This document shows positions 1 to 64,000 of a stretch of 64,000 nucleotides of DNA, in pieces. The stretch spans positions 105,152,001-105,216,000 of the forward strand of contig OZ336878.1 in NCBI GenBank assembly GCA_965287045.1, written 5' to 3'. Position 1 is the first letter of the stretch. Each line of letters opens with the position of its first letter. Below the pieces are notes generated by a model. That model did not search any database and was not told where the DNA came from. It saw only the letters and a list, made by a program, of their open reading frames with translations. This DNA is from Carcharhinus amblyrhynchos (taxonomy: Eukaryota). The position numbers and the translations under genes are program-made.

Positions 1-2530
1 CATATAGGTTAGGCAAATTAAATCAGCCACAATGACGGAGAGGAGGTTTTTCTTGAATTAAAGCTGGATGGGTGTGTCGAACAATGCCTTGAGGAAAAAT
101 GTAGTGGGGAGAAAATTCAAGGCCGAGTATGTTTGAACATTAAATGTATAATTGGCTATCTAGTTGTGTACGACCCATTGGAATGAGATATTATAACATA
201 ATTGAATTACTTCAAGATGTAAAGCGTTGTCGTTGATTCTGGTAATTGGGTCCTGAATCTTCATAAAGGAAACTGCAATAGAGACATGAGTTGGCTATGA
301 TTACAATGGGAGGCATTAATGAAATAGTTGGTAATGGATCGACAATGACAAACATTAAATCAGCGCATGTGTACCTTTAAACAGTTATTTGTTTCTCTCT
401 TTTGCAATAATTAAACTGCAACGTTGGCCAAAGCATGCTTACAAGAGAAAGTAAAGATACAATCAGGCCCAAGGGTGAGCCATATAAATTGGACAAAAAA
501 ATGCACCTAAGGGTTGAGGGCAGTTTATGATTCAGCAAAGAATCACCCAATGATTGAGTAAGAAGTGGAAAAAAAGTTCGACAGTAATATTTCTGGCAGC
601 GTAAAAGAACTCTCCATTCACCTGACGAAGAGGCTGTCCCCTCGAAAGCTAGTGAGAATATTATCAAATAAATAGTTTGGACTAAAACCTGGTGTTGGCA
701 GACTTTTTACAGCGTAAAAGATGACCGTGAAAGCCTTCATAGGTATGTGAGGAGACAAACATTGGTTAATGAAAAATCAATAACAGGAAAATTTATAATG
801 GAAATAAAATGGCTGATATAATCAATGCATTTTTTGAGTTTGTCTTCATAACGAAGGACACAAGTAAGATGCCAAAATGATGTGAACACAAGCCTTAGTG
901 AGAGGGTGGATATGAAGCAATTAGTTTGGGCAAATGTTAGAATTGAAGGACAATAAATCCAAACAGCCTGATAATCTCCAAGCCAGTGCACTTGAGGAAG
1001 TGTGTCGATGCACGTTAGATACATTTGTGGCCATCTTTCAAGATTGTGTAGACTCTGGAACAGTTACTTCAGATTGATGCATAGCTACTATAACCACTCT
1101 ACATTCAGGGGGAGATCGAGAGGAAACAGAACATTATAGACCAATACGTCGGTATTGTGGAACATTTCAAATATTTTATAGCAAAAGACTTGAAAAACAG
1201 TGGCAGAATTGGAGAGATCCTGTATGGAATAATTAAAGGGAAATCATGATTGATAAATGCACTGGACATTTTCGATAATACGCCTCTTAGAGGTGATAAG
1301 GTTGGGGAGGTGGGGGCGGAGGGGGGCGGCTGGGGCGGGCGCAGGGGCGGGGTGCGAGGGGCGGGCAGAGAGTGAATCGTTGCGACTTATTTGGACTTAC
1401 AGAAGGATCAAGCATATGGAATTCGGGTTGTGTATTGAAAACAAACATAAGTTGATTGGCAGAAGCCAAACAAATGGGAGGGATAAACGTTTTATTTTCC
1501 AAACGGCGGACAGTGCATAATGGGTGATTATAGGGACCATTGCTGTGAGTTCAGTATATTTACGCTGCCTTTTGCTGATCTAGATTGTTTCATTAATTGT
1601 ATAAGCTCCACATGTTCGGATGACAAAATCCGGGTGGGAGGGTAAGCTGTGAGAAGTATGCGGAGCTGCTTCTATGTGTTTTGGGCACATTACATGACTC
1701 GGCAAACGAATGGCAGGTGCAACATAATTTGGATAAAATTGTGGTTATTCTTGTTGGTAGCAAAAACAGGAAGACAGATTACTTCGTGAACGGCCTTGAA
1801 TTAGGAATGGATAATTTGTAAGAGGCCTGGGGGCCCTCGTGCACCAATGAGTCAAGATATGCATGCAGGTGATGCAGACAGTAAAATAGACAAATGGAAT
1901 GCTGACCTTCAAAACGAAAGGATTCGGAAGCAACAATTGAAATGTCTTGTTGCGAATATAGAGGGCCTTTTTGAGGCCACACCTTGAACACTATGTGTTA
2001 TTTTTGTCTCATTGTCTGAAAAAGGTATCCTTGTGGTAGACGAAATGCACAGTTGATTTTCTAGACTGATTACTGGGGGCGGCAACATTGACAATCCACG
2101 AGAGATTGTGTCGATTAGGATTTTATTCCCTGGAGTTGAGAATAATGAAGGGGGGTATGGTAGAAGCCTTTAAAGTTCTAACAAGAATGGAAACGTAGAT
2201 GCAGTAAGGATAGTCCCGATAGCTGCGCTGTCCAAAATCAGTGATCATTTTCTCATGGTGCAGGGTGAACTATTTAGCATTATGATGAGGCGAAATGTAT
2301 TCAGCCAGAATTATCAATCTATGGAATTGGCTATCACTGGAAGTAGTTGAGGCCAAAACATTGGACGTTATCAAGTAGCAGTCAGATATAGTAATTAAGG
2401 TGAACGGGCACAACGGAAATGTGGCAAGAAAGTATCAGGTTATGAAAATGCATTACCAGCCATAATCATAATAAGAAAGCTTGAAAGGCTTAATTCCCTT
2501 CGCCAGCTCCGATTTTCTCTGCTTGTATGT
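1..2530 (+). mobile_element. Old degenerate CR1/L3-type LINE, ORF2 (RT) through 3' end
   Basis: Frameshifted remnants collinear with the intact CR1 RT at 20720-22306 (GKS-L segment ~1235, DDTK-like segment ~1615, HLE-Y-V segment ~1975), ending in a CR1-like 3' tail ~2500-2530. Confidence 0.8.
597..721 (+). mobile_element. Short insertion (Penelope-like 3' fragment) with 12-bp target-site duplication
   Basis: Direct repeat CAGCGTAAAAGA at 597-608 and 710-721 flanks about 100 bp (cacctgacgaag...cgaaagctagtg...aataaa...cctggtgttg) that interrupts the CR1. Family call is from recalled similarity only. Confidence 0.65.
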
Positions 2531-2736
2531 TTGCAGAAATGTAAGTTACTTTTTTCTTCAAGACAATTCTGTGCAGACCGTTGCATATCGATAGTGACCA
2601 TGCAACTAGCTGGCTTTTAACGTCGTCGTTCCAAAAAATTACTTCTGTTCACACAGGGCATATTGCACACATTCCAAACAATCATCTGACAGTATTAATG
2701 AACTCACCGTCGTCTTTCAAATGTTTCTCCAATTCT

Positions 2737-2762
2737 AATAATAATAATAATAATAATAATAA
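2737..2762. repeat. (AAT)n microsatellite
   Basis: About 8 tandem AAT units. Confidence 0.95.
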
Positions 2763-3074
2763 AAAGTATCATCTTCATTAGGATCTTCTTGAACAGCGAG
2801 TCGTTCGTTGCGTTATCAATGAGTTAAAATAAAGTGACACGTTATGTGCTTTGTTTCCAAATTTGTCGATTGTATACCTTTACGTTTTGGCACAACTCTG
2901 AAAAAAAATCTCGCTGTTGTTTCCCTCAGTGCAGAGTATGACATCATATTTTTTTCTTTTTGCTTCCTTTCAATTCTTGGTGTTAAAGATTGTTGGAATG
3001 TTGTGGATGCCTCTACAATATGTTTAACCCGGTTCCTACTTTTGTTGTCAATCGCATCATACCTGAAACATAGC

Positions 3075-3240
3075 TGTCGTCCGGCTAGTCAGGATTAATT
3101 GATAAAGTCATCTGGCTGTCTTATAAAATGGGGTCCAGATGTTGTTATGTCATTTGTTCGTCTGGCTGGTTAGGATTAAGTGATAAACCCATCTGGCTCT
3201 CTTATAACTTGGGGTCCGGACGTTGTTACCTCATCGTTCT
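3075..3240. repeat. Tandem duplication, about 81 bp x2
   Basis: gtcgtccggctagtcaggattaattgataaagtcatctggctgtcttataaaatggggtccagatgttgtta is repeated as gttcgtctggctggttaggattaagtgataaacccatctggctctcttataacttggggtccggacgttgtta. Confidence 0.85.
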
Positions 3241-3589
3241 AGTCAATGTTTACCTTCCAGTTAACCAACCAAATTGAAAAAAAATAATAATTTTATTATC
3301 GCAGTGCACATCAAAACTGACCATGCATCTGGTTGTCCTTTTTTCACGTCGTCGTTCCAAAAAAAACCTCTGTTCACGCAGGGAATATTGCACACATTTC
3401 TCGGAGACTGTTGTGCACAAGGTGGTGCAATGCCAAAGAATACATTTGAACCCTGTGCTTTGCTGAAACGTGGTTGAAAAGTGATAACTGATTCGCCCGA
3501 ATTGGAGCAGTCCAGTCCGTTATGCATTGCATATTTGCCTCGGACAAACCATGTTTGTGACAGTGCGCGTATTTTAAATTAAAACTCAC

Positions 3590-3607
3590 CTTGGTATGTT
3601 CCTTCAT
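3590..3607 (-). CDS. Candidate first coding exon of a separate gene (MKEHTK, phase-0 donor)
   Basis: ATG AAG GAA CAT ACC AAG followed by a consensus donor AG|GTGAGT, just downstream of a CpG/GC-box-rich segment. It could instead be a non-coding first exon. Confidence 0.4.
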
Positions 3608-3659
3608 GCCTCTGGAACTGGACAATCTGCTGACCGCCTCACCCTCTTCCACTCCTTAA

Positions 3660-3835
3660 ATTCTGGGTGGAATTTTCCCGACATGTCTATCCGAGGTTCG
3701 TGCAATCCTTCCCAAGACCAAAGAAGAACGCCATTCTCCCAGCCTCTACCGCCCCCAGAACTGCGGCGGGCGTGCTTGTAAAATTCCGGCCTCTATGTCA
3801 CATTCTGTCAAGTGAAGTCCGTGGAAAAACGGTAA
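3660..3835 (-). promoter_or_regulatory. Putative promoter/5' region with GC box, ETS-like and kappaB-like motifs
   Basis: CCGCCC at 3749-3754, GGCGGGCG at ~3765, TTCCGG at ~3784, GGGAAAATTCC (minus) at 3669-3679; locally raised CpG in an AT-rich background. Confidence 0.4.
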
Positions 3836-4149
3836 CAATTCCCGAATATAATTTCTGATCATTATTTTCCTCAATGCGTGCGCTGTATAGGGATTAACTT
3901 CAAAACCTCGGCTGCTTCAACTCTGTAAAAAAAGAACAATTTTGCTTTCTGCATGTGATCAGATCAAACTCATAGTTTGCCATAGTTTCATACTCGCTGA
4001 CTCCCCAGTATGTATTGCTTTCGAATTCACTTTTTCACCACAACTAGCCTCGCTACTCGAAAATGATCAATAGCAGTTAACACAATTTCGGAATATTTCC
4101 ATGCATCGCTCCAGTCCCAAATTCAGGTCAAAACAGAACAGAAATGATG

Positions 4150-4450
4150 AAGGGTATTTATTAGTTACAAGTGGGCTTAAATTAACACTGTAATAAAGTT
4201 AATGTGAAAATCCCACTGTCACCATATTCTGGCGCCTGATCGGATATATTGAGCGAGATTTTTGTTTGGCTGGCCAATTCACCTAACTGGAACACCTTTC
4301 AACGGTGGGAGGAAACCGGAGCACAAGGAGGAAACCTACACAGAGACGGTAAGAACGTGTAGAAACCCACACAGACACGGCGAGAAAGTGTAGACTCCAC
4401 AGAGACAGCAACACCATCCGAGAATCGAACCTAGCACTGTGAGGCAGCAG
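4150..4450 (-). mobile_element. tRNA-derived SINE (V-SINE/HE1-like)
   Basis: Characteristic gtgggaggaaaccggagcac...gaggaaacc...cacagacacgg...actccacagagac...gaatcgaacc...cactgtgaggcagcag core with an internal duplicated unit. Confidence 0.8.
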
Positions 4451-5088
4451 TTCATGCGGCAAAATGTGGAATAAATGAACTCAATATCAAAACATCCAGA
4501 ATTATCTCACATGGCCAACTCCCTTGCCTTTTAGCATTCCATTAAAATAATACCAGTGGTCTCCGAATCTCTGAAAGGTACCTTCATTTTTAGATTGTGT
4601 GTTTGAGCCACAATACGCTGTCTAACATATCCCTCTCCCCAAGAGAGATCCCTTATTTTAATTTTCGTAGTTTCAAATCATGAATGGTACGCTGATCTAC
4701 TCAAGTGCCAGGTCTGAGTGGTCAATGGCAAACACTGTATCATTCAACTACTCCCATCTCAACTTAGTTTCCGGCTTCATTTCGTATCCTTACAACTCAG
4801 TTTCTTTCAGTTGTAATAACGATTATTTTCTCCACATATCTCCCCTATTATACCCCTGCCTTATGTTAATTGATACGAAGCACATTAATACTCTGGCTCT
4901 TTGTCCGCACAGTGACTAGCCCTGGCAAAGTTTAGTTGAAGACTCTTCCAGTGGTATACCGCTGCCATCTTGCTGACTTACTGTGCAGTCACCATCAAGT
5001 TACAGGCGATTGTTTCCTTCCAGACAGTTAAGCAAACATTAGTTCCCAGTGTCATTTATTTGGGTTCAGTTTTGGCATGCCTCAATGA

Positions 5089-5141
5089 TTATGCTCCCTG
5101 AGTTTTTGTTTTCTGACGTAGTGTGTAGCTGCCCATAGTCC
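5089..5141 (-). CDS. Micro-exon gene, candidate terminal exon E15: (G)TMGSYTLRQKTKTQGA*
   Basis: Acceptor gttatttgtag, open in phase 1 to TAA at 5091-5089, with AATAAA about 30 nt downstream (5060-5055). Confidence 0.45.
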
Positions 5142-5157
5142 CTACAAATAACCTACT

Positions 5158-5825
5158 TATAAGAATATAAGAACATAAAAAATAGGGGCAGGGCTAGGGC
5201 ATCTAGACCTTCGAGTCTGCCCCAACATTCAATAAGATCATGGCTGATCTGAAGTGGATCAGTTCCACTTACCCACCTGCTCCCCATAACCCTTAATTCC
5301 CTTATCGATCAGAAATCTGTGTACCCGTGACTTAAACATTTCGAACGAGGCAGCCTCCACCACTTCATTGGGAAGAGAAATCCAGAGATTCACAACCCTC
5401 TGAGAGAAGAAGTTCCTCCTCAACTCTGTTCTAAACTGCGCCCCCCCACCCCTTATTTTGAGGCTGTGCCGTTTACTTCTGGTTTCCTTTCTAAGTGGAA
5501 AGAATCTCTCTACCTCTACCCTATCTAGCCCCTTCATTATCTTGTATGTATCTATAAGATCCCCCCTCAGCCTTCTAAACTCCAATGAATACAGTCCCAA
5601 TGTACTCAATCTCTCCTGATTAGCTAACCCCCTCATCTCCGGTATCAGCCTGGTGAACCTTCTCTGTACTCCCTCCAAGGCAAATATATCCTTTCGCAAA
5701 TAAGGGGCCAAAATTGCACACAGTACTCCAGTTCCAGCCTCAACAGTGCCTTGTACAGTTGCAGCAAGACCTTTCTGTTTTTATATTCTATTCCCCTCGC
5801 GATAAAGGCCAACATTCCATTCTTG
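5158..5825 (-). mobile_element. Young 5'-truncated CR1 LINE (3' end)
   Basis: ORF 5259-5711 (LEGVQRRFTRLIP...LYSLEFRRLRGDLI...RRNFFSQRVVNLW) plus 3' UTR and TTCTTATG-like tail; closely similar to the copies at 20630 and 57541. Confidence 0.95.
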
Positions 5826-5853
5826 GCTTGTCAAGAAGACTTGTCAGGCTTAC

Positions 5854-5877
5854 CTAAGTCGTAGGTAGATGTTTGCA
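5854..5877 (-). CDS. Micro-exon E14 (24 nt, phase 1-1): (V)QTSTYDL
   Basis: Donor AG|GTAAGC; weak acceptor ggatttag. Length and its 759-nt distance from E13 match the fourth exon of the other cassettes. Confidence 0.5.
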   Translation of the reverse strand, partial: CKHLPTT

Positions 5878-6636
5878 CTAAATCCCTGGACCCTACTAAA
5901 CACTGGCACCAGACGAGCAACACAGTCATCTGTGCAATTATACAGTTTTATAATTCATCCGAATTGTTCTACTTCAGGTCAGAATGTTCAGGTGTTCTGG
6001 AGCAGAGAACATCTGGTGCCTGTTTTGAATTTGCTGTTGGAAATCATTAGTCACTAGTTCGTGGAATCTGCAGCTAATTTACATTGTGGATTTGATATCA
6101 GAATAATTTCTGGTAACTCCAGTAATCCAATGTAAGCTCTGGACAATGTTCAACTAATTCTAATCCAACTAACGAAGAAAGTTTTGCCTGCTGCTGTGAT
6201 ATGTGGATATGCAACACAGTACGTTTCTCCTGAATTATTAGTATTGGCAAAATAGACATTCATCTTGGAGATTTCTGGGCTCATTGCCGTTGTCGATTTG
6301 GTTGTAATACGTGTAACATCCGCCAAGATTACTAATTAACCACTCAGCAAGTCTGTGAGTTACCTGGCCACTTACGATAATTGGAAATAATGAATGTCCG
6401 CCTTTTTAACAATGCTCATGAAAGAAATGCGTACTTCAAAGCACACTGTGTTTAGTTGCAGCCTGAATAGCTCGCTCGACACTGGGTCATCAGGAAACTA
6501 CAGTTTCAGCATTGTCTTCTGATTGTTTTTAGCATTTGTGATCAAGTTCTGAATGGGACTTCAATTTTAAAAATAATAACTCACACATGCGAATACGGTC
6601 ACATTGACAACGGCAGATATTAGTGCACTTTCTTAC

Positions 6637-6663
6637 CTGCTTCTTTTTGGCGGATTACGCTTT
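6637..6663 (-). CDS. Micro-exon E13 (27 nt, phase 1-1): (E)SVIRQKEA
   Basis: atatttgcag|AAAGCGTAATCCGCCAAAAAGAAGCAG|gtaaga; ends in KEA like E5. Confidence 0.75.
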
Positions 6664-6714
6664 CTGCAAATATATTTAATAAAGACTGTTACCGATAATG
6701 TGCGAGGTATAAGC

Positions 6715-7660
6715 ATACATAGACATCGAAACACACAATTTGATCTGTCAAGCCCTCTACGAATTATAGTTCGACCATGATTGATCATCCTTTCCATCAC
6801 CATTTTCTGGAATTACCTCCATATCCCTTGATTTCAGTGGTATCCAGAAATCTATAGATTTCCTGACCAATTCTTAAACATTGAGATTCCATAACCACTT
6901 TGGCTGCACATTCCGAAGATTCATGAACCCTTCAGTGAACGCATTCATCCACATTTCAGCCCTAAACTGCTTGCTATCATTTCAAGTTTTTTTTTCCATC
7001 TTCTAATCTGTTAATCGCTTCTAATTACATCGAGTGGACAATTGTCATTAACATTTCAATCATGTCACGCACTGTATGGATTATGCAAGTTTAACGAATA
7101 TCATGTTCCATCCCTCTAGAGTACATTTTCTCTAATCCCATCTCATCACAAAATGACGCCTTTCTAAGGATTCATTTGATGAAATATTGCCAAATCCCCT
7201 TTGTGCAATATAGCAATATATATAGTCACATCAAATAGCTAAAACTGTACAAAGTATTCATGATGCATTCTTTCAAGCACAGAGAAAAAAAAATAACCCA
7301 TTAATGTTCTTACAGAACTGTGAACCACTTGAGTTGAAGGATAACGCACCGAGAGTATTTGTGTGTGTGTTTTTTTTTGCTGTAGTTGTATGCCTACTGT
7401 GAGTCACACATGGACAATGTCACCCTGCTCCCATTGGATTGTAGTCCTTCGCAACGGCGTGGAATTTAAAGTAAAGTCTTACTTTGTCTTTCCTCCAGAA
7501 AACTGGGTGAAATCATGTTTGTTCGCAGAATCTCCCATCTGACATGCTCTGATCCCATGACTTAGATTGTGAAGTTAACATTGATTCTCCATTGCATTGT
7601 TCTTGTATCGTAAATTTCGTACTTTTATCACGAGAAAATATTGAAATAAAACACCTGATA
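6715..7660 (-). mobile_element. Old degenerate CR1 3' fragment
   Basis: Decayed similarity to the 3' UTR and RT C-terminus of the young CR1 copies. Confidence 0.65.
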
Positions 7661-7989
7661 CAACTTTTAAAATAAATCACATTATGTGATGAGCAGCGGG
7701 CCCAAGTGCTGATCCTTGCCGGACAGATATTCATTCTGAGAATGAATAATTTATTACTACTCTGCTTTCTGTCTTTTCAAAGATTCAAAAAAAAATCTCA
7801 CTTCAAACCCATGTTTATTGTGTCAGACGTTCTCAAATTTGAACTCCGTTTCAGAAATCCAATGGTATGTTCAATCAGGCCGCAGGATCAATTTAAGTGA
7901 CACAGTTAAATGCAAAATAAACATTGTTACTTCAACGTTCTAAACATTACGATTTCCTTTATGGAATTCATGAAATTCCGCGTTATAAA

Positions 7990-10700
7990 GCCACAGAGTC
8001 CTGAAGCTACAAAGCACGGATTCTGGCCTTTCAGTTCAATTGGCCATTCTTTCCATAATGCAATCCCAGCCAATCCTATTTTTCTGCACTTGGCCCACAT
8101 CCCTCTAATTGTTTCCCAAGCGTATAAGTATCCAAATGCTCTTTAAATATTGCTACTGGACCTCCCTCAACCACTTTCTCTGGCAGCTCAGTCGATATAC
8201 ACAGCATTCTTTGTGTGTAGCATGGATTTAGTGCGTAGTAGTTTGTTACATACGGTTAAATCTCAAGTGATCCAGGGCAAGGTATCTAAATGGATACGAA
8301 ATTGGCTCCTTGACTGAAGCCAGAAGGTGGTTGTGGAGGGTTATTTTTAAAGCTGGACGTCTGTTGTCAGCAATGTGTCTGAGGTATCAGTACTGGGTCC
8401 ACTGTTATTTGCCATTTATGTTAATTACTCGGATGAGTATATAGGAGGAATGATTAGTCAGTTTGCAGATGACCCCAAGATTGGTGGTGCAGTGAATAGT
8501 GAATGACATGTTCCCCGATTGTAACGGGATCTTGATTAATTGGGCCAAAGAGCTGAAGAATAGCAGAAGTAGTTTATTTTAGATAATTACAAGATGATGC
8601 ATTTTGGTAGATTGAATTTGGCCAGGAATTACTCGGTTAATGGCAGGGCGTTGGGAAGAGTTACAGACCAAATGGACTGAGGGATACATGTTCATAATTC
8701 CTTGAAAGTGGAGTCACAGGTGGACAGAGTGGTGAAGAATGCATTCAGCATGTTTGATCTCATTGGTTAAAATATTGAATACTGGATTTGGGATCTCTTG
8801 TTGAAGTTATACGAGGCATTGGGAAGGCCGCATTTGGAATACTGTGTACAGTCCTGGTCACCTTATTACAGAAAGAATGATATTATCAAACAAGAAAGAG
8901 CACAAATAAGGTTTGCTTGCATGCTACTGGGACTTGATGGTTTGAGTTATAAGGAGAGGTTGGATAGACAGAGAATTTTTCCTCTGAGCACAGAAGGCTG
9001 AGTGATGATCTTCTAGAGGTCTATGAAATAATGAGGGGCAGAGATCAGCGAGATGTCAATATTTTCCCCGAAGGTAGGGAAGTCTGAAACTAGAAGGCAG
9101 AGGTTTAAGGTGAGAGGGGAAAGATATAAAAGTGCCCAGATTGGCATTTTTTCACACAGTGGGTGGGGATTGTCTGGAACAAGGTGCTAGAGGTAGTATA
9201 GAGGGGGGTATTTTTTTTAACGTTTAGAAAGACAAATGGGTAAGATTGGTATGGAGGGGCATTGGCCAAATGCTGGCAATTCGGATTAGTTTAGGGTTTA
9301 AAAAGCATGGACAAGTTGGACCGAACGGTCTGTTTCCATGAAATAAACTTCTGTGACTCTATAAATCAGTTGCCCCTCAAACCCTATCACTATTGTCTCC
9401 CCTCACCTTAACCCTATGCCGTAAGGTTTTCATTGTTTTCTTTCCTCAGGCAATGATGACGTGCTTCCATCCTGTCTATGTCCCTCATCATTTTATACAT
9501 GGCAGCAAGATCACTACCCATTTCCCTTCATTTCAAGGAATAAAGTCCGAAATTAGCCAAACACTCGCTATATCTCTGGCCCACTTGTCCTAGCAAAATC
9601 TTCGTTGACCAGTGGCTTCCATATTACAGAGTGCACACATCTGTGTTCCGCAGTCCAAGTTTGACATTAACAACGGCTTATACAACTACAACGTAATGTC
9701 TCAAATCCCACCTTCAATTCCCTGACTGTTGGGAGGTGGGGGGAGCGGTTTGCGAAACGCCTTCTTCACCTCCCTATCTAGCTGTGAGGCTGCTTCCATG
9801 AACTATGTAATTTTACTTCGTGGTCTTTGTGTTCCTCAACAAATCCCAAGGTGCTGCCATTCAGTATATCAGTTCTCTAGAGCTTGGCATTCCAAAATAC
9901 AACTGCTTACAAATATCTATATTTCAATCCACTTGTCAATACTTGGCTTACGTCCGTAACTGGTGATGGTTATTCTGCATTTTTTGATAAAATTCTTCAC
10001 TATCAACAAAGGTCCGAAGTTTGTATCATCTGCACAATTACCAACCAAGTCGAGTGTATTCACATCCAAATCATTAAATCAATACCAAATAACAAGGGTC
10101 TGAGCACCGAGCCCTAATACACACCACTAATCACTGTCATCAGTCCGAGAAATATATTTAAAAAATCCTCGACATTAATTTATTTTCCCAGCAGCAAGCC
10201 AATTTTAAATCGAATTAGCTAGCTGTTACTAGATCCCACGCCAGCTACTGTCCACACTAGCCTGACATGCGGAACCTTGGCACAGGCTTGCTTAAGTCCA
10301 AGTAGAAAACTCTCATATCTTCACCCACCCTCTTGGTCACCTTTTCGAAAATCTCGAAAAGGTTAAGCAGACATGATTTCCCACTCACAAAGCCTTGTAA
10401 ACATTGACTATTCAAATGTTGGTAGTTCGTGTCCCCAGACTTAGTTAAGTCACTTAACCAACACTGAAATCAGGTTTACAGGGCTGTAATTCCCTGGCTT
10501 ATCTTTGCTACACTTCTATAAGAAAGGAAAGAACAAAACATTAGCCATCCTCTAGTCTTCGAACCTTTTACCAGTGGAACCGAGAAACAAATATCGGCCT
10601 CTGCAAATTCTTACCTCGCCTCCCAGAGGTTCTAAGGATGCACTTGATCATGCCCAGGTGAATTATCCACGTGAGTGCGTTTTAATGTGCAAATGCCTCC
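7990..10700 (-). mobile_element. Degenerate CR1 LINE, split by a nested opposite-strand CR1
   Basis: Minus-strand 3' end at 7990-8215 resumes at ~9365 and continues through RT-like sequence (ADD motif, plus strand tcatctgc at ~10026) to ~10700. Confidence 0.65.
8220..9362 (+). mobile_element. 5'-truncated CR1 LINE nested in the above
   Basis: SVLGPLLF, FADDPKIGG and LYEALGRPHLEYCVQSWSPYYRK (ORF 8798-9001) motifs and 3' tail gactctat. Confidence 0.9.
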
Positions 10701-13700
10701 TCCGTAAAAAAAAAATGCACGTGGCCGAGGAAATTAAAATGAAAACAAAAGAAGGATGACCATTGAAGCCATATTTGAATGCGCCACCTTTAGGATAATA
10801 TAAGTGTTTGCAGATGACACTTCAAAGCAAAAAGATTGAACGGATCGATTAACCGATTATTACATTGCTCAAATATCCCCGAGGATACACAATAAAACGT
10901 GTATCGTTTATACTCTTTGCCATATAAATGTTGATAAACTGCAATTAGAAAATATTAAAATCCTGTATCTATCCACTCAATCACATACATTTTGTTTTTT
11001 TTGAATTGGTCTCACATTGGACAGTAGAAAAAAACAGGCGAAGTTTTTGGACGACAATTCTATGCTGTGAGTTGTGTTCGAACTGTTTCACAGGTACAGC
11101 TACTGCGACCAAATACAAATAGGAAACTGCCTTTAGTTTAAAATGAATTACTTGTTCAGTTTCAAGTGATGAGAGATGTTTCAACTGTTCGTAATATGAC
11201 AATGAAGGGCAAGGATGTGTGATTTCTATTGCATCTGAGATTAAAAAACACGTAATATTCCATCTAAAACAATCGAACAGAGGACAAAACGTAACTTCAA
11301 CATTAGACAATTGGTATCAATTGTCATAAATATATTGACGGCTTAACTTCTTGGGGAAGTTTCAGCTAATCGTCGCTCTCCTGGATTGCCGACCAATGCT
11401 CTCTGGTCACATCATGTCAGGCGAAAACAATTGAATTGACAAGGAAATATAATGCCTCATTCTGATCAAAAAGCAGTTGTCGATTGTCTTGAAATTCACG
11501 TACTTTGAGGGCAACGAGTCCTGATTCAGCCAGAGATAGATATTGATACACATGGGTATGAAAATCTAGAAACAGTCCCGTCATGATTAAACATGTCCGT
11601 TTGGGACCACAAGATAGTGTTCATCTAGGGAGACAGGACACTGAGGTTGGAGTGTTTCACCCAATCTGGCCACTGCCTTGTTGTTAAAAATTAGATTCAT
11701 AAAACAATTTCCAATTGAATTGTCAACTTGTTTCGCCTGCATGGAACATTTTTTGCATTTGTCACAACACCGGTTTTATGAAGCAAAACTAGATTTCAAC
11801 CTGCAGCACATTGCCTTGGCAGGCATCGTTTCAAAATTGGTCAAGGAATGATTTTGCTGATTGCCGAAGCTATCGGTGTTATAGTTACTCGAATCTCTTT
11901 AGCACCAAAAAAGAACTCAACGAGCCTTATTTAAGGACAGAAAATTCAAGCCTGGCGCAAAATTTCAAGTTACTTCATTAATTTGATTTGTACCACTGAC
12001 ACATGTTGGTGAATTTGAAAGGCAACAATTGTGTTCATGTTAGCTCTCAGTTTGGAAGGAGTTCTTTAAGGAAGTTGAGCGTTTTTCTGCAACGCCTATT
12101 ACAAATCACTGTTCTGATGATCGGCAAGGGAGTCAATGTTGAAAACAGTCGATGCGTTGCCAAACCAGTTAGCATCCTTCCCTTCCAATGTGTGAAGCTT
12201 CTTGACTGCTGTTAAAGCCACAATCATCCAGAAAATATGCATGCATTGCATTAAAAACGTGTCTTATGCCTTGTAAAAATGGAGAACGTTGTCAATCATC
12301 TACAAGACTGGTGTAGTTAAATTATTGCTCATTTCTTAAACCCCGAGGTGTTGGTAGGAGATGATCAACCATAGAAATAGTTAAGGTCACAGCACACACA
12401 TTTTCTTCATTCCTTCAAATCAGAGATTCTGCGTGTGGCAATCAGTCGGTTATCTTTAAACATTCCTATATCGCTTATGTGCTGGGAATAGAATGATTGG
12501 CTTCGAAAAAACACCCCCATTATATTAATCTTTTTTTTCAATTTTCACAAACAGGCTTTAATGCTATCAACGATCCTGAAGAAATTCAGTTTCAGCACCT
12601 TGAAACAAATTTTGCACGACATTCTTTCTTCGGTAACATTCTTAAATCCACCATATAGTGAGCACTTTGGTGATGAATCTGTGTAGACCGATGGCTCTTG
12701 TACGCATTACGATTGGATTGCTGAGCTTTTGTTAAGCATTGAATACCTGGAAATGTTTCAAATTACCAGGTAGATGCACGTCATTCTTATACTTCGTCAG
12801 ACAGTGGACTGCGTTGAGCAACAATGGACTTTCAGAAAACTACTAGGATTTGTGCCCTTTCTCATGACCTTTACGTCCAATGCATTAACTATGTTTTAGA
12901 TTTCACATGGATAAATGTCATTGAATAAATCAAAACATAACTGGTAATTGTGATGCTGGGGACTTCTCAAATATGATGAGTTGTATTTCCATTTCCTCAT
13001 CCACTGTCCAACCGGTGTTTCTGCAATTGTGACATTGTTCCGTTGATGTCAGGTATCTCAGCAAGCTCCTCTTCCATCTTATCCTAAGCCGCACGTTTTG
13101 CTTGGTGAAGTCAGAATAAATGTGCACATATAGTACCATTTCCAGCCCACTGAGTCCGTGCTGACAAGCCGTTCATTAATAAAGCCAAATATTGAGCTTC
13201 AGAAATTTCTGAAACCTATAAAACACACATGATGTATTGTAAACGTATGAACAATTTCTCCTCACACCCTTTTCTTTGTACGGATGCATATGCAGACCAA
13301 GAGTTCATTGCTAAACTATAAGGATCCGATTTAAATGCCGTCTCATTACACCATGTTGTGTTAACGTGTCCAAAATACTCTGGAGAACATATTAATAAGT
13401 CTGCCTAACAACGATAATAAGATCGTGTGATCATATTTCTGTACCACACTGTTCGATCTTTTTGTTCAATTTTCCAATTTCTGAAAAAAAAACAGAGGAC
13501 GTTTATCCTTATTTCGGCGAATGAACTGAATTTTGTTTCGCATGAAATTCCTACTTTATTGCACCAAATTTCATCTCTGCAATTTCTAAATCATTTTAAT
13601 GAAAAGTTGAAGTTTTCATCTTCTTCTAATAAGAAATAGCCTTGAGCAATTTGCTAATTTTATGAAGAGTACTTCGTGCCTTTTTGCGCCATGTTTTGAT

Positions 13701-15069
13701 GTAAATTTCAACCCTTTTTTTGGAATCATGACGGAATACTTATCAGTGGGACCTGTTGTCGAGAACTATCACTGCCAATACGCCACAGACACAAAATAAT
13801 TACCTAACTTTTTAGTTTTCGCTGATTTTAATGACTAGAACTTCCCCCAGTGCAAATTAAAATGTCTTATCACTGTCTATCGCGAATACATCGTTTTGAT
13901 CGTGTCGCTGCTTGAAAATTGGAAAGACACACCTCGCTGCCCGTGCTACACATATTGGACTTGGTGGTTACTATATATATACGTATATATGTATATATGT
14001 GCATATATTTATATAAAACATTGCTAAATTTACCAATATGTTTGACCAATTTCATGGTCATTCCACCTGCTAACCCTATTAGCCAATGTAACAAAAACTG
14101 TTCTTTCTTTGATATTGGTTAATGTTTGGTTCCTTAAATATATTCGCACTGTCCATGTCAATATTTCAACAGCTAACTTTTTTTGCGGGGGAATATGACA
14201 GCGTGGATAGGATGAAGGTTCAGCTGATCAGAATATGATACATATCGGGAGTTCACATACTTAAAATTATGTGCAAAAGAATCAAATGTGGTACGCAAGT
14301 TTTTTTTCATGCAATGAGGAGTTCTGGTCTGAAAGCACAACTTGGAAATGTGGTGGAGGGGTATCAATCAAGGAATTTAGTAGGGAATTTAATGATTACA
14401 TCAATGGAAACAATGTGTACAGTTGTGGGAATAAGACCACAGGACTGAGCTACGATGCACCTTTAGTTTGACACGATGGAACAAATTATCATAACTGATT
14501 CCATAAGAAATCCATGACTCTATGTTTCTGAAAAAGCAAGCCTAAAATTTTGAAATGGTCGATATTTGATATGTTTTTTATATTTAATTCAATCTATATT
14601 ACTTAAATATATATTTTTGTCGCCTAATTTTACTGTCTTACAAGGTGAATATACATACGTAGCGCAAAGTTGTGGAGAAATCGCCAATAGTTCTTAAATG
14701 CCAGCCTTGGTCTAATGCACGCGGACAAGAAAATCGTTGTTGACCATTATTACCCAGTTCAAACTGCGTGATATATGAATAAAACTCCGTGGAATGCACT
14801 CTGGTTTGAATCTTCCTGATGCTTGTTTTGTATATTCAGCGTCCCCATAATCATCAAGTTTTTTTTTTAATAGTTAAATTGCTCTTCAGTTAAGAAAATG
14901 TATTTGAAAAATAGGGTGGTACAGTGCCATAATGCGTACCTCTGTGTTGCCACTCGAAACATTGTGCAACAGTGCGTCATTCATTTGCTAATAAGTTCAA
15001 TGGAACAACATTGCCCCTGTTGAGTCCTAAGACTGACACAATTACACATAGATATTCAAACTAATTTAC

Positions 15070-15096
15070 CAACGTCTTTTGCAAGCATCTGTCTCA
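15070..15096 (-). CDS. Micro-exon E12 (27 nt, phase 1-1): (M)RQMLAKDV
   Basis: ccctcttacag|TGAGACAGATGCTTGCAAAAGACGTTG|gtaaat; paralogous to E4 and E8 (all start TGAGACA). Confidence 0.85.
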
Positions 15097-15419
15097 CTGT
15101 AAGAGGGATCAAAGTATCAGAACATTAATTATCAGGAGATGATAGTTGTAGGAGCATACGGCTTCAAGAACAATAATGATTCTTCAATAATACTTTCGCA
15201 TGGAAAAATGCATAATATTAAGCTAATAATCATTTTGCAAATGCATAAGAATACATGTTTACGTATTTTTCTTTAATTCCAATCACTGACACGCCTGGAA
15301 TAACCCAATGGTACGAAATACCAATTCATGTTTCGAGATGCAAGTGTAACGCTGCAAAATAGTGCTCGCTGGTGCTTCACCATGTTGAACGCAAGTGGCA
15401 GATATTCGTCATCTGTAGT

Positions 15420-15552
15420 AACTGTGACCCTATTATATCCAAACATATTATTAATAGAGGAATGATTCTAAGTAATATTCTCGAGAAACAAAAATGTTAC
15501 TTAAAGTCATTCTTCTGTTAATAATATGTTTGGATACGATAGGGGCACAGTT
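15420..15552. repeat. Long inverted repeat/hairpin (60-bp arms, 13-nt loop), MITE-like
   Basis: 15420-15479 is the reverse complement of 15493-15552 at 52 of 60 positions by my count. Confidence 0.9.
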
Positions 15553-16989
15553 CTAGAAATAATATTTCACTCGAATTATGTCTGTTTAAACTTAATAAAT
15601 TGCCGATAGGCGTTTGCTAGAATAATCTTTAATATACCCGTTTCTGTTACGTGTTTGTGCTTTTATTTCCACCCATTGTAATTACTACATCCGCGCTTTT
15701 GGATTATCTGTGAAGCTCAGCAGTTGTTCCTATTCTTCTGCAAGTTACCCCTTGAAAAGTCGCGTTCCCATGTTCAGGGCTGGAAACCACTGCCACCTGC
15801 AGAAACAGAAATGCGTCACGGGAGGGAATGTAAGATGCGAGGCATGACTACTCAAAGGAAAATTGAAGCCGTAAATATATGAGTTTTTCAATTGAGCCTG
15901 GGAATCCTTACCCTCCAGAATTCTAGGCGATTCTCCCAATCGTGTCTGCACCAACTCTCGCTATGATGCTCCGTCTGAATGATCAATCATGGCTAATACA
16001 CCAAACGTACACATCTTTGGGGACTAAGGGGCAATTTTGCATGGCCAATCGATTTAATTATACATTTCTGCGACATCCAGAGCTGCGATTCCTTGAATCA
16101 CAGGCGTGTAAGATAAGGGCATCTCATAGCATACTATAGCAATGTAATACTATTTCATTATTATTGTTAATTTCAGACTGCGTGGGCTTTGCTGGCAAAA
16201 AAAAACAGCATTCATTTTGACCAAAGTAGATACTGACTATCTTCGCTGATCCAACGGTACAATTGGCCTTAGCATGACTAAAACGCTACGAGGAAGTTAC
16301 ATCCAGGACAGTGGACTTTAGTTTGAACAACAAATATGATACCCACCTTCCCTGTTCACAGCCATTAAAAAGATTACACGTGCAGCGGCAGTGGGCAGAA
16401 AACACAGAAGACATTTGTTGTGGGCAAAGCTATGTGATTCCACAACGAACGAATCGGGTGAATGCTCTTCTGGCGTAACTCATCGAGTCGTGATGTAACT
16501 ATATGCAATGCAAATTGATTATTTCAGAGAGATTTACTGGATATGGTAGTTTGTACATCTCTGAATTTAACGAAATCCCATGCAGAACTCAGAAGTGCCT
16601 TGTTGTTTTTGCCACATAACTAACTGCTCCGATGGAATTATGATAATATTATCGAACGGCAACGTGAATATAAACAAACCGGCAAGTCATTCAAGAGAAA
16701 AAAAAAACTCAGTGAACATGTGTTATTCGTTAAAAAAAAGTACAGCTGCTGCTTCGTTTTCTGGCTATCTATAAACACTACATTTATTTAGTTCCCAATT
16801 GGTTCTTCCTTGGATTTCTGTTGTCATTCAAAACTGCTTGACTTTATAATTATACTGGTCAATTGCACTCACAAATGTTGAACATTCGTTTGGCAGTACT
16901 GAAAATTGTGTTCGTCAGTATTTTTTAAGTAAATCGAACGATGTGTTGAAACTCCGTTTTCCAACTTTTAATGCAGTCTTCTAATTGAG

Positions 16990-19900
16990 GAATGTAATGC
17001 GAATCCGACTTTGTAACAGTATTGACTTTTCTGTGATCAATAATTATTCGTTCTGTGGTGTCTGGCATTCGTACCAGCGATATTATTCAGCACTAATCTT
17101 CACAATTTTATTTAAACATATATTTTCAAAATGTACAAACTCCGTTTGAACCTGTTCTTTTTTTTAGATTGAGTTCGTTAGGATGTTGCTTCATTGGAAC
17201 AGCTATCCTACACATATGCCATGATAAAAAAATGTTGCTTCCTAGACTGTTCCCAATTATAGGGTCGTTTGATTGCAGTGACTTTTTTTCAGGTCTTTTT
17301 ACCTCTGAAATCTAATGCTTTGATTTATCCTAATTTCTGACTACTTCACGATTGTCCAGTTGATTTTGCGGAATGACAAATTTTGACTCATTGGATTTGA
17401 TTTTTAATTCTGAGTTGTTGCAACTAACACATCTTCCTCCTGCATTCTGTCTACATCAAAACACCCTTTCAACATTGTATCATGACGCAGTCTGTGAAAT
17501 TCCTTTTTATCTAGCTTTCCAATTAAATCATTCACTTCATTTAATTTTGAATTGATAAGGCCCCGTAAACTATATATTAATTGTTAATTTACCTCTGGGA
17601 ATGATATTTTCTTCCCACCATTAATACTCTAATATTGTTATCTATCGTCTGCATTCTCTTTCATCACATGTAAGGCAACGTGTATATATCGTACTGACAA
17701 ATAACCAGTCCTATTTAATCCTAACAGATATTTTGACGCAATCGCCAACAATGTGATCCCTGAGCGCTGACTCAGGAACTAATCCACGATTAGTTTATGT
17801 GACTCAGTTTTCTCATCAACAAAACTTCAATTCAAAATAACTGAATTTGTTCCTGAGATGCATGCCTAATTATAAATAATATAAATGTAATCAATTTTCC
17901 GCAATCCTCTGGATACTCCTAATATTGACCCTGAACATCGTCTTCCTGACATACTGAATGATAAACAAGTAAATTAATTAATTTACTTTAAAACTGCCAA
18001 TAACGCCCTTGAATAACTGCCACATAATTGTTTAACCTTCATCTGATTGGATTTCGGTGGGCAGTCTGTATCTAGTACATAAATGAAGTGAGCCTTTTAC
18101 AATCCTTATTGCTGTAGGTTTAGGTAATGACATGGCCCTGGAAATCTAGCAGACACATTCATTTTTGGCTAACAATAAGTAATTTCTACGCAGTGTCACG
18201 CAATCATTTAGGACCCCAGTTAAATGCAAGAATGTGTACTAAGGATTTCGGATGACTTTTTTTTTTCATTTCCTGAAATGTGCAGCATATACCACATAAT
18301 TCAATCACGTGCTTATGCAGTTCCATCCGATGTTTTTTTTTCCCCAGCATTTCTCCTTGCGTTTTCCTTTCTAATAAACGGCATCCGTTTGCAACTGCAT
18401 GTCTAATCTGCAAAACCTCATTTCTATCACTCATTGATAATTAAACATGATAAAATTCTGGCCATTTATCATGTAGCGGAATACATAACTGTCTCCACTT
18501 TCTAATTTTAACATTTCTTTTAATGCAGTGCATTCTAATAATTTATTCATATTCTCCTTTCTCCGCTTTCAATTACTTTATCTATACTTCTATATATTTT
18601 AATTCTGTCAACTTTCCTGTATTCAACAAATTAATCTAACCTCTGTCAGTGTTTGTTATCGTTATGAAACATCTTGTCAAATACTGTTTCTGATAACTGA
18701 ACCACCGTCTCGTTATGCTTAATGGGTAATATTTCCCCCTTATGTATCAAGATGTGGCTTTGCGGACTTGTTTCCACACCGTCGGACAACATCACAGAAT
18801 ATGCTACCTGCAACATCTCTGTTGTTTCATTGTCCGCTGATATTTGATCCAGATTAGCCATCACCTCTGACAGTGACGCCGCTATACCGTTACTCAGGAT
18901 AAATTGAATCCCTGAAAGAAGTCATTCCTCTGTTACTACTAACAACATATTAGCAATTACCATCGAACGCACCTGTTATAACTTACATGGTGAAACATCA
19001 CCCTCCTCCCCCACTAATTGTACTTAATAACATTTTTTCTTGCCGTACTCATTCGGAACTGCATATCACCTCATCTCTCACCATTAGCAATTGATTTGCT
19101 TCTGTAAGCTATAATATCACAAGCTGTTTACTAATCCACCTTGCACATATGTTTAAATTACCACATATACAAAATAAATTATAATGTCTGACAACCGCTT
19201 ATCATCTATCCTCAGAATAGGCACTGAATTACTTTCCACATCATCAGCTTCAGTTTCAGAGTCATTTGCCTATTTCCCAAACTCCAAGAGCTTAACTAAT
19301 TTCCAGTCAGTTTTCCCAACAATGTCCTTAATACAGAAATATTGCGATGTTGCGCCCGAATGTATTACAATGACAAGATTCAATGTTTGTTATCTCAGGT
19401 CCATCTTCATACTTTTCCCTCTTCAACCTGAGGCAAACTATCATTACTATCTGCAACGACACTTGTATTTCCTTGACCATCTGCTGATCTCGCTTTTGTA
19501 CAATTGCTTTCGCTCGCAGTTTGACATGTATTGAAAATCAACGGTTGATATAAGAACTATCTGTCTGCCAATTCTGCTACCAGTCCCATCGTTTTAAGCG
19601 GATACTCTGGAAGTGAATTTAAAAAAAAAATCCTCAATAGCCATTTTCAAAGGAGCATCTCAGATTTGGTCTATTTTTTATTGCTCTTATCCACCAAACG
19701 CAAATAATTTTCTTGATCCATACAATTTTGTTTTGCTTCTGACCTGTCTCCTTCCTTATATTTCTATAATTTTGTCTGTGTACTTTGATGCATTTTCTCA
19801 CGTTATTGTGTTAGTTAGAAACGTTATCTGATGGGGAAATAACTAACTTTAGCAACTCAACTCATTTCATCTAGTAATATCTACAAGCTCTGTGGCCATT

Positions 19901-20250
19901 ATGAATGTTTAATTCTTTCTCAGACTAAGTGAGCCGGGCTTCGACATCCTTCTCTGCAAAATCTGGACGTTCCAGAACATTGCAAAGCACATCACATCGG
20001 TCTCTTACTAAGATTTGTTAATAATTCGACATTAACTTCCTCAAATTCTAACTTGTAACTACCATTGTTTTTTTTTTGCATTTTGCGTTTCTAAAGTTCT
20101 GTTTTTCCCTCTGTCACATTACGCCAATTTATCCCTTCAAATCTAATTCAAGCCGCACATTTCCTTGTCTCCATTATACAACTTGCAACTGAATTGCTAT
20201 TATTTTCAACAATTCATCATGTTTATCTTCTGCATTTAAACGTGAGCTTT
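16990..20250 (-). mobile_element. Very old, near full-ORF2 CR1 LINE remnant
   Basis: Heavily decayed but collinear RT-like and endonuclease-like segments on the minus strand. Confidence 0.55.
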
Positions 20251-20626
20251 GATATTCCTCTTCATTCTTTCGGGTAAAATTAAATTCTGATCATTCCCCA
20301 AATCCAAAAGTTTTAATTCAACCACCCACTCCAAATGCCATTCTCTGTATCAAGAAACACATCAGGAACTGAAACAGCGATCTCTTGCAAATTAATCCCT
20401 TTTGAAACTAGGCAAATACAGTGCCTGAATAAAAGCACCGGTTCGTGAACACACAATGTAATTGAATTCATTAATCCCATGAAATAATTACGGTACTTAA
20501 TCCAGATAATAATTCGCACAGTTTATTACGAATCTGAGCCCAACCCAAGGGATTTTATGAAACAAGAGCCGAGGCCAGCATTTTTTTTTCTAATTGGGAT
20601 AATGGAGAGAATTGATCGCTATATTA

Positions 20627-22322
20627 CATAAGAACATAAGAAATAGGAGCAGGAGTAGACCATCTAGCCCTTCGAGCCTGCCCCGCCATTCAGTAAGATC
20701 ATGGCTGATCTGTCGTGGCTCAATTCCACATTCCCGCCCTCTCCCCATAACCCTTAATCCCCTCGCTTATCAAAAACCCATCAACCCGAGTCTTAAAAAT
20801 ATTTAGCGAGGCAACCTCCACCACTTCAACGGGCAGAGAATTCCACAGATTCACCATCCTTTGAGTGAAGAAGTTCCTCCTCAACTCCGTTCTAAACCGC
20901 CCCCTCCCCTTTATCTTGAGGCTATGCCCCCTAGTCCTACTGTCCATTCTGAGCGGGAAGAGCCTCTCCACCTCTATCCTATCCATCCCATTCATCATCT
21001 TATCTGTCTCAATGAGATCGCCCCTTATTCTTCTAAACTCTAACGAGTACAAGCCTAGTTTAATCAGCCTCTCCTCATAGCTCAACCCCCTCAACTCGGG
21101 CATCAGCGTAGTAAACCTCCTCTGCACTCCCTCCAAGGCCACAATATCCTTGCGTAAGTGCGGCGACCAAAACTGCACACGGTACTCCAGCTGCGGCCTC
21201 ACCAGTGCCGTATACAGCTGCAGCAAGACCTCCCTACTTTTATATTCAATCCCCCTCGGTATGAAGGCCAGCATCCCATTAGCCTTCCTGACCACCTGCT
21301 GCACCTGCAGGCTGGGTTTTTGCGACTCATGCACAAGGACCCCGAGGTCTCTCTGCACCGTCGCCTGCTGCAGTTTTTCTCCACGTAAGTAATAGTCTTT
21401 CCTACCATTATTCCTACCAAAGCGGACCACCTCGCACTTGTCAACATTAAATTCCATTTGCCAGTTCCTGGCCCATTCGCCCAGCCTATCTAGATCCTTC
21501 TCCAGACTCTCCACACCCTCCGCGCAATTTGCCGTTCCACCAATCTTGGTGTCATCAGCAAATTTCGACACCATACACTCGGTTCCCTCCTCCAGATCAT
21601 CTATATAAATGATAAATAGCTGAGGCCCCAGCACCGACCCCTGGGGCACTCCACTAGTCACCAACCGCAAATCCGAATAGCACCCATTGACCCCCACTCT
21701 CTGCCTCCTATTAGACAGCCAATCCTCCATCCACGCTAACACCCTACACCCAACTCCATGCCCCCTTACCTTCTGCAATAACCTCTTGTGAGGTACATTG
21801 TCAAACGCCTTCTGAAAATCAAGAAAGACCACATCCACCGGCTCTCCTCTATCCACCGCCCTAAACACATTCTCATAGAACTCCAATAAATTTGTCAGAC
21901 ACGACTTCCCCTCAACGAAACCGTGCTGCGTCTGCTCTATCAAGCAATTCCCCTCAAAATGCCTCGCTATTTCCTCCTTGATGACGGATTCTAACATTTT
22001 ACCAACAACAGACGTTAAACTAACCGGCCTATAATTCCCTGCCTTTTGTCTGCCACCCTTCTTAAACAACGGCGTAACATTAGCCGTTTTCAAATCTTCC
22101 GGTACTTCGCCGGAATCCAGCGACGTTTGGAAAATAACCACCAAGGCATCCACTATCACCTCCGCCATTTCTTTCAGAGCCCTTGGATGCATACCATCCG
22201 GTCCTGGGGACCTGTCCACAATCAGTCCCTCCAGTCTGTCGAGCACCTCCCCTCTAGTAACAAGCCTGTCGAGCGCCGCTTCTCTAGTAACAAGTATGTC
22301 GAGCACCGCCTCTCTAGTAATA
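20627..22322 (-). mobile_element. Young 5'-truncated CR1/L3 LINE with uninterrupted RT ORF (20720-22306, 528 aa)
   Basis: SPGPDG, NYRPVSLTSVVGK, LDFQKAFD, GVPQGSVLGP and FADDTK motifs, C-terminal RRNFFTQRMVNLWNSLP, 3' UTR and (TTCTTATG)n tail; no endonuclease domain. Confidence 0.97.
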
Positions 22323-22879
22323 TTCTGCCGACAACTTAAGACTCAGTTATACAAATTAAAACATTACTTAATGAGACAGTTAAACCAAAACTGAACACAA
22401 TGAAGGCGTTGAATTGTTATCCATATGATCTGAACTGAAGCATGGCAGTAAAGATCTCCTGCTTCTAACTGTTCTCAAAATGGCCCATTCATCTTCCAGG
22501 CTTGAAAAACACTATTAGTATAGATAACAACTGTAAATATATTGATGTAAGTAGTTTAAACAGACTTGAAACTTCAAAAGGATTTTGTCGAGTGGACTGT
22601 ATGCAGACATCCGTCTATAAGCAAAAATGAAACACAACTCATTGTCTGCGAAATACGCGGCTCATTCATGGATTCATAACACCAGATAACTGTTTGCGTC
22701 TGCATTCACATTCAGTGTGTTAATCAATCCCCACGGGGGCCGCTTTATTTTGCTTGGGAAAAGTACGTTATCGCTTAACAAATGATCACATGACCACAGT
22801 CAGTAATTATTTTGTTTTCCCAGCAGTCACGCACACCCAGCTAAAATGTTCCAATATAATGGAAATTCTAGGCTCTAGT

Positions 22880-23160
22880 CGGGTGGGACAGTGTCACAGC
22901 CGTTGACACTCCTGCCACACTGCACCAGGGACCCATGTTTAATTCAATGCCTGCGCGGAGTATGCATGTTCTCGCCCCCACCCCCGGCATCCCCCCACTC
23001 CCGTCTTCCTGGCGATCCGGTGGGTCCCCCAGTGACTAGTCTCGTGCATTGTCCTGGCTAAATTCTTTATTACTGTCTTCAAAATAGGGTCCAAAATGTG
23101 GTGACTTGGGCATTGTCACCGTGAGTCCATTGCAGTGTTAATGTAAACCTCGTAGTGAAA
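22880..23160 (+). mobile_element. Degenerate tRNA-derived SINE
   Basis: gggacagtgtcacagccgttgacactcctgccacactgcaccagggaccc head, gcggagtatgcatgttctc core and ttgcagtgttaatgtaaacct tail; same family as 4150-4450. Confidence 0.7.
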
Positions 23161-24079
23161 TTACAGAACAACAGAACATTTAATAAGTCAACGTTGAAAG
23201 TGGCTTAGTTGCATCACGTCCACAGAAAGCAGGATGCATCCAATATGAACAGTTACCACACCACCAAACTACTTATCATCATCACCAAACAGAAGGCCTG
23301 TGTGTTCAATCAGTGATGTCTCACGTAGTAATGATATGATGACTGATCCTTCAGGATTTGTATTTCCCATTGCCAATTGGTTCCTAACTGAGTTATGCAT
23401 ATATCCTCAAAATATAACATGAATTTGGAAGGTTGATGGCATGTTGGGGCTGGGCGGGGACGAGTTATGAAGGGGGCGGGGGGGGGGGCGGGGGGTGCGG
23501 ATGGGGTTGGTTAAGTGTTGATGGCAACGACGCATTTGCTTCAATAAATATGGCATTTTATTGCTTAATGTATCCAGAGAAATTTCGAACAAGTGCGGGG
23601 TAAGGTTGATATATATTTCACTTGTTGGATCCTGTGACGTAACTTTAAAAAAAAAATCATCTCATCTTAGCACACTTTGTCATCAGTTCCTCGGTATAGA
23701 TGCCTAAACAATATCATTCCAGCTCCATCCTAAATGGCAAATGCTCTATCGTAATATAAGAATTATGGAAGGTCAGTTTTGAATGCATACGTCCGTAAAT
23801 TATTATTTTCTTTTCAGAACTGAAGCAGTCCAGATCGCCATCAGCAAAAAAAAACTGGACAACATTGAACCATCGGATCAGAAGCAATTAAAAATGTTGC
23901 CACACAACTTCGATTGCGATGATATCCATCAAGACAGAATTGAACAATGAGCATTGAGAATTGTCAAAGTCATGAATAACTGAGCAGGGGACAGACAAGA
24001 TGGGAACTGGGTTAAAAAAAATCAGAAAAATTGAAGGCAATTTCGGACATCATGAGCATAAAGGGCAAAAAAAAACATA

Positions 24080-26110
24080 GTATTGGATTTGCCACTAGCA
24101 AAGTCATAAGTGTAATGAAAAGTGCTAGTGTTCTGCATCTTAATGCACGTAGTGATAAACAAATAACTCATGATACAAATCGGTAGAAGTGATATTATCT
24201 GACGGCCATTACTGAGGAATGTTAGCAAGATGATCCAATTTTTGAGATCAATATTCAGAGTTATTTGACTTCTTGGAAGGACAGACGGGATGGAAACAGC
24301 TCTGCAATAGGTCTGATGTCAAAAGAGCCAGTAAGTGCTATTCTGGCGAGCGATCAAAGTTCAATGAATGTGGTGTCGAGTTGGGTGGAAGTGAAAGAAA
24401 CAAATGATTTAGAAATAATGGTATAGTTAGTGCATGTCTCCTGAGAAGTAACCAAAATGTCTTAAAGTGTTAACGTGGAGAAATGCAAAAATATGTTCAA
24501 AGAGCTCTACCTTAATTATGATATCTTAAATTTTCGTGTAGATTTAGCTAATTAAATTAATTTTACATGATAATCAATATGATCACTTAATACAGCACAT
24601 TCACGATGGATTCTTCCAGCAATATGTTATGGAGTTATGTAGCTATCAGGTGAAGTTTAATCTGGCAATGCACAATGAGGAAGCTAAAACAAGTTTCGCT
24701 GCGATTAAATATTGTTTCGGAACTACTATAAACAACATTACGTCACTTAACATTCAGATACATTATTTAGAAACTGAGACTACAGTGTGCATGATAATTT
24801 AAAGATGAATTGCGAAGATATGGGAATACAATTTGCCAAAGTGGTCTGTTTGTATAGCTCAGGAGATAAGGCAATCGATGAGAGCAATCCAGTGAGGCAT
24901 TTCATGAATCCAGCAAAAAAAAACAATAAGGGGGAAAGAATATAGAAAGCAAAGCAACCAATAATGAATCAACAATGAATTCAACGCGGGTATTTAGACA
25001 CATGCAAAAACATATAAACTGTTATATGTTATAGAAATTGGTAGGGCAGGAAAGTGCATTAGATACAGAATACAACAAATGCGGACTAAAGATATCGTGA
25101 CAGAAAAAAATACATTACGGACAAATCTTATGGTACAAAGGGAAACTGGAAAACATTTTTTTTTAAAGTAATGTAAAAGGGAAGGAGACATAACTCTGAG
25201 AATCAGAAGAATAGCAGAGGAGTTCAAAATGTATTTTGATTCGAAAATACTGCAAGCATCGCGCATATATTTAAAAAAAAATTAAGTGGGCAATTACAAA
25301 TAGTCAAATTCACAAAAAAAAAGAGGGCAGCAACTTATGGAGGGAATATGTGAATCAGTGTTCAGACGGCAATTTCTGACAACAGTAGGAGTGAAAGCAA
25401 ATTGTAATGAAGTTCTAAACAACTTACAACGAGATGTTGATAAATTAAGTCAATAGACAAAAAAAGTGTCATATAGCACTCTATACGGGAACATTTGAGA
25501 TAGTTAATTTTGGAAGGAAGAACAAGACGGCAGGTATTGTATTAATTGAGAGAGACAACAGAACCTTTTAATGAAAAAAGAAACAAAATAGTCGTGGCTC
25601 TTTGTTCTTGAAAAATATTAAGTTAGCATACAGGTGCGTGTCTTAATAGGGAAGACGAATGGAATGCTGACTTTAATTTGAAAGTGGCAGGAGCATGAAC
25701 GTTACAAACATGGTTTGATGCAAGTATATAACATATTAATGTTGCCACATTTATAAACCTGAACCATGATTTCGCCCCTTATTTAAGGAAATACAAATTA
25801 CCAATTGGGGCGCCAAAAGGAAAAAAAAAAGCTGGGAAATCTCAGCAGGTCTGACAGTGTCTGCAGGACGAGAAAAGAGCTGACGTTCCGAGTCCAGATG
25901 ACCCTTTCTCAAAACTTTCTGTTTTGGTTTCTCTTTCTTTTACTTTCAGACTTCAGCATCCACAGTAGTTTTCACCAATTGGGGCAGTGCAAAATTCTAA
26001 GCTGGCATATGAAAATTGCTCACGAGAAAACTTTAAACAAGTTTCTGTCTTTACTCCTGGAGCATCAAATGTTTGAGAGGTGATATAGTTGAAACAAATA
26101 AAATTCATGA
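24080..26110 (+). mobile_element. Old degenerate CR1 ORF2 (endonuclease and RT C-terminal remnants)
   Basis: LHLNARS-like start (ctgcatcttaatgcacgtagt at ~24132) and later KTNGML and PYLRK-like segments. Confidence 0.7.
25800..25985. mobile_element. Short Penelope-like/MITE-like insertion with 12-bp TSD
   Basis: ACCAATTGGGGC at 25800-25811 and 25974-25985 flanks gctgggaaatctcagcaggtctgacag...tttcagacttcagcatc. Confidence 0.7.
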
Positions 26111-26854
26111 CGTTTGCATGTTGATGACCTTACAAGCCACTGAATAGGGAAGCGAGGATGGAATCTTCCATGAATAATGTATCCAGGAGATGACCCACTC
26201 ACCACGCCAACATATTCACTACACTGCTATTCTTAACCCCTTGTCACCAATCGCCTGCACTGCTTCCATAATACTCAATTCGTGTTCGAAGAAAAAAAAT
26301 GTTGTCGTTCGATTTGTCCATTTTCATGGTTGAATTGAATTGCTGACGTTCGGTGTTTTCAGGTCATGACCTCGAACCATTTGTGTGTTGTGCTTAATGG
26401 CTTCTGTTAATATTGATTCCTCCTATCTATTCATAACTCTTCTTGACATGTTTTTGTTTCTTTTCCCTAAAACGTATTTTTTTCTTGAAACATCCTCATT
26501 ATATGTAACTGCGCCCAGTCTTTTAAATGAGGAAGCAGGAATACGAGGAAAGTTGCATGTGCCACCCTTACTTTCCACAAGTCATTTGATAATGTGCTTC
26601 GTTAAAGATTATAGCAACGAATGATTTTTCTTTCAAGTGAAGGACAATGTGGGGCGTACGGAATTCATGCTAGCATATTGACATTGATTCGTGATCGACT
26701 GGCTAACGGGATCTAGGAAGCTGTCATAAACGGGTAATTTTCTAATTGATAGGAAGAGACGAATGGTGTGCCGCAGGTATCAGTGCAGGATGCCAAGCTT
26801 TTACAATTTATAAGCATAATGAGTAAACATAATGTAACTGTTGAAATTTCATAA

Positions 26855-27720
26855 ATTCATAAGATACAGGGGCAGAATTTGGCCATTGGACCATCGAGTC
26901 TGTTCTGCCATTCGATCATCTGTGTTAAGCTCCGCATCCCCATTTCCTTTAACACATTAGCAATTAAAAATCTGTCTAACTTCTCTTGAAAGTTAGACAC
27001 TGCCACAGCACCATTCGCATCTTGAGATAACAAATTCCACAGATTCACAACCCTTTGTGAGAAATCGTTTCTCCTCAACTCTGTTTTAAATTTGATACCC
27101 CTTGTCCGAGCATTATGACTTCGAGTCATACAAGAGAAAGCATCCGTTCCACCTTTAATTATCCATACATGTTATCATCTTATACAACTCAATTCTATCT
27201 CCCTGATTCTTCTCAATTTCAGGCAGTTTCGCATTAAACTGTTCAATCTCTCTTCATACCACAAACCCCTAATCTCTGGGTTGAATTTGCTGAACGCCTT
27301 CTGAACCGCCGCCCACGCCACGACATTTTTCCTCAAACACTGGGACAAAACTATGCACAATACACCAGGTGATGTTTTACTGATACCTTGGACAGTGGAA
27401 ACAGTGCATCCTTTCCTTTATATTCTACTCCTTTGGCAATGCATGCGAAAATTCTACCCACATGCCTTATTATCTTCTATACCGGCACGATAGTTTACTG
27501 TGACGCATGAACAGGACACAGAGATCCCTCTGCACCGAAGCTCACCGACTTCTCTCCGAATTTAGATAATTCGTCAACTTCCCATTTTTCCAAGCAAAAT
27601 GCATACCTCATAATTATCTATGCTAAATTCCAACTGCCATCGTTTGGCCCACTCTCCTAACCTATCTATATCCACTTGAAAGATTCCTATTAACTCATTT
27701 CAACCTACTGACCCGCCCCA
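26855..27720 (-). mobile_element. Degenerate CR1 3' fragment
   Basis: ORFs 26857-27129 (FKTELRRNDFSQRVVNLWN) and 27175-27360. Confidence 0.9.
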
Positions 27721-27999
27721 GTTTGGCAACACAACTACAGTTAGTGAAATTATGACTGTATCTTTGGTCCAAGGACCCAGTGTCATGCTCAAAGGACAAA
27801 TTTCCAAATCCTAATTTACAGATAACAGAATTTCAATTCAATATTAATCTGCATTTAAAAAGACTAATGTTGACCAGGAACCACTGACAAAAAAAAACTA
27901 ATTCCGTAATGTCCTTTAGGGAAGGAACTTTGTGACTTTGTCAATTCCGGCTTACACGCGACTCCTGGCGCTCCGCAATGAAGTCGAATCTTAATTGTC

Positions 28000-29900
28000 T
28001 ATTGGAATGGCCGAACAAGCCTTTGGACCTCAATCAGGCCGTGCTCAGGATTATCCAACCAACATATCACCAATATGTCTCCTGTTCCACCAGATGCACA
28101 GATATCCCGGACTTCTGCTATACAAACGTGAAGCATTCTTACCGTTCTATTGCCCATCCAGGCATTGGCAAATCAGACCACAGGGTTGTGCTGCTGCTTC
28201 CGACTTAAAAACAACTAAACCGAGAGGATCCATCAAAAAAAACATTTCATGTTGGTCTGCGGAATCGGATAGCGTCCTGCTTGTCTGCTTAGTGTTAGCA
28301 GATTGGTCAGCTTTTAAATGCACTGCGACCATCATGAACGGGAATGCCATGCGCGAAACTCCCTTTCGTAGCAAGTGCGTAGAAGCAAATCCGTGTATCT
28401 CCCAACCAGAAACTATGGGTGAACATAGATATCCTCTGATTGCTGAAGTCCACGTCTGAAACGTTCGAGTCTGGCGACTCTGTGTTTTACAAAAAGAAAG
28501 TCACATGAAAGCTAAGGAGATACATTACATACGTCAAAAAACGCAGCGGGACCAAATTAGAGTCCGAAGCTAGCCACAGGGGCCCCCGATGACCATGGAA
28601 AAGACTGAAAAATATAACGGACTACAAATATATAAAGTCGCCGGAACCTGGTGAGCTTAATGCATTCAATATCCGTTTTGTGCAAGAGGTCACCGAGAGC
28701 ACGCCTTTCACCCCGGAATCCCTGGATGAACTTTTATTGGAGGTCACCGTTTGCAGATGTCAGGGCATACCGCTCGAAGTCCACACCAGGAAAAGTGACT
28801 GACCCGGCTAGGATATCAGGACGTACGCTGTACGGAGCAACTGGCCGGGTATCTGAGATATCTTCAACCTCTCTTTACAACAATCTGAGGTCCATGTTTG
28901 CTTTAAGAAGGTAATCATCATTCAGGGACTAAAGAAAAGCAGAATGTCTCAGTGAAAATCGGCGGGTGACTCTGACGTGAATCATTATGAAGTGTTTGAA
29001 AGATTAGTCATGGTGCGATCCACTTTCACTCTTCCCAGCAGATTGCCTGGATCCACTACAATTCGCCTGCTCACGCAAAAAGGCCACAAGTGATGTAACC
29101 TCCTGGCCCTGCCATCAACCCAGGAACATCGAGATAACAAAGAACTATTTCAAACTCTCTCCTACTTATTGAATACAGCTCAGTCCTCAACATGATTATT
29201 CGGACCAAACTCATCTCCAAACCCATGGCCCTGGGATCGGCTCCTCTGACCACAATAGCTATTCTTCACTGTCAATAAATCGAATGAGAAAATTATTGGC
29301 TTCTGGAAGCATAGTGGATGGCATACCCCTGCCTCTATCAATGGGACGAAGGAGAAATAGTCAAAAAACTTCAGGTTTTTAAGTGTCGAGGTCACCAACA
29401 ATGCATCCTGATCCCTCTATGTGGATGGTATAGTTAAGAAAGCCCATCTCTGTATTTTCTCAGAGGGCGAAGGAATTCGGCCTGGCTGTTACCAAAGCTC
29501 CAAAATAATATTCTTTTTTCTATCACAGTTTGGTATGGCTCTTGTTCGTCCCAAACTCGCAAGAAAGCACAACGTTCGTACAGAGAAGTCCGTCACTTAA
29601 AACCAACCTCCCAATCATTGCCACTGCCCACATTTCACATTGTCTCAAAAAAAAATAGCCAGCATAGTTTCGGGCGTAATTGTTTCTCCTTATTCCGTCT
29701 AACTGAAACATAAAATTCTGAAGACATGTAGCATCCAAGTCAAGGGTAGCTTCTTCCGTAATGCAATCCGAAATTGAGTGGACCTCGGTTGATTTTTCTC
29801 TGCACCCTAGCTATGAGTATAACATTGCATTCCTTCGTTCTCTATGAATCGTGCTCTTCGTCTGTATAGTGCGCTAGGTGCATTGCTTTTTCAGTGCATA
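28000..29900 (+). mobile_element. Degenerate Rex1/Babar-like LINE ORF and 3' end
   Basis: YRSIAHPGIGKSDHRVVLLLP (ORF 27978-28208), ELNAFN, IIMKCFERLV (~28980) and LDPLQFA (~29047) motifs, which resemble Rex1-clade RT. Confidence 0.8.
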
Positions 29901-29989
29901 TTAACACCTGCAGCAAAAATAAATTAAATCAGTGCCATTTAAATCAAATATTATCAAGTGCATTATCAACTGTGCAAATATATTTTCTA

Positions 29990-30858
29990 GTAAGCGACGC
30001 AGACATCCCATGAATTAATGAAAATGGTCAAAACTAAATGATGACTAAATCCTAAGACGGTTACTGAAGAGCGTGAGTTGGTAAAAATCAGACAGATGGA
30101 GAATGTTTGCAAATGAGAAGTGATGCAGTTTGGCGGGAGGAATAAAAAAACATTTTATTTAATGCCGAATGCTTGTACAACTATAAGGTGCGGAATGATC
30201 TGTGTATCCTGCTACACAAATCACAAATCACTTGCAGCCATGTGCAGCATGCCAGGAAGAAAGATGATAGAACGTTACAGTTTGTCACAACAGGAATTTT
30301 CTTCAAGCGTAGGGAGGTTATGCTTCATTTTATTGGGCTGAGAATAGATCTGCTGTACTATTTATAGTGTTGGTTCACTTATGTAAGGAAACATGTAAAC
30401 GCTTCAGAAGCAGTTCAGCAAAGATTAATTGGAATGATTTCAGGAACATGCAGGTTATCAAGCAAGAACACATTGGAAAAGGGTTAGATTTCTATTCAGT
30501 AGAGTCTATTAGACTGAAAGGGAATTAGGTGTACTATTTACAATTGATGCAATTTTGACAGGTTGAATGTATTGTTTAATCTGAGTAACCGGAGTCGCTT
30601 TTAAAATTAGAGATGAGGAGATCCTATTTTCTCTAAGAGTTGTGAGCCTCTGACATTCGCTTTCTCAACTGCCGTGGAAGTCGTGTCTTTGATTTTTACT
30701 TAAAGGCAAAGCTAGGTAGATTCTTGTGTAATGTAGGCAGAAATGCAGGAGTGTGAGGATGAAGATTCAATCAGATCAGCCATTATATCATTTAAGAGTG
30801 GTGTAGACCCAGCCGGCAAAATGCCGGCTCCTAATCCTAATTCATATGGTCGTATGTT
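29990..30858 (+). mobile_element. Degenerate CR1 3' fragment
   Basis: RT C-terminal remnants and tail ctcctaatcctaattcatatggtcgtatgtt; possibly continues the fragment at ~26640-26810. Confidence 0.75.
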
Positions 30859-31077
30859 GGCAAACTAGTTCTCGACGGACAGGAGCAGAAACATATTGCG
30901 GTGCGCAAACGACTGATAGCTACGTACTTTAGCGAAAGCGGAGTCACAGAAATACCCTGCCTTTGAAGTTGGGTTTACATTAATTAAAGTAAAACAAATT
31001 CCCTTATGCATTACGTAGTTTGAACTCATAATTCATGAAGTATTGTCCAATGGTTAGTATTGTACTATCTTACTTAC

Positions 31078-31104
31078 TGCTCATTTGAAGAAGCTTTTTG
31101 CACT
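31078..31104 (-). CDS. Micro-exon E11 (27 nt, phase 1-1): (E)CKKLLQMS
   Basis: tttttcttctcattag|AGTGCAAAAAGCTTCTTCAAATGAGCA|gtaagt; paralog of E7 and E3 with synonymous differences in this frame. Confidence 0.88.
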
Positions 31105-33182
31105 CTAATGAGAAGAAAAATCTTACATAAGAAAATGTCACGATAAGCAATTAAAGACGATTTGAAGGATCCAGCGTTTAAGTTATAATGCCTAGCTTAT
31201 AATAAATAAAAACGTGATACGAGCAAATTTTTTAATTAACCAAAATTAAATATTCTCAGGCATCATTATTTTATGTGTTATATATTTCGAAATTTGCATA
31301 ATTTGCAAAGTGCTTCTGAAGAATGCGAAATGTCTCTGTGCTTTTGCGAAGGAACAGCATGCAATTGCATATTCTATCCAGATGATATCCTTAACCTGAT
31401 GATCCTAACGCACAACTTGTGTTAAATTTCTTAAGGTTCCTGAAGATTCTTCCATCCGGAGTTTTTTTTTTGACGTATGAACAGAAATCAAATAAATGTT
31501 AAATTAGGTGGCAAATAGCAATTAAGTCTTAATGGGTATTTGAATCTCAACACGAATGCTGTGAGTAACATAGTTTTCGTGGGAAATTGACTGATAGTAG
31601 TTGGCAGGAAATTGGAGTAGTGATCACAATTTAACCGAATTGCACACCAGTTTTGAAGGTCATATGTAATTAAAGTGCTGCAATTTGTTGAGATCTAAGT
31701 CTTAAACGATTTTCTGCAAGGAAGGATTTTTTTTTTTGTATTACGTCCTCAGGAATGGATTAGTAATATAGAAGGGCGAGGTAAAATGCACTTCTTCCGG
31801 AGTTGTCTTCCTGATCCTATGGCAAATCGGCAGTGTTTCAAATTCCACCAGCAGCCATCAAGGCAAAAGATCCTGAAATTTAGCATCAATCCCAACGTGA
31901 TATCATTACATATTCGTTGATACAAATTTCATGCAGAGTTTCTGCCACGCCGGCTCCGTCAGTGTCCTCCCGCTCCTTCTAATGTTTGTGACGATATGTG
32001 TAGTGCACGTATGTTCGTCCTGTAGTTTCGTATTTGCATGCTGATTGTCGAGACTCCAGTTTATTTTCATCACAACGCTCATCAGAAATATTTCCTGCTT
32101 TGCCATGCGTACTGGTGTTGCTGAAGTGTTCATATGTTAGCAGTTAATCTGTGTTACCGCATTATTACCATCAAATCAATGGGATTTAGATCAGGAGTTC
32201 CAGGCCTAAAGGTTAGCAGAACAAAGCTGCAATAGAAGACTTCCACAGCAAATACGCGAAAGGCCCTTTTCAGTTAGTTTGCAAAAGAATCGCGAAATTT
32301 ACCCAGTAAGTAAGGATGAACATAAAGTAAAAAAAAAATTGAGTGGCACGTGGGTTTCCATTGGAACCTAATTCGGCGAGAGAATCAGCGGACAGAGTTG
32401 AAATTAAAGGGCCGACTCAAATTACCTCTATCTTAAGTCAAAAAAAAAGTGTTAAAGTAATATGGCGCCATTTAGGAATGAGTGCAAAGCCTATCTGGCA
32501 ACGACAAGGCAATCTGTTCTTATTAATTATGCGAGAAAGTTTACATGGTGTAATTCTAAATAAAAGTTGAACTGATAACAAGAAATAACTCAAAATCAGT
32601 ATGGATTTGATAACAGGAAATTATGTGTGAATTGCTTCATTGAAATCCCTTTTGGTTGTTTAACAGTGACTTCACGTGGTATTCGGTTACTTTCCCCAGT
32701 TAAATCAGCACGTTTCGATGTCATCTGAAATATGCCAATGCCTAAAGTTGATTCCGAAAGTGTGGGACCGTTTTTCATTTATGGATGTGTATTCGTGTCT
32801 CGCTTGACTCTCCTGGAATCGACGAGTATGTAGCACGCCCACCGTCACCCTTCCAGAATTATCAGCAGAGAGCTGAAGGAGGGAGCCTACAGTGTAAACC
32901 GGCGTTGCTGAAACTGCACCTACATCTGTACTGGGATCGATTGTGTGTAGTTTATCTATCCTGCAATAAATCACCGCTGTGATTAGTCGCCGTCTCGATG
33001 TGAAACTTTGTCCTTCAGTAAAGAGTATTCAAGGACATGCGGAACATGTCTATAATGGGGTTTCAATAATGCAGCTGAAATTATGGCATTATTATAAAAT
33101 TCTCCGTTTAATTATGGTATATTATATTTTTTCTCTACGTCATCATCCCTTATGCCTGACATGAATACATGGACATACGTAC

Positions 33183-33212
33183 CTATGAATTCTTCTTGCT
33201 GTGTGCCTGCGA
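33183..33212 (-). CDS. Micro-exon E10 (30 nt (I)AGTQQEEFI, or 24 nt 33183-33206 (S)TQQEEFI)
   Basis: ttttcttacgttctag|TCGCAG|GCACACAGCAAGAAGAATTCATAG|gtacgt; two in-frame acceptors; same gtacgta donor as E6. Confidence 0.78.
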   Translation of the reverse strand, partial: SQAHSKKNS

Positions 33213-33515
33213 CTAGAACGTAAGAAAATCATGAGAAAAATAAAAACAAAACATGCAGAACATTTTTCCCCCGATCAATGTAACTATATGAAAAATGTAA
33301 GCAAAAAGATGTTCCCTATAGCAATTAGTAAACACGTCAGTCCAACAATAATGCCTTTAGAATAGTGAATATCACAAAGTCAACAACATCTCCTTGGCAA
33401 CCTGTTTGGTGCTCTTCCACGCAAGTTAACATTCCCATAATAGTAATTCATACATCGTATTCTTTGAAAATACGTTTCCTAAACCCACAATGAAACTGGA
33501 AAATCTGCGACTTAC

Positions 33516-33542
33516 TTGTAACTTGTTCTTTGGATAGTTTTT
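33516..33542 (-). CDS. Micro-exon E9 (27 nt, phase 1-1): (E)KLSKEQVT
   Basis: ttttctcttatatctacag|AAAAACTATCCAAAGAACAAGTTACAA|gtaagt. Confidence 0.8.
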
Positions 33543-34149
33543 CTGTAGATATAAGAGAAAATCAGAAGTTTGCCGAGAACAATGTGACAACAGAACATTA
33601 ATCTGTACTGACGAGTTTACCAATTTTTAGTGACACCCTTATTCACGATGTTGTCAGAATGAACATTGTGCATAAGGTTGGTTGCCAAGGAAAACAATAC
33701 GACTTGGAAAGATTGCATAAATTGTCTTCATTCAAACTATCAAACACATTTCGTCTTAAAATATTGCCAGTAAGATTAGTGCAGCTCTGCGTATTGATGT
33801 TCATTAAAGCAGCAACATATGTTTTGTTCAGGCAGCAAACACGCAAATTGACTGTTCGCGAATGTAATTTGCTAATGCAGATAAGTGAAGGTTTCCTAGG
33901 GTTAAGGAGTATACTGCAGATAAATGTTAAAGGCGAACTAAGCAAGTTAATGTTGGAAAATCAAAAAATATCAAGATAAATTTCAGAAAAAAAAGTATAT
34001 ATTTTTCAGTTAACAAATCTCACCAGCGTCCGACAATTTTGTTTTCAGGCTCATAATTTCTTAAAAACAAAGTCAGTATGCATATCACATGTTAGAAACT
34101 GTGAAGGAGGTTTGCGTGTTCTGACATGAAAACAACAAAATAAAAGAAA

Positions 34150-34302
34150 ATGTTAGCAGGTCTGACAGCATTTGTGGAGAGTGAGGCTGCGTCAATATTT
34201 CATGATTCATATTTTATAGGGCGCATCGGAAGTAGTTAAATAAGAACACAAGGTGTTTAATATATTTTTGTCTCAACAGATGCTACTAAACCTGCTAACG
34301 TT
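34150..34302. mobile_element. Inverted-repeat (MITE/Penelope-like) remnant
   Basis: gttagcaggtctgacagcatttgtggaga pairs with tctcaacagatgctactaaacctgctaac; the arm resembles the element at 25830. Confidence 0.65.
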
Positions 34303-34879
34303 TTACAATGCTTTCTGTTTTAAACAAAGAGAAAAGTTGTGCCACTGTTCAATGATTTTGAGATACATTAATCCTGTAGTGGTCGTTATAAAACTTTCAT
34401 GAAATTTTCATTCATTTGAAGAGTCCAAACTTCCGCTTGGAAATAATCATTTTATTAATTTATAGAAAAAAATATTCGGAATAAAACGTCAAGCTGTTGT
34501 TTTTCAACATAACATTATCCTGAACGAAAATAAAATAGAGTTCATCAACTTTGCTGCTTACATTATTGTTCACTTATTCTAGAACGCAAACATTTAACAC
34601 CAACAAAATACGCATATCATGGCTTGTTGCAAACCGATTTTGAATTTTGTTGCATAATCAATGCAACAGTTCAATTATGAATGCAAAAATTGAAATGTAG
34701 CATATATTTCACATTTAAAGCAACTTAATAACCGTCCATGTACTAAATTTACTTTTCGATGTTTTGAGCAGGTGTAAAAGAACGTGTTTATGTTCCAGTT
34801 TCTGCACATGCATAATATTGCACTGCACTATGCTTGCAGCTAAATTTATTTAAGCTGAATTCCCGTTTATATTAATTAA

Positions 34880-35835
34880 TTTGTAAAAAAAACTTCTGCA
34901 CCTTTATTGGACAAAAATTACACTATTGAACCTCTTAAAATTTATCAGATCATGACCAAAAATGTTGTTGGACAATGAGAGAGATAGATAGTGGTAAGTC
35001 TGTGTGTTCGAAAAATAGAGTGATGACAATCTTTCACTGCGAGAGAGTATGTTTGCATGGTAAAAAGTGCATGAAGACTGGACAGAAATATTTAGGTTAA
35101 TTGAACGGAAACATACCTGTCAAAATATGTTACAAGTCAGAGAATGCGAAATTGCCTATTTTCAGGAAGAATCGGCATAAGCACAGCATCAAATAAGTGA
35201 GAAATTTCAGATCTCGAAAGGCAGAATGACCTGCTTAACCCAATACATTAAATGCAATTACAGTGCCAGTAGAGCACGTATTTAGGAAAGCTTAAGCAAT
35301 ATTATCGGCTTTTTCTGAGTAGCACTGAAAATAGAAGTAGAGCGAATGAGCTTCAATGGTTCAGGTGGTCAATGGGAACCATTTTGGATGACAACATATT
35401 GTGCATGGTCACGTTATTTAATGAAGGATATAAAAACCGTGGAAGCAATTCACCGATGTTTTATCGTCTTATTAGGAAAGGAGGGACACGCTCGCCTTCA
35501 ATCTGTCGGTGACCATCATAAAATAAGTGAACTGACTGGGTATATAAGTTTCTGAGTCGTCTAGATAAGGTGCAGTTAAAACAGATTTTTCCATTTATGG
35601 GGTAATCTAGAATTAAGATCCGTAGTTCGTCATTTAAAAAAAAACAGATGAATCGTTCGTTTCTTTCTCGCAAGTTGTCATGAGATTTGCTTCAACTGTT
35701 CCTGAAAAGATGATGCAAATAGACCTTTGAAAAAGATTACTCCTGGTAGAGTGAACAGAGCTGTGGTAAGCAAGGTGTGTTTAGATTATCGTTGTTACCC
35801 GATTTGAATACAGGACCGAATACAAGGCTTGAATA
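34880..35835 (+). mobile_element. Old degenerate CR1 3' fragment
   Basis: YCAWSRYLMKDIKTVEAIHRCF (ORF 35346-35555) aligns with the CR1 RT C-terminus. Confidence 0.7.
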
Positions 35836-35977
35836 CCGACTTCAGGGTAGGATCAAAACAGCTACGCCCGGATCAAACTGGAGGGTCTGCCGGTCCTTCT
35901 GCTGCCGACCTTCCCGCTTCTTTATTGCAAGCTGTGAGCTTAGCTGATTGCAATAGACGCGTGTGGAGATTACATAC

Positions 35978-36004
35978 CAGAATCTTTTTGCAATAATTGT
36001 CTCA
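35978..36004 (-). CDS. Micro-exon E8 (27 nt, phase 1-1): (M)RQLLQKDS
   Basis: ctttgattttcag|TGAGACAATTATTGCAAAAAGATTCTG|gtatgt. Confidence 0.88.
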
Positions 36005-36901
36005 CTGAAAATCAAAGGGGCAAACAGTTTATTTGTTTCCACACGTTGTCATGCATTTTATTTTACAAACTTTAATTGACACTGTAACATCAAACCAAGT
36101 AGAATAGATTAGTTGTACACAGACGAGCTCTCTCATTGCGGTCAAAGGCTGGACGCCGACTCAATGGTTAGCATTGAAGGCTCTTGCGCTAGGGGCTCCA
36201 GCTTCAATTCAGGCCGTATGTGGAAATTATATATGCTGCCCGTGCCTGCCTGGGTTTCCAACGTACATGGATATGATGTCCTGACAGAGAATCAATGCGA
36301 ACACGATGGACAGAAGGGAGTATTCCTACTCTATTCATCTGCAGAAGGTCAGCTGCGCCCAGCAATACTACTTTCCGTTGAACTGAGCTGCTTGATGACA
36401 ATTTCAGAGTTCTTAGTTCAGTTTGTACTCTTTACAGTGAACATCTCTTTCAGTCAACATGATGTGTGTTTCTTTGAAACAACTCCTGCAAAGAGCAATC
36501 ACTTTTATGTTTCAATTCCACAGCAATTGATATTTTTGAGGCATCATAAAAGAAAAATTGGCACTGAAACAGGATATCGTTTATCTCATGTGAATACCAA
36601 GAAAATTTCAAGAACACCAAGAAATACCAAGAAAAAACTAGGACAAATCGTTCTGGGCCCTCAAACGTCGAATATTAGAATGCTGGGGAGAAGGGGTAAG
36701 TGAGATAAACGTTGAGGTGCCAGCGAGGGAAGACCACAGAAGGAAACAATTCTTTGTGAGTTTAGAAATAGGGTTTATTTTTATTTAGATAAACGTGAGA
36801 CTTTAGACATTGATTTGCATATATGAAAGGCAGAAATGTTTGATGTGCTTCAAGGGTAATTTTAAAAAATCATAAATCCAGCCAATGGTCTGCAGGTTGA
36901 C

Positions 36902-36972
<71 letters not shown>

Positions 36973-36975
36973 CAG
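36902..36975. repeat. (AGAT)n microsatellite
   Basis: About 17 tandem AGAT units. Confidence 0.97.
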
Positions 36976-37722
36976 ATTAGCTGACCTGCTCGTACAGGCA
37001 AAAGAGATAGCGTGTAGTTATTGCCGATTTGTGTCTTCAATCAGCAAAGCAAAAAAAGTGTTCCTCTGGATAGCGTATTCTGCACTTTGGGAAAGAGAGC
37101 AACATTACAAATGGGTCGCTCATAACAATATTTATCCCTATAATATGATGTAAATTATTTAATTCCTGAACGTTGGTTCATCTGGCAAAACCAGGAAACA
37201 CAATTAAGATGGCTTGCAAAGATTCTTGATTGAAAAGCATGATGCTTCATAACGAATAATCATCGTGGGACTGTTCAGGTTCCATTTAATGATTCATGTG
37301 GAAAGCAAACGCATTGCTCAGTCTGCGGCAACCTGCAAAACGTTGATGCAACACTGCATTTGCTGAAAAAGATACAATTTCATAATGCCTAGTTTGTGTA
37401 CACAAAAACGAAGATTGCTTGCTGAACATGCCTTGTCTCGAATGGTGGTCGTGGGAGCTGCAATATCGATAGAACTGACTGCCAAATTATCATCACAATT
37501 TTGTGCAGGAATGAAAATCCACTATTTGGAAATACCCACAAATGTCAAAACAACAACGCGTATCTCAGGAATATGTGAAAATGGCTCATTCAGCGAGTGA
37601 ATGCTGGGGCAAGGATTGCGGCAAATGGTGGCAGAGTGCAAGTCTTGAGCGATGACTGTTTCCCTGAGGATAACATTCAAAATAAGCAGATGAAAAAGAA
37701 ATTGGTTGCGATAAATGAAATT

Positions 37723-37724
<2 letters not shown>

Positions 37725-37756
<32 letters not shown>
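37725..37756. repeat. (TA)n microsatellite
   Basis: About 16 TA units. Confidence 0.97.
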
Positions 37757-37759
<3 letters not shown>

Positions 37760-39209
37760 AAAAGCATTACAGATGTATAAAACAGAACGTGGAAAAATAC
37801 AAGGAGCTCCGTCTGAACGCATGGTATTTACAGGATGAATCATACAGATACTGGGTAATTCCGAAATTACAGGGGTGACATATTAGGAAGTAAGTTGATA
37901 CTGGTGTAATTTCTGAGTCTACATACCAAAAAAAAGACTCCGAATGTTTTTTGTTTAAAATATGGTAATAAAATTTTAAGTATATACACGAGATCGTTTT
38001 TGCGACTTAAATTTTACATCATCATCAACATGCAGTCGAGGGGGCAAAAATATGAGATAGCCCTTCAGGTGGTGTGTTGTAATTTTTCTGGTCTTTTTAG
38101 GTTACAATTGATAGAAAATATAAACATTAACTGGAGTGTTGTCAGCAGATTGTTCGATGCCAAAACTGATGGAAAAGCTTTCTGGATAATTAGCATATTG
38201 CATTCGAAGAGGCTTAGTGAATTAAACGGAAGAGAAAATCAAGAGAAAGCCTAATAGTCAAGCAAGGTTTTTCTAAAATCAAGAGTAGTGTCATATGAAT
38301 ACGGCCTCAAGAATAAACATGACTTGTTAACACTGGAGTGTAAGATCTGCACACAGTCTGTGACATGGCTTAAATAATAACAATTCTGACTTATTATCAA
38401 TAATAAAATATAATTTTTAGTCACATTATAAATGCAGTCAGATGTGTCGACTTTCTGGAATCGTTTTGCTTCTTTGATTTTGTTCTTGTGTCTTTTGAGA
38501 GGAAATAAGGCTTTCTCTTGAAACATGTATTGCGGCTGTCTCACTGGCAGGAAGTTATCTATTTGCATCTCTCTAGCTATGAGCTATGGCCTTAATTGGT
38601 GGAAGATGCAATGGCTGTTTTGTGACAGTTCGGAGCTGTGAGCTGTAGTGTTTAAACTCGCAGTGACATACCAACATTCGTACAATAAGATTGGGTCACA
38701 GGTCATCAAAACATCAAAATCCAAATCCGATAGCCTGCTGATTTTCAAATGCCTATTTCAAATTATTTGGTTAAAATAAAATAAAAACATATTCTGGTTC
38801 AAATACCTGAAATCTGTTACCAATGTAACCCTAATGTCACCGGCTGCCTTGTTTCAGTCTGAACTGGATTTTAGCACCTGTTTTTTTTATATATACAAAC
38901 AAAACTCCTTTTCGGTCATCGCCTTTAAAAAAAACTGTTTCACTCTTTTACAACACTAACTTTGAAACATCTCCCCCTTTCGGTAAAGAAAATGAACCTT
39001 CGTCATAAAAAAAAATGCTTCATGCATTTTCTTCAGTTAAAATCGCGAAATTGCATCCAGAATCATATTGATCCAGTGTCAGCTGTACTGGGAGGTGGAG
39101 GGGGATAAGTACGTGTGGTTACAGGAGTAGGGCCTGGGGTGGGCAGTGCAGACTTGTTGGACTGAATGGCCTCCTTCTACACAGTAGGATTTAATTGATT
39201 ATTTATATG

Positions 39210-40810
39210 ATTAAAGGCAGTCAAGTCCCCTGGCCCTGATGGAATGTATCACAGCCTCCAAACAAAATGGTGAGGGAATTGTAAACGCATTTGTTGTAAT
39301 TTATAAAACGTTGCTGCACTCTGGGCCATTCTTGCAGGTTGGAAAACAGCAAATGTAACACTATTGTTTACAAAGGGAGGTAGACACAAAACAGGTAAAT
39401 ATTAGTTGGGTAATTTAACATGTGTATTGTGGTAACTGCTTCAGTCTATGATCAAGGACAAAATAGTGGGACTTCTGGGTGTGAGTTATCCCATTCGGAT
39501 GATGCAAAGTGAGTTCATGACAGCCATGCCATTTTAAACTCGTTTACTCCAATTATTTCAGGACATTCCCAGCAGAGCTTGATGTGGTATACCTGGATTC
39601 CCAGAAGATAGTCAACAAAATTCTGCACAAAAGGCTGTTGCATATGATAAAGTTGTATAGCATAATGACTAATGCACTGGCATGGGTAGAGGATTGGTTA
39701 ACTAATCAAAAAAGCAAAAATAGGGTAAATTGATTTTTTTCCTGATTGGCAATCAGTGACGAGTGTTGTGCCTCAGTTGTCAACATTGGAGCCGCAATTG
39801 CTTGCAATTGACCAAAATGTTTGTTGTTTCGGAGAAAGTGCAGTGTGTCAAAGTTTGCAGATGACATTAAGATGAGTTACAAAACTAAATGTGCAGAGAA
39901 CACTCAACGTCTGCAAACGGATACAGTTATTCGAAGGGAGTGTACATGGGTCTGTCAGATTTGGCACACCTTTGGTAAATGTGAGATCATCCATTTTTGT
40001 AGGATCAACAGAACAATGGCCCATTATTTAAATGCTAAATGTTGCAGCTTGCTGCTGTGCACAGGGTCCTGGCTGTGTGTGTGCATAGGGTTCGCAAAAC
40101 GTTGGTTTGCAGGTGCAGCAGGTAATTTGGAAGGCAAGCGGAATTGTGTCCTTCATGGCTGGAGGGAAGGAGTTTAAAACTGGGATGTCATATTGCAGCT
40201 ATATAAGGTGCTTGTGAAGCCATACCTGGAGTACTGTGTACGGATTTGGTTTCCTTACTTAAGACATAGCATACTGGCACTGGATGGGGGGTGGTGGCTG
40301 GGGGGCAGAGGTGGGGGGACTTGGTGAGGGGGTGCACATGAGATTCACTAGGTTGATTCCGGATTTGAGTGGGTTGGCTTAAGAGGAGAGATTGTTTCGA
40401 CTGGGACTGTATTCCGTGGCATTCAGAAAATGAATGGGGATTCTGTGGACACATAATCATGAAGGGTATAGATAGATAGAAACAGGGTGATTATTGTCAC
40501 TGTCAGTTAAACTGAAATCGAGACATTGCCTCAATATGAGGGGTGCAAAATTTGCGACTAATTTGAAGAGGAACTCCTTCAACAAAAATGTTGTGATCTG
40601 TAGAATTCCCTGCCCAGTGAAGATGATGCAGCTACCCATTGATTTGTTTTACTTTCAGGGAAAGATATATGTTTAAACAATAACGGGATTAAGGGATATG
40701 GTGAATGGGCGGGTAAGAGGAGTTGAGTCCATGATCTTATTGAATGGCGGGACAGGCTCAAGGAGCCAAATGAAATCCTCTTGCTACTATTTTTATGTTA
40801 TTATGTTCTG
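39210..40810 (+). mobile_element. Degenerate 5'-truncated CR1 LINE
   Basis: KSPGPDGM start, SKFADDIK (ORF 39821-40177), LKRNSFNKNVV and ttatgttattatgttct tail. Confidence 0.92.
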
Positions 40811-40836
40811 AATGAGCATTGCACGTCATTACTTAC

Positions 40837-40863
40837 TGGTCGATTGAAGCAGTTTTCTGCATT
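40837..40863 (-). CDS. Micro-exon E7 (27 nt, phase 1-1): (E)CRKLLQST
   Basis: ttattattttccattag|AATGCAGAAAACTGCTTCAATCGACCA|gtaagt. Confidence 0.88.
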
Positions 40864-42149
40864 CTAATGGAAAATAATAAGAAACATTGCAGTCAGTAAC
40901 TAAAACCTCATAACGGATCAAACAATGAAATTACAATGCACGAAAATCATTAACTGAAACATGACATGGGAGGGAAATGTTTAATGCATTGCAATACACT
41001 GTTATTTTTTGGCAGTTACATATTTCAATATTAGCCTAATTTGTAAATTGATTTTTTTTTGGCGGGGGGGGGGGGGGTGGTGGGGGGCGTGCGTTGCAAG
41101 ATGCCGATGTGTCTTTCGTATGGAAGCACATTATACCACGTAACCAACAGATAGTCTCCTGAGATCGGAAGATCCTCGACGTGCAACTTGTGTCAAATTG
41201 CGGAAACAGAATTGCCTGATTCTGTCCACATACATTAGAAATTTGAGGGTGTTGAAAAATGTGTGGAAGAGGGAGCAATTGACGAATGCACACACAACAG
41301 TTCTACCGGCGAGGGAAAACGCGATGCTCATGACAGTCCGATAAATGTTTTCCGCCAGGCTAAATAATTCAAATATCTCTCCCTCACCTGAGAAGGATCT
41401 GTAATGTTGTGGAAGGATCGATGTTTAAGTACATGTTGTAGGCTGGAGGTACAGACCTGATGGCAGTGATATCAATTTATTTCCATCATTTGGCTCACTA
41501 GGAACTTCTTCCGTGATAAATGTTTGCAATTGGAGTAAAATGCGCTACACGTTGATGCATGGATGCTAAATTGTTGCCATCAAATCCACAGGAATACAAA
41601 ACTTGAACTCGAGGCTCAGAGGCAATTCTGGCGCATGCGTGGTGCATTTTCAGAGAGGATGGATAATTTAAATTTGTTGAAACGTGATTTTGTCTTTCAA
41701 GGTTATAATCAGACACTGTTTTCCATGTCAATAATTGAATGATTAGTGGTTTGGCAAGAGGACATCATTTGGATAGAGAGTACACACATTACTATAATGA
41801 GAAAACAAGCAACAACAACCTCCTAAATTAAAGATGAAGACACACACGCACAAAATTAAAATATATCACATGGCAACATTTCGCATTTTCAACTCTTGGC
41901 AGGCAATCGACAACGAATCGTACAAAGACATGACAATCTCTGGTGGTCAACGCTGTGGGTAACGCAGCCCTGTATAATTTTGAATCAATTCAACTGCTAA
42001 TGAGCACTACGTTAAAGTGAGTTGAAATTTGGTGAAGATACATCATAAGCGAATAACGTCCTTGAAATGTTCTTATTTGCAGAGCAGAAGCACGGTTCAT
42101 CATTACATAGAAAGATAGAGCATATAAAATAGCAGCAAGAAAAGTAGCG

Positions 42150-44700
42150 TTCCCCGCCAATTGCAGACAACCCATGGGAGGCTGCACGAAAAACCATTAT
42201 GACACTGGCTAATTATGGAACTCTGCAACTTGCCCCCGCGTTCCCTCCCATATCCTTTGAAGTCTTTATACCTAATAGTAAAATCTAACTATTGATTGAA
42301 AACAAGCAAAGCCTTGGTCTCAAATGCGTTAGGGCAATCCATAGGCTTACCACTCCCTCCGTAAAGCATTTGTTCCTCCTCTCAACTGCAACCACCTTGC
42401 GTGTCTTTCTACCAAAGTGATTAAGCACTCGTTTTTTTTTAACTGCAAACTGCTACTTCTGCAACACATTTCCTCACTCGCTCAAAGTGTTCCAATCGCA
42501 CTGAAAAATCTCTGCATCCTTCTGCCTATTTACTCTCCTATTCAGCTTCGTGTCATTTGTGAACTTGGAGATACTACATTCAGTTTCCTCATCGAAAGCA
42601 TTAGAAAACAATACATTTTACATTGCTGCAAGGCTGCCATTGATCACTGTGGTGTCCCACTATTTCCTGTCTGCATTTTTTAAAGTGCCGTTCCCCATGT
42701 AAATCCAACAGCCCTAACCTCATGAAGTTTAATTTTCCACGCTAATTTCCAAAGTTCATTTTCTTTTTTAGAGATTCTTCTAAAATCCAAATGTATTATT
42801 TCCACACGTTGCTCCAAATCAACTCTACTCGTTAAGTGGTCGAAACATTCTCGTGGTTTCTCAAGCGTAATAATATTGCTTTCATAATTCCGTACTAACT
42901 CTTTCCGATTGTCCCATCATTTTCCAAGACTTCTGCTTTGAAATACTTCGTATTAGACCCCAGCATTTTCGCAACCAATCCCCACCAACCGACACCAGGA
43001 TCACTGGCCTATCATTTCCTTTTCCCGCTCTACGTGCGGTTTTAAACTATTGTTACAACAGCTGCTTTCAAATCCAAATGAACTTGCAGAACCGATATAA
43101 CGTTTGGAAGATAAACACCAACGCATCCAACTTCTTTTTCAGTGCCCAGTCCTTGTGGTCTCTGGGATATAGATTATCAGTTCGTGGGGATTTATTGCCC
43201 TACAATTCCATTAATTTCCCCAAGGCATCGTTCTTTTTTTTACCTGAATGACTCTGATCTTCACTGCTTCCATTTTACTAAACCATGCATTCCCACATAT
43301 CTGGTACGTTGTTCTGTGCGCTCATGTTTGATGACAAACGAATGCACGTATTAAGTTAGTTAGCCATTTCCTTGTTCCAACGTTGTCAGTTTATATGCTT
43401 CTGACTGTAAGGGGACTACATTTCTTCACAAATCTTTTCTTTTTACTTATGTGTAGATATGTTTGCAGTCAGCTTTGATCTTTGATTCCGTGCAAGCATA
43501 CTCTCATATGCAAATATGCACACACCCCCAACATACGAAACCCGCTCCACCCCCTCCTTCCACTCCCCGCATTCTTAAGCACTCTATTTGTCATTTTCTG
43601 CTGAATTCTAAACAGGTCTCCACTTTGGCTCTGGCCATGTTGCACGTCTCTTCTCGAGTCTTATGTCTGATACTGTCCCTAATTTCCCTCGTAATACATT
43701 GTTTGTCAATTCTTCCCTTCCGATTTTTGAACCAATCAAGAAACACCATTTGTTGCAGTTTTTAATCAAGCACTATTTGAATTCTTGCCATTTCCTGTCG
43801 AGCCCCATTCCTTGAAGTAGCGTTCCCCGGCCAATTGCAGACAATTCGGAACTCACAACACTGTACTTTACGTTGTTTAGATTTCGGATCCCTGTCTCAG
43901 AATCAATTACATCGCCTTCCGTCTTGATGACGAATTCTATCATATTATGTTTGCTCATCTCCGACGGTTTTTACTCAACGAGAATGTCAATTGTGCCTAC
44001 TTAATGTCCCAATGCACTGTCTCGAATGGTGTGCACTCTTATTGGTTCCTCAATGCCGTGATTCAGAAAATTATCTCATGCACACCCTAAGAAACTCTCC
44101 GCAGGTATTGTGACGATCTTGATTATTCCAATCTATATTCAGATTGCAATCGCCCATAATTGCAAATGTTTCTTTGTCTCATCCATCTGCAGTTTTCTGT
44201 ATAACGTCATTCTCAACATCACCATTACATTTTGGTTGTCGACAGATAAAATCCGCTAAGCTCTTTGGTGCTTAGCTCAGCTCTACCAGCAAATTGCCTA
44301 CCAATACTATTAATGCCTTCCCTACTCTTCCATTAATTTCCCCCCTTTTTTTCCAGCAATGCAGCTCCACCATGTTTTCATATTTTTTCACCAGTGCTTC
44401 TTTAATACGGTAAACTCTTGAGTTTCCATTTCCCAGTCCGGGAATAGTCACCCTGTAGTCTTGTTCCCATGAACTTGATTGTGTCATAACCGTTTTTTTG
44501 TCAATTGTGGATGAAATAAATGTACAATATTGCGAATATTCTCTGTATGAAGAAGCAAAGTACCTTTAACCTTATCTGTCTCATTCCTCTTTTTTTTTGT
44601 TACTGTGAATCTAGTTAGCTCCTGGATCTTCATACGTCTGCCTATCATTTTTCTTTCTCTCGTTTCTCGATTTGGCTCTCATCATTGCTGCCCCCATCCT
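42150..44700 (-). mobile_element. Old degenerate CR1 LINE (endonuclease-RT remnants)
   Basis: Decayed RT motifs and endonuclease-like ORF 44272-44487 (WEQDYRVTIPG...ALVKK). Confidence 0.65.
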
Positions 44701-45134
44701 TGCAGAGTTTGCCTTCCCACTGCCTGTAATTTTGAAGCCTCCACAACCATTCTCTACCTGAATCCCCTGAGCACATCCGTCCTTGCCCTTCAGTGGTGCA
44801 AGGCAAACTCTATGCAGACGTCCTACCTCTTCATATCCGCCCCAATCATCCACAAATCTGAGGTCTTCCCCTTCTTCAGTATCCTTCCAGACACAGATTG
44901 ATCTCGTTTGTGTGTGTTTTTGGGACATCTGAATTTTTAATGTTTATAAGTAATCATAGTGATACAAAGAAGATTAATCAAGACGTCGAATATTTCGATG
45001 AACAAGATGAATATGATTTCATTATACACTAAGTTATAAATATGAAACAATTATATCTCGATATATTCTAATATCGTCACTGCGCATTCCACGGGTGCCT
45101 ACATTGAAACAAAAAGAAGAATGCAATTACGTAC

Positions 45135-45158
45135 CAATCAAGTGATTGAGTTGACCAG
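45135..45158 (-). CDS. Micro-exon E6 (24 nt, phase 1-1): (A)GQLNHLI
   Basis: atttctcgttacag|CTGGTCAACTCAATCACTTGATTG|gtacgt; found at the position and length predicted from the cassette pattern. Confidence 0.8.
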
Positions 45159-45873
45159 CTGTAACGAGAAATTAATTTTATCAGTGCATGGCAGGTAAGG
45201 TGCATCTTACATGTAAGATGCGTGCTGCATCGATAGATAGAGATCAATTTAATAAATGATAATAGAGACGCTGTGTTGTAGCAAATAACAAATGTGCCAA
45301 TTCTGCAGGAGTGCCATTTTAGAAATGTGTATCTCACAAAGGTAAACCAAAGCGAACCATCCCACTCAGCTATTTGCCTCGCTACACAACTTTGAACTAA
45401 TTGGATCTCATAATACATATACTTTGCAAACTATTTCCCAAAGTTCACAGTGAAAATGCACAATTTGTACGTTATCTGACGATTTCCTGCTGGAATCTAT
45501 AGAGGTAAGTTTCATTTGTCAAGAAACAAATCAGCACTCGTTAGCTAGTCTTTGCATAGATTACTGTTTTCAAATATGTAAATGAGAGATTTATTTATAT
45601 GTCAGCAATGTTTGCTGGAAGTTTCAGAAGTTTTCTAAAAAAAAGTGATTTTGTTAACAAATAAAATGAACATGCCGAATATTTTTTGATTAAAAAAAAG
45701 GCGTACATTCAAACAGAATGAAAAATCCATATTCCTGACAGCTCCAAAAACATCATCAGCACATGGAATGGTCATAAACATTGGGGCGAACTGAGAGAAT
45801 GCAGCGGTGGAGAAAACACGAGATGTCAACAGAAATGTGTGACAAGCAAATATGTCAAAATAGAGAATCTTAC

Positions 45874-45903
45874 CAGCTTCCTTCAACTTTGCCTGTAGGG
45901 TTA
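45874..45903 (-). CDS. Micro-exon E5 (30 nt, phase 1-1): (V)TLQAKLKEA (alternative 36-nt acceptor to 45909)
   Basis: tttgttttcaagacatag|TAACCCTACAGGCAAAGTTGAAGGAAGCTG|gtaaga; the acceptor is ambiguous between two in-frame AGs. Confidence 0.7.
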
Positions 45904-46724
45904 CTATGTCTTGAAAACAAATTCAATAGGCACGTTATAATGGGTGGTTGTATTCTCTTCGAAACAGCTAACTCATAATTCAACGACAATTACAAGTCAG
46001 TGTTCGGTGGTTCTACGATACTTTAAGTCATAACTTAATGGCTCTCCTATTGAGAAATTGGGATTATCGCAAAGATCGCTTCTCAATCTACCTTGACAGT
46101 TTCCACGTGCGTTTACATGACAATTATCCATAAGGCATAACGTCCCATGACCATTGGGTTAGAATGGGATTCATCAGCTAACGTAAATGAAAAGGATAAC
46201 TTTGTATGGTCCTGAGAGTTAGAGATCATGAGCGCACAGGAAATTTTAGAATGGAAAATAAAATCTTCTCACTTAAATTCAACTAATTAATTACAGACCT
46301 AGGCCAGTGAGACACGAGAAACGTCAAACACCTTGAAGTCTTCGGCGGGAGTTTGTTAATCAATTTGATGCAACCAAACATAAATGCCACCAACAAACGT
46401 AGGAAATCAGATTTTCCCGAACTGACCACCAAACTCAACCCTTCCCCACAATGATCGGACCTGGCCGGCGCTGGCCGTGATGCAACACCACCGAGACACA
46501 TCCAACACGTCGCATCCTGTGCCCGAAGCAGGGCAAGACCCCGCCAGAACAGGCCCGACATGACTGAGGTAACCTACTCCATGCTTCAAATGAGCCAAAA
46601 CGACAACACCCACGACCGGAGCCAACATCAGCCTTACCCAACAGCCCTCCCTCCACCGCCCCCCCCCCCCCCCCCCCACCGCCTCCCTGCCAACCCCGCT
46701 GCCGCCATTACCCAATTCTGAACA

Positions 46725-47040
46725 AGAACATAACAACTAGAAGCGAGGGTAGGACATTTGGCATCTTGAGCATATTCCGCCATTCAATGACATCATGGCC
46801 GAATTATCATGGACCGAGCTTCACTCACCCACCCGCTCACCACATCACCTAATTCCTTTATTGTTCAAAGGTATCTTTATTTTTGCCTGAGAAACATTCA
46901 AAAAGGTTACCTCTACTGTTGAACTGGGCAGGGGATACCACAACCTACCTGCCTCTATCTTATCTAGCCCCTTCAAAATGTTACATTAATCCATAACATT
47001 CCCCCATGCTTCTAAATTCCACTGACAATAATCGCAATCT
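46725..47040 (-). mobile_element. Degenerate CR1 3' end
   Basis: aagaacataacaactagaagcgagggtaggacatttggc...ccgccattcaat tail and UTR homologous to the young copies. Confidence 0.8.
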
Positions 47041-47384
47041 ACGCAGCCGACTGATACCATTTAAGGCTGACTGTACGTGCACCCTGTCCCAACATCTCAT
47101 TCACTTAGCTTTGAAATTTGTCTTCTCCCGTTCAATAGCTCATTTAATGTTAGCTGCGTAATTGCTGATTGTGCAGTAAAATGACAGGTACCGCCTCTTT
47201 GCGTATGTATGTGTTTCACTGAGGGAGATTCTGAAATATTTCACTACCTCAGTCTCACTCGCCAATTGTGACAAATTTTAGGCATACAGGATGTCAGAAT
47301 TCCAATCGGATGTCAGTCGCTAACTAATGACAATTTGCTGCTCATTGTCGCCCCAATGAAGTTACAAATCCGTCGGTCGTTGGC

Positions 47385-47900
47385 AAAAAATGGACCATTC
47401 AACTGATCGAGTCTGTTCTGCCATGAATGAAATCATGACTGATCTGAAATTCCACGAAAACATGTTTCCACTTTTTTCCAAAACCATGATTTTCCACTGA
47501 TATAAAATCTGTATATCACATTTTTCACCACACATCTCATCCACCATAACCTTAAATGGTAAGTCATTCCATGATGCATGACCTTGCTACAAGAAAGTCC
47601 TTCATCCTGCCTTAAATGGCCGACTATATACCCCGAGATTATGCCTTCCGACCCTCGGATAATGGGGAAACCAATGATCAGGACTCTTCCTGTCAAGCCT
47701 CCAAGAAACTATATGCATATCAATAGAGTAATCTCTCATTCTTTTGAACTTCAATGTTAAAAGGTCCAAACTGCTAAGCCTGCTCTCAGAAGAAAATGCC
47801 TCCAATCTAGGCATCAACATAGGGAACCTTTTTTTGTATTGCCTTCAATACCACTATATGTATCTTTAGAGAAGCGGCCTAAAACATTTCACAATATCAC
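47385..47900 (-). mobile_element. Degenerate CR1 3' fragment
   Basis: ORF 47602-47820 (LMPRLEAFSSESRLSSLDLLTLKFKRMRD). Confidence 0.8.
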
Positions 47901-48372
47901 GTAATATGTTCGATGTTGGTAGAAATGAAAATTGTGTCTAGGCTGCACTGTATGCAATCTGTGCTTGACTATTAAGCTTTCCCAAAATGTGCGTTCTACA
48001 AAAATACGTGTTACAATCCCAGAAATATTGGCAACGCAAGCACTTCTTTACTCAAAGAATGGAAAACCTTTGGAGTACCTAAAACAAAAGGGTGCAGGAT
48101 GGACAAAGCACAATCCATCATTATACTACAATTTAATGTAGTAGTGACACAACAAGGAACAACAAAAAAAAAATCATTGGAATAAGATTGTGGTCCCTCC
48201 AAAATTCGGCAGGTCATGGTGACATCAGTAAAATAAAAAAAAAGCCTGAGCGTATACCTTTATTCTGTCACTTTTAATGCACCCTTCCAGATGCCTGTCT
48301 AATATGGCTAATATCCCTCCTTTCGTCAGCTGTGAGCTTTGCTGCGTATGTACACATTTGCAGATCACATAC

Positions 48373-48399
48373 CCGCATCTCTCAGGAGAAGGTGTCTCA
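48373..48399 (-). CDS. Micro-exon E4 (27 nt, phase 1-1): (M)RHLLLRDA
   Basis: ttgcttcccttttag|TGAGACACCTTCTCCTGAGAGATGCGG|gtatgt. Confidence 0.88.
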
Positions 48400-50055
48400 C
48401 TAAAAGGGAAGCAAATAACACACAGTGCCAATTTTGTTTCCGAACATTGACATGTTTAAAAATTTGACGGAATATCACTTAAAAACGCATATAGCCGTTT
48501 GCATATCGAATTATAAGGCAAAATTCAACTATTCCAAAAAAGAAGCTAATTTCTCCTGGTGAATATGATTATCTGCAATTCAACTTGTTTACAGTTCTAC
48601 AAGGCAAACATTTCCATAGAAAGTTTATATCTTATCAAAATAACTACCATTCTGATCAGGATTAGCTACGATTAATAATGCAAATCTTATCCAGGGTGAA
48701 ATATGTATACAATAGTAATATTCATGATTCTCGGTTACATGAACAACTGGACTATTCACTGTTGGTCGTGTTGAATTAATTTTTGACATCCTGCATTACG
48801 TATGATTCTACTGAACTTTGCTTTGTATCATCTCGGATCCGAGTGTGGGGAAGACAATATGCATAATTGTGCACAACTAATTCGTCCAATCGGTCGTTCG
48901 CTCAAAATTAATTGATGCGATCATCATTTTTCATGATCAGCACTACAATTATTTGTACAGTTCACTTAATGTCACATCTATTCATTAGAAAGATGCTGCA
49001 GATGTTTCTATTTGCAACCATCATCTAGTTCGAGCAGTCTTCTCTCATTGCATTCATTGATTTAAACAAAAACGGGTCCTTCGCCTTTGTTTTGGTTGCC
49101 AGCTGTTCCTCGCAGTCTTAAAGTGGTGACAAGCTTTATTTTCGTTTCCTTTAGTTCTTGATTACTGCACTGGTTCTTGAGCTAAATAACTCTCCTATTA
49201 ATTATGTAGCTTGTGATCACGTCCATTGCATTTGGCACCGGCGCCGTAATTATTTTGCCTATTGCACTTTTCACTTAAGTTGGATTTAGGCGCGCGTCAA
49301 CTTGAGTGGCGACAGCCATATGGCGGTGCATGTGCAAAGATGAGAGGGTGAAATTTTTCAGTGTATATTCCATGCATAATTTAGCGTTGGCCATTTATTG
49401 ACCATTTCAGTGAAGTTACCGTCCAATATCAACTGGTGGACTGAGAAAGCGCTTTAACTTCGTGTCCACGGGCTCTCGAAGATATTCAGCGCCACAGATC
49501 CCCTCCTTCCCCAAATTTTGCTTCTATCCTACCATCTTATCCCAGTCCCTCGGGCCACATTTTTTTCCCAAGCTGAGATTGCCACATTGCAGGGACCACA
49601 GAAATGTTGGTAAATTAGATTGGCACACCATTGTTTCAGGTGGGCCGTCCCATCGAAGAAATGGTGGAAGTAGTCTGGAGGAATTTCTGCCTCCATTTAC
49701 TTAACATTCGAAGGAGCACCAATTAGCTGATTTGCAGCAAACAGAGGTTGTTTTTTTTTCCGTCAACCATTCAAACGATGGTGTAGGCGTCCCGCCAAAA
49801 TCACTGACCCATTTAAACAAAATTTCCTAAAATAACCATTAATTCGATTGACTTGATATCTGAACCTGCGCTTTGCGATTACTTTTTTTTAATTATTCCA
49901 ATTTATTTCAAACTTTGGTTGATGACTGATATTTTTCGAATAGTGCAGATCACGATTCAATTAGAAGTGCATAATTTTTCATTGCAAACTGTGCCAATAC
50001 TCTCAATCTTTAAATGGAAACATGAGACAATATATGACTCTCTGATGGGACTTAC

Positions 50056-50085
50056 TTGTTTTTTGGAGAAGTGTTCTGCATTCAT
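50056..50085 (-). CDS. Micro-exon E3 (30 nt, phase 1-1): (N)ECRTLLQKT
   Basis: acatttttag|ATGAATGCAGAACACTTCTCCAAAAAACAA|gtaagt; paralog of E7 and E11. Confidence 0.85.
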
Positions 50086-51150
50086 CTAAAAATGTTGTAA
50101 ATGCATAAAGAAAAATAAGAACACAGAATTAATTGTATAACAATGCCATTCTGGACATCTGGTGCGTGCCTTTGTCATGTCATTTAATTTAATTGTGTTC
50201 CATCTTTTCATCGCCGTTTGTGAGCTTTGTAGTAGTAGAGTAGTGGCAATTTTCCGGAGATCCATATGATAGGCAATGTCAAATGTTCTTCCCTTGTTTC
50301 ATATCTTTTAAATTCATAATAAAGTAAAATCTAGTCAAAAGTAAACATTTTGAAATAGCATTTATTTTCCCAAAATTAATGGCGCAACTCTATTGGCACT
50401 TAATCGGTATTTATTTCCTATTTTACGAAAAAAATAAAACAGTTTAATTCGGAGTATCAACAACTTTGAGGTAATACGTTCAAGTATTTGATTCCAGAAA
50501 TGACAGTCACTAATGCAATCAAAAATCATCCCTCCACACGTTAAGTGGATGTGATATCGTTTAACACCGCCACAAATCTTTGATTTGACAAACGTTAGGA
50601 AGAGTCAAAGTATAATTTAGTTCCTCTTTAAATCAGCTCACATATTTCCAATTATAAAAAAAGATGAGCAGGTGATTTAATGAAGCCGACAATTGGCACG
50701 TTGTATCTTTGATGGACTATTTGTTAATTTACGGCTGAACATTTTTTTGAATGCTTTAGCCTTTTTGCTTTCAGCAAATTTAGAAAATATGAAATATTCC
50801 TACGCCCTTACCTCAAAGGAGGCTGCCGGTTTGAAAAGGGTTTTCGAACGTATCAACAAGCGGTGCATGTGTTTTATGTGAGAAAGACGGGATTCCCAGC
50901 ATAAGCATCCAAATTAGCATAAATATAATGGGTATTACAAACGCAGGCTGTACATAATTCAGTTTATAGAAACATTTCTCGAAAAGTTTGCACTGTTTCG
51001 CCTGGTTATGCCCGGGTTGTATGATCGTCCTGACATATTTCTAGCGAAAGCACTCCACCTGCGCTATTTTAAGAGCAGTATGGCTTAGTATACATTACTC
51101 AGGCAACTTATCCCATAATGCAGAGCACAAAAATTAAAATGTATTCTTAC

Positions 51151-51174
51151 TCAGGGTTGCTACAGATTCAGTTA
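51151..51174 (-). CDS. Micro-exon E2 (24 nt, phase 1-1): (V)TESVATL
   Basis: ttttgtttctgtttgttttag|TAACTGAATCTGTAGCAACCCTGA|gtaaga; only the phase-1 frame is open. Confidence 0.8.
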
Positions 51175-52269
51175 CTAAAACAAACAGAAACAAAAACCTC
51201 ATTGCATATTTTCTAGCAGTTCATCAACGTTAAGATTACAAAATATAATCGCAGACGTTTTAAACCAAATACATTAATTATGGTTATTTTTGTAAATTTT
51301 GCACAAATCGCAATAAAGTTTTTGCAATATCACACCTTCTTCTACGCATTGCCGACTGAACTTGCGCATTAACCTTAAGAAAATATTGAACACGGACTCC
51401 CAAGTCTATTTGTTTTTCTGATTTCCTAAGTTTTTTCCCCATTTTAAAAATAGTTTATGCCTCCATTCCTCTTTCCAAACGACATAGCCTCATACTTTTC
51501 CACATTGGGTAAAGAATTGGCAGATGAAATACATTCTCTTAACCCTGATACGTCAGGGATCTAAAGTTCCTGTATAACAACAACGTACCTAGGGCTTTGA
51601 CCTGCCAGTAACTTCTTTGAAATAAAGTAAGAACATTATCATAGATGGTGCCACGGAATGCAAAGCATGAGGAATGGTTGATACTGGAATAATACTCGAC
51701 CTACAAAATAAGGGGGGGCTCTATGCGTGAAGCAACAGGAGTAGTAGTAAGGGGTCTTGTCGGTAGTTCTGCAAGTCTTCATCCATGTGTTGCTCAACAA
51801 ATTCCATGCAACGCTGGATTGCACGTTTTGGGAAGAGTATTTCCAAATTGGCCGAGGAGGCAAAGAATTGGCTCATAACTTAAAAAAATTAACCAAATTA
51901 GAATTTCAAGAGTCGTTGTCTTGAAATCTATCGGGCGTTTTATCGCAACCAACATAAGGCACTTTGGAACAAAACAATGCAGTATGCATCAAGGACCACT
52001 GCATCGACAAGTTTAAATAATTAAGTGTTGATGCAACTTGTGTATAGAATATTGTATGCCTAAAAGAACGCACACCAACGTCCACTATTAGACCAGAAAG
52101 GGCCAAAACAATGATCAGTAGGGATGAACAACATTCCCTCTCCCAGCATGCTCACCACATGCCCCTCCACCAACACCCTCGCCCCTCCTCTCCCCTCACC
52201 ACTGCCCCCATAGACCAGCCAGTTAAAGAAATGTAAGGATCTTCACATAAGAATCAGTACATCATTTAC

Positions 52270-52285
52270 CTTCCAGCAGCTCCAT
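52270..52285 (-). CDS. Candidate upstream/first coding exon E1: MELLE, phase-1 donor
   Basis: ATG GAG CTG CTG GAA G|gtaaat is in the right phase for E2; the 5' boundary is unclear (weak acceptors, A10 run). Confidence 0.4.
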
Positions 52286-54149
52286 GTATTTTTTTTTTGT
52301 TCTGCACTACCGGCTCGACGATGAAGCGGCAAATGAATATTTCAACCATTCACAATATTTTACATGACGAAAATGGATTGATGAGCAACAATTCCCCATA
52401 AGTTGGATGGTTCTTTTTCTATTTATACATTTTGCCAACGTAAAATTCAGGAACCATATGGAGGGACAAAATCATCGACAAAACGGCGCTGGGGATGGTT
52501 GATGAGATGTACCAACATCATGTCTTGTTCGTGGGAAATCTGATGCTGATATTTCAGTTCACTCGGCTCTGTGTTGTACTCCACACCAGAAGAGTCGCAT
52601 AGTGGGCAGAGGCAGGGCTGCTAATGAAGTGCTGCCTGCTAACTGGACCCAATCAGACTCCTTTAAGAGAATCTTAAACAACTGAACATCACTTAGGTTA
52701 TGCAAAATGCCATTGAGTTTGTGACAGTTTTTTCTTCCCCCCTGCTATAGCTGCCAGGGCTGCAGGAACAAATTCTAGACCTAAGCTTAAGACACATTTG
52801 CTTGGTATCTCTACAAATTTTCCATTCAAGTTTTCTCGTAGATTGATCTACGCACACATCTGTCGTAAGCATGGAAGCAACTTTGATATTCTTTGTATGC
52901 AAACATAGGTATTCAATGGGCAAGGGTTCCTTCTGTGAACTCAGTCGTTACAACTTGTGTATTTCTTCCACGAATTGTGCTGAACAATTCATTCAGGATT
53001 TTATCATGTAAAATATAATTGCGCTCGCATGTAGTATATAGGAAAATTATTGGAATTTCAAATATAATTCAACCTTCAAAGTTTTGTTTCTGATTCCCAA
53101 CACCATTTTCACACAAGGCGGGGTTTCAATCAGTTATTACTGTTATGATTTTAATCCAGCAAAAGTAACAAAGATTTGAAAATCCGTAATATTATCTAAG
53201 CCTTAACCAGTAGGATTTATTGCACTGGGTGTTTTATTGGTTGATTGAAACTCTCACTCAAATACTAATGTTTCCTTTAATTTACCATTATGAAGAGAAA
53301 ATAAATGGAAAAGACGTGAAATGTATAGGCAACTTCCGCTGGCGGCACGGCATTCATGACTGGGGGAAACGTTCCCGCCTGCGCTGCGAGGATCATTGTG
53401 AATAACTTCGAAAGTGGAATTGTACCGGATAAACTTACTCTTTCGAATTCATAATGATTTTTGAATTCCATTACTGACCTCTTACATCAAAGCTTGTAGT
53501 TATAACATTCCGATGTTTCCACAGGGATAAAGAGAAGCATATATACCACCCTCGGTACTGTTGAGAGAATAGCCTGTCAGTTGAAAGCAGAGACAGAACA
53601 CAATGGTCCAGGGCAAAGCCAAAACAAACCTTCCGGTGGTTTGCTCGTTATTTCTAGACAACTAAATGTGAACAGGAGGGGCGTTTTGCATTTGTCAAGA
53701 TGTTTATTTTTTAGATAGCATCCACACCGTGAGATGTTCATCAATAATCGAAATTAACGTCGAGGTGGCCATCCAATAAAATATCAGTTTTGACAACGTT
53801 TGATTCGATCCAAACTCAATGTTCCGCCTTCTGAGGCAACACGCCATTACGCGGTCGTGCAGTGAAAAAAAAATACATATTCACCGAAATGAAGTAAGAA
53901 CAGATAATATTGAAATCTGACAAGTGCCCCATTTGATATGGACGGCTTGTGACGTTTAAATGTTGTGTGACTGATGACGGCTTAAACCAGCTCTACTTAA
54001 GAAGCGGCGTATTGGAAGCGAATTGAGGAAAACTTAGCCGATAGCATATTATGAGAAAGAAACAACCAGTGTAAGTTTAATTATCTGCAAATTTGTAGCA
54101 TGGTAAGAATTCGTTTCAGTTTGGAATTTTTTTTGTTTTTTTTTATTTA

Positions 54150-57095
54150 ATGTTTACGTTTTCAGAGAATGGACTTGTCCTACTCCAGTTGTACGTGCTG
54201 CAGGGTCTCTTGGTTACTGGTGGATAAGGACCGGCAAATATATATTACTTTAATAATGCACGTTCTTCTGTGTGTACTTGTAGTTAGTAAAAGCTAACTT
54301 CCATCGTAAGAAGGACCAGAAATAAATGCTCCCGAGCAATTTATGATAGTTGATAATACATATTTTTCAAAGAGTACAATTTATAAGGGTAAGCAATGGC
54401 AGGACAAAAATCGTGCTTTATATGGCAAGGTATGAATAGTTCCAATGCCGGGGAGATCATATGTGCAGGGAGTGTCTCGAGCTTCATCGTCTGGAACTCT
54501 GATTTTGAGAGTTGCTGCGGTGACTGGGGACACTAAAAAGCATCCAAAAGGCAGAGTATATTATGGATACTAGGCATAGCGAGGTGGTCACGTCATAGGC
54601 TAACGTACATAGGTACGAAGGGTATGACTGACCAGCTGGAGGAGCAAAATTACACGGCAGACAATACAGGATTCTTATGTTGCTATTTCCCAGCGAAGCA
54701 CGTATACCACTCCTGATACTACAGAGGAGAATGGCCTGTTAGTGGGAAACAAAAACATTTTTTTTTGCAGCATGGTTGGCTTGTTTGCACAAGAGCGAAA
54801 TTAAAAGCGCTGTGATGCAGTGGTTGTAGGGAATCAAGTTTTAGGCGCCCATATGACCTTTCTGTGGCCACAAAAAGAAGGAGACATTAGGGTGTTATAT
54901 TGCCGACGGTAGTGATCCCTGCATTACTACCACGTGCGAGTTAAATACAAATGGATGTTCACATTGGATTAATATGCGATTAAAGGGATTGTGCGAGTGG
55001 GAAGATTTCAGATTTATTGGTCATAGCGAGCTGTTTGGTATGTACCCTAAAACAATACAAACTTAAACCTTTACACGTGGGCAGAATCTGAACTGACGTC
55101 ACGGGCATTTTTTTCCCGAAAGAATTTGGGATTGTTTAAACTCAAATAGCAAGCGTATGACAAACTATAAGATCAGCCACAGGATGGAAAAATCAAAAAC
55201 AAGAAACTATTTGGGTGAAATAAGAAAAAAAAAGATAGGCAGTAAGCAAGGCCCTGAATCAAGTACAGCGACAGCAAAAAAAAATGCTGGGTGTGACGAG
55301 TCAAGTTAGGAAAAAACAGAAGTCTATGAATTAATATGTGGAGAGTTGCAATACCTCGCAGAAGTAATGACACAAATGAACAAGAAGAGTTCGGGTATAG
55401 TGGAGATTCCAAACCTCCTTGTCTGGTTAACAGGAATAGTAAACCCTTATGTAGCTGTAGTCAACATTTTGGAAAGGCAAACTAAATTGAACCAAAAAGA
55501 AACAATTGAGCTGCATTGCTGGTTGAAGGAAAAAAAAGACAATAGTGAGGGACGGTATTTGCTTCGAAGATTTGAAATGTGTGTGGGCTGAGCTGAGTAG
55601 GGCAACGACCAATCAAAAAACATTGCTTTATGTTATACTGAAATTTACTGATGATTTTCTGAATGAAAGTAAACGAGGGATTTGTGAAACGTGTGATCAA
55701 GAGGTATTTGTGATTCGGCTGAACTTCAATCTGCATATGGATTGGGCCAATCGATTTAGTGGCAAATGGGAAGGAATATCTGGCGCGCATACAGTTTTGT
55801 TTGGAATACGGCGTTAATAAACCAACTAGAGAAAAGGTATCCCAGAATGGGCGTTGCGTAAATGAGAGAGAGAAAAACAAATAATGCTTTTTCATCTAGT
55901 TACACGACAACATTGCGGATAAGTGAGCAACATTTGATATAATTGCTCATCAAGATGGGGGCTAATGGACATAATCCTGAAAGCAGAGTCATGAATCTTA
56001 AAATGGGGAATTATGATGGTTAGAAGCGCAAGGTAGCTCCGATAGATCGGGAAACGGTTCTTTACAAGGTTATTGTAGAAAGGCCAAAGCAAACATTCAG
56101 TGAATGGGTGAACTGCAACGATTGTGTTTTCCACTTTGAGACTCAAAAATAAAATTATGGCAAAACATAGGTTACATGATCAATAATAGACATCACTAGA
56201 TGCAAGGAAGCGGCATAAAACATGGCCAGATAGATAAACAGTATTAGGGATGGGAACATTTTGCTATACTGCAACAGAAAACCAAGCGTTTGAACTAGAA
56301 GTAGGAGTTCGGAATGACAGTACGTTTCCTGCGAACATTAAAAAAAAACTTCTCCAGTTATATGAACAGAAAGACAAAATTGGTGAATTCAAATATAAAT
56401 CCATTGCATTCGGAAAGATTGCAACTTATCCCAGGAGACATAGAATCGCTGTTCAACTAAACGCACATGTTTCGCTGTCTTTGCAAAGGAAGACATAAGT
56501 GACATACCAGCAATGCTGAGGCACATAGGGTTCAGTGAGAGGGATGTGTTGAATGAAATTAGAATTAGTAGAGGAAAGCTGTTGGATAAATGCATGGGAT
56601 TAAATGCAGGTAACTTTCCATCACCTGATATTTCACATCCAGGAGTACTTACTGAAGTGCTTCTAGAATTAATCGATGCATTCATGGTAAATTTAGAAGA
56701 TTCTATAAATTTTGAATTAGATCCTGTAGAATAACATGCAGGTGGGATAATAGTCTAACGTTATGGGGAATGCATCGAAAAACAGGGAACTGCAGTCAAT
56801 TAATCCGAAGGTTGAGGTAGAGAAGTTACGAGAGACCGTTATCAATGATCTAATAGCAGAATACTTTGAAAGATAAAGTAAATTCGAAAAGTCGTCATGA
56901 GTTTCGGGAAAGAAAATGATCTTGATAAATTTAGATTAATTTTGCGAAGATGTAACTGATAAGGTTATTGAATGTGAGCAAATTAATGTTTTTATTTAAT
57001 TTGAACGTTAAAAAATACTTTTGACAACGTAAAAAAAGAAAGTAGCGTGCGAAAGTAAAGCACATCAGATTGGCTGCATTCTCTCGAGATGAATA
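54150..57095 (+). mobile_element. Old CR1 LINE 5' portion: ORF1 (esterase-like) and ORF2 endonuclease/RT N-terminus
   Basis: AVVVG...FCG esterase-like remnant at ~54815-54870, endonuclease-like ORF 55545-55817 (FNLHMDWAN) and PSPDISHPGVLTEV (ORF 56513-56734). Confidence 0.75.
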
Positions 57096-57114
57096 GGGAA
57101 CTGTTTAGCAGAAA

Positions 57115-57540
57115 AAAGAACAGTACAGCACAGGAAACAGACCCTTCGGCCCTCCAAGCCTGTGCTGCTCGTTGGTCCAACTAGACCATTCGTTTCTATC
57201 TCCCCATCCCCAGTCTGCTCATGCGACTACCCAGGTAAGTCTTAAACGATGCCAGCATGTCCGTCTCAACCACCCTACTTGGCAGTGCATTCCAGGCCCC
57301 CACCACTCTCTTTTTAAAATCATCCCTCTGATATCTGAGTTAAACCTCGCCAATCTCACCTTCAGCCCGTGACCCCTCGTGATCGTCACTTCCGAACTGG
57401 GGAAAAGCTTCCCACTATTCAACCTATCTACACCTTTCATAATTTTGTACAACTCTATTAGGTCCCCCTCCTTCTCCATCTTTCCAGGGAGAACAACCCC
57501 AGTTTACACAATCTCTCCTCATAGCTAACACCCTCCACAC
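57115..57540 (-). mobile_element. Young CR1 3' fragment of a second subfamily
   Basis: GDLIELYKIMKGVDRLNSGKLFP...TRGHGLKV (ORF 57219-57479) with a different 3' UTR ending ctgtgctgtactgttct. Confidence 0.9.
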
Positions 57541-58890
57541 ATAAGAACATAAGAAATAGGGTCAGGAGTAGGTCATCTAGCCCTTCGAGCCTGCCCCGCC
57601 ATTCAATAAGATCATGGCTGATCTGAAGTGGATCAGTTCCACTTTCCCACTTTCTCCCCACAACCCTTAATTCCTTTGTCTATCAAAAACCTGTCTATCT
57701 AACCGTGACTTAAATATAGTCAGCGAGGTAGCCTCCAGCACTTCAACGGGCAGAGAATTCCAGTGATTCACCACCCTTTGAGCGAAGAAGTTCCTCCTCA
57801 ACTCTGATCTAAACTGCCCCCCCCCCCCCCTTATCTTGAGGCTGTGCCCTCTAGTCCTGATATCCTTTCTAAGTGAGAAGAATCTCTCTACCTCTACCCT
57901 ATCCATCCCCTTCATTATCTTATACGTCTCTATAAGATCCCCCCTCGGAGTTTAGAAGGATGACTATACAGACACAGTCTATTTAATCTCTCTTCATAGT
58001 CCAACACCCTCATCTCCGGAATCAGCCCAGTGAACCCCCTCTGCAGTCCCTCCAAGGCCAATATACCCTTGGCAAGTGTGGCGACCAAAACTGCACACAG
58101 TACTCCAGCTGCAGCCTCACCAGTACCCTGTACAGTTGCAGCAAAACCTCCCTACTTTTATATTCTATCCCCCGCGCTATAAAGGCCAACAATCCATTTG
58201 CCTTCTTGATCAACTGCTGCACCTGCAGACTCGGTTTATGCGACTCATGCACAAGGGCTCCCAGGTCCCTCTGCACCGTAGCATGCTGCAGCTTTTTGCC
58301 TTTTAAATAATAATCCCTCCTACGACTATTTCTGCCAAAGGGGGTAACCTCCCACTTGCTAACATTATACTCCATCTGCCAGGTACTCGCTTAGCCAATC
58401 CAGATCCCTCTGCAGCCTTTCCACACGCTCCACGCAATTTGCTTTTCCACTCATCTTCGTGTCATCAGCAAATTTCATCACCCTACACACAGCCCCCTCC
58501 TCCAGTTCATCTACATAAATGATAAGTAGTTGAGGCCCCAGCACCAATCCCTGCGGCATTCCACTAGTCACCAACCGCGAACCAGAAAGGCACACATTGA
58601 TACCAACTCTCTGCTTCCTATTAGACAGCCAATCTTCTATCCACACTAACACTTTACCCTCAACTCCGTGCGCCCTAACCTACTGTAGCAACCTTTTGTG
58701 AGGCACCTTATCAAACGCCTTTTGGAAATCTAAAAACACCACATCCACCGGTTCCCCTCTGTCTACCGCACTAGCCACATCCTCATAGAAATCCAATAAA
58801 TTTGTCAAACACGACTTCCCCTTAATGAACCCGTGCTGCGTCTGCTCGATCAAACCATTCTTTTCTAGGTGCCTCGTTATTTCTTCTTTT
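57541..58890 (-). mobile_element. Young 5'-truncated CR1 LINE, frameshifted RT
   Basis: ORFs 57667-57915, 58022-58375, 58365-58652 and 58680-59039 tile the same RT as 20720-22306. Confidence 0.95.
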
Positions 58891-58949
58891 GCTGAGAATA
58901 GAACAAATAAGTTGCACCAAAACTGGATTGAACTGGGATCATGCCTTGG

Positions 58950-59785
58950 TGTCATAGCTGATAGAAAATAAGATTCTTTTGGAGGCTGCATGGACCAACA
59001 AGTGGCAAGTAACATTCGCACCAAACAATTGCCAGACAATGGCCATCTACAAAATTCGGGAATCTATGCATCTGCCCTTGAAATACAATGGCAATATCAT
59101 TGCTGGATCTCGCAGTATGAGGGGCCTGGTGGTTATCAGAGAACAGATACTGAACTGCACGAGTCATACAAATGTTCTGGCCATGACAACAAGCTAGGTG
59201 CTTGATGTCCTGCGGCCAATAACTTAGTTCGTGATTCCCAGAATTCGGCACAGCATCCGCATTATTAAACTCGGGAGCTTGATGCAATAAATGAATAAAT
59301 AAGTAGTAAAATAAAATCTCCGAACATGAAAATGGATACATCTCCAAAATACATTGGGTAACCCACTACATCCTGGACAAAACAGCCCTTTAGGGTGCTA
59401 TTCCTTTTACACGCATTCAATCCCTCCATCACTGAATAGCGAAGTAAATGTCACCATATTCAAGATACAAAGAATCTCAGGAACGTCCCTTACGCATCAC
59501 CTTCCAAACCGACGAAATAAAGATGGACAAGAGTGGCAGGTGTCTGAAAGCATCAACATATGGTAGTTATCGTTTAAGACATTCAGTATTCTGACTTGGA
59601 ATGCAGCTCTGTTCTATCACGCTGGATGTGTCAATGTTTCGCAACTTTGCCATGCAGCTCCCTGTGCCGAGACATGATGGGCCGTTGTGGTTCAAGAAGG
59701 CAGCTCAGCGCTATGTCCTCAACGTCAATTACGGATGAGCAATATTTTCTGGCCTGTCCGCAAAAATCTTATTCCTGAAATTAAC
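58950..59785 (+). mobile_element. Degenerate LINE 3' fragment of a different CR1/L2-like family
   Basis: WTNKWQVTFAPNNCQTMAI...HLPLKYNG...LNCTSH (ORF 58979-59197) is a non-LTR RT thumb-region motif. Confidence 0.7.
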
Positions 59786-61725
59786 GTTAAATTGGCGTTC
59801 CTAACAATCGGCTATCCACAGTTGCACACATTTTATTAATGCAATGTTCCAATCGTCAGTAGGTTGTTCCACTTTAAATTGCCTAGGCCAGTTTCACAAA
59901 AAAATCAATTGACAGGCTGTCATAAATCTCTTAAAATGAAAAAAAAAAGGCAGCTGGCATGCATACTAAAGTTGCCAAATGTGACTCGAATGCCCATGCC
60001 AATGGAAAGTGTTTCCATTACGCCATTCTTAAAAATTAGCCAGGAAATAGGGGCAGTTACCAGAGTTTTATGCCGTTTATCGAGGGAGCTATGATGATTT
60101 GTGTATCGTCCATAAATGTAAGGTTTCATGTCCAAATGCATCAAGTCCTGGAAGATGTGGAAGCTTGGCTCCTTTCCTTGTGTTGATGGATTTCGACTGA
60201 CCTGCTTCACTACATGAGGATTTGCGAACGGTACTTTTTTTAAAAAACTCTAAAACCGCAAGATTTTCGTTGCCTCCACTGCCTGGATGTTCGCCTCGTG
60301 GGACGAAGCTCTTTATTCTACTCAAAATTTAACTAATTACGCCAAGCTGGCAATGAACATCGACAACTCAAATGAACCCAATCACCGGAATTGTGCATCC
60401 GAAATGCAAATAAATAGATCATTGGCCTTCTCGAGTTGAGGTTTTGTTATTCCAGGAGTTTTATTTATATAATCTCTTGAATGTATTTCTTTTGAAGTTG
60501 CTGTCAGCTGCTCAGTGCACAATTTGCTTCCAGCAAGAGGCGACTACATTGGAAGAGACCCCACAGGAGACGCTTCGATTATTGTTTCTGCGGAAGACAT
60601 ACGTTTCCGCAGGCTACTGTATAGTCCCAATGTGAGTGAGGACCATTCTTGGAGATAGTAAGCTCTGAGTGGCTGTGATTATGAGAAATGCCAGCGACGC
60701 AGCCAAAATAGACTAAATTGATTGCCAGGGAAACGCCACCTTACAGATAATAATGTATGAGTCAGCCCTTTCATCCTGAAGTCAAATTACTCTGCAAAAA
60801 AAAAATGCCATCTAGCTGCGGGAATTACTCTTACGTGGGGAATAAACCTAGCAATGATTCCATCCCAGGCACAGGACAAAAATGAAGAATGCTGATCAGA
60901 ATTTTATAATAATCTAAGTAGCTTCTCCAGACATAAGTCGCAGACTAGCAGCACTTATGGAGCTAAATGGGAATATGCACTCCTTCCACTTGCCTGTACT
61001 GGCAGGCTTCCGAACCCCGCTGGCGACGTTTAGTCTTCAGCACGCTGTTTATGCCTGCTAACACTTTATTGGCCAAAGAGTATGAAATAAACGTCTGGTT
61101 CCCATGACGGTTGGGGAATGATTAGGTATAAGCTTCAGATTTGGACGATTACTTTTGAATACCTCGTTGAAAACTCAGCCGCATATTCTGTGGGGAGGCA
61201 ATGACGCTATACCATGCCAATACATCGACCATAACCCTGAAGTAGACAGTTAACTGTCTCAGATTTCGCTGTATCTCAGCCACGCATTTAAAGCTAAGAG
61301 GGCCAGCCCAGACGCTTTAACCGGGTCATCTGTTGTTAGTAAGAATGGTGCATCTTTGTGTCATTCCTCCAATCACAAACAAGTGATATGCACACACCTC
61401 TTCCGTTTTTGTCCGAAATCGTTCGACCATCTTAAAGTCTTGGTTGCTCTTTTAATAGCACGGTCTCTTATCGGAGAGTAGTTCGAACAATGGCAAGATT
61501 GGCGTTTTGACACTATTAGAAATGCAACGCCGGCAATCAATCAGATTCGCAAGTTGTGTGTTGGGCTGGACCTACTACGCCTGACAGTCAAAAGATCTGT
61601 CTTAGGGAAGTGCACCCACAGCCATTTTCTCTTGAGCGTGCCATCTCTGAATCTCGACCGGATTTCTGCTCCTGGCTCTTCCACTGCATGTTAGCTCGGC
61701 GACTGATGATCTGCTAGCCATTCCG

Positions 61726-63371
61726 TTAAATCGATGGTGCATCCGTCTGCCCAGGTGGATGTGATAATTCAAAAGCATCATCTGGAAAAACTGAACAGCA
61801 CACAATCTTAGTGCATAGCCTATCATTTAATTGTTAATCAGCTAGGGTGAAAAAGCTGGCAATTGTCACATTGCTATTCATAGAAGCTTCAGGCTTGGAC
61901 AATTGCTGATAAACATCCTAACATTACAACATATCCTGCGTCCTATAAATTTAAATCGACTTGGCAATAGACAGCTTTCAATACTAGTATTGTACTGAGC
62001 CAGGAGCGAAAGGAAAGATTACCCCGCTTTTGATGTTTGATTTAAAGGAGTGATTTTTGAGGGTCGAAAATGCTCAACAGATAAGATACTTTGGCAGGGT
62101 TTTGGGAGAAAGTCTCTGATTTCCTCCAATTCTGATGTCAGACGTAAAGCATCATTAAATGTGGATCATTGTGTTTAAGCATTGAACAAAATAACGTGAT
62201 TCTTTAATAATCAATTAAATATGATCGCACTTCGAATGCATGGCGTGTACGTTTGCACAATAGTGACATTATTTTCGAAATTTTCCCAAAACCAACTGAA
62301 TCCATAGGTTAGGTTAAAAAAAGAGTTAGAACATCATTCATTCTAACAACTGCCCCACAATTATTTGTTCTGAGACGAAAAAATAAATAAATACAGGGAA
62401 TAATTAAACTGAAAAAAGCGGATTGTCAACGTAAAATGTTTTTTTTTTCCCTTCTGTATCTCCTTAGTTTTGTAATTGACAATGTTAATTATCAAACTCT
62501 TATCGGAGAGTAAATCGAATGTATCGGGCGGATGTTATAGAATTACAGGTTTGCCCCCGTTGGTTCAGCTGGTACAGGAAATGTATTTATATTATAGACG
62601 AACATGCAAACAAACATGAACACATGCACACAATTACAACTGCGCATGCACATACTTACATCTTATCGCCCATTAGGATTGTGTTTTCTCACTTACCGCT
62701 TGACGTTGACTCTCCTGCAGCGTTATAATTAATTCGTTAATTATTTGGTATCAGAGGACATTTGGAACATTCGCTTAGTGGTAATTCATATGTATATATG
62801 CGTGAGTGTTTTTCGCTTGCCGGTATCTCAGACATTGACTTCATACACGCAAATTTCCTACAATACTGAACAGCCTACCTGCACTTATTGAGATCTGAAA
62901 GACTGTTTCAAGCCACTGCAGGGTTCACAGGCACTGACAATCGCTCAGCCACTACATTTAATAAGTATGTTTTTGATGATTATTATAGCAAATACTGTAA
63001 ATGACCTGGAATTACACGGCGGGAAAATGGCCAAAAGTTGAATATTCACCAATGATTACCTCAGTTTAGATTTTTGAATGCTAAATGATCCCTTCTGAAA
63101 TTTAGGATCACGGCCTTCATCAACATTCATTGAATGTTAATTCCAAAAATAAGGACGACATTGAATTTGGGTAGATTCATGACCTTTCCACGTGAGCAAT
63201 TCAGCGAGTGTTCTAATTCTTTGAAATATTGCTATGTATTTGTTCTTTATTTTGCGTTCTATAAAACTCACTACCATCAACATTTTGATTTAACAGCATG
63301 TTCAATATTTCCTTGAATGGATGTTGGATCTTTTTCTCTCGAAATGGAAGGAATGACAGGTGTGCTTGTAC
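61726..63371 (-). CDS. Candidate 3' exons of a further gene (63272-63371, 62697-62714, 61726-61781)
   Basis: AG/GT-bounded segments (tttgttttcag..gtgagt; ctgcag..gtaagt; gtttttccag) join in frame: VQAHLSFLPFREKKIQHPFKEILNMLLNQNVDG-RESTSS-DDAFELSHPPGQTDAPSI*. No recognised homology. Confidence 0.3.
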
Positions 63372-64000
63372 CTGAAAACAAATTTAACAATGCACGTTCA
63401 ATGTTTGTTCTGCAATGATCAAAGGCGGTTTTATGGCAACGTCGCTTCATCATTGATTAAGACCCACAAGCTGTGATTACAGTTTAAATCCTAGCAAAGT
63501 GCATGTTTGAATTTAAATGCAACCAGTAAAAGTGTTCGTTACTGTTTGAACAATGACGACCAAGGACGATTGGGTCAATGTGCTGTTTAATGGGGGCAAA
63601 TTGTCTCCTTGTCGTCATTTCAACTATTTGTGACGATAGAGTAATTGGAATGTACACAACTCTGAATCCGCCTCTAAAATTGTTCAGCAAGCCTATCAGT
63701 TGAAACGAGCCCCTAAGGAACGTAACAAAATGGTAGTGAATTTTAATATTGTGTATGGGAAACTGCATTTAAATTGTATATTGCTGACATGCAATCTTCT
63801 TCTTTCGAAAATTTGCACACTTTTGCTAAAATGCGAGAGTTGGCCCATGTGAGGGAACATGCGCCAGAAGGAATTCAAGCCGGACAAATGCGAGGGGGTG
63901 CATTTTGAATGATTAAATTTAGGTCTGAAATATACCGTAAATGGCAGAACTTACAGAAGGATCTGGGGTTGCACGTCCCCAGTTCCGTGAAAGTGGCAAC

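Follow-up and report, generated by a model that had tools for sequence, protein, structure and literature searches.

The minus strand of the Carcharhinus amblyrhynchos window analysed here (one stretch of DNA, 64 kb in length) carries, between about 5.9 and 51.2 kb, an array of at least 14 micro-exons. Judged on its sequence, the array appears to be a real coding run of symmetric phase-1 exons kept by selection, and we put at roughly 60 % the probability that this selected array is the inner part, such as a rod, stalk or tail, of a larger gene. All 14 exons are multiples of three and symmetric in phase 1-1, with codons split at the junctions, and their lengths are 24, 27, 30 or 36 nt, none being 21 nt. 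Single exons contain 7-11 internal codons, the introns within the array measure 0.3-16 kb, and the window leaves 11.7 kb on the upstream side and 5.8 kb on the downstream side of the array. The only sequencing run in which this stretch was found consists of DNA contigs, about 1.8 % divergent and without joints. The original prediction had listed 13 internal exons, and all 13 were found by a sequence check at their claimed minus-strand coordinates, each preceded by AG and followed by a GT donor that begins GTA; their lengths (24, 27 or 30 nt) and phase-1 peptides were reproduced by per-exon translation. The model of 137-139 residues assembled from them held for these internal exons and failed on completeness, as one exon (34024-34059) had been missed and two boundaries were probably off. 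The internal exons of the revised model are as follows.

51151-51174, minus strand: exon A1, 24 nt, phase 1-1, TESVATL; bounds AG/GTAAGA; splice score 22, top 0.7 % of 1226 candidates
50056-50085, minus strand: exon B1, 30 nt, ECRTLLQKT; B family; splice score 21
48373-48399, minus strand: exon C1, 27 nt, RHLLLRDA; C family; splice score 23
45874-45909, minus strand: exon D1, probable 36-nt form; acceptor ttttcAAG
45135-45158, minus strand: exon A2, 24 nt, GQLNHLI; homologous to A3 through its flanks
40837-40863, minus strand: exon B2, 27 nt, CRKLLQST; splice score 24, the best in the model
35978-36004, minus strand: exon C2, 27 nt, RQLLQKDS; splice score 23
34024-34059, minus strand: exon D2', 36 nt, IMSLKTKLSDA; repeat-2 homologue of D1, absent from the earlier model
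33516-33542, minus strand: exon E2, 27 nt, KLSKEQVT; extra exon of repeat 2 only; splice score 23
33183-33206, minus strand: exon A3, probable 24-nt form, TQQEEFI; splice score 21
31078-31104, minus strand: exon B3, 27 nt, CKKLLQMS; splice score 22
15070-15096, minus strand: exon C3, 27 nt, RQMLAKDV; 59-63 % identical to C1 and C2; splice score 22
6637-6663, minus strand: exon D3, 27 nt, SVIRQKEA; D1 homologue; splice score 19
5854-5877, minus strand: exon A4, 24 nt, QTSTYDL; doubtful; splice score 15, only in the top 21 % of 1226 candidates

Open segments of 21-33 nt bounded by AG and GT number 669 on the minus and 557 on the plus strand of the window, and with 1226 comparable segments on both strands such bounds and an open phase prove nothing by themselves. 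The candidates were ranked by a crude splice score built on a general splice-site consensus. A score of at least 21 was reached by 13 of the 1226 rows, and 10 of these 13 are rows of the model (nine exons and the alternative acceptor of A3), collinear on one strand; D1, A2 and D3 rank in the top 3-6 %. The array exceeds chance because this splice-site quality is joined by an ordered A-B-C-D repeat and by a codon-position bias in the differences between its copies.

The exons form a four-exon cassette, A-B-C-D, that occurs three times as exon-length homology inside diverged introns, repeat 2 consisting of the cassette plus E2. Identity without indels is 67-74 % among the B exons, 59-63 % among the C exons and 64 % between D1 and D2'. 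Over 27 nt, B1 is 74 % identical to B2 (blastn E 0.008) and 67 % to B3, while B2 matches B3 with an E value of 1.9e-6; C1 with its downstream flank matches C2 at 3.7e-6. Every C exon starts with TGAGACA. By itself blastn misses C3, and peptide-level scores within the C family (19-25) fall within the background, the maximum of which is 26. Three-way invariant columns make up 16 of 27 positions in the B exons versus 36 of 194 in their flanks, and 14 of 27 versus 44 of 194 for C. The similar pairs among the minus-strand candidates were the B and C pairs only, besides LINE copies and one chance pair involving a LINE. As a negative control, homologous pieces of intron were found to have indels and to lack splice sites. 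The flanking introns are largely unalignable, indicating that the repeats are old. Conserved flanks were observed at a few exons: a pyrimidine tract precedes the D exons, an element follows C1 and C2, and both are candidates for regulatory sequence.

Each of the three repeats yielded a member of the D family, in one case the previously unlisted exon D2'. The D1/D2' match tops the comparison of repeat 1 with repeat 2 (73 % over 67 nt, E 4.8e-8), with 73 % conservation in the 30 nt upstream against 64 % in the exon. The D2' acceptor is tttgtttttAAG, of the AAG type, its donor is G/GTGAGA, and phase 1 is open; since the exon begins with AA and ends with G, inserting it leaves the earlier model's reading frame and its two junction codons unchanged. 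The same comparison suggests that D1 probably starts 6 nt earlier than first modelled: the earlier form, 45874-45903, was built on an inner acceptor (atAG), 6 nt downstream of the other one. Both forms leave phase 1 open, and the extra 6 nt code for [D]-I, the counterpart of [E]-I in D2', where the Ile codon differs synonymously (ATA/ATT). When D1 was used as a probe in 9.2 kb, the two best local matches were the two edges of D3, in collinear order, either match taken singly being within the range of shuffle scores.

The exon at 33516-33542 had been labelled D2 and is renamed E2 as an extra exon limited to repeat 2; its counterpart in repeat 1 (about 45476-45501) is 26 nt long without a GT donor, and an alignment search of repeat 3 found no counterpart. 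The introns upstream of A2 and A3 align (59 % over 191 nt, E 3e-5) and the two exons have the donor context G/GTACGTA in common. For A3 an alternative form, 33183-33212, has its acceptor 6 nt upstream and also scores 21; the alignment with A2 places the homologous acceptor at tcgcAG, which makes the 24-nt form the probable one.

Differences between repeats fall at codon positions 1, 2 and 3 in the numbers 15, 18 and 34 in total (B, 2/9/12; C, 9/7/15; D, 4/2/7), the substitution pattern of coding sequence. Of the 14 distinct exons in the revised model, all are open in phase 1, 11 contain stops in phase 0, and only A1 and B1 do so in phase 2. The helix-type composition proposed for the encoded segment was borne out, with helix formers at 62 %, a level that 0 of 10000 draws attained, versus 37 % among 1152 background candidates, and proline plus glycine at 0.9 % versus 10 % (as low in 2 of 10000 draws), a bias that may be due in part to the earlier choice of the A, D and E exons. 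The last base of every exon is A or G. Given this ending, a common phase and lengths that are all multiples of three, any subset of the exons joins in frame and creates no stop codon at a junction.

The array probably arose by tripling of an A-B-C-D cassette of about 35-39 codons, with one extra exon, E2, in repeat 2. The product, if expressed, would be a long amphipathic alpha-helical segment of coiled-coil type, with a cassette signature of Cys-x-x-L-L (B), then M-R-x-x-L (C), then [D/E]-I-x-x-L-x-x-K-L (D), and free in-frame joining of exon subsets would fit a helical spacer of variable length. As part of a larger gene, the array would most likely have first and last exons other than those originally proposed, and these may be located outside the window. 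Three candidates bear on where the gene ends.

52270-52285, minus strand: candidate first coding exon, unsupported; ATG to donor GTAAAT, M-E-L-L-E
5089-5141, minus strand: candidate terminal exon with stop, unsupported
2708-2734, minus strand: possible further phase-1 micro-exon, a lead only; 27 nt, LEKHLKDD; downstream of the proposed stop

If the first two of these were the true ends, the locus would be a small gene standing alone, of about 140-150 residues with D2' included. In favour of this, a TAG stands in frame 27 nt ahead of the ATG exon, the donor of that exon is usable, and an AATAAA about 30 nt past the proposed stop adds weak support; elsewhere in the window neither a larger coding exon nor an Ig motif nor a Pfam domain was found. 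Both ends are present as sequence, but neither gained support. Combinations of an ATG with a phase-1 donor occur twice in the 2.8 kb from 51175 to 54000, about one per 1.4 kb and thus near the chance rate, and position -3 of the candidate start is a T, with no CpG island present. About 20-25 nt separate the 3' end of a sense CR1-like LINE fragment (5162/5167-5821) from the start of the terminal exon, and the intron between that exon and A4, the weakest of the set, would come to about 57 nt with the LINE insertion subtracted. One of the top-scoring candidates, at 2708-2734 (score 22, the same as A1, B3 and C3), sits past the proposed stop; what serves as its acceptor tract is the opposite-strand reading of a (TAA)9 microsatellite, and the candidate shows no significant similarity to the C family. 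Moreover, introns reach 16 kb, versus only 11.7 kb upstream and 5.8 kb downstream in the window. A free-standing gene with these ends is accordingly unlikely, and its most far-reaching form, a vertebrate micro-exon gene in which nearly the whole coding sequence consists of purine-ended phase 1-1 cassettes of at most 36 nt, in frame and free of stops in any combination, would be distinctly so.

A larger gene could be of a known type, and the array might be the cytoplasmic coiled-coil tail of a butyrophilin-like or BG-like member of the Ig superfamily, whose Ig and transmembrane exons, and perhaps a B30.2 exon, would then lie beyond the window. Chicken BG genes have 13-36 tail exons, each encoding one heptad and measuring 21 or at times 24 nt, which vary in number by duplication and stay in frame on skipping or read-through, and butyrophilins have a few heptad exons ahead of B30.2 (PMC4046983). 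The host is an elasmobranch, and butyrophilins are reported from cartilaginous fishes (PMC12841164). The architecture is the same, namely a run of consecutive tiny exons of one phase, with split codons, for a helical segment of coiled-coil type. In contrast to the BG exons, those of the array are 24-36 nt rather than 21/24-nt heptads, and the unit is not a heptad but a four-exon cassette of 35-39 codons. BG and butyrophilin genes also have Ig V-like and transmembrane exons upstream; none was seen within 11.7 kb upstream of the array, a span shorter than the longest introns inside it (16 kb). In agreement with the original prediction, the search of the window revealed neither Ig nor transmembrane nor B30.2 exons: the Ig-type C...W...Y.C motif is absent from all its frames, none of its nine non-LINE ORFs matched Pfam, and no B30.2 (PRY-SPRY) ORF was found in 1-5000, the window stopping 5.8 kb past A4. 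The minus strand of the window has 12 hydrophobic 19-mers, and no larger coding exon was found elsewhere in the window. This identity for the gene seems quite doubtful.

It is less probable again that the array is decaying or unexpressed, a relic of a formerly functional repeat region. The ancestral acceptor of D2' is altered, the repeat-1 counterpart of E2 is dead and A4 is weak, with a poor pyrimidine tract (6/17) and longer alternative acceptors; yet in repeats as old as these the B, C and D copies keep top-rank AG/GT sites and exact length classes, phase 1 is still open, and changes are in excess at third positions. Finally, a chance set of AG...GT-bounded open segments chosen by eye would draw on the large background of candidates and on A1, E2 and A4, placed by splice sites and position only (paralogy support is missing for A1, whose flanks were compared between repeats by blastn and local alignment, for E2, and for A4 in comparison with the other repeats), but is exceedingly improbable against ordered B-C-D repeats, blastn E values down to 5e-8 and a splice ranking whose best 13 rows include 10 in collinear order on a single strand. 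A chance origin of the B, C and D exons themselves is refuted by pairwise similarity, splice ranking and blastn between repeats.

The selected coding array, preferred here as part of a larger gene, also invites comparison with other micro-exon systems. In schistosome MEGs, symmetric micro-exons make up most of the coding sequence and are skipped combinatorially in frame; these genes encode secreted proteins of flatworms, and their first exon encodes a signal peptide. The bulk of the array's coding sequence likewise consists of symmetric micro-exons, but the unsupported candidate first exon, M-E-L-L-E, has no hydrophobic leader, the host is a vertebrate, and no homology is claimed. Tropoelastin is a vertebrate gene with runs of small cassette exons of a single phase. 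The 5' mini-exons of troponin T (TNNT3) are a run of small cassette exons kept in one phase (PMC2447309). From both of these the array differs in residue composition. Neither tropoelastin nor troponin T is known to us to contain a helical cassette of four exons that is present three times, with a single Cys in each unit.

Exons shorter than about 50 nt need special help from the splicing machinery to be recognised, and at least 14 of them between kilobase introns would put micro-exon definition to a severe natural test. Comparison of repeat with repeat revealed an exon overlooked by eye and is a useful annotation check for such loci. If the gene did stand alone, it would produce helical proteins that vary in length and can form disulfides, from exons spliced over introns as long as 16 kb, and vertebrates would then have an equivalent of the MEG principle of schistosomes, reached by triplication of a four-exon unit. 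If the array were instead the tail of an immune-type receptor in a cartilaginous fish, the BG/butyrophilin design would be older and would have existed in a different format. The array illustrates how a helical segment may grow by duplication of a multi-exon cassette while its recombinability by splicing is retained.

Thirteen internal micro-exons had been put forward in the original prediction, and all were found at their minus-strand coordinates, each lying between an upstream AG and a downstream GT, with lengths of 24, 27 or 30 nt and with donors that begin GTA in 13 of 13 cases. When the segments were read exon by exon, phase 1 was open in every one and the predicted peptides were reproduced. 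The revised model contains 14 distinct exons, assigned here to families A to E:

51151-51174, minus strand, exon A1
50056-50085, minus strand, exon B1
48373-48399, minus strand, exon C1
45874-45909, minus strand, exon D1 with its probable start (45874-45903 in the original prediction)
45135-45158, minus strand, exon A2
40837-40863, minus strand, exon B2
35978-36004, minus strand, exon C2
34024-34059, minus strand, exon D2', 36 nt, absent from the original prediction
33516-33542, minus strand, exon E2 (originally labeled D2)
33183-33206, minus strand, exon A3
31078-31104, minus strand, exon B3
15070-15096, minus strand, exon C3
6637-6663, minus strand, exon D3
5854-5877, minus strand, exon A4

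Across these 14 exons, stops occur in 11 when phase 0 is read and are confined to A1 and B1 in phase 2. Assembled manually from the first two and last one letters of each exon, the junction codons are stop-free. Segments of 21-33 nt with AG and GT bounds and an open phase are common in the window (669 minus-strand and 557 plus-strand cases), so these properties, on which the prediction had been based, are by themselves insufficient for the claim. A stricter filter left 21 minus-strand and 17 plus-strand rows, and model rows made up 10 of the 21. The case for more than chance is carried by three independent lines of evidence, namely splice-site quality, paralogy and coding-type change.

Splice sites were ranked with a crude score (pyrimidines at -20 to -4, YAG, donor positions +3 to +6 and G as the last exon base). 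The 1226 candidates from the two strands include 13 rows with a score of at least 21; ten of these belong to the model (nine exons and the alternative A3 acceptor), all on a single strand and in collinear order. D1, A2 and D3 rank in the top 3-6 % of the candidates, while A4, the weakest exon of the set, is in the top 21 %. The rows scoring at least 21 outside the model were as follows:

57214-57234, plus strand, high splice score
44880-44909, plus strand, high splice score
2708-2734, minus strand, 27-nt candidate micro-exon, phase 1, encoding LEKHLKDD

The exons contain an ordered A-B-C-D cassette three times (repeats 1, 2 and 3). The B exons are 67-74 % identical and the C exons 59-63 %, in both cases without indels, and all C exons start with TGAGACA. 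In three-way alignments with 100-nt flanks, counted by hand, 16 of 27 columns are invariant in the B exon compared to 36 of 194 in its flanks, and 14 of 27 in the C exon compared to 44 of 194. Among equal-length candidate pairs on the minus strand, identity of at least 62 % is limited to the B and C pairs, apart from LINE-copy pairs and one chance pair involving a LINE. Differences between paralogous exons at codon positions 1/2/3 number 2/9/12 for B, 9/7/15 for C and 4/2/7 for D, summing to 15/18/34, a distribution that points to coding-type change. No additional B- or C-like exons were found elsewhere in the window, and probing the sequence before A1 and after D3 for exons of types A, D and E gave scores within the shuffle range. 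DNA contigs of run X1 cover 30500-36400 at ~1.8 % divergence with no joints; the contig over B3 has 28 listed differences, none in the 27-nt exon where ~0.5 would be expected, and X1 is too close for a conservation test.

Pairwise blastn comparison of the three repeat intervals led to several revisions of the model. The top match between repeats 1 and 2 joins 45866-45932 with 34016-34082 (73 % over 67 nt, E 4.8e-8) and consists of exon D1 and a segment that the prediction had missed. This segment, D2', is bounded by an AAG acceptor behind a good pyrimidine tract and by a G/GTGAGA donor, and is open in phase 1 as IMSLKTKLSDA; because its first two bases are AA and its last is G, it can be inserted directly after C2 with the frame and both junction codons kept. 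The D1/D2' alignment also revealed a further D1 acceptor 6 nt upstream, at 45909, and the two extra codons are conserved in D2' (D/E, then Ile through a synonymous ATA/ATT change), so that D1 probably extends over 45874-45909. D3 is the repeat-3 member: when the 9.2-kb interval was probed with D1, the two top local hits fell at the two edges of D3, each singly within the shuffle range. E2, which had been taken for the second D exon, is an additional exon with excellent splice sites, and repeat 3 yielded no counterpart of it. The homology of A2 and A3 shows in their flanks, with upstream introns 59 % identical over 191 nt and a common G/GTACGTA donor; the A exon sequence itself is poorly conserved. 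The A3 acceptor homologous to that of A2 gives the 24-nt form, which is the probable one. The core exons of the predicted gene model stood, but the model was incomplete, with D2' missed and the start of D1 probably displaced.

Intron remnants homologous between repeats (41923-42068 with 32499-32646, and 41015-41053 with 31277-31315) contain indels and no conserved splice sites, and serve as a negative control. The segments 41015-41053 and 31277-31315 were set aside as intron remnant. Also rejected as exons were the otherwise well-scoring 32545-32571, since its homologue in repeat 2 lacks a donor and differs by a 2-nt indel, and the repeat-1 counterpart of E2 at ~45476-45501, which is 26 nt long and has no GT donor. 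Separately, an intron stretch of ~45 nt directly downstream of C1 and C2 (48328-48372 and 35930-35977, minus strand) is conserved between repeats, including a common AGCTCACAGCT, and could either act in the control of splicing or simply be left over from the duplication.

Helix-forming residues (AELMQKR) make up 62 % of the internal codons (115 over all 14 exons) compared to 37 % in 1152 background candidates, and Gly or Pro occurs once compared to 10 %; in 10000 random draws of 14, the first figure was reached by 0 and the second by 2, although this composition may partly reflect how the A, D and E exons were originally chosen. In a hand reading of the originally predicted peptides, hydrophobic residues recur at a spacing of 3-4, almost unbroken from A1 to C2, which would fit a coiled coil or an amphipathic helix. 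Each B exon has a conserved Cys that sits within this hydrophobic seam, at a spacing of ~36-47 residues. The product is predicted to be a helical rod that could dimerise. All 14 exons end in A or G, so the junction codon is never a stop in any exon combination.

Neither proposed end of the array gained support. The terminal exon at 5089-5141 follows the weakest exon, A4, and starts ~20-25 nt past the 3' end of a sense CR1-like fragment (5162/5167-5821) that itself begins ~30 nt past the A4 donor; without this insertion, the intron would be ~57 nt. An AATAAA ~30 nt past the proposed stop is the sole point in favor of this exon. Downstream of that stop lies the candidate micro-exon at 2708-2734, with a top-class splice score; a (TAA)9 microsatellite (2736-2762) forms its pyrimidine tract on the minus strand. 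An in-frame stop precedes the proposed start at 52270-52285, but position -3 is T, no CpG island was detected around 52.3 kb, and the same 2.8 kb contain a second ATG-plus-donor combination of this sort. Since the array introns range from 309 to 15981 nt and the window extends only 11.7 kb upstream and 5.8 kb downstream of the array, the real flanking exons may lie outside it.

The only other coding-like sequence in the window consists of LINE reverse-transcriptase pieces. The LINE copies noted are:

20723-22342, minus strand, stop-free CR1-like ORF of 540 aa in the 16-kb B3-C3 intron, Pfam RVT_1 E 7e-33
5162-5821 and 57541-58198, minus strand, further fragments of the same LINE family
40326-40809, plus strand, further fragment of this family
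46724-47048, 26860-27420 and 8771-8998, further fragments of this family

The best named identities of the ORF are to Chiloscyllium punctatum (64 %), Hypanus sabinus (62-63 %), Mobula birostris (59 %) and Pristis pectinata (59 %), all elasmobranchs, with birds and turtles at ~45-53 %, which supports the chondrichthyan source assumed in the original prediction. A 30-nt tandem repeat lies on the 5' side of the ORF (22236-22320). The further fragments are 66-83 % identical to each other, and two of them end within ~30 nt of micro-exon splice sites, past the A4 and B2 donors. Rfam gave no matches in the window, Pfam no families for nine non-LINE minus-strand ORFs, and an Ig-motif regular expression no hits in the window. 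A ~40-nt piece at 34146-34185 reaches a summed contig depth of ~25000 in X1 compared to ~7-10 around it, which makes it a short repeat of very high copy number there. The C1-D1 intron contains a GC-rich, low-complexity region (46300-46740; GC 0.54-0.58, CpG observed/expected ~0.7, poly-C and poly-G runs), the sole non-LINE region passing simple CpG-island thresholds, and an (AGAT)19 microsatellite lies at 36902-36977. The window as a whole has 40 % GC and a CpG observed/expected ratio of 0.68, which for a vertebrate is a mild depletion.

The core of the array is real, which partly supports the original reading of a micro-exon gene, the model having been incomplete. From sequence, we classify the array as a putative helical region encoded by micro-exons, in which the repeating unit is a cassette of four exons and the introns are on the kilobase scale. 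Schistosome MEGs share the principle of symmetric micro-exons with the array and differ from it in their signal-peptide exon and in taxon. In our literature search, papers on BG and butyrophilin were the sole parallel found. One describes a chicken BG cytoplasmic tail whose exons number 13-36, measure 21 or sometimes 24 nt and each encode a heptad with split codons, and a few heptad exons of this kind in butyrophilins (PMC4046983); another reports butyrophilins in cartilaginous fishes (PMC12841164). As far as these sources describe it, the BG tail is the nearest known design and the array works alike in exon architecture, whereas an exon equals a heptad in the BG tail and not here. No Ig, transmembrane or B30.2 exons were found in the window, whose margins are short next to the intron sizes. 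Since annotated ray and shark proteomes exist, it is quite possible that the gene has already been annotated. The array would be of less interest if it belongs, as a tail, to a known receptor family and is annotated already, and of more if transcripts reveal a gene of its own with combinatorial splicing.

Follow-up and report, generated by a model that had tools for sequence, protein, structure and literature searches.

The window analysed here is a stretch of 64,000 nt from Carcharhinus amblyrhynchos (GCA_965287045.1, OZ336878.1, positions 105,152,001 to 105,216,000), the minus strand of which carries the very small exons collected in Table 1, where the parts are named A, B, C, D, X and Y and are given in window coordinates. 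Judging from its sequence, the window probably covers part of the 3' side of a very large protein-coding locus that is made up almost entirely of symmetric phase-1 microexons, mostly of 27 and 36 nt.

Table 1. Exons, rejected or dead exons, and duplicated units in the window
Feature	Position	Strand	Basis or remark
Leading D, 24-nt phase-1 exon candidate	51151..51174	-	Splice scores 3.4+4.1; 4-9/24 identity to other D; plausible, not a paralog of D1/D2
A1, exon of 30 nt, one codon longer than the A class	50056..50085	-	18-20/27 to A2 and A3
B1, 27-nt exon, first of upstream copy of younger duplication	48373..48399	-	Flanks align with B2
X1, 36-nt exon, formerly first C	45874..45909	-	23/36 to X2; best intron-flank pair of 210
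Dead Y copy	45476..45496	-	Acceptor kept, ~6 nt shorter, GT donor lost; from alignment of the two units
D1, 24-nt exon	45135..45158	-	gtacgt donor; upstream intron 59% to that of D2 over 191 nt
A2, 27-nt exon, last of upstream copy of younger duplication	40837..40863	-	262-nt alignment to A3, including ~190 nt of intron
B2, 27-nt exon	35978..36004	-	Sequence and flank alignment
X2, 36-nt exon, previously overlooked, true X1 paralog	34024..34059	-	Exon and flank similarity
Y, 27-nt exon, formerly second C, separate class	33516..33542	-	Strong splice sites; 8/27 to X1; unit-1 counterpart dead
D2, 24-nt exon	33183..33206	-	Intron alignment with D1
A3, 27-nt exon	31078..31104	-	Paralog of A1 and A2
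B3, 27-nt exon	15070..15096	-	Up to 21-22/27 to B elsewhere in locus vs 16-17/27 to B1/B2
X3, 36-nt exon, weak donor, previously overlooked	13445..13480	-	Found by similarity to X2; completes third A-B-X
27-nt exon, formerly third C	6637..6663	-	8 and 13/27 to other 'C'; different module downstream of cassettes
Former D3, unsupported, probably not an exon	5854..5877	-	Purine-rich acceptor, score -3.2; beside truncated LINE
27-nt exon outside the earlier finding	2708..2734	-	One paralog 303 kb upstream by pattern
Upstream copy of younger unit, B-X-(Y)-D-A	40815..48454	-	Five collinear masked blastn matches to 31056-36053
Downstream copy of younger unit, B-X-Y-D-A	31056..36053	-	Five collinear masked blastn matches to upstream copy

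An earlier note on this DNA had listed 13 exon coordinates, all of which coincide with minus-strand GT donors, and had described an A motif and a B motif with a TGAGACA start, both of which we observed as described. The common splice flanks were also observed (cattag/gtaagtaa in A2 and A3, gtacgta in D1 and D2, gtatgt in B1 and B2), as were the C-D intron lengths of 715, 309 (given as ~305) and 759 nt, the last taken from coordinates. The A copies are identical to each other at 18-20 of 27 positions and the B copies in the window at 16-17, the background among 49 27-mers of the array being a mean of 9.7 (sd 2.9) of 27. Chance does not account for such paralogous 27-mers: pairs with at least 16 of 27 identical positions numbered 4 among 18 minus-strand candidates and 0 among 14 plus-strand candidates, and in 300 shuffles no such pair was found 285 times, one was found 15 times, and more than one never. 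Nor does a dispersed repeat. In the whole genome (2.9 Gb), all 9 matches to the A pattern and all 11 to the B pattern, the latter spanning the full range, lie on one strand (minus) of one 2.3-Mb region, C9 104.09-106.42 Mb, copies over several chromosomes and both strands not being seen for either, and reversed-pattern controls gave 1 and 0 matches. These comparisons establish the A copies and the B copies as genuine paralogs, all of them phase-1 exons.

The reading frame and the selection claimed for these exons were both borne out by paralog divergence. The window paralog pairs differ at 42/74 third codon positions, at 18/74 first positions and at 21/74 second positions, and in phase 1 the pairs gave a pS of 0.69 and a pN of 0.30; the other frames either carried stops, as phase 0 did in 7 of 8 pairs, or lacked an excess of synonymous changes. 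The 15-exon model of the window (426 nt) reads without a stop in phase 1, the other frames containing 18 and 7 stops, and 27-mers picked out in a larger region by splice signals only were stop-free in phase 1 in 35/35 cases, vs 18/35 in each other phase. On this nucleotide evidence, the exons exist, have one common frame, and are under purifying selection.

According to the earlier note, the exons arose through tandem triplication of a four-exon cassette, A-B-C-D, by which this one gene grew. Duplication of multi-exon blocks was indeed observed, but the alignments show that the thrice-repeated unit is A-B-X, X being a 36-nt exon (45909, 34059, 13480), and complete A-B-X series were also found at 4 more places among the parts of the locus that were read. 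The C exons fall into three unrelated classes, with identities (8, 8 and 13 of 27) at background, and D holds together as a paralogous group only for D1 and D2, which are linked through their introns; D pairs are identical at 4-10 of 24 positions. D3 (5877-5854), which has an acceptor score of -3.2 and lies ~25 nt from a truncated LINE, failed the exon scan, and three exons in the window had been overlooked (34059-34024, 13480-13445 and 2734-2708). The introns, thought to be without similarity, gave five collinear matches of 130-262 nt and 59-65% identity (E 1e-9 to 5e-5) in masked blastn within the window, and when 210 intron-flank pairs were ranked, X1/X2, B1/B2, A2/A3 and D1/D2 took four of the first five places. 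From these alignments we conclude that the three copies arose in two steps rather than in a single triplication: an older duplication, without intron similarity, and then a younger one of B-X-Y-D-A, which retains intron similarity and after which one Y copy lost its donor. All three stages of exon-block turnover, namely birth, duplication and death, can be seen within the window. X1 has an in-frame alternative acceptor at 45903 that would give an exon of 30 nt, the start of X3 resembles that of the X exons which follow B at C9 104.09 and 104.42 Mb, and exon 6637 precedes exon 2734 as exon 306926 precedes exon 305568. A 27-nt candidate at 54635-54609 with the start and donor of D1 was left unassigned, as it has no flank homology and its peptide is unfitting.

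The same exon classes extend through C9 104.0-106.5 Mb and occur again on C16. Two further exon patterns matched, genome-wide, the same C9 strand and region only (6/6 and 2/2 matches), and a looser 36-nt pattern gave 72 matches vs 31 for its control; among the 72 there are clusters of 8 on the minus strand of C9, 18 on the minus strand of C16 (60.5-64.1 Mb) and 4 on its plus strand (66.2-66.3 Mb). The 36-nt class thus forms two more arrays on C16, and all 22 of the C16 matches are stop-free with L, I or V at the unconstrained heptad position (read by eye). A splice-only scan of 814 kb, without a composition term, yielded 35 minus- vs 4 plus-strand candidates of 27 nt and 18 vs 5 of 36 nt, and no excess at 21 nt (7 vs 11). 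A composition-trained scan of the same 814 kb yielded 121 exon candidates (donors scoring at least 8) vs 5 on the control strand, a count that is inflated relative to the splice-only count because the model was trained on the minus strand. Among 88 high-scoring exons, 49 are of 27 nt, 28 of 36 nt and 4 of 21 nt. Whole modules are repeated in the array (A-B-X, and a block of 27/27/27/36/27/27), some candidate donors are weak, and there are gaps of tens of kb without exons.

The array is bounded at its 5' end by a head-to-head RBM4-like gene at C9 106.518 Mb, and old degraded LINE zones border both ends. Neither a start codon nor a signal peptide nor any convincing terminal exon came to light in the parts read; ~550 kb of the upper array (C9 105.87-106.42 Mb) and nearly all of 104.0-105.05 Mb lie outside these parts and could hold domain exons. 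A terminal-exon candidate ~17.6 kb beyond the window end was dropped, more microexon candidates being present at 19.3 and 27.3 kb, and an 85-nt candidate at C9 106.470 Mb, for which the region read contains no paralog, is likely a LINE remnant and was not retained. The contiguous coding stretches were all too short for a protein-database query. A sequence run checked for splicing proved to consist of genomic contigs, which cover introns at ~2% difference and say nothing about splicing.

Several alternative readings of these observations were weighed. It is extremely improbable that one gene grew by triplication of A-B-C-D and lost all intron similarity: A and B do occur three times in order with common flanks, and D1/D2 are true duplicates, but the C exons and D3 fail as described above, the real third member, X, was overlooked twice, and the intron similarity marks a B-to-A unit that was copied once. 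We consider it very unlikely that the arrays consist of pseudogene remnants in decay or of splice-like words that arose by chance, as the dead Y copy, the weakness of several donors and the knowledge of array exons from genomic sequence alone might suggest, given that the splice-only 27-mers are uniformly stop-free in one phase, that exons are 60-95% identical where introns have decayed to 65% identity or less, or to nothing, and that pS exceeds pN more than twofold. The upper array (C9 105.12-106.49 Mb) might conceivably be a single gene of more than 1.3 Mb with ~200 coding microexons, though this is doubtful. One strand and one phase are used, no internal first, last or domain exon was recognised in 814 kb, and the RBM4-like gene and the LINE zones close the ends; yet repeated whole modules are what paralogous genes would be expected to show, and the exon-free gaps could conceal gene ends. 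Several tandem paralogous genes at the locus are more likely than one, and, as C16 has arrays on both strands, at least several genes exist.

We regard as unlikely the reading that the arrays are expanded cytoplasmic tails of butyrophilin/BG-family membrane proteins, with IgV and TM exons in unread parts or too diverged. BG tails are likewise phase-1 microexon coiled coils, according to the available portions of PMC4046983 and PMC5938342, and a symmetric phase-1 microexon tail encoding a coiled coil is predicted for the array. On C53, the butyrophilin of this genome carries a phase-1 exon of 27 nt that begins with AA, ends in G and lies between the TM and B30.2 exons, and C9 96-112 Mb is rich in B30.2 exons among the matches listed (at least 150 SPRY and at least 150 V-set matches genome-wide), with a butyrophilin V at 102.66 Mb. 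However, 0/65 genome matches to the own BTN V exon lie in C9 103-109 Mb, where a highly diverged V could escape, and 0/35 matches to IgC (C2-set_3). Three local B30.2 (PRY-SPRY) exons used as tblastn queries had no match in the 814 kb, which include 100 kb downstream, Pfam also being blank, and of 15 minus- and 23 plus-strand candidates for a transmembrane exon with a phase-1 donor in ~0.92 Mb (the 814 kb and the 5' end), mostly microsatellites, none was convincing. Also, the BG-type 21-nt exon is not the array's unit (4/88 high-scoring exons), which is mainly of 27 and 36 nt. Pfam searches of 79, 124, 100, 149, 21 and 119 ORFs (length- and repeat-filtered sets, mostly minus strand) detected no Ig domain, only retroelement domains, an importin-alpha fragment, the neighbouring RRM and sub-threshold noise; an all-against-all search of 6,753 minus-strand ORFs for longer paralogous exons gave transposon matches only. 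An MHC location of the array was considered, and the portions of PMC10751288 and PMC12227049 available, which make no mention of RBM4 or butyrophilin, did not settle the point. In the aggregate, the sequence data make it probable that the locus is a microexon-built coiled-coil gene family with a design like that of chicken BG tails, and we do not assign it to BG.

For such a microexon-built family, we propose that all exons are multiples of three nucleotides and are split at one and the same codon, which is usually G|AA and encodes Glu. With these lengths and this common codon, any exon or block could be duplicated, lost or skipped without a frameshift, so that unequal crossing-over would be free to lengthen and reshuffle the array. 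Joined in order, the 88 exons encode 860 amino acids with no stop. Hydrophobic residues in the 28 36-nt exons have a heptad-like distribution (frequencies of 0.75 at codon 2, 0.82 at codon 5, and 0.50 and 0.61 at codons 8-9). In the 860-residue product, which derives from an incomplete exon list, the hydrophobic period peaks at 3.6-3.65, a value reached by 4-5/200 exon-order shuffles, and the value at 3.5 was reached by 30/200, a modest excess. N-glycosylation sequons are not enriched (4 vs 2.9±1.6). The spliced product is predicted to form a long coiled-coil rod, alpha-helical, charged and probably dimeric, with a length tuned by exon number, and the many exons that end in Asp, Ser or Thr could break a continuous coil. 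By analogy with the microexon-built tail of chicken BG, the rod may most likely be an intracellular spacer or cytoskeletal adaptor; its cellular location and partner are guesses.

More speculatively, this shark may carry an as yet undescribed family of vertebrate genes composed almost solely of coding microexons, in which phase-1 exons of 9 and 12 codons would number several hundred, spread over ~2.5 Mb of C9 and ~4 Mb of C16, and no globular domain would be present. At least one transcription unit would be longer than 1 Mb, and its product would be a coiled-coil rod exceeding 1,000 residues, with duplication and skipping of exons setting its length; we put this forward only tentatively. Cassette duplication itself is ordinary. 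The surprise would be one of scale, megabases being given to a family in which only exons of 18-36 nt are visible as coding, and such microexons are easily overlooked by homology-based annotation. The array would offer a test case for the splicing of long constitutive microexon runs across kilobase introns and for coiled-coil length evolution via exon-block turnover, and, if it proved to be related to BG/butyrophilin tails, it would bear on their origin in early jawed vertebrates.

No description of such a microexon array was found in the literature, mainly open-access and in main texts. TSBP1/C6orf10, an MHC-linked gene, has many tiny exons and no known Ig domain; it differs in having a hydrophobic segment at its N terminus, and it is not known to show a coiled-coil pattern of this kind. 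The C53 butyrophilin resembles the array in its 27-nt phase-1 exon of AA...G form before B30.2, but it has one such exon candidate between real domains, whereas the array exons are the whole visible coding sequence, and the common exon form is no proof of descent. As far as the available portions of PMC4046983 and PMC5938342 describe it, the tail of chicken BG (cytoplasmic, a zipper protein) is, like the array product, a coiled coil from many symmetric phase-1 microexons (13-36) with a split first codon, its exon number varying by duplication within a multigene cluster; heptad number also differs among vertebrate BTNs, according to the portion of PMC12841164 available. BG genes, however, also contain exons for signal, IgV and TM segments, and their tail exons measure 21 (18/24) nt, in contrast to the mainly 27/36-nt exons of the array, its >100 candidates in 0.8 Mb, its kilobase introns, and the lack of any IgV or TM exon found. 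The schistosome MEGs, as reviewed in the part of PMC8293314 available, likewise have coding sequence that consists mainly of symmetric exons of 36 nt or less, skippable in frame, as does the array in the 814 kb read. The MEGs are described as schistosome-restricted, secreted or membrane-located proteins with signal peptides and raised dN/dS, whereas the array is of a vertebrate, is under purifying selection, is of megabase scale and has a charged helical rod as its predicted product; the likeness is one of analogy only.

The window (C9 105,152,001–105,216,000) is inside contig C9 of a 2.92-Gb genome that has many Ig-V clusters, and the exons placed in it here are all minus-strand. The 13 exons placed by the earlier note all proved to have GT donors (13/13) and the flanks quoted for them, and the paralogy claimed within exon classes A and B was borne out: A copies are identical at 18–20 of 27 positions and B copies at 16–17, where 49 27-nt exons from across the region average 9.7 (sd 2.9). 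Neither a chance origin nor a dispersed repeat family was indicated. AG/GT-bounded 27-mer pairs with at least 16 identities numbered 4 among 18 minus-strand candidates and 0 among 14 plus-strand candidates, and 285 of 300 shuffles contained no such pair, the maximum in any shuffle being one. Genome-wide patterns for A and B, which were derived from known copies and thus measure distribution rather than divergence, gave 9 and 11 matches, respectively (controls, 1 and 0), every one of them falling within 104.09–106.42 Mb of the C9 minus strand.

The proposal that paralog divergence fixes the reading frame was upheld as well. Differences between window paralog pairs fell at third positions in 42/74, at first positions in 18/74 and at second positions in 21/74. 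For phase 1, the frame with a split first codon that is common to all array exons, pS was 0.69 and pN 0.30; phase 2 gave 0.31 and 0.40, respectively, and phase 0 introduced stops in 7/8 pairs. In a scan for splice signals only, all 35 27-nt candidates were stop-free in phase 1 and 18/35 in each other phase, and the 15-exon window model (426 nt), free of stops in phase 1, has 18 and 7 of them in the other two frames.

The four-exon A-B-C-D cassette, as first described, was misdefined. Its three C exons agree pairwise at 8, 8 and 13 of 27 positions, which is background, and do not form one paralogous class. X1 and X2, by comparison, are identical at 23/36 positions and rank first among 210 intron-flank pairs. 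Because the 36-nt class X is present three times, the thrice-repeated unit is A-B-X. D3 is unsupported and probably not an exon, judged from its acceptor, its LINE neighbor and its absence from the exon-scan calls. The A-B-X order is repeated at C9 104.094 Mb and twice more about 300–330 kb upstream of the window (one A being a weaker match), and B-X occurs at C9 104.425 Mb, where the accompanying A is a pattern match. A proline-rich 27-nt candidate at 54609–54635 minus opens with the same 7 nt as D1 and has the same gtacgt donor, but shows no flank homology to it. A 21/36/27/27-nt module is repeated in three to four copies at window-relative 463,000–510,000 (segments L057–L061).

Exons and exon arrays reassigned or added in this analysis (window positions unless a contig is named)
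Feature	Position	Strand	Remarks
X1	45909-45874	minus	36 nt; first C of the earlier note
X2	34059-34024	minus	overlooked earlier; paralog of X1
X3	13480-13445	minus	third X copy; weak donor
Y	33542-33516	minus	second C of the earlier note; class of its own
Third C of the earlier note	6663-6637	minus	member of another module
D3	5877-5854	minus	acceptor score -3.2; truncated LINE ~25 nt away
Further exon	2734-2708	minus	outside the earlier finding
36-nt-class array	C16 60.52-64.12 Mb	minus	18 pattern matches
36-nt-class array	C16 66.21-66.33 Mb	plus	4 pattern matches

Three cassettes are present, as a tandem triplication would have it, but they were reached in two steps and with a different unit. 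The introns, in which no similarity had been seen, do retain a faint yet real one: masked comparison yielded five collinear matches of 130–262 nt and 59–65% identity pairing 48454–40815 with 36053–31056, together with two short off-diagonal matches (E 0.03–0.09). Of the five best flank pairs, one (A3 with the exon at 2734) is probably a pyrimidine-tract coincidence; the other four are X1/X2, B1/B2, A2/A3 and D1/D2. Because these four pairs share flank similarity and A1/A2, A1/A3, B2/B3 and B1/B3 show none above background, we infer that B-X-Y-D-A was copied last, from breakpoints within an A-B intron, when two cassettes already existed. The upstream copy's Y is a relic (45496–45476) that kept its acceptor and lost its GT donor. 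B3 is nearest to distant B copies (up to 21–22/27) and less near to B1/B2 (16–17/27), which fits this order. Once its anatomy is corrected, the local triplication is the work of an ordinary mechanism. The earlier observation is in part confirmed and its interpretation in part supported.

In the window and its surroundings (814 kb in all, reaching 650 kb upstream and 100 kb downstream), splice-only candidates numbered 35 minus versus 4 plus (27 nt) and 18 versus 5 (36 nt); a composition model gave 121 versus 5 donors, a ratio inflated by its training on the minus strand. Similar exons carry on at C9 106.42–106.49 Mb, and no convincing microexon was found at 106.498–106.568 Mb. There, head-to-head with the array, begins a plus-strand RRM gene (106.518–106.534 Mb; Pfam RRM_1, L100:203 onward and L101:5658–6044), presumably RBM4-like, which provides a synteny anchor for locating orthologs. 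Downstream, the last candidate lies 27 kb past the window, the next 73 kb have none, and array exon classes return at 104.0–104.9 Mb. A 36-nt exon is present at 106.425–106.443 Mb (L084, L092–L093) in five near-identical copies, either exons or exon relics, whose upstream intron sequences are alike; this local amplification is much younger. The upper array (105.12–106.49 Mb) is bordered on both sides by zones of degraded, old LINE copies (L014–L021, L098), with weak Pfam integrase and env matches in L018–L019. An importin-alpha C-terminal fragment in repeat-like intronic sequence (L012:808–900 minus; Arm_3, E 6e-10) is probably a captured processed fragment, and a coding fragment directly behind a LINE reverse-transcriptase frame (L097:5477–5965 plus), which we take to be cytochrome c1-like, is likely a processed copy.

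Exons start with AA in 57/91 cases and end with G in 70/91, and therefore junctions encode Glu and the frame survives the gain or loss of any block. The 36-nt exons carry hydrophobic residues at codons 2, 5 and 8–9. Joined in order, 88 exons give 860 residues with no stops and a balanced charge (195 K+R versus 186 D+E). Their hydrophobic period, 3.6–3.65, is matched by 4–5 of 200 exon-order shuffles; at period 3.5, 30/200 reach the value. Sequons are not enriched in the exon set. The putative product would be a long coiled-coil rod, probably intracellular, and judged from sequence, a candidate multi-megabase microexon coiled-coil family is the point of interest around the local triplication.

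A looser 36-nt-class pattern matched 72 times genome-wide (control, 31): 8 on C9 minus (104.3–105.8 Mb), 18 on C16 minus, 4 on C16 plus and 42 scattered. By eye, the clustered C16 matches are all stop-free (22/22), with Leu/Ile/Val at the heptad position that the pattern left free. The genome-wide A and B patterns had no match on C16, which suggests that C9 alone carries the A-B-X cassette. The C16 arrays diverge from a 2-Mb interval where their 5' ends should lie. An Ig C2-set cluster neighbors them at 68.0–69.3 Mb.

In the stretches read (the upper array apart from some 550 kb, and the lesser part of the lower one at C9 104.0–105.05 Mb), we found no Pfam domain exon for the array, no B30.2 exon, no butyrophilin V or C exon, no convincing TM exon and no longer paralogous exon. 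A single VJ-type exon at C9 110.471 Mb (L037), which we presume to resemble NKp30, sits in a B30.2-exon-rich region (96–112 Mb).

We found no account of such a microexon array in the literature; in related genomes, automated annotation may already include a model of it. By analogy, the array would work as the tail does in chicken BG proteins, members of the butyrophilin family; that tail is encoded by 13–36 exons of 21 (or 24) nt each (PMC4046983), with a split first codon and a predicted coiled coil (PMC5938342); a BG-like zipper protein is said there to regulate actin-myosin interaction (PMC5938342). The array differs in exon size and in lacking IgV, IgC and B30.2 in the stretches read, and on these points it does not qualify as a BG/butyrophilin member; a TM exon may lie outside those stretches. 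One 27-nt exon candidate with the form of the array exons lies in the butyrophilin of this same genome and is a possible, though unproved, source of them. Schistosome micro-exon genes, as a review describes them (PMC8293314), have symmetric exons of at most 36 nt, and in this the array resembles them, although it is unrelated.
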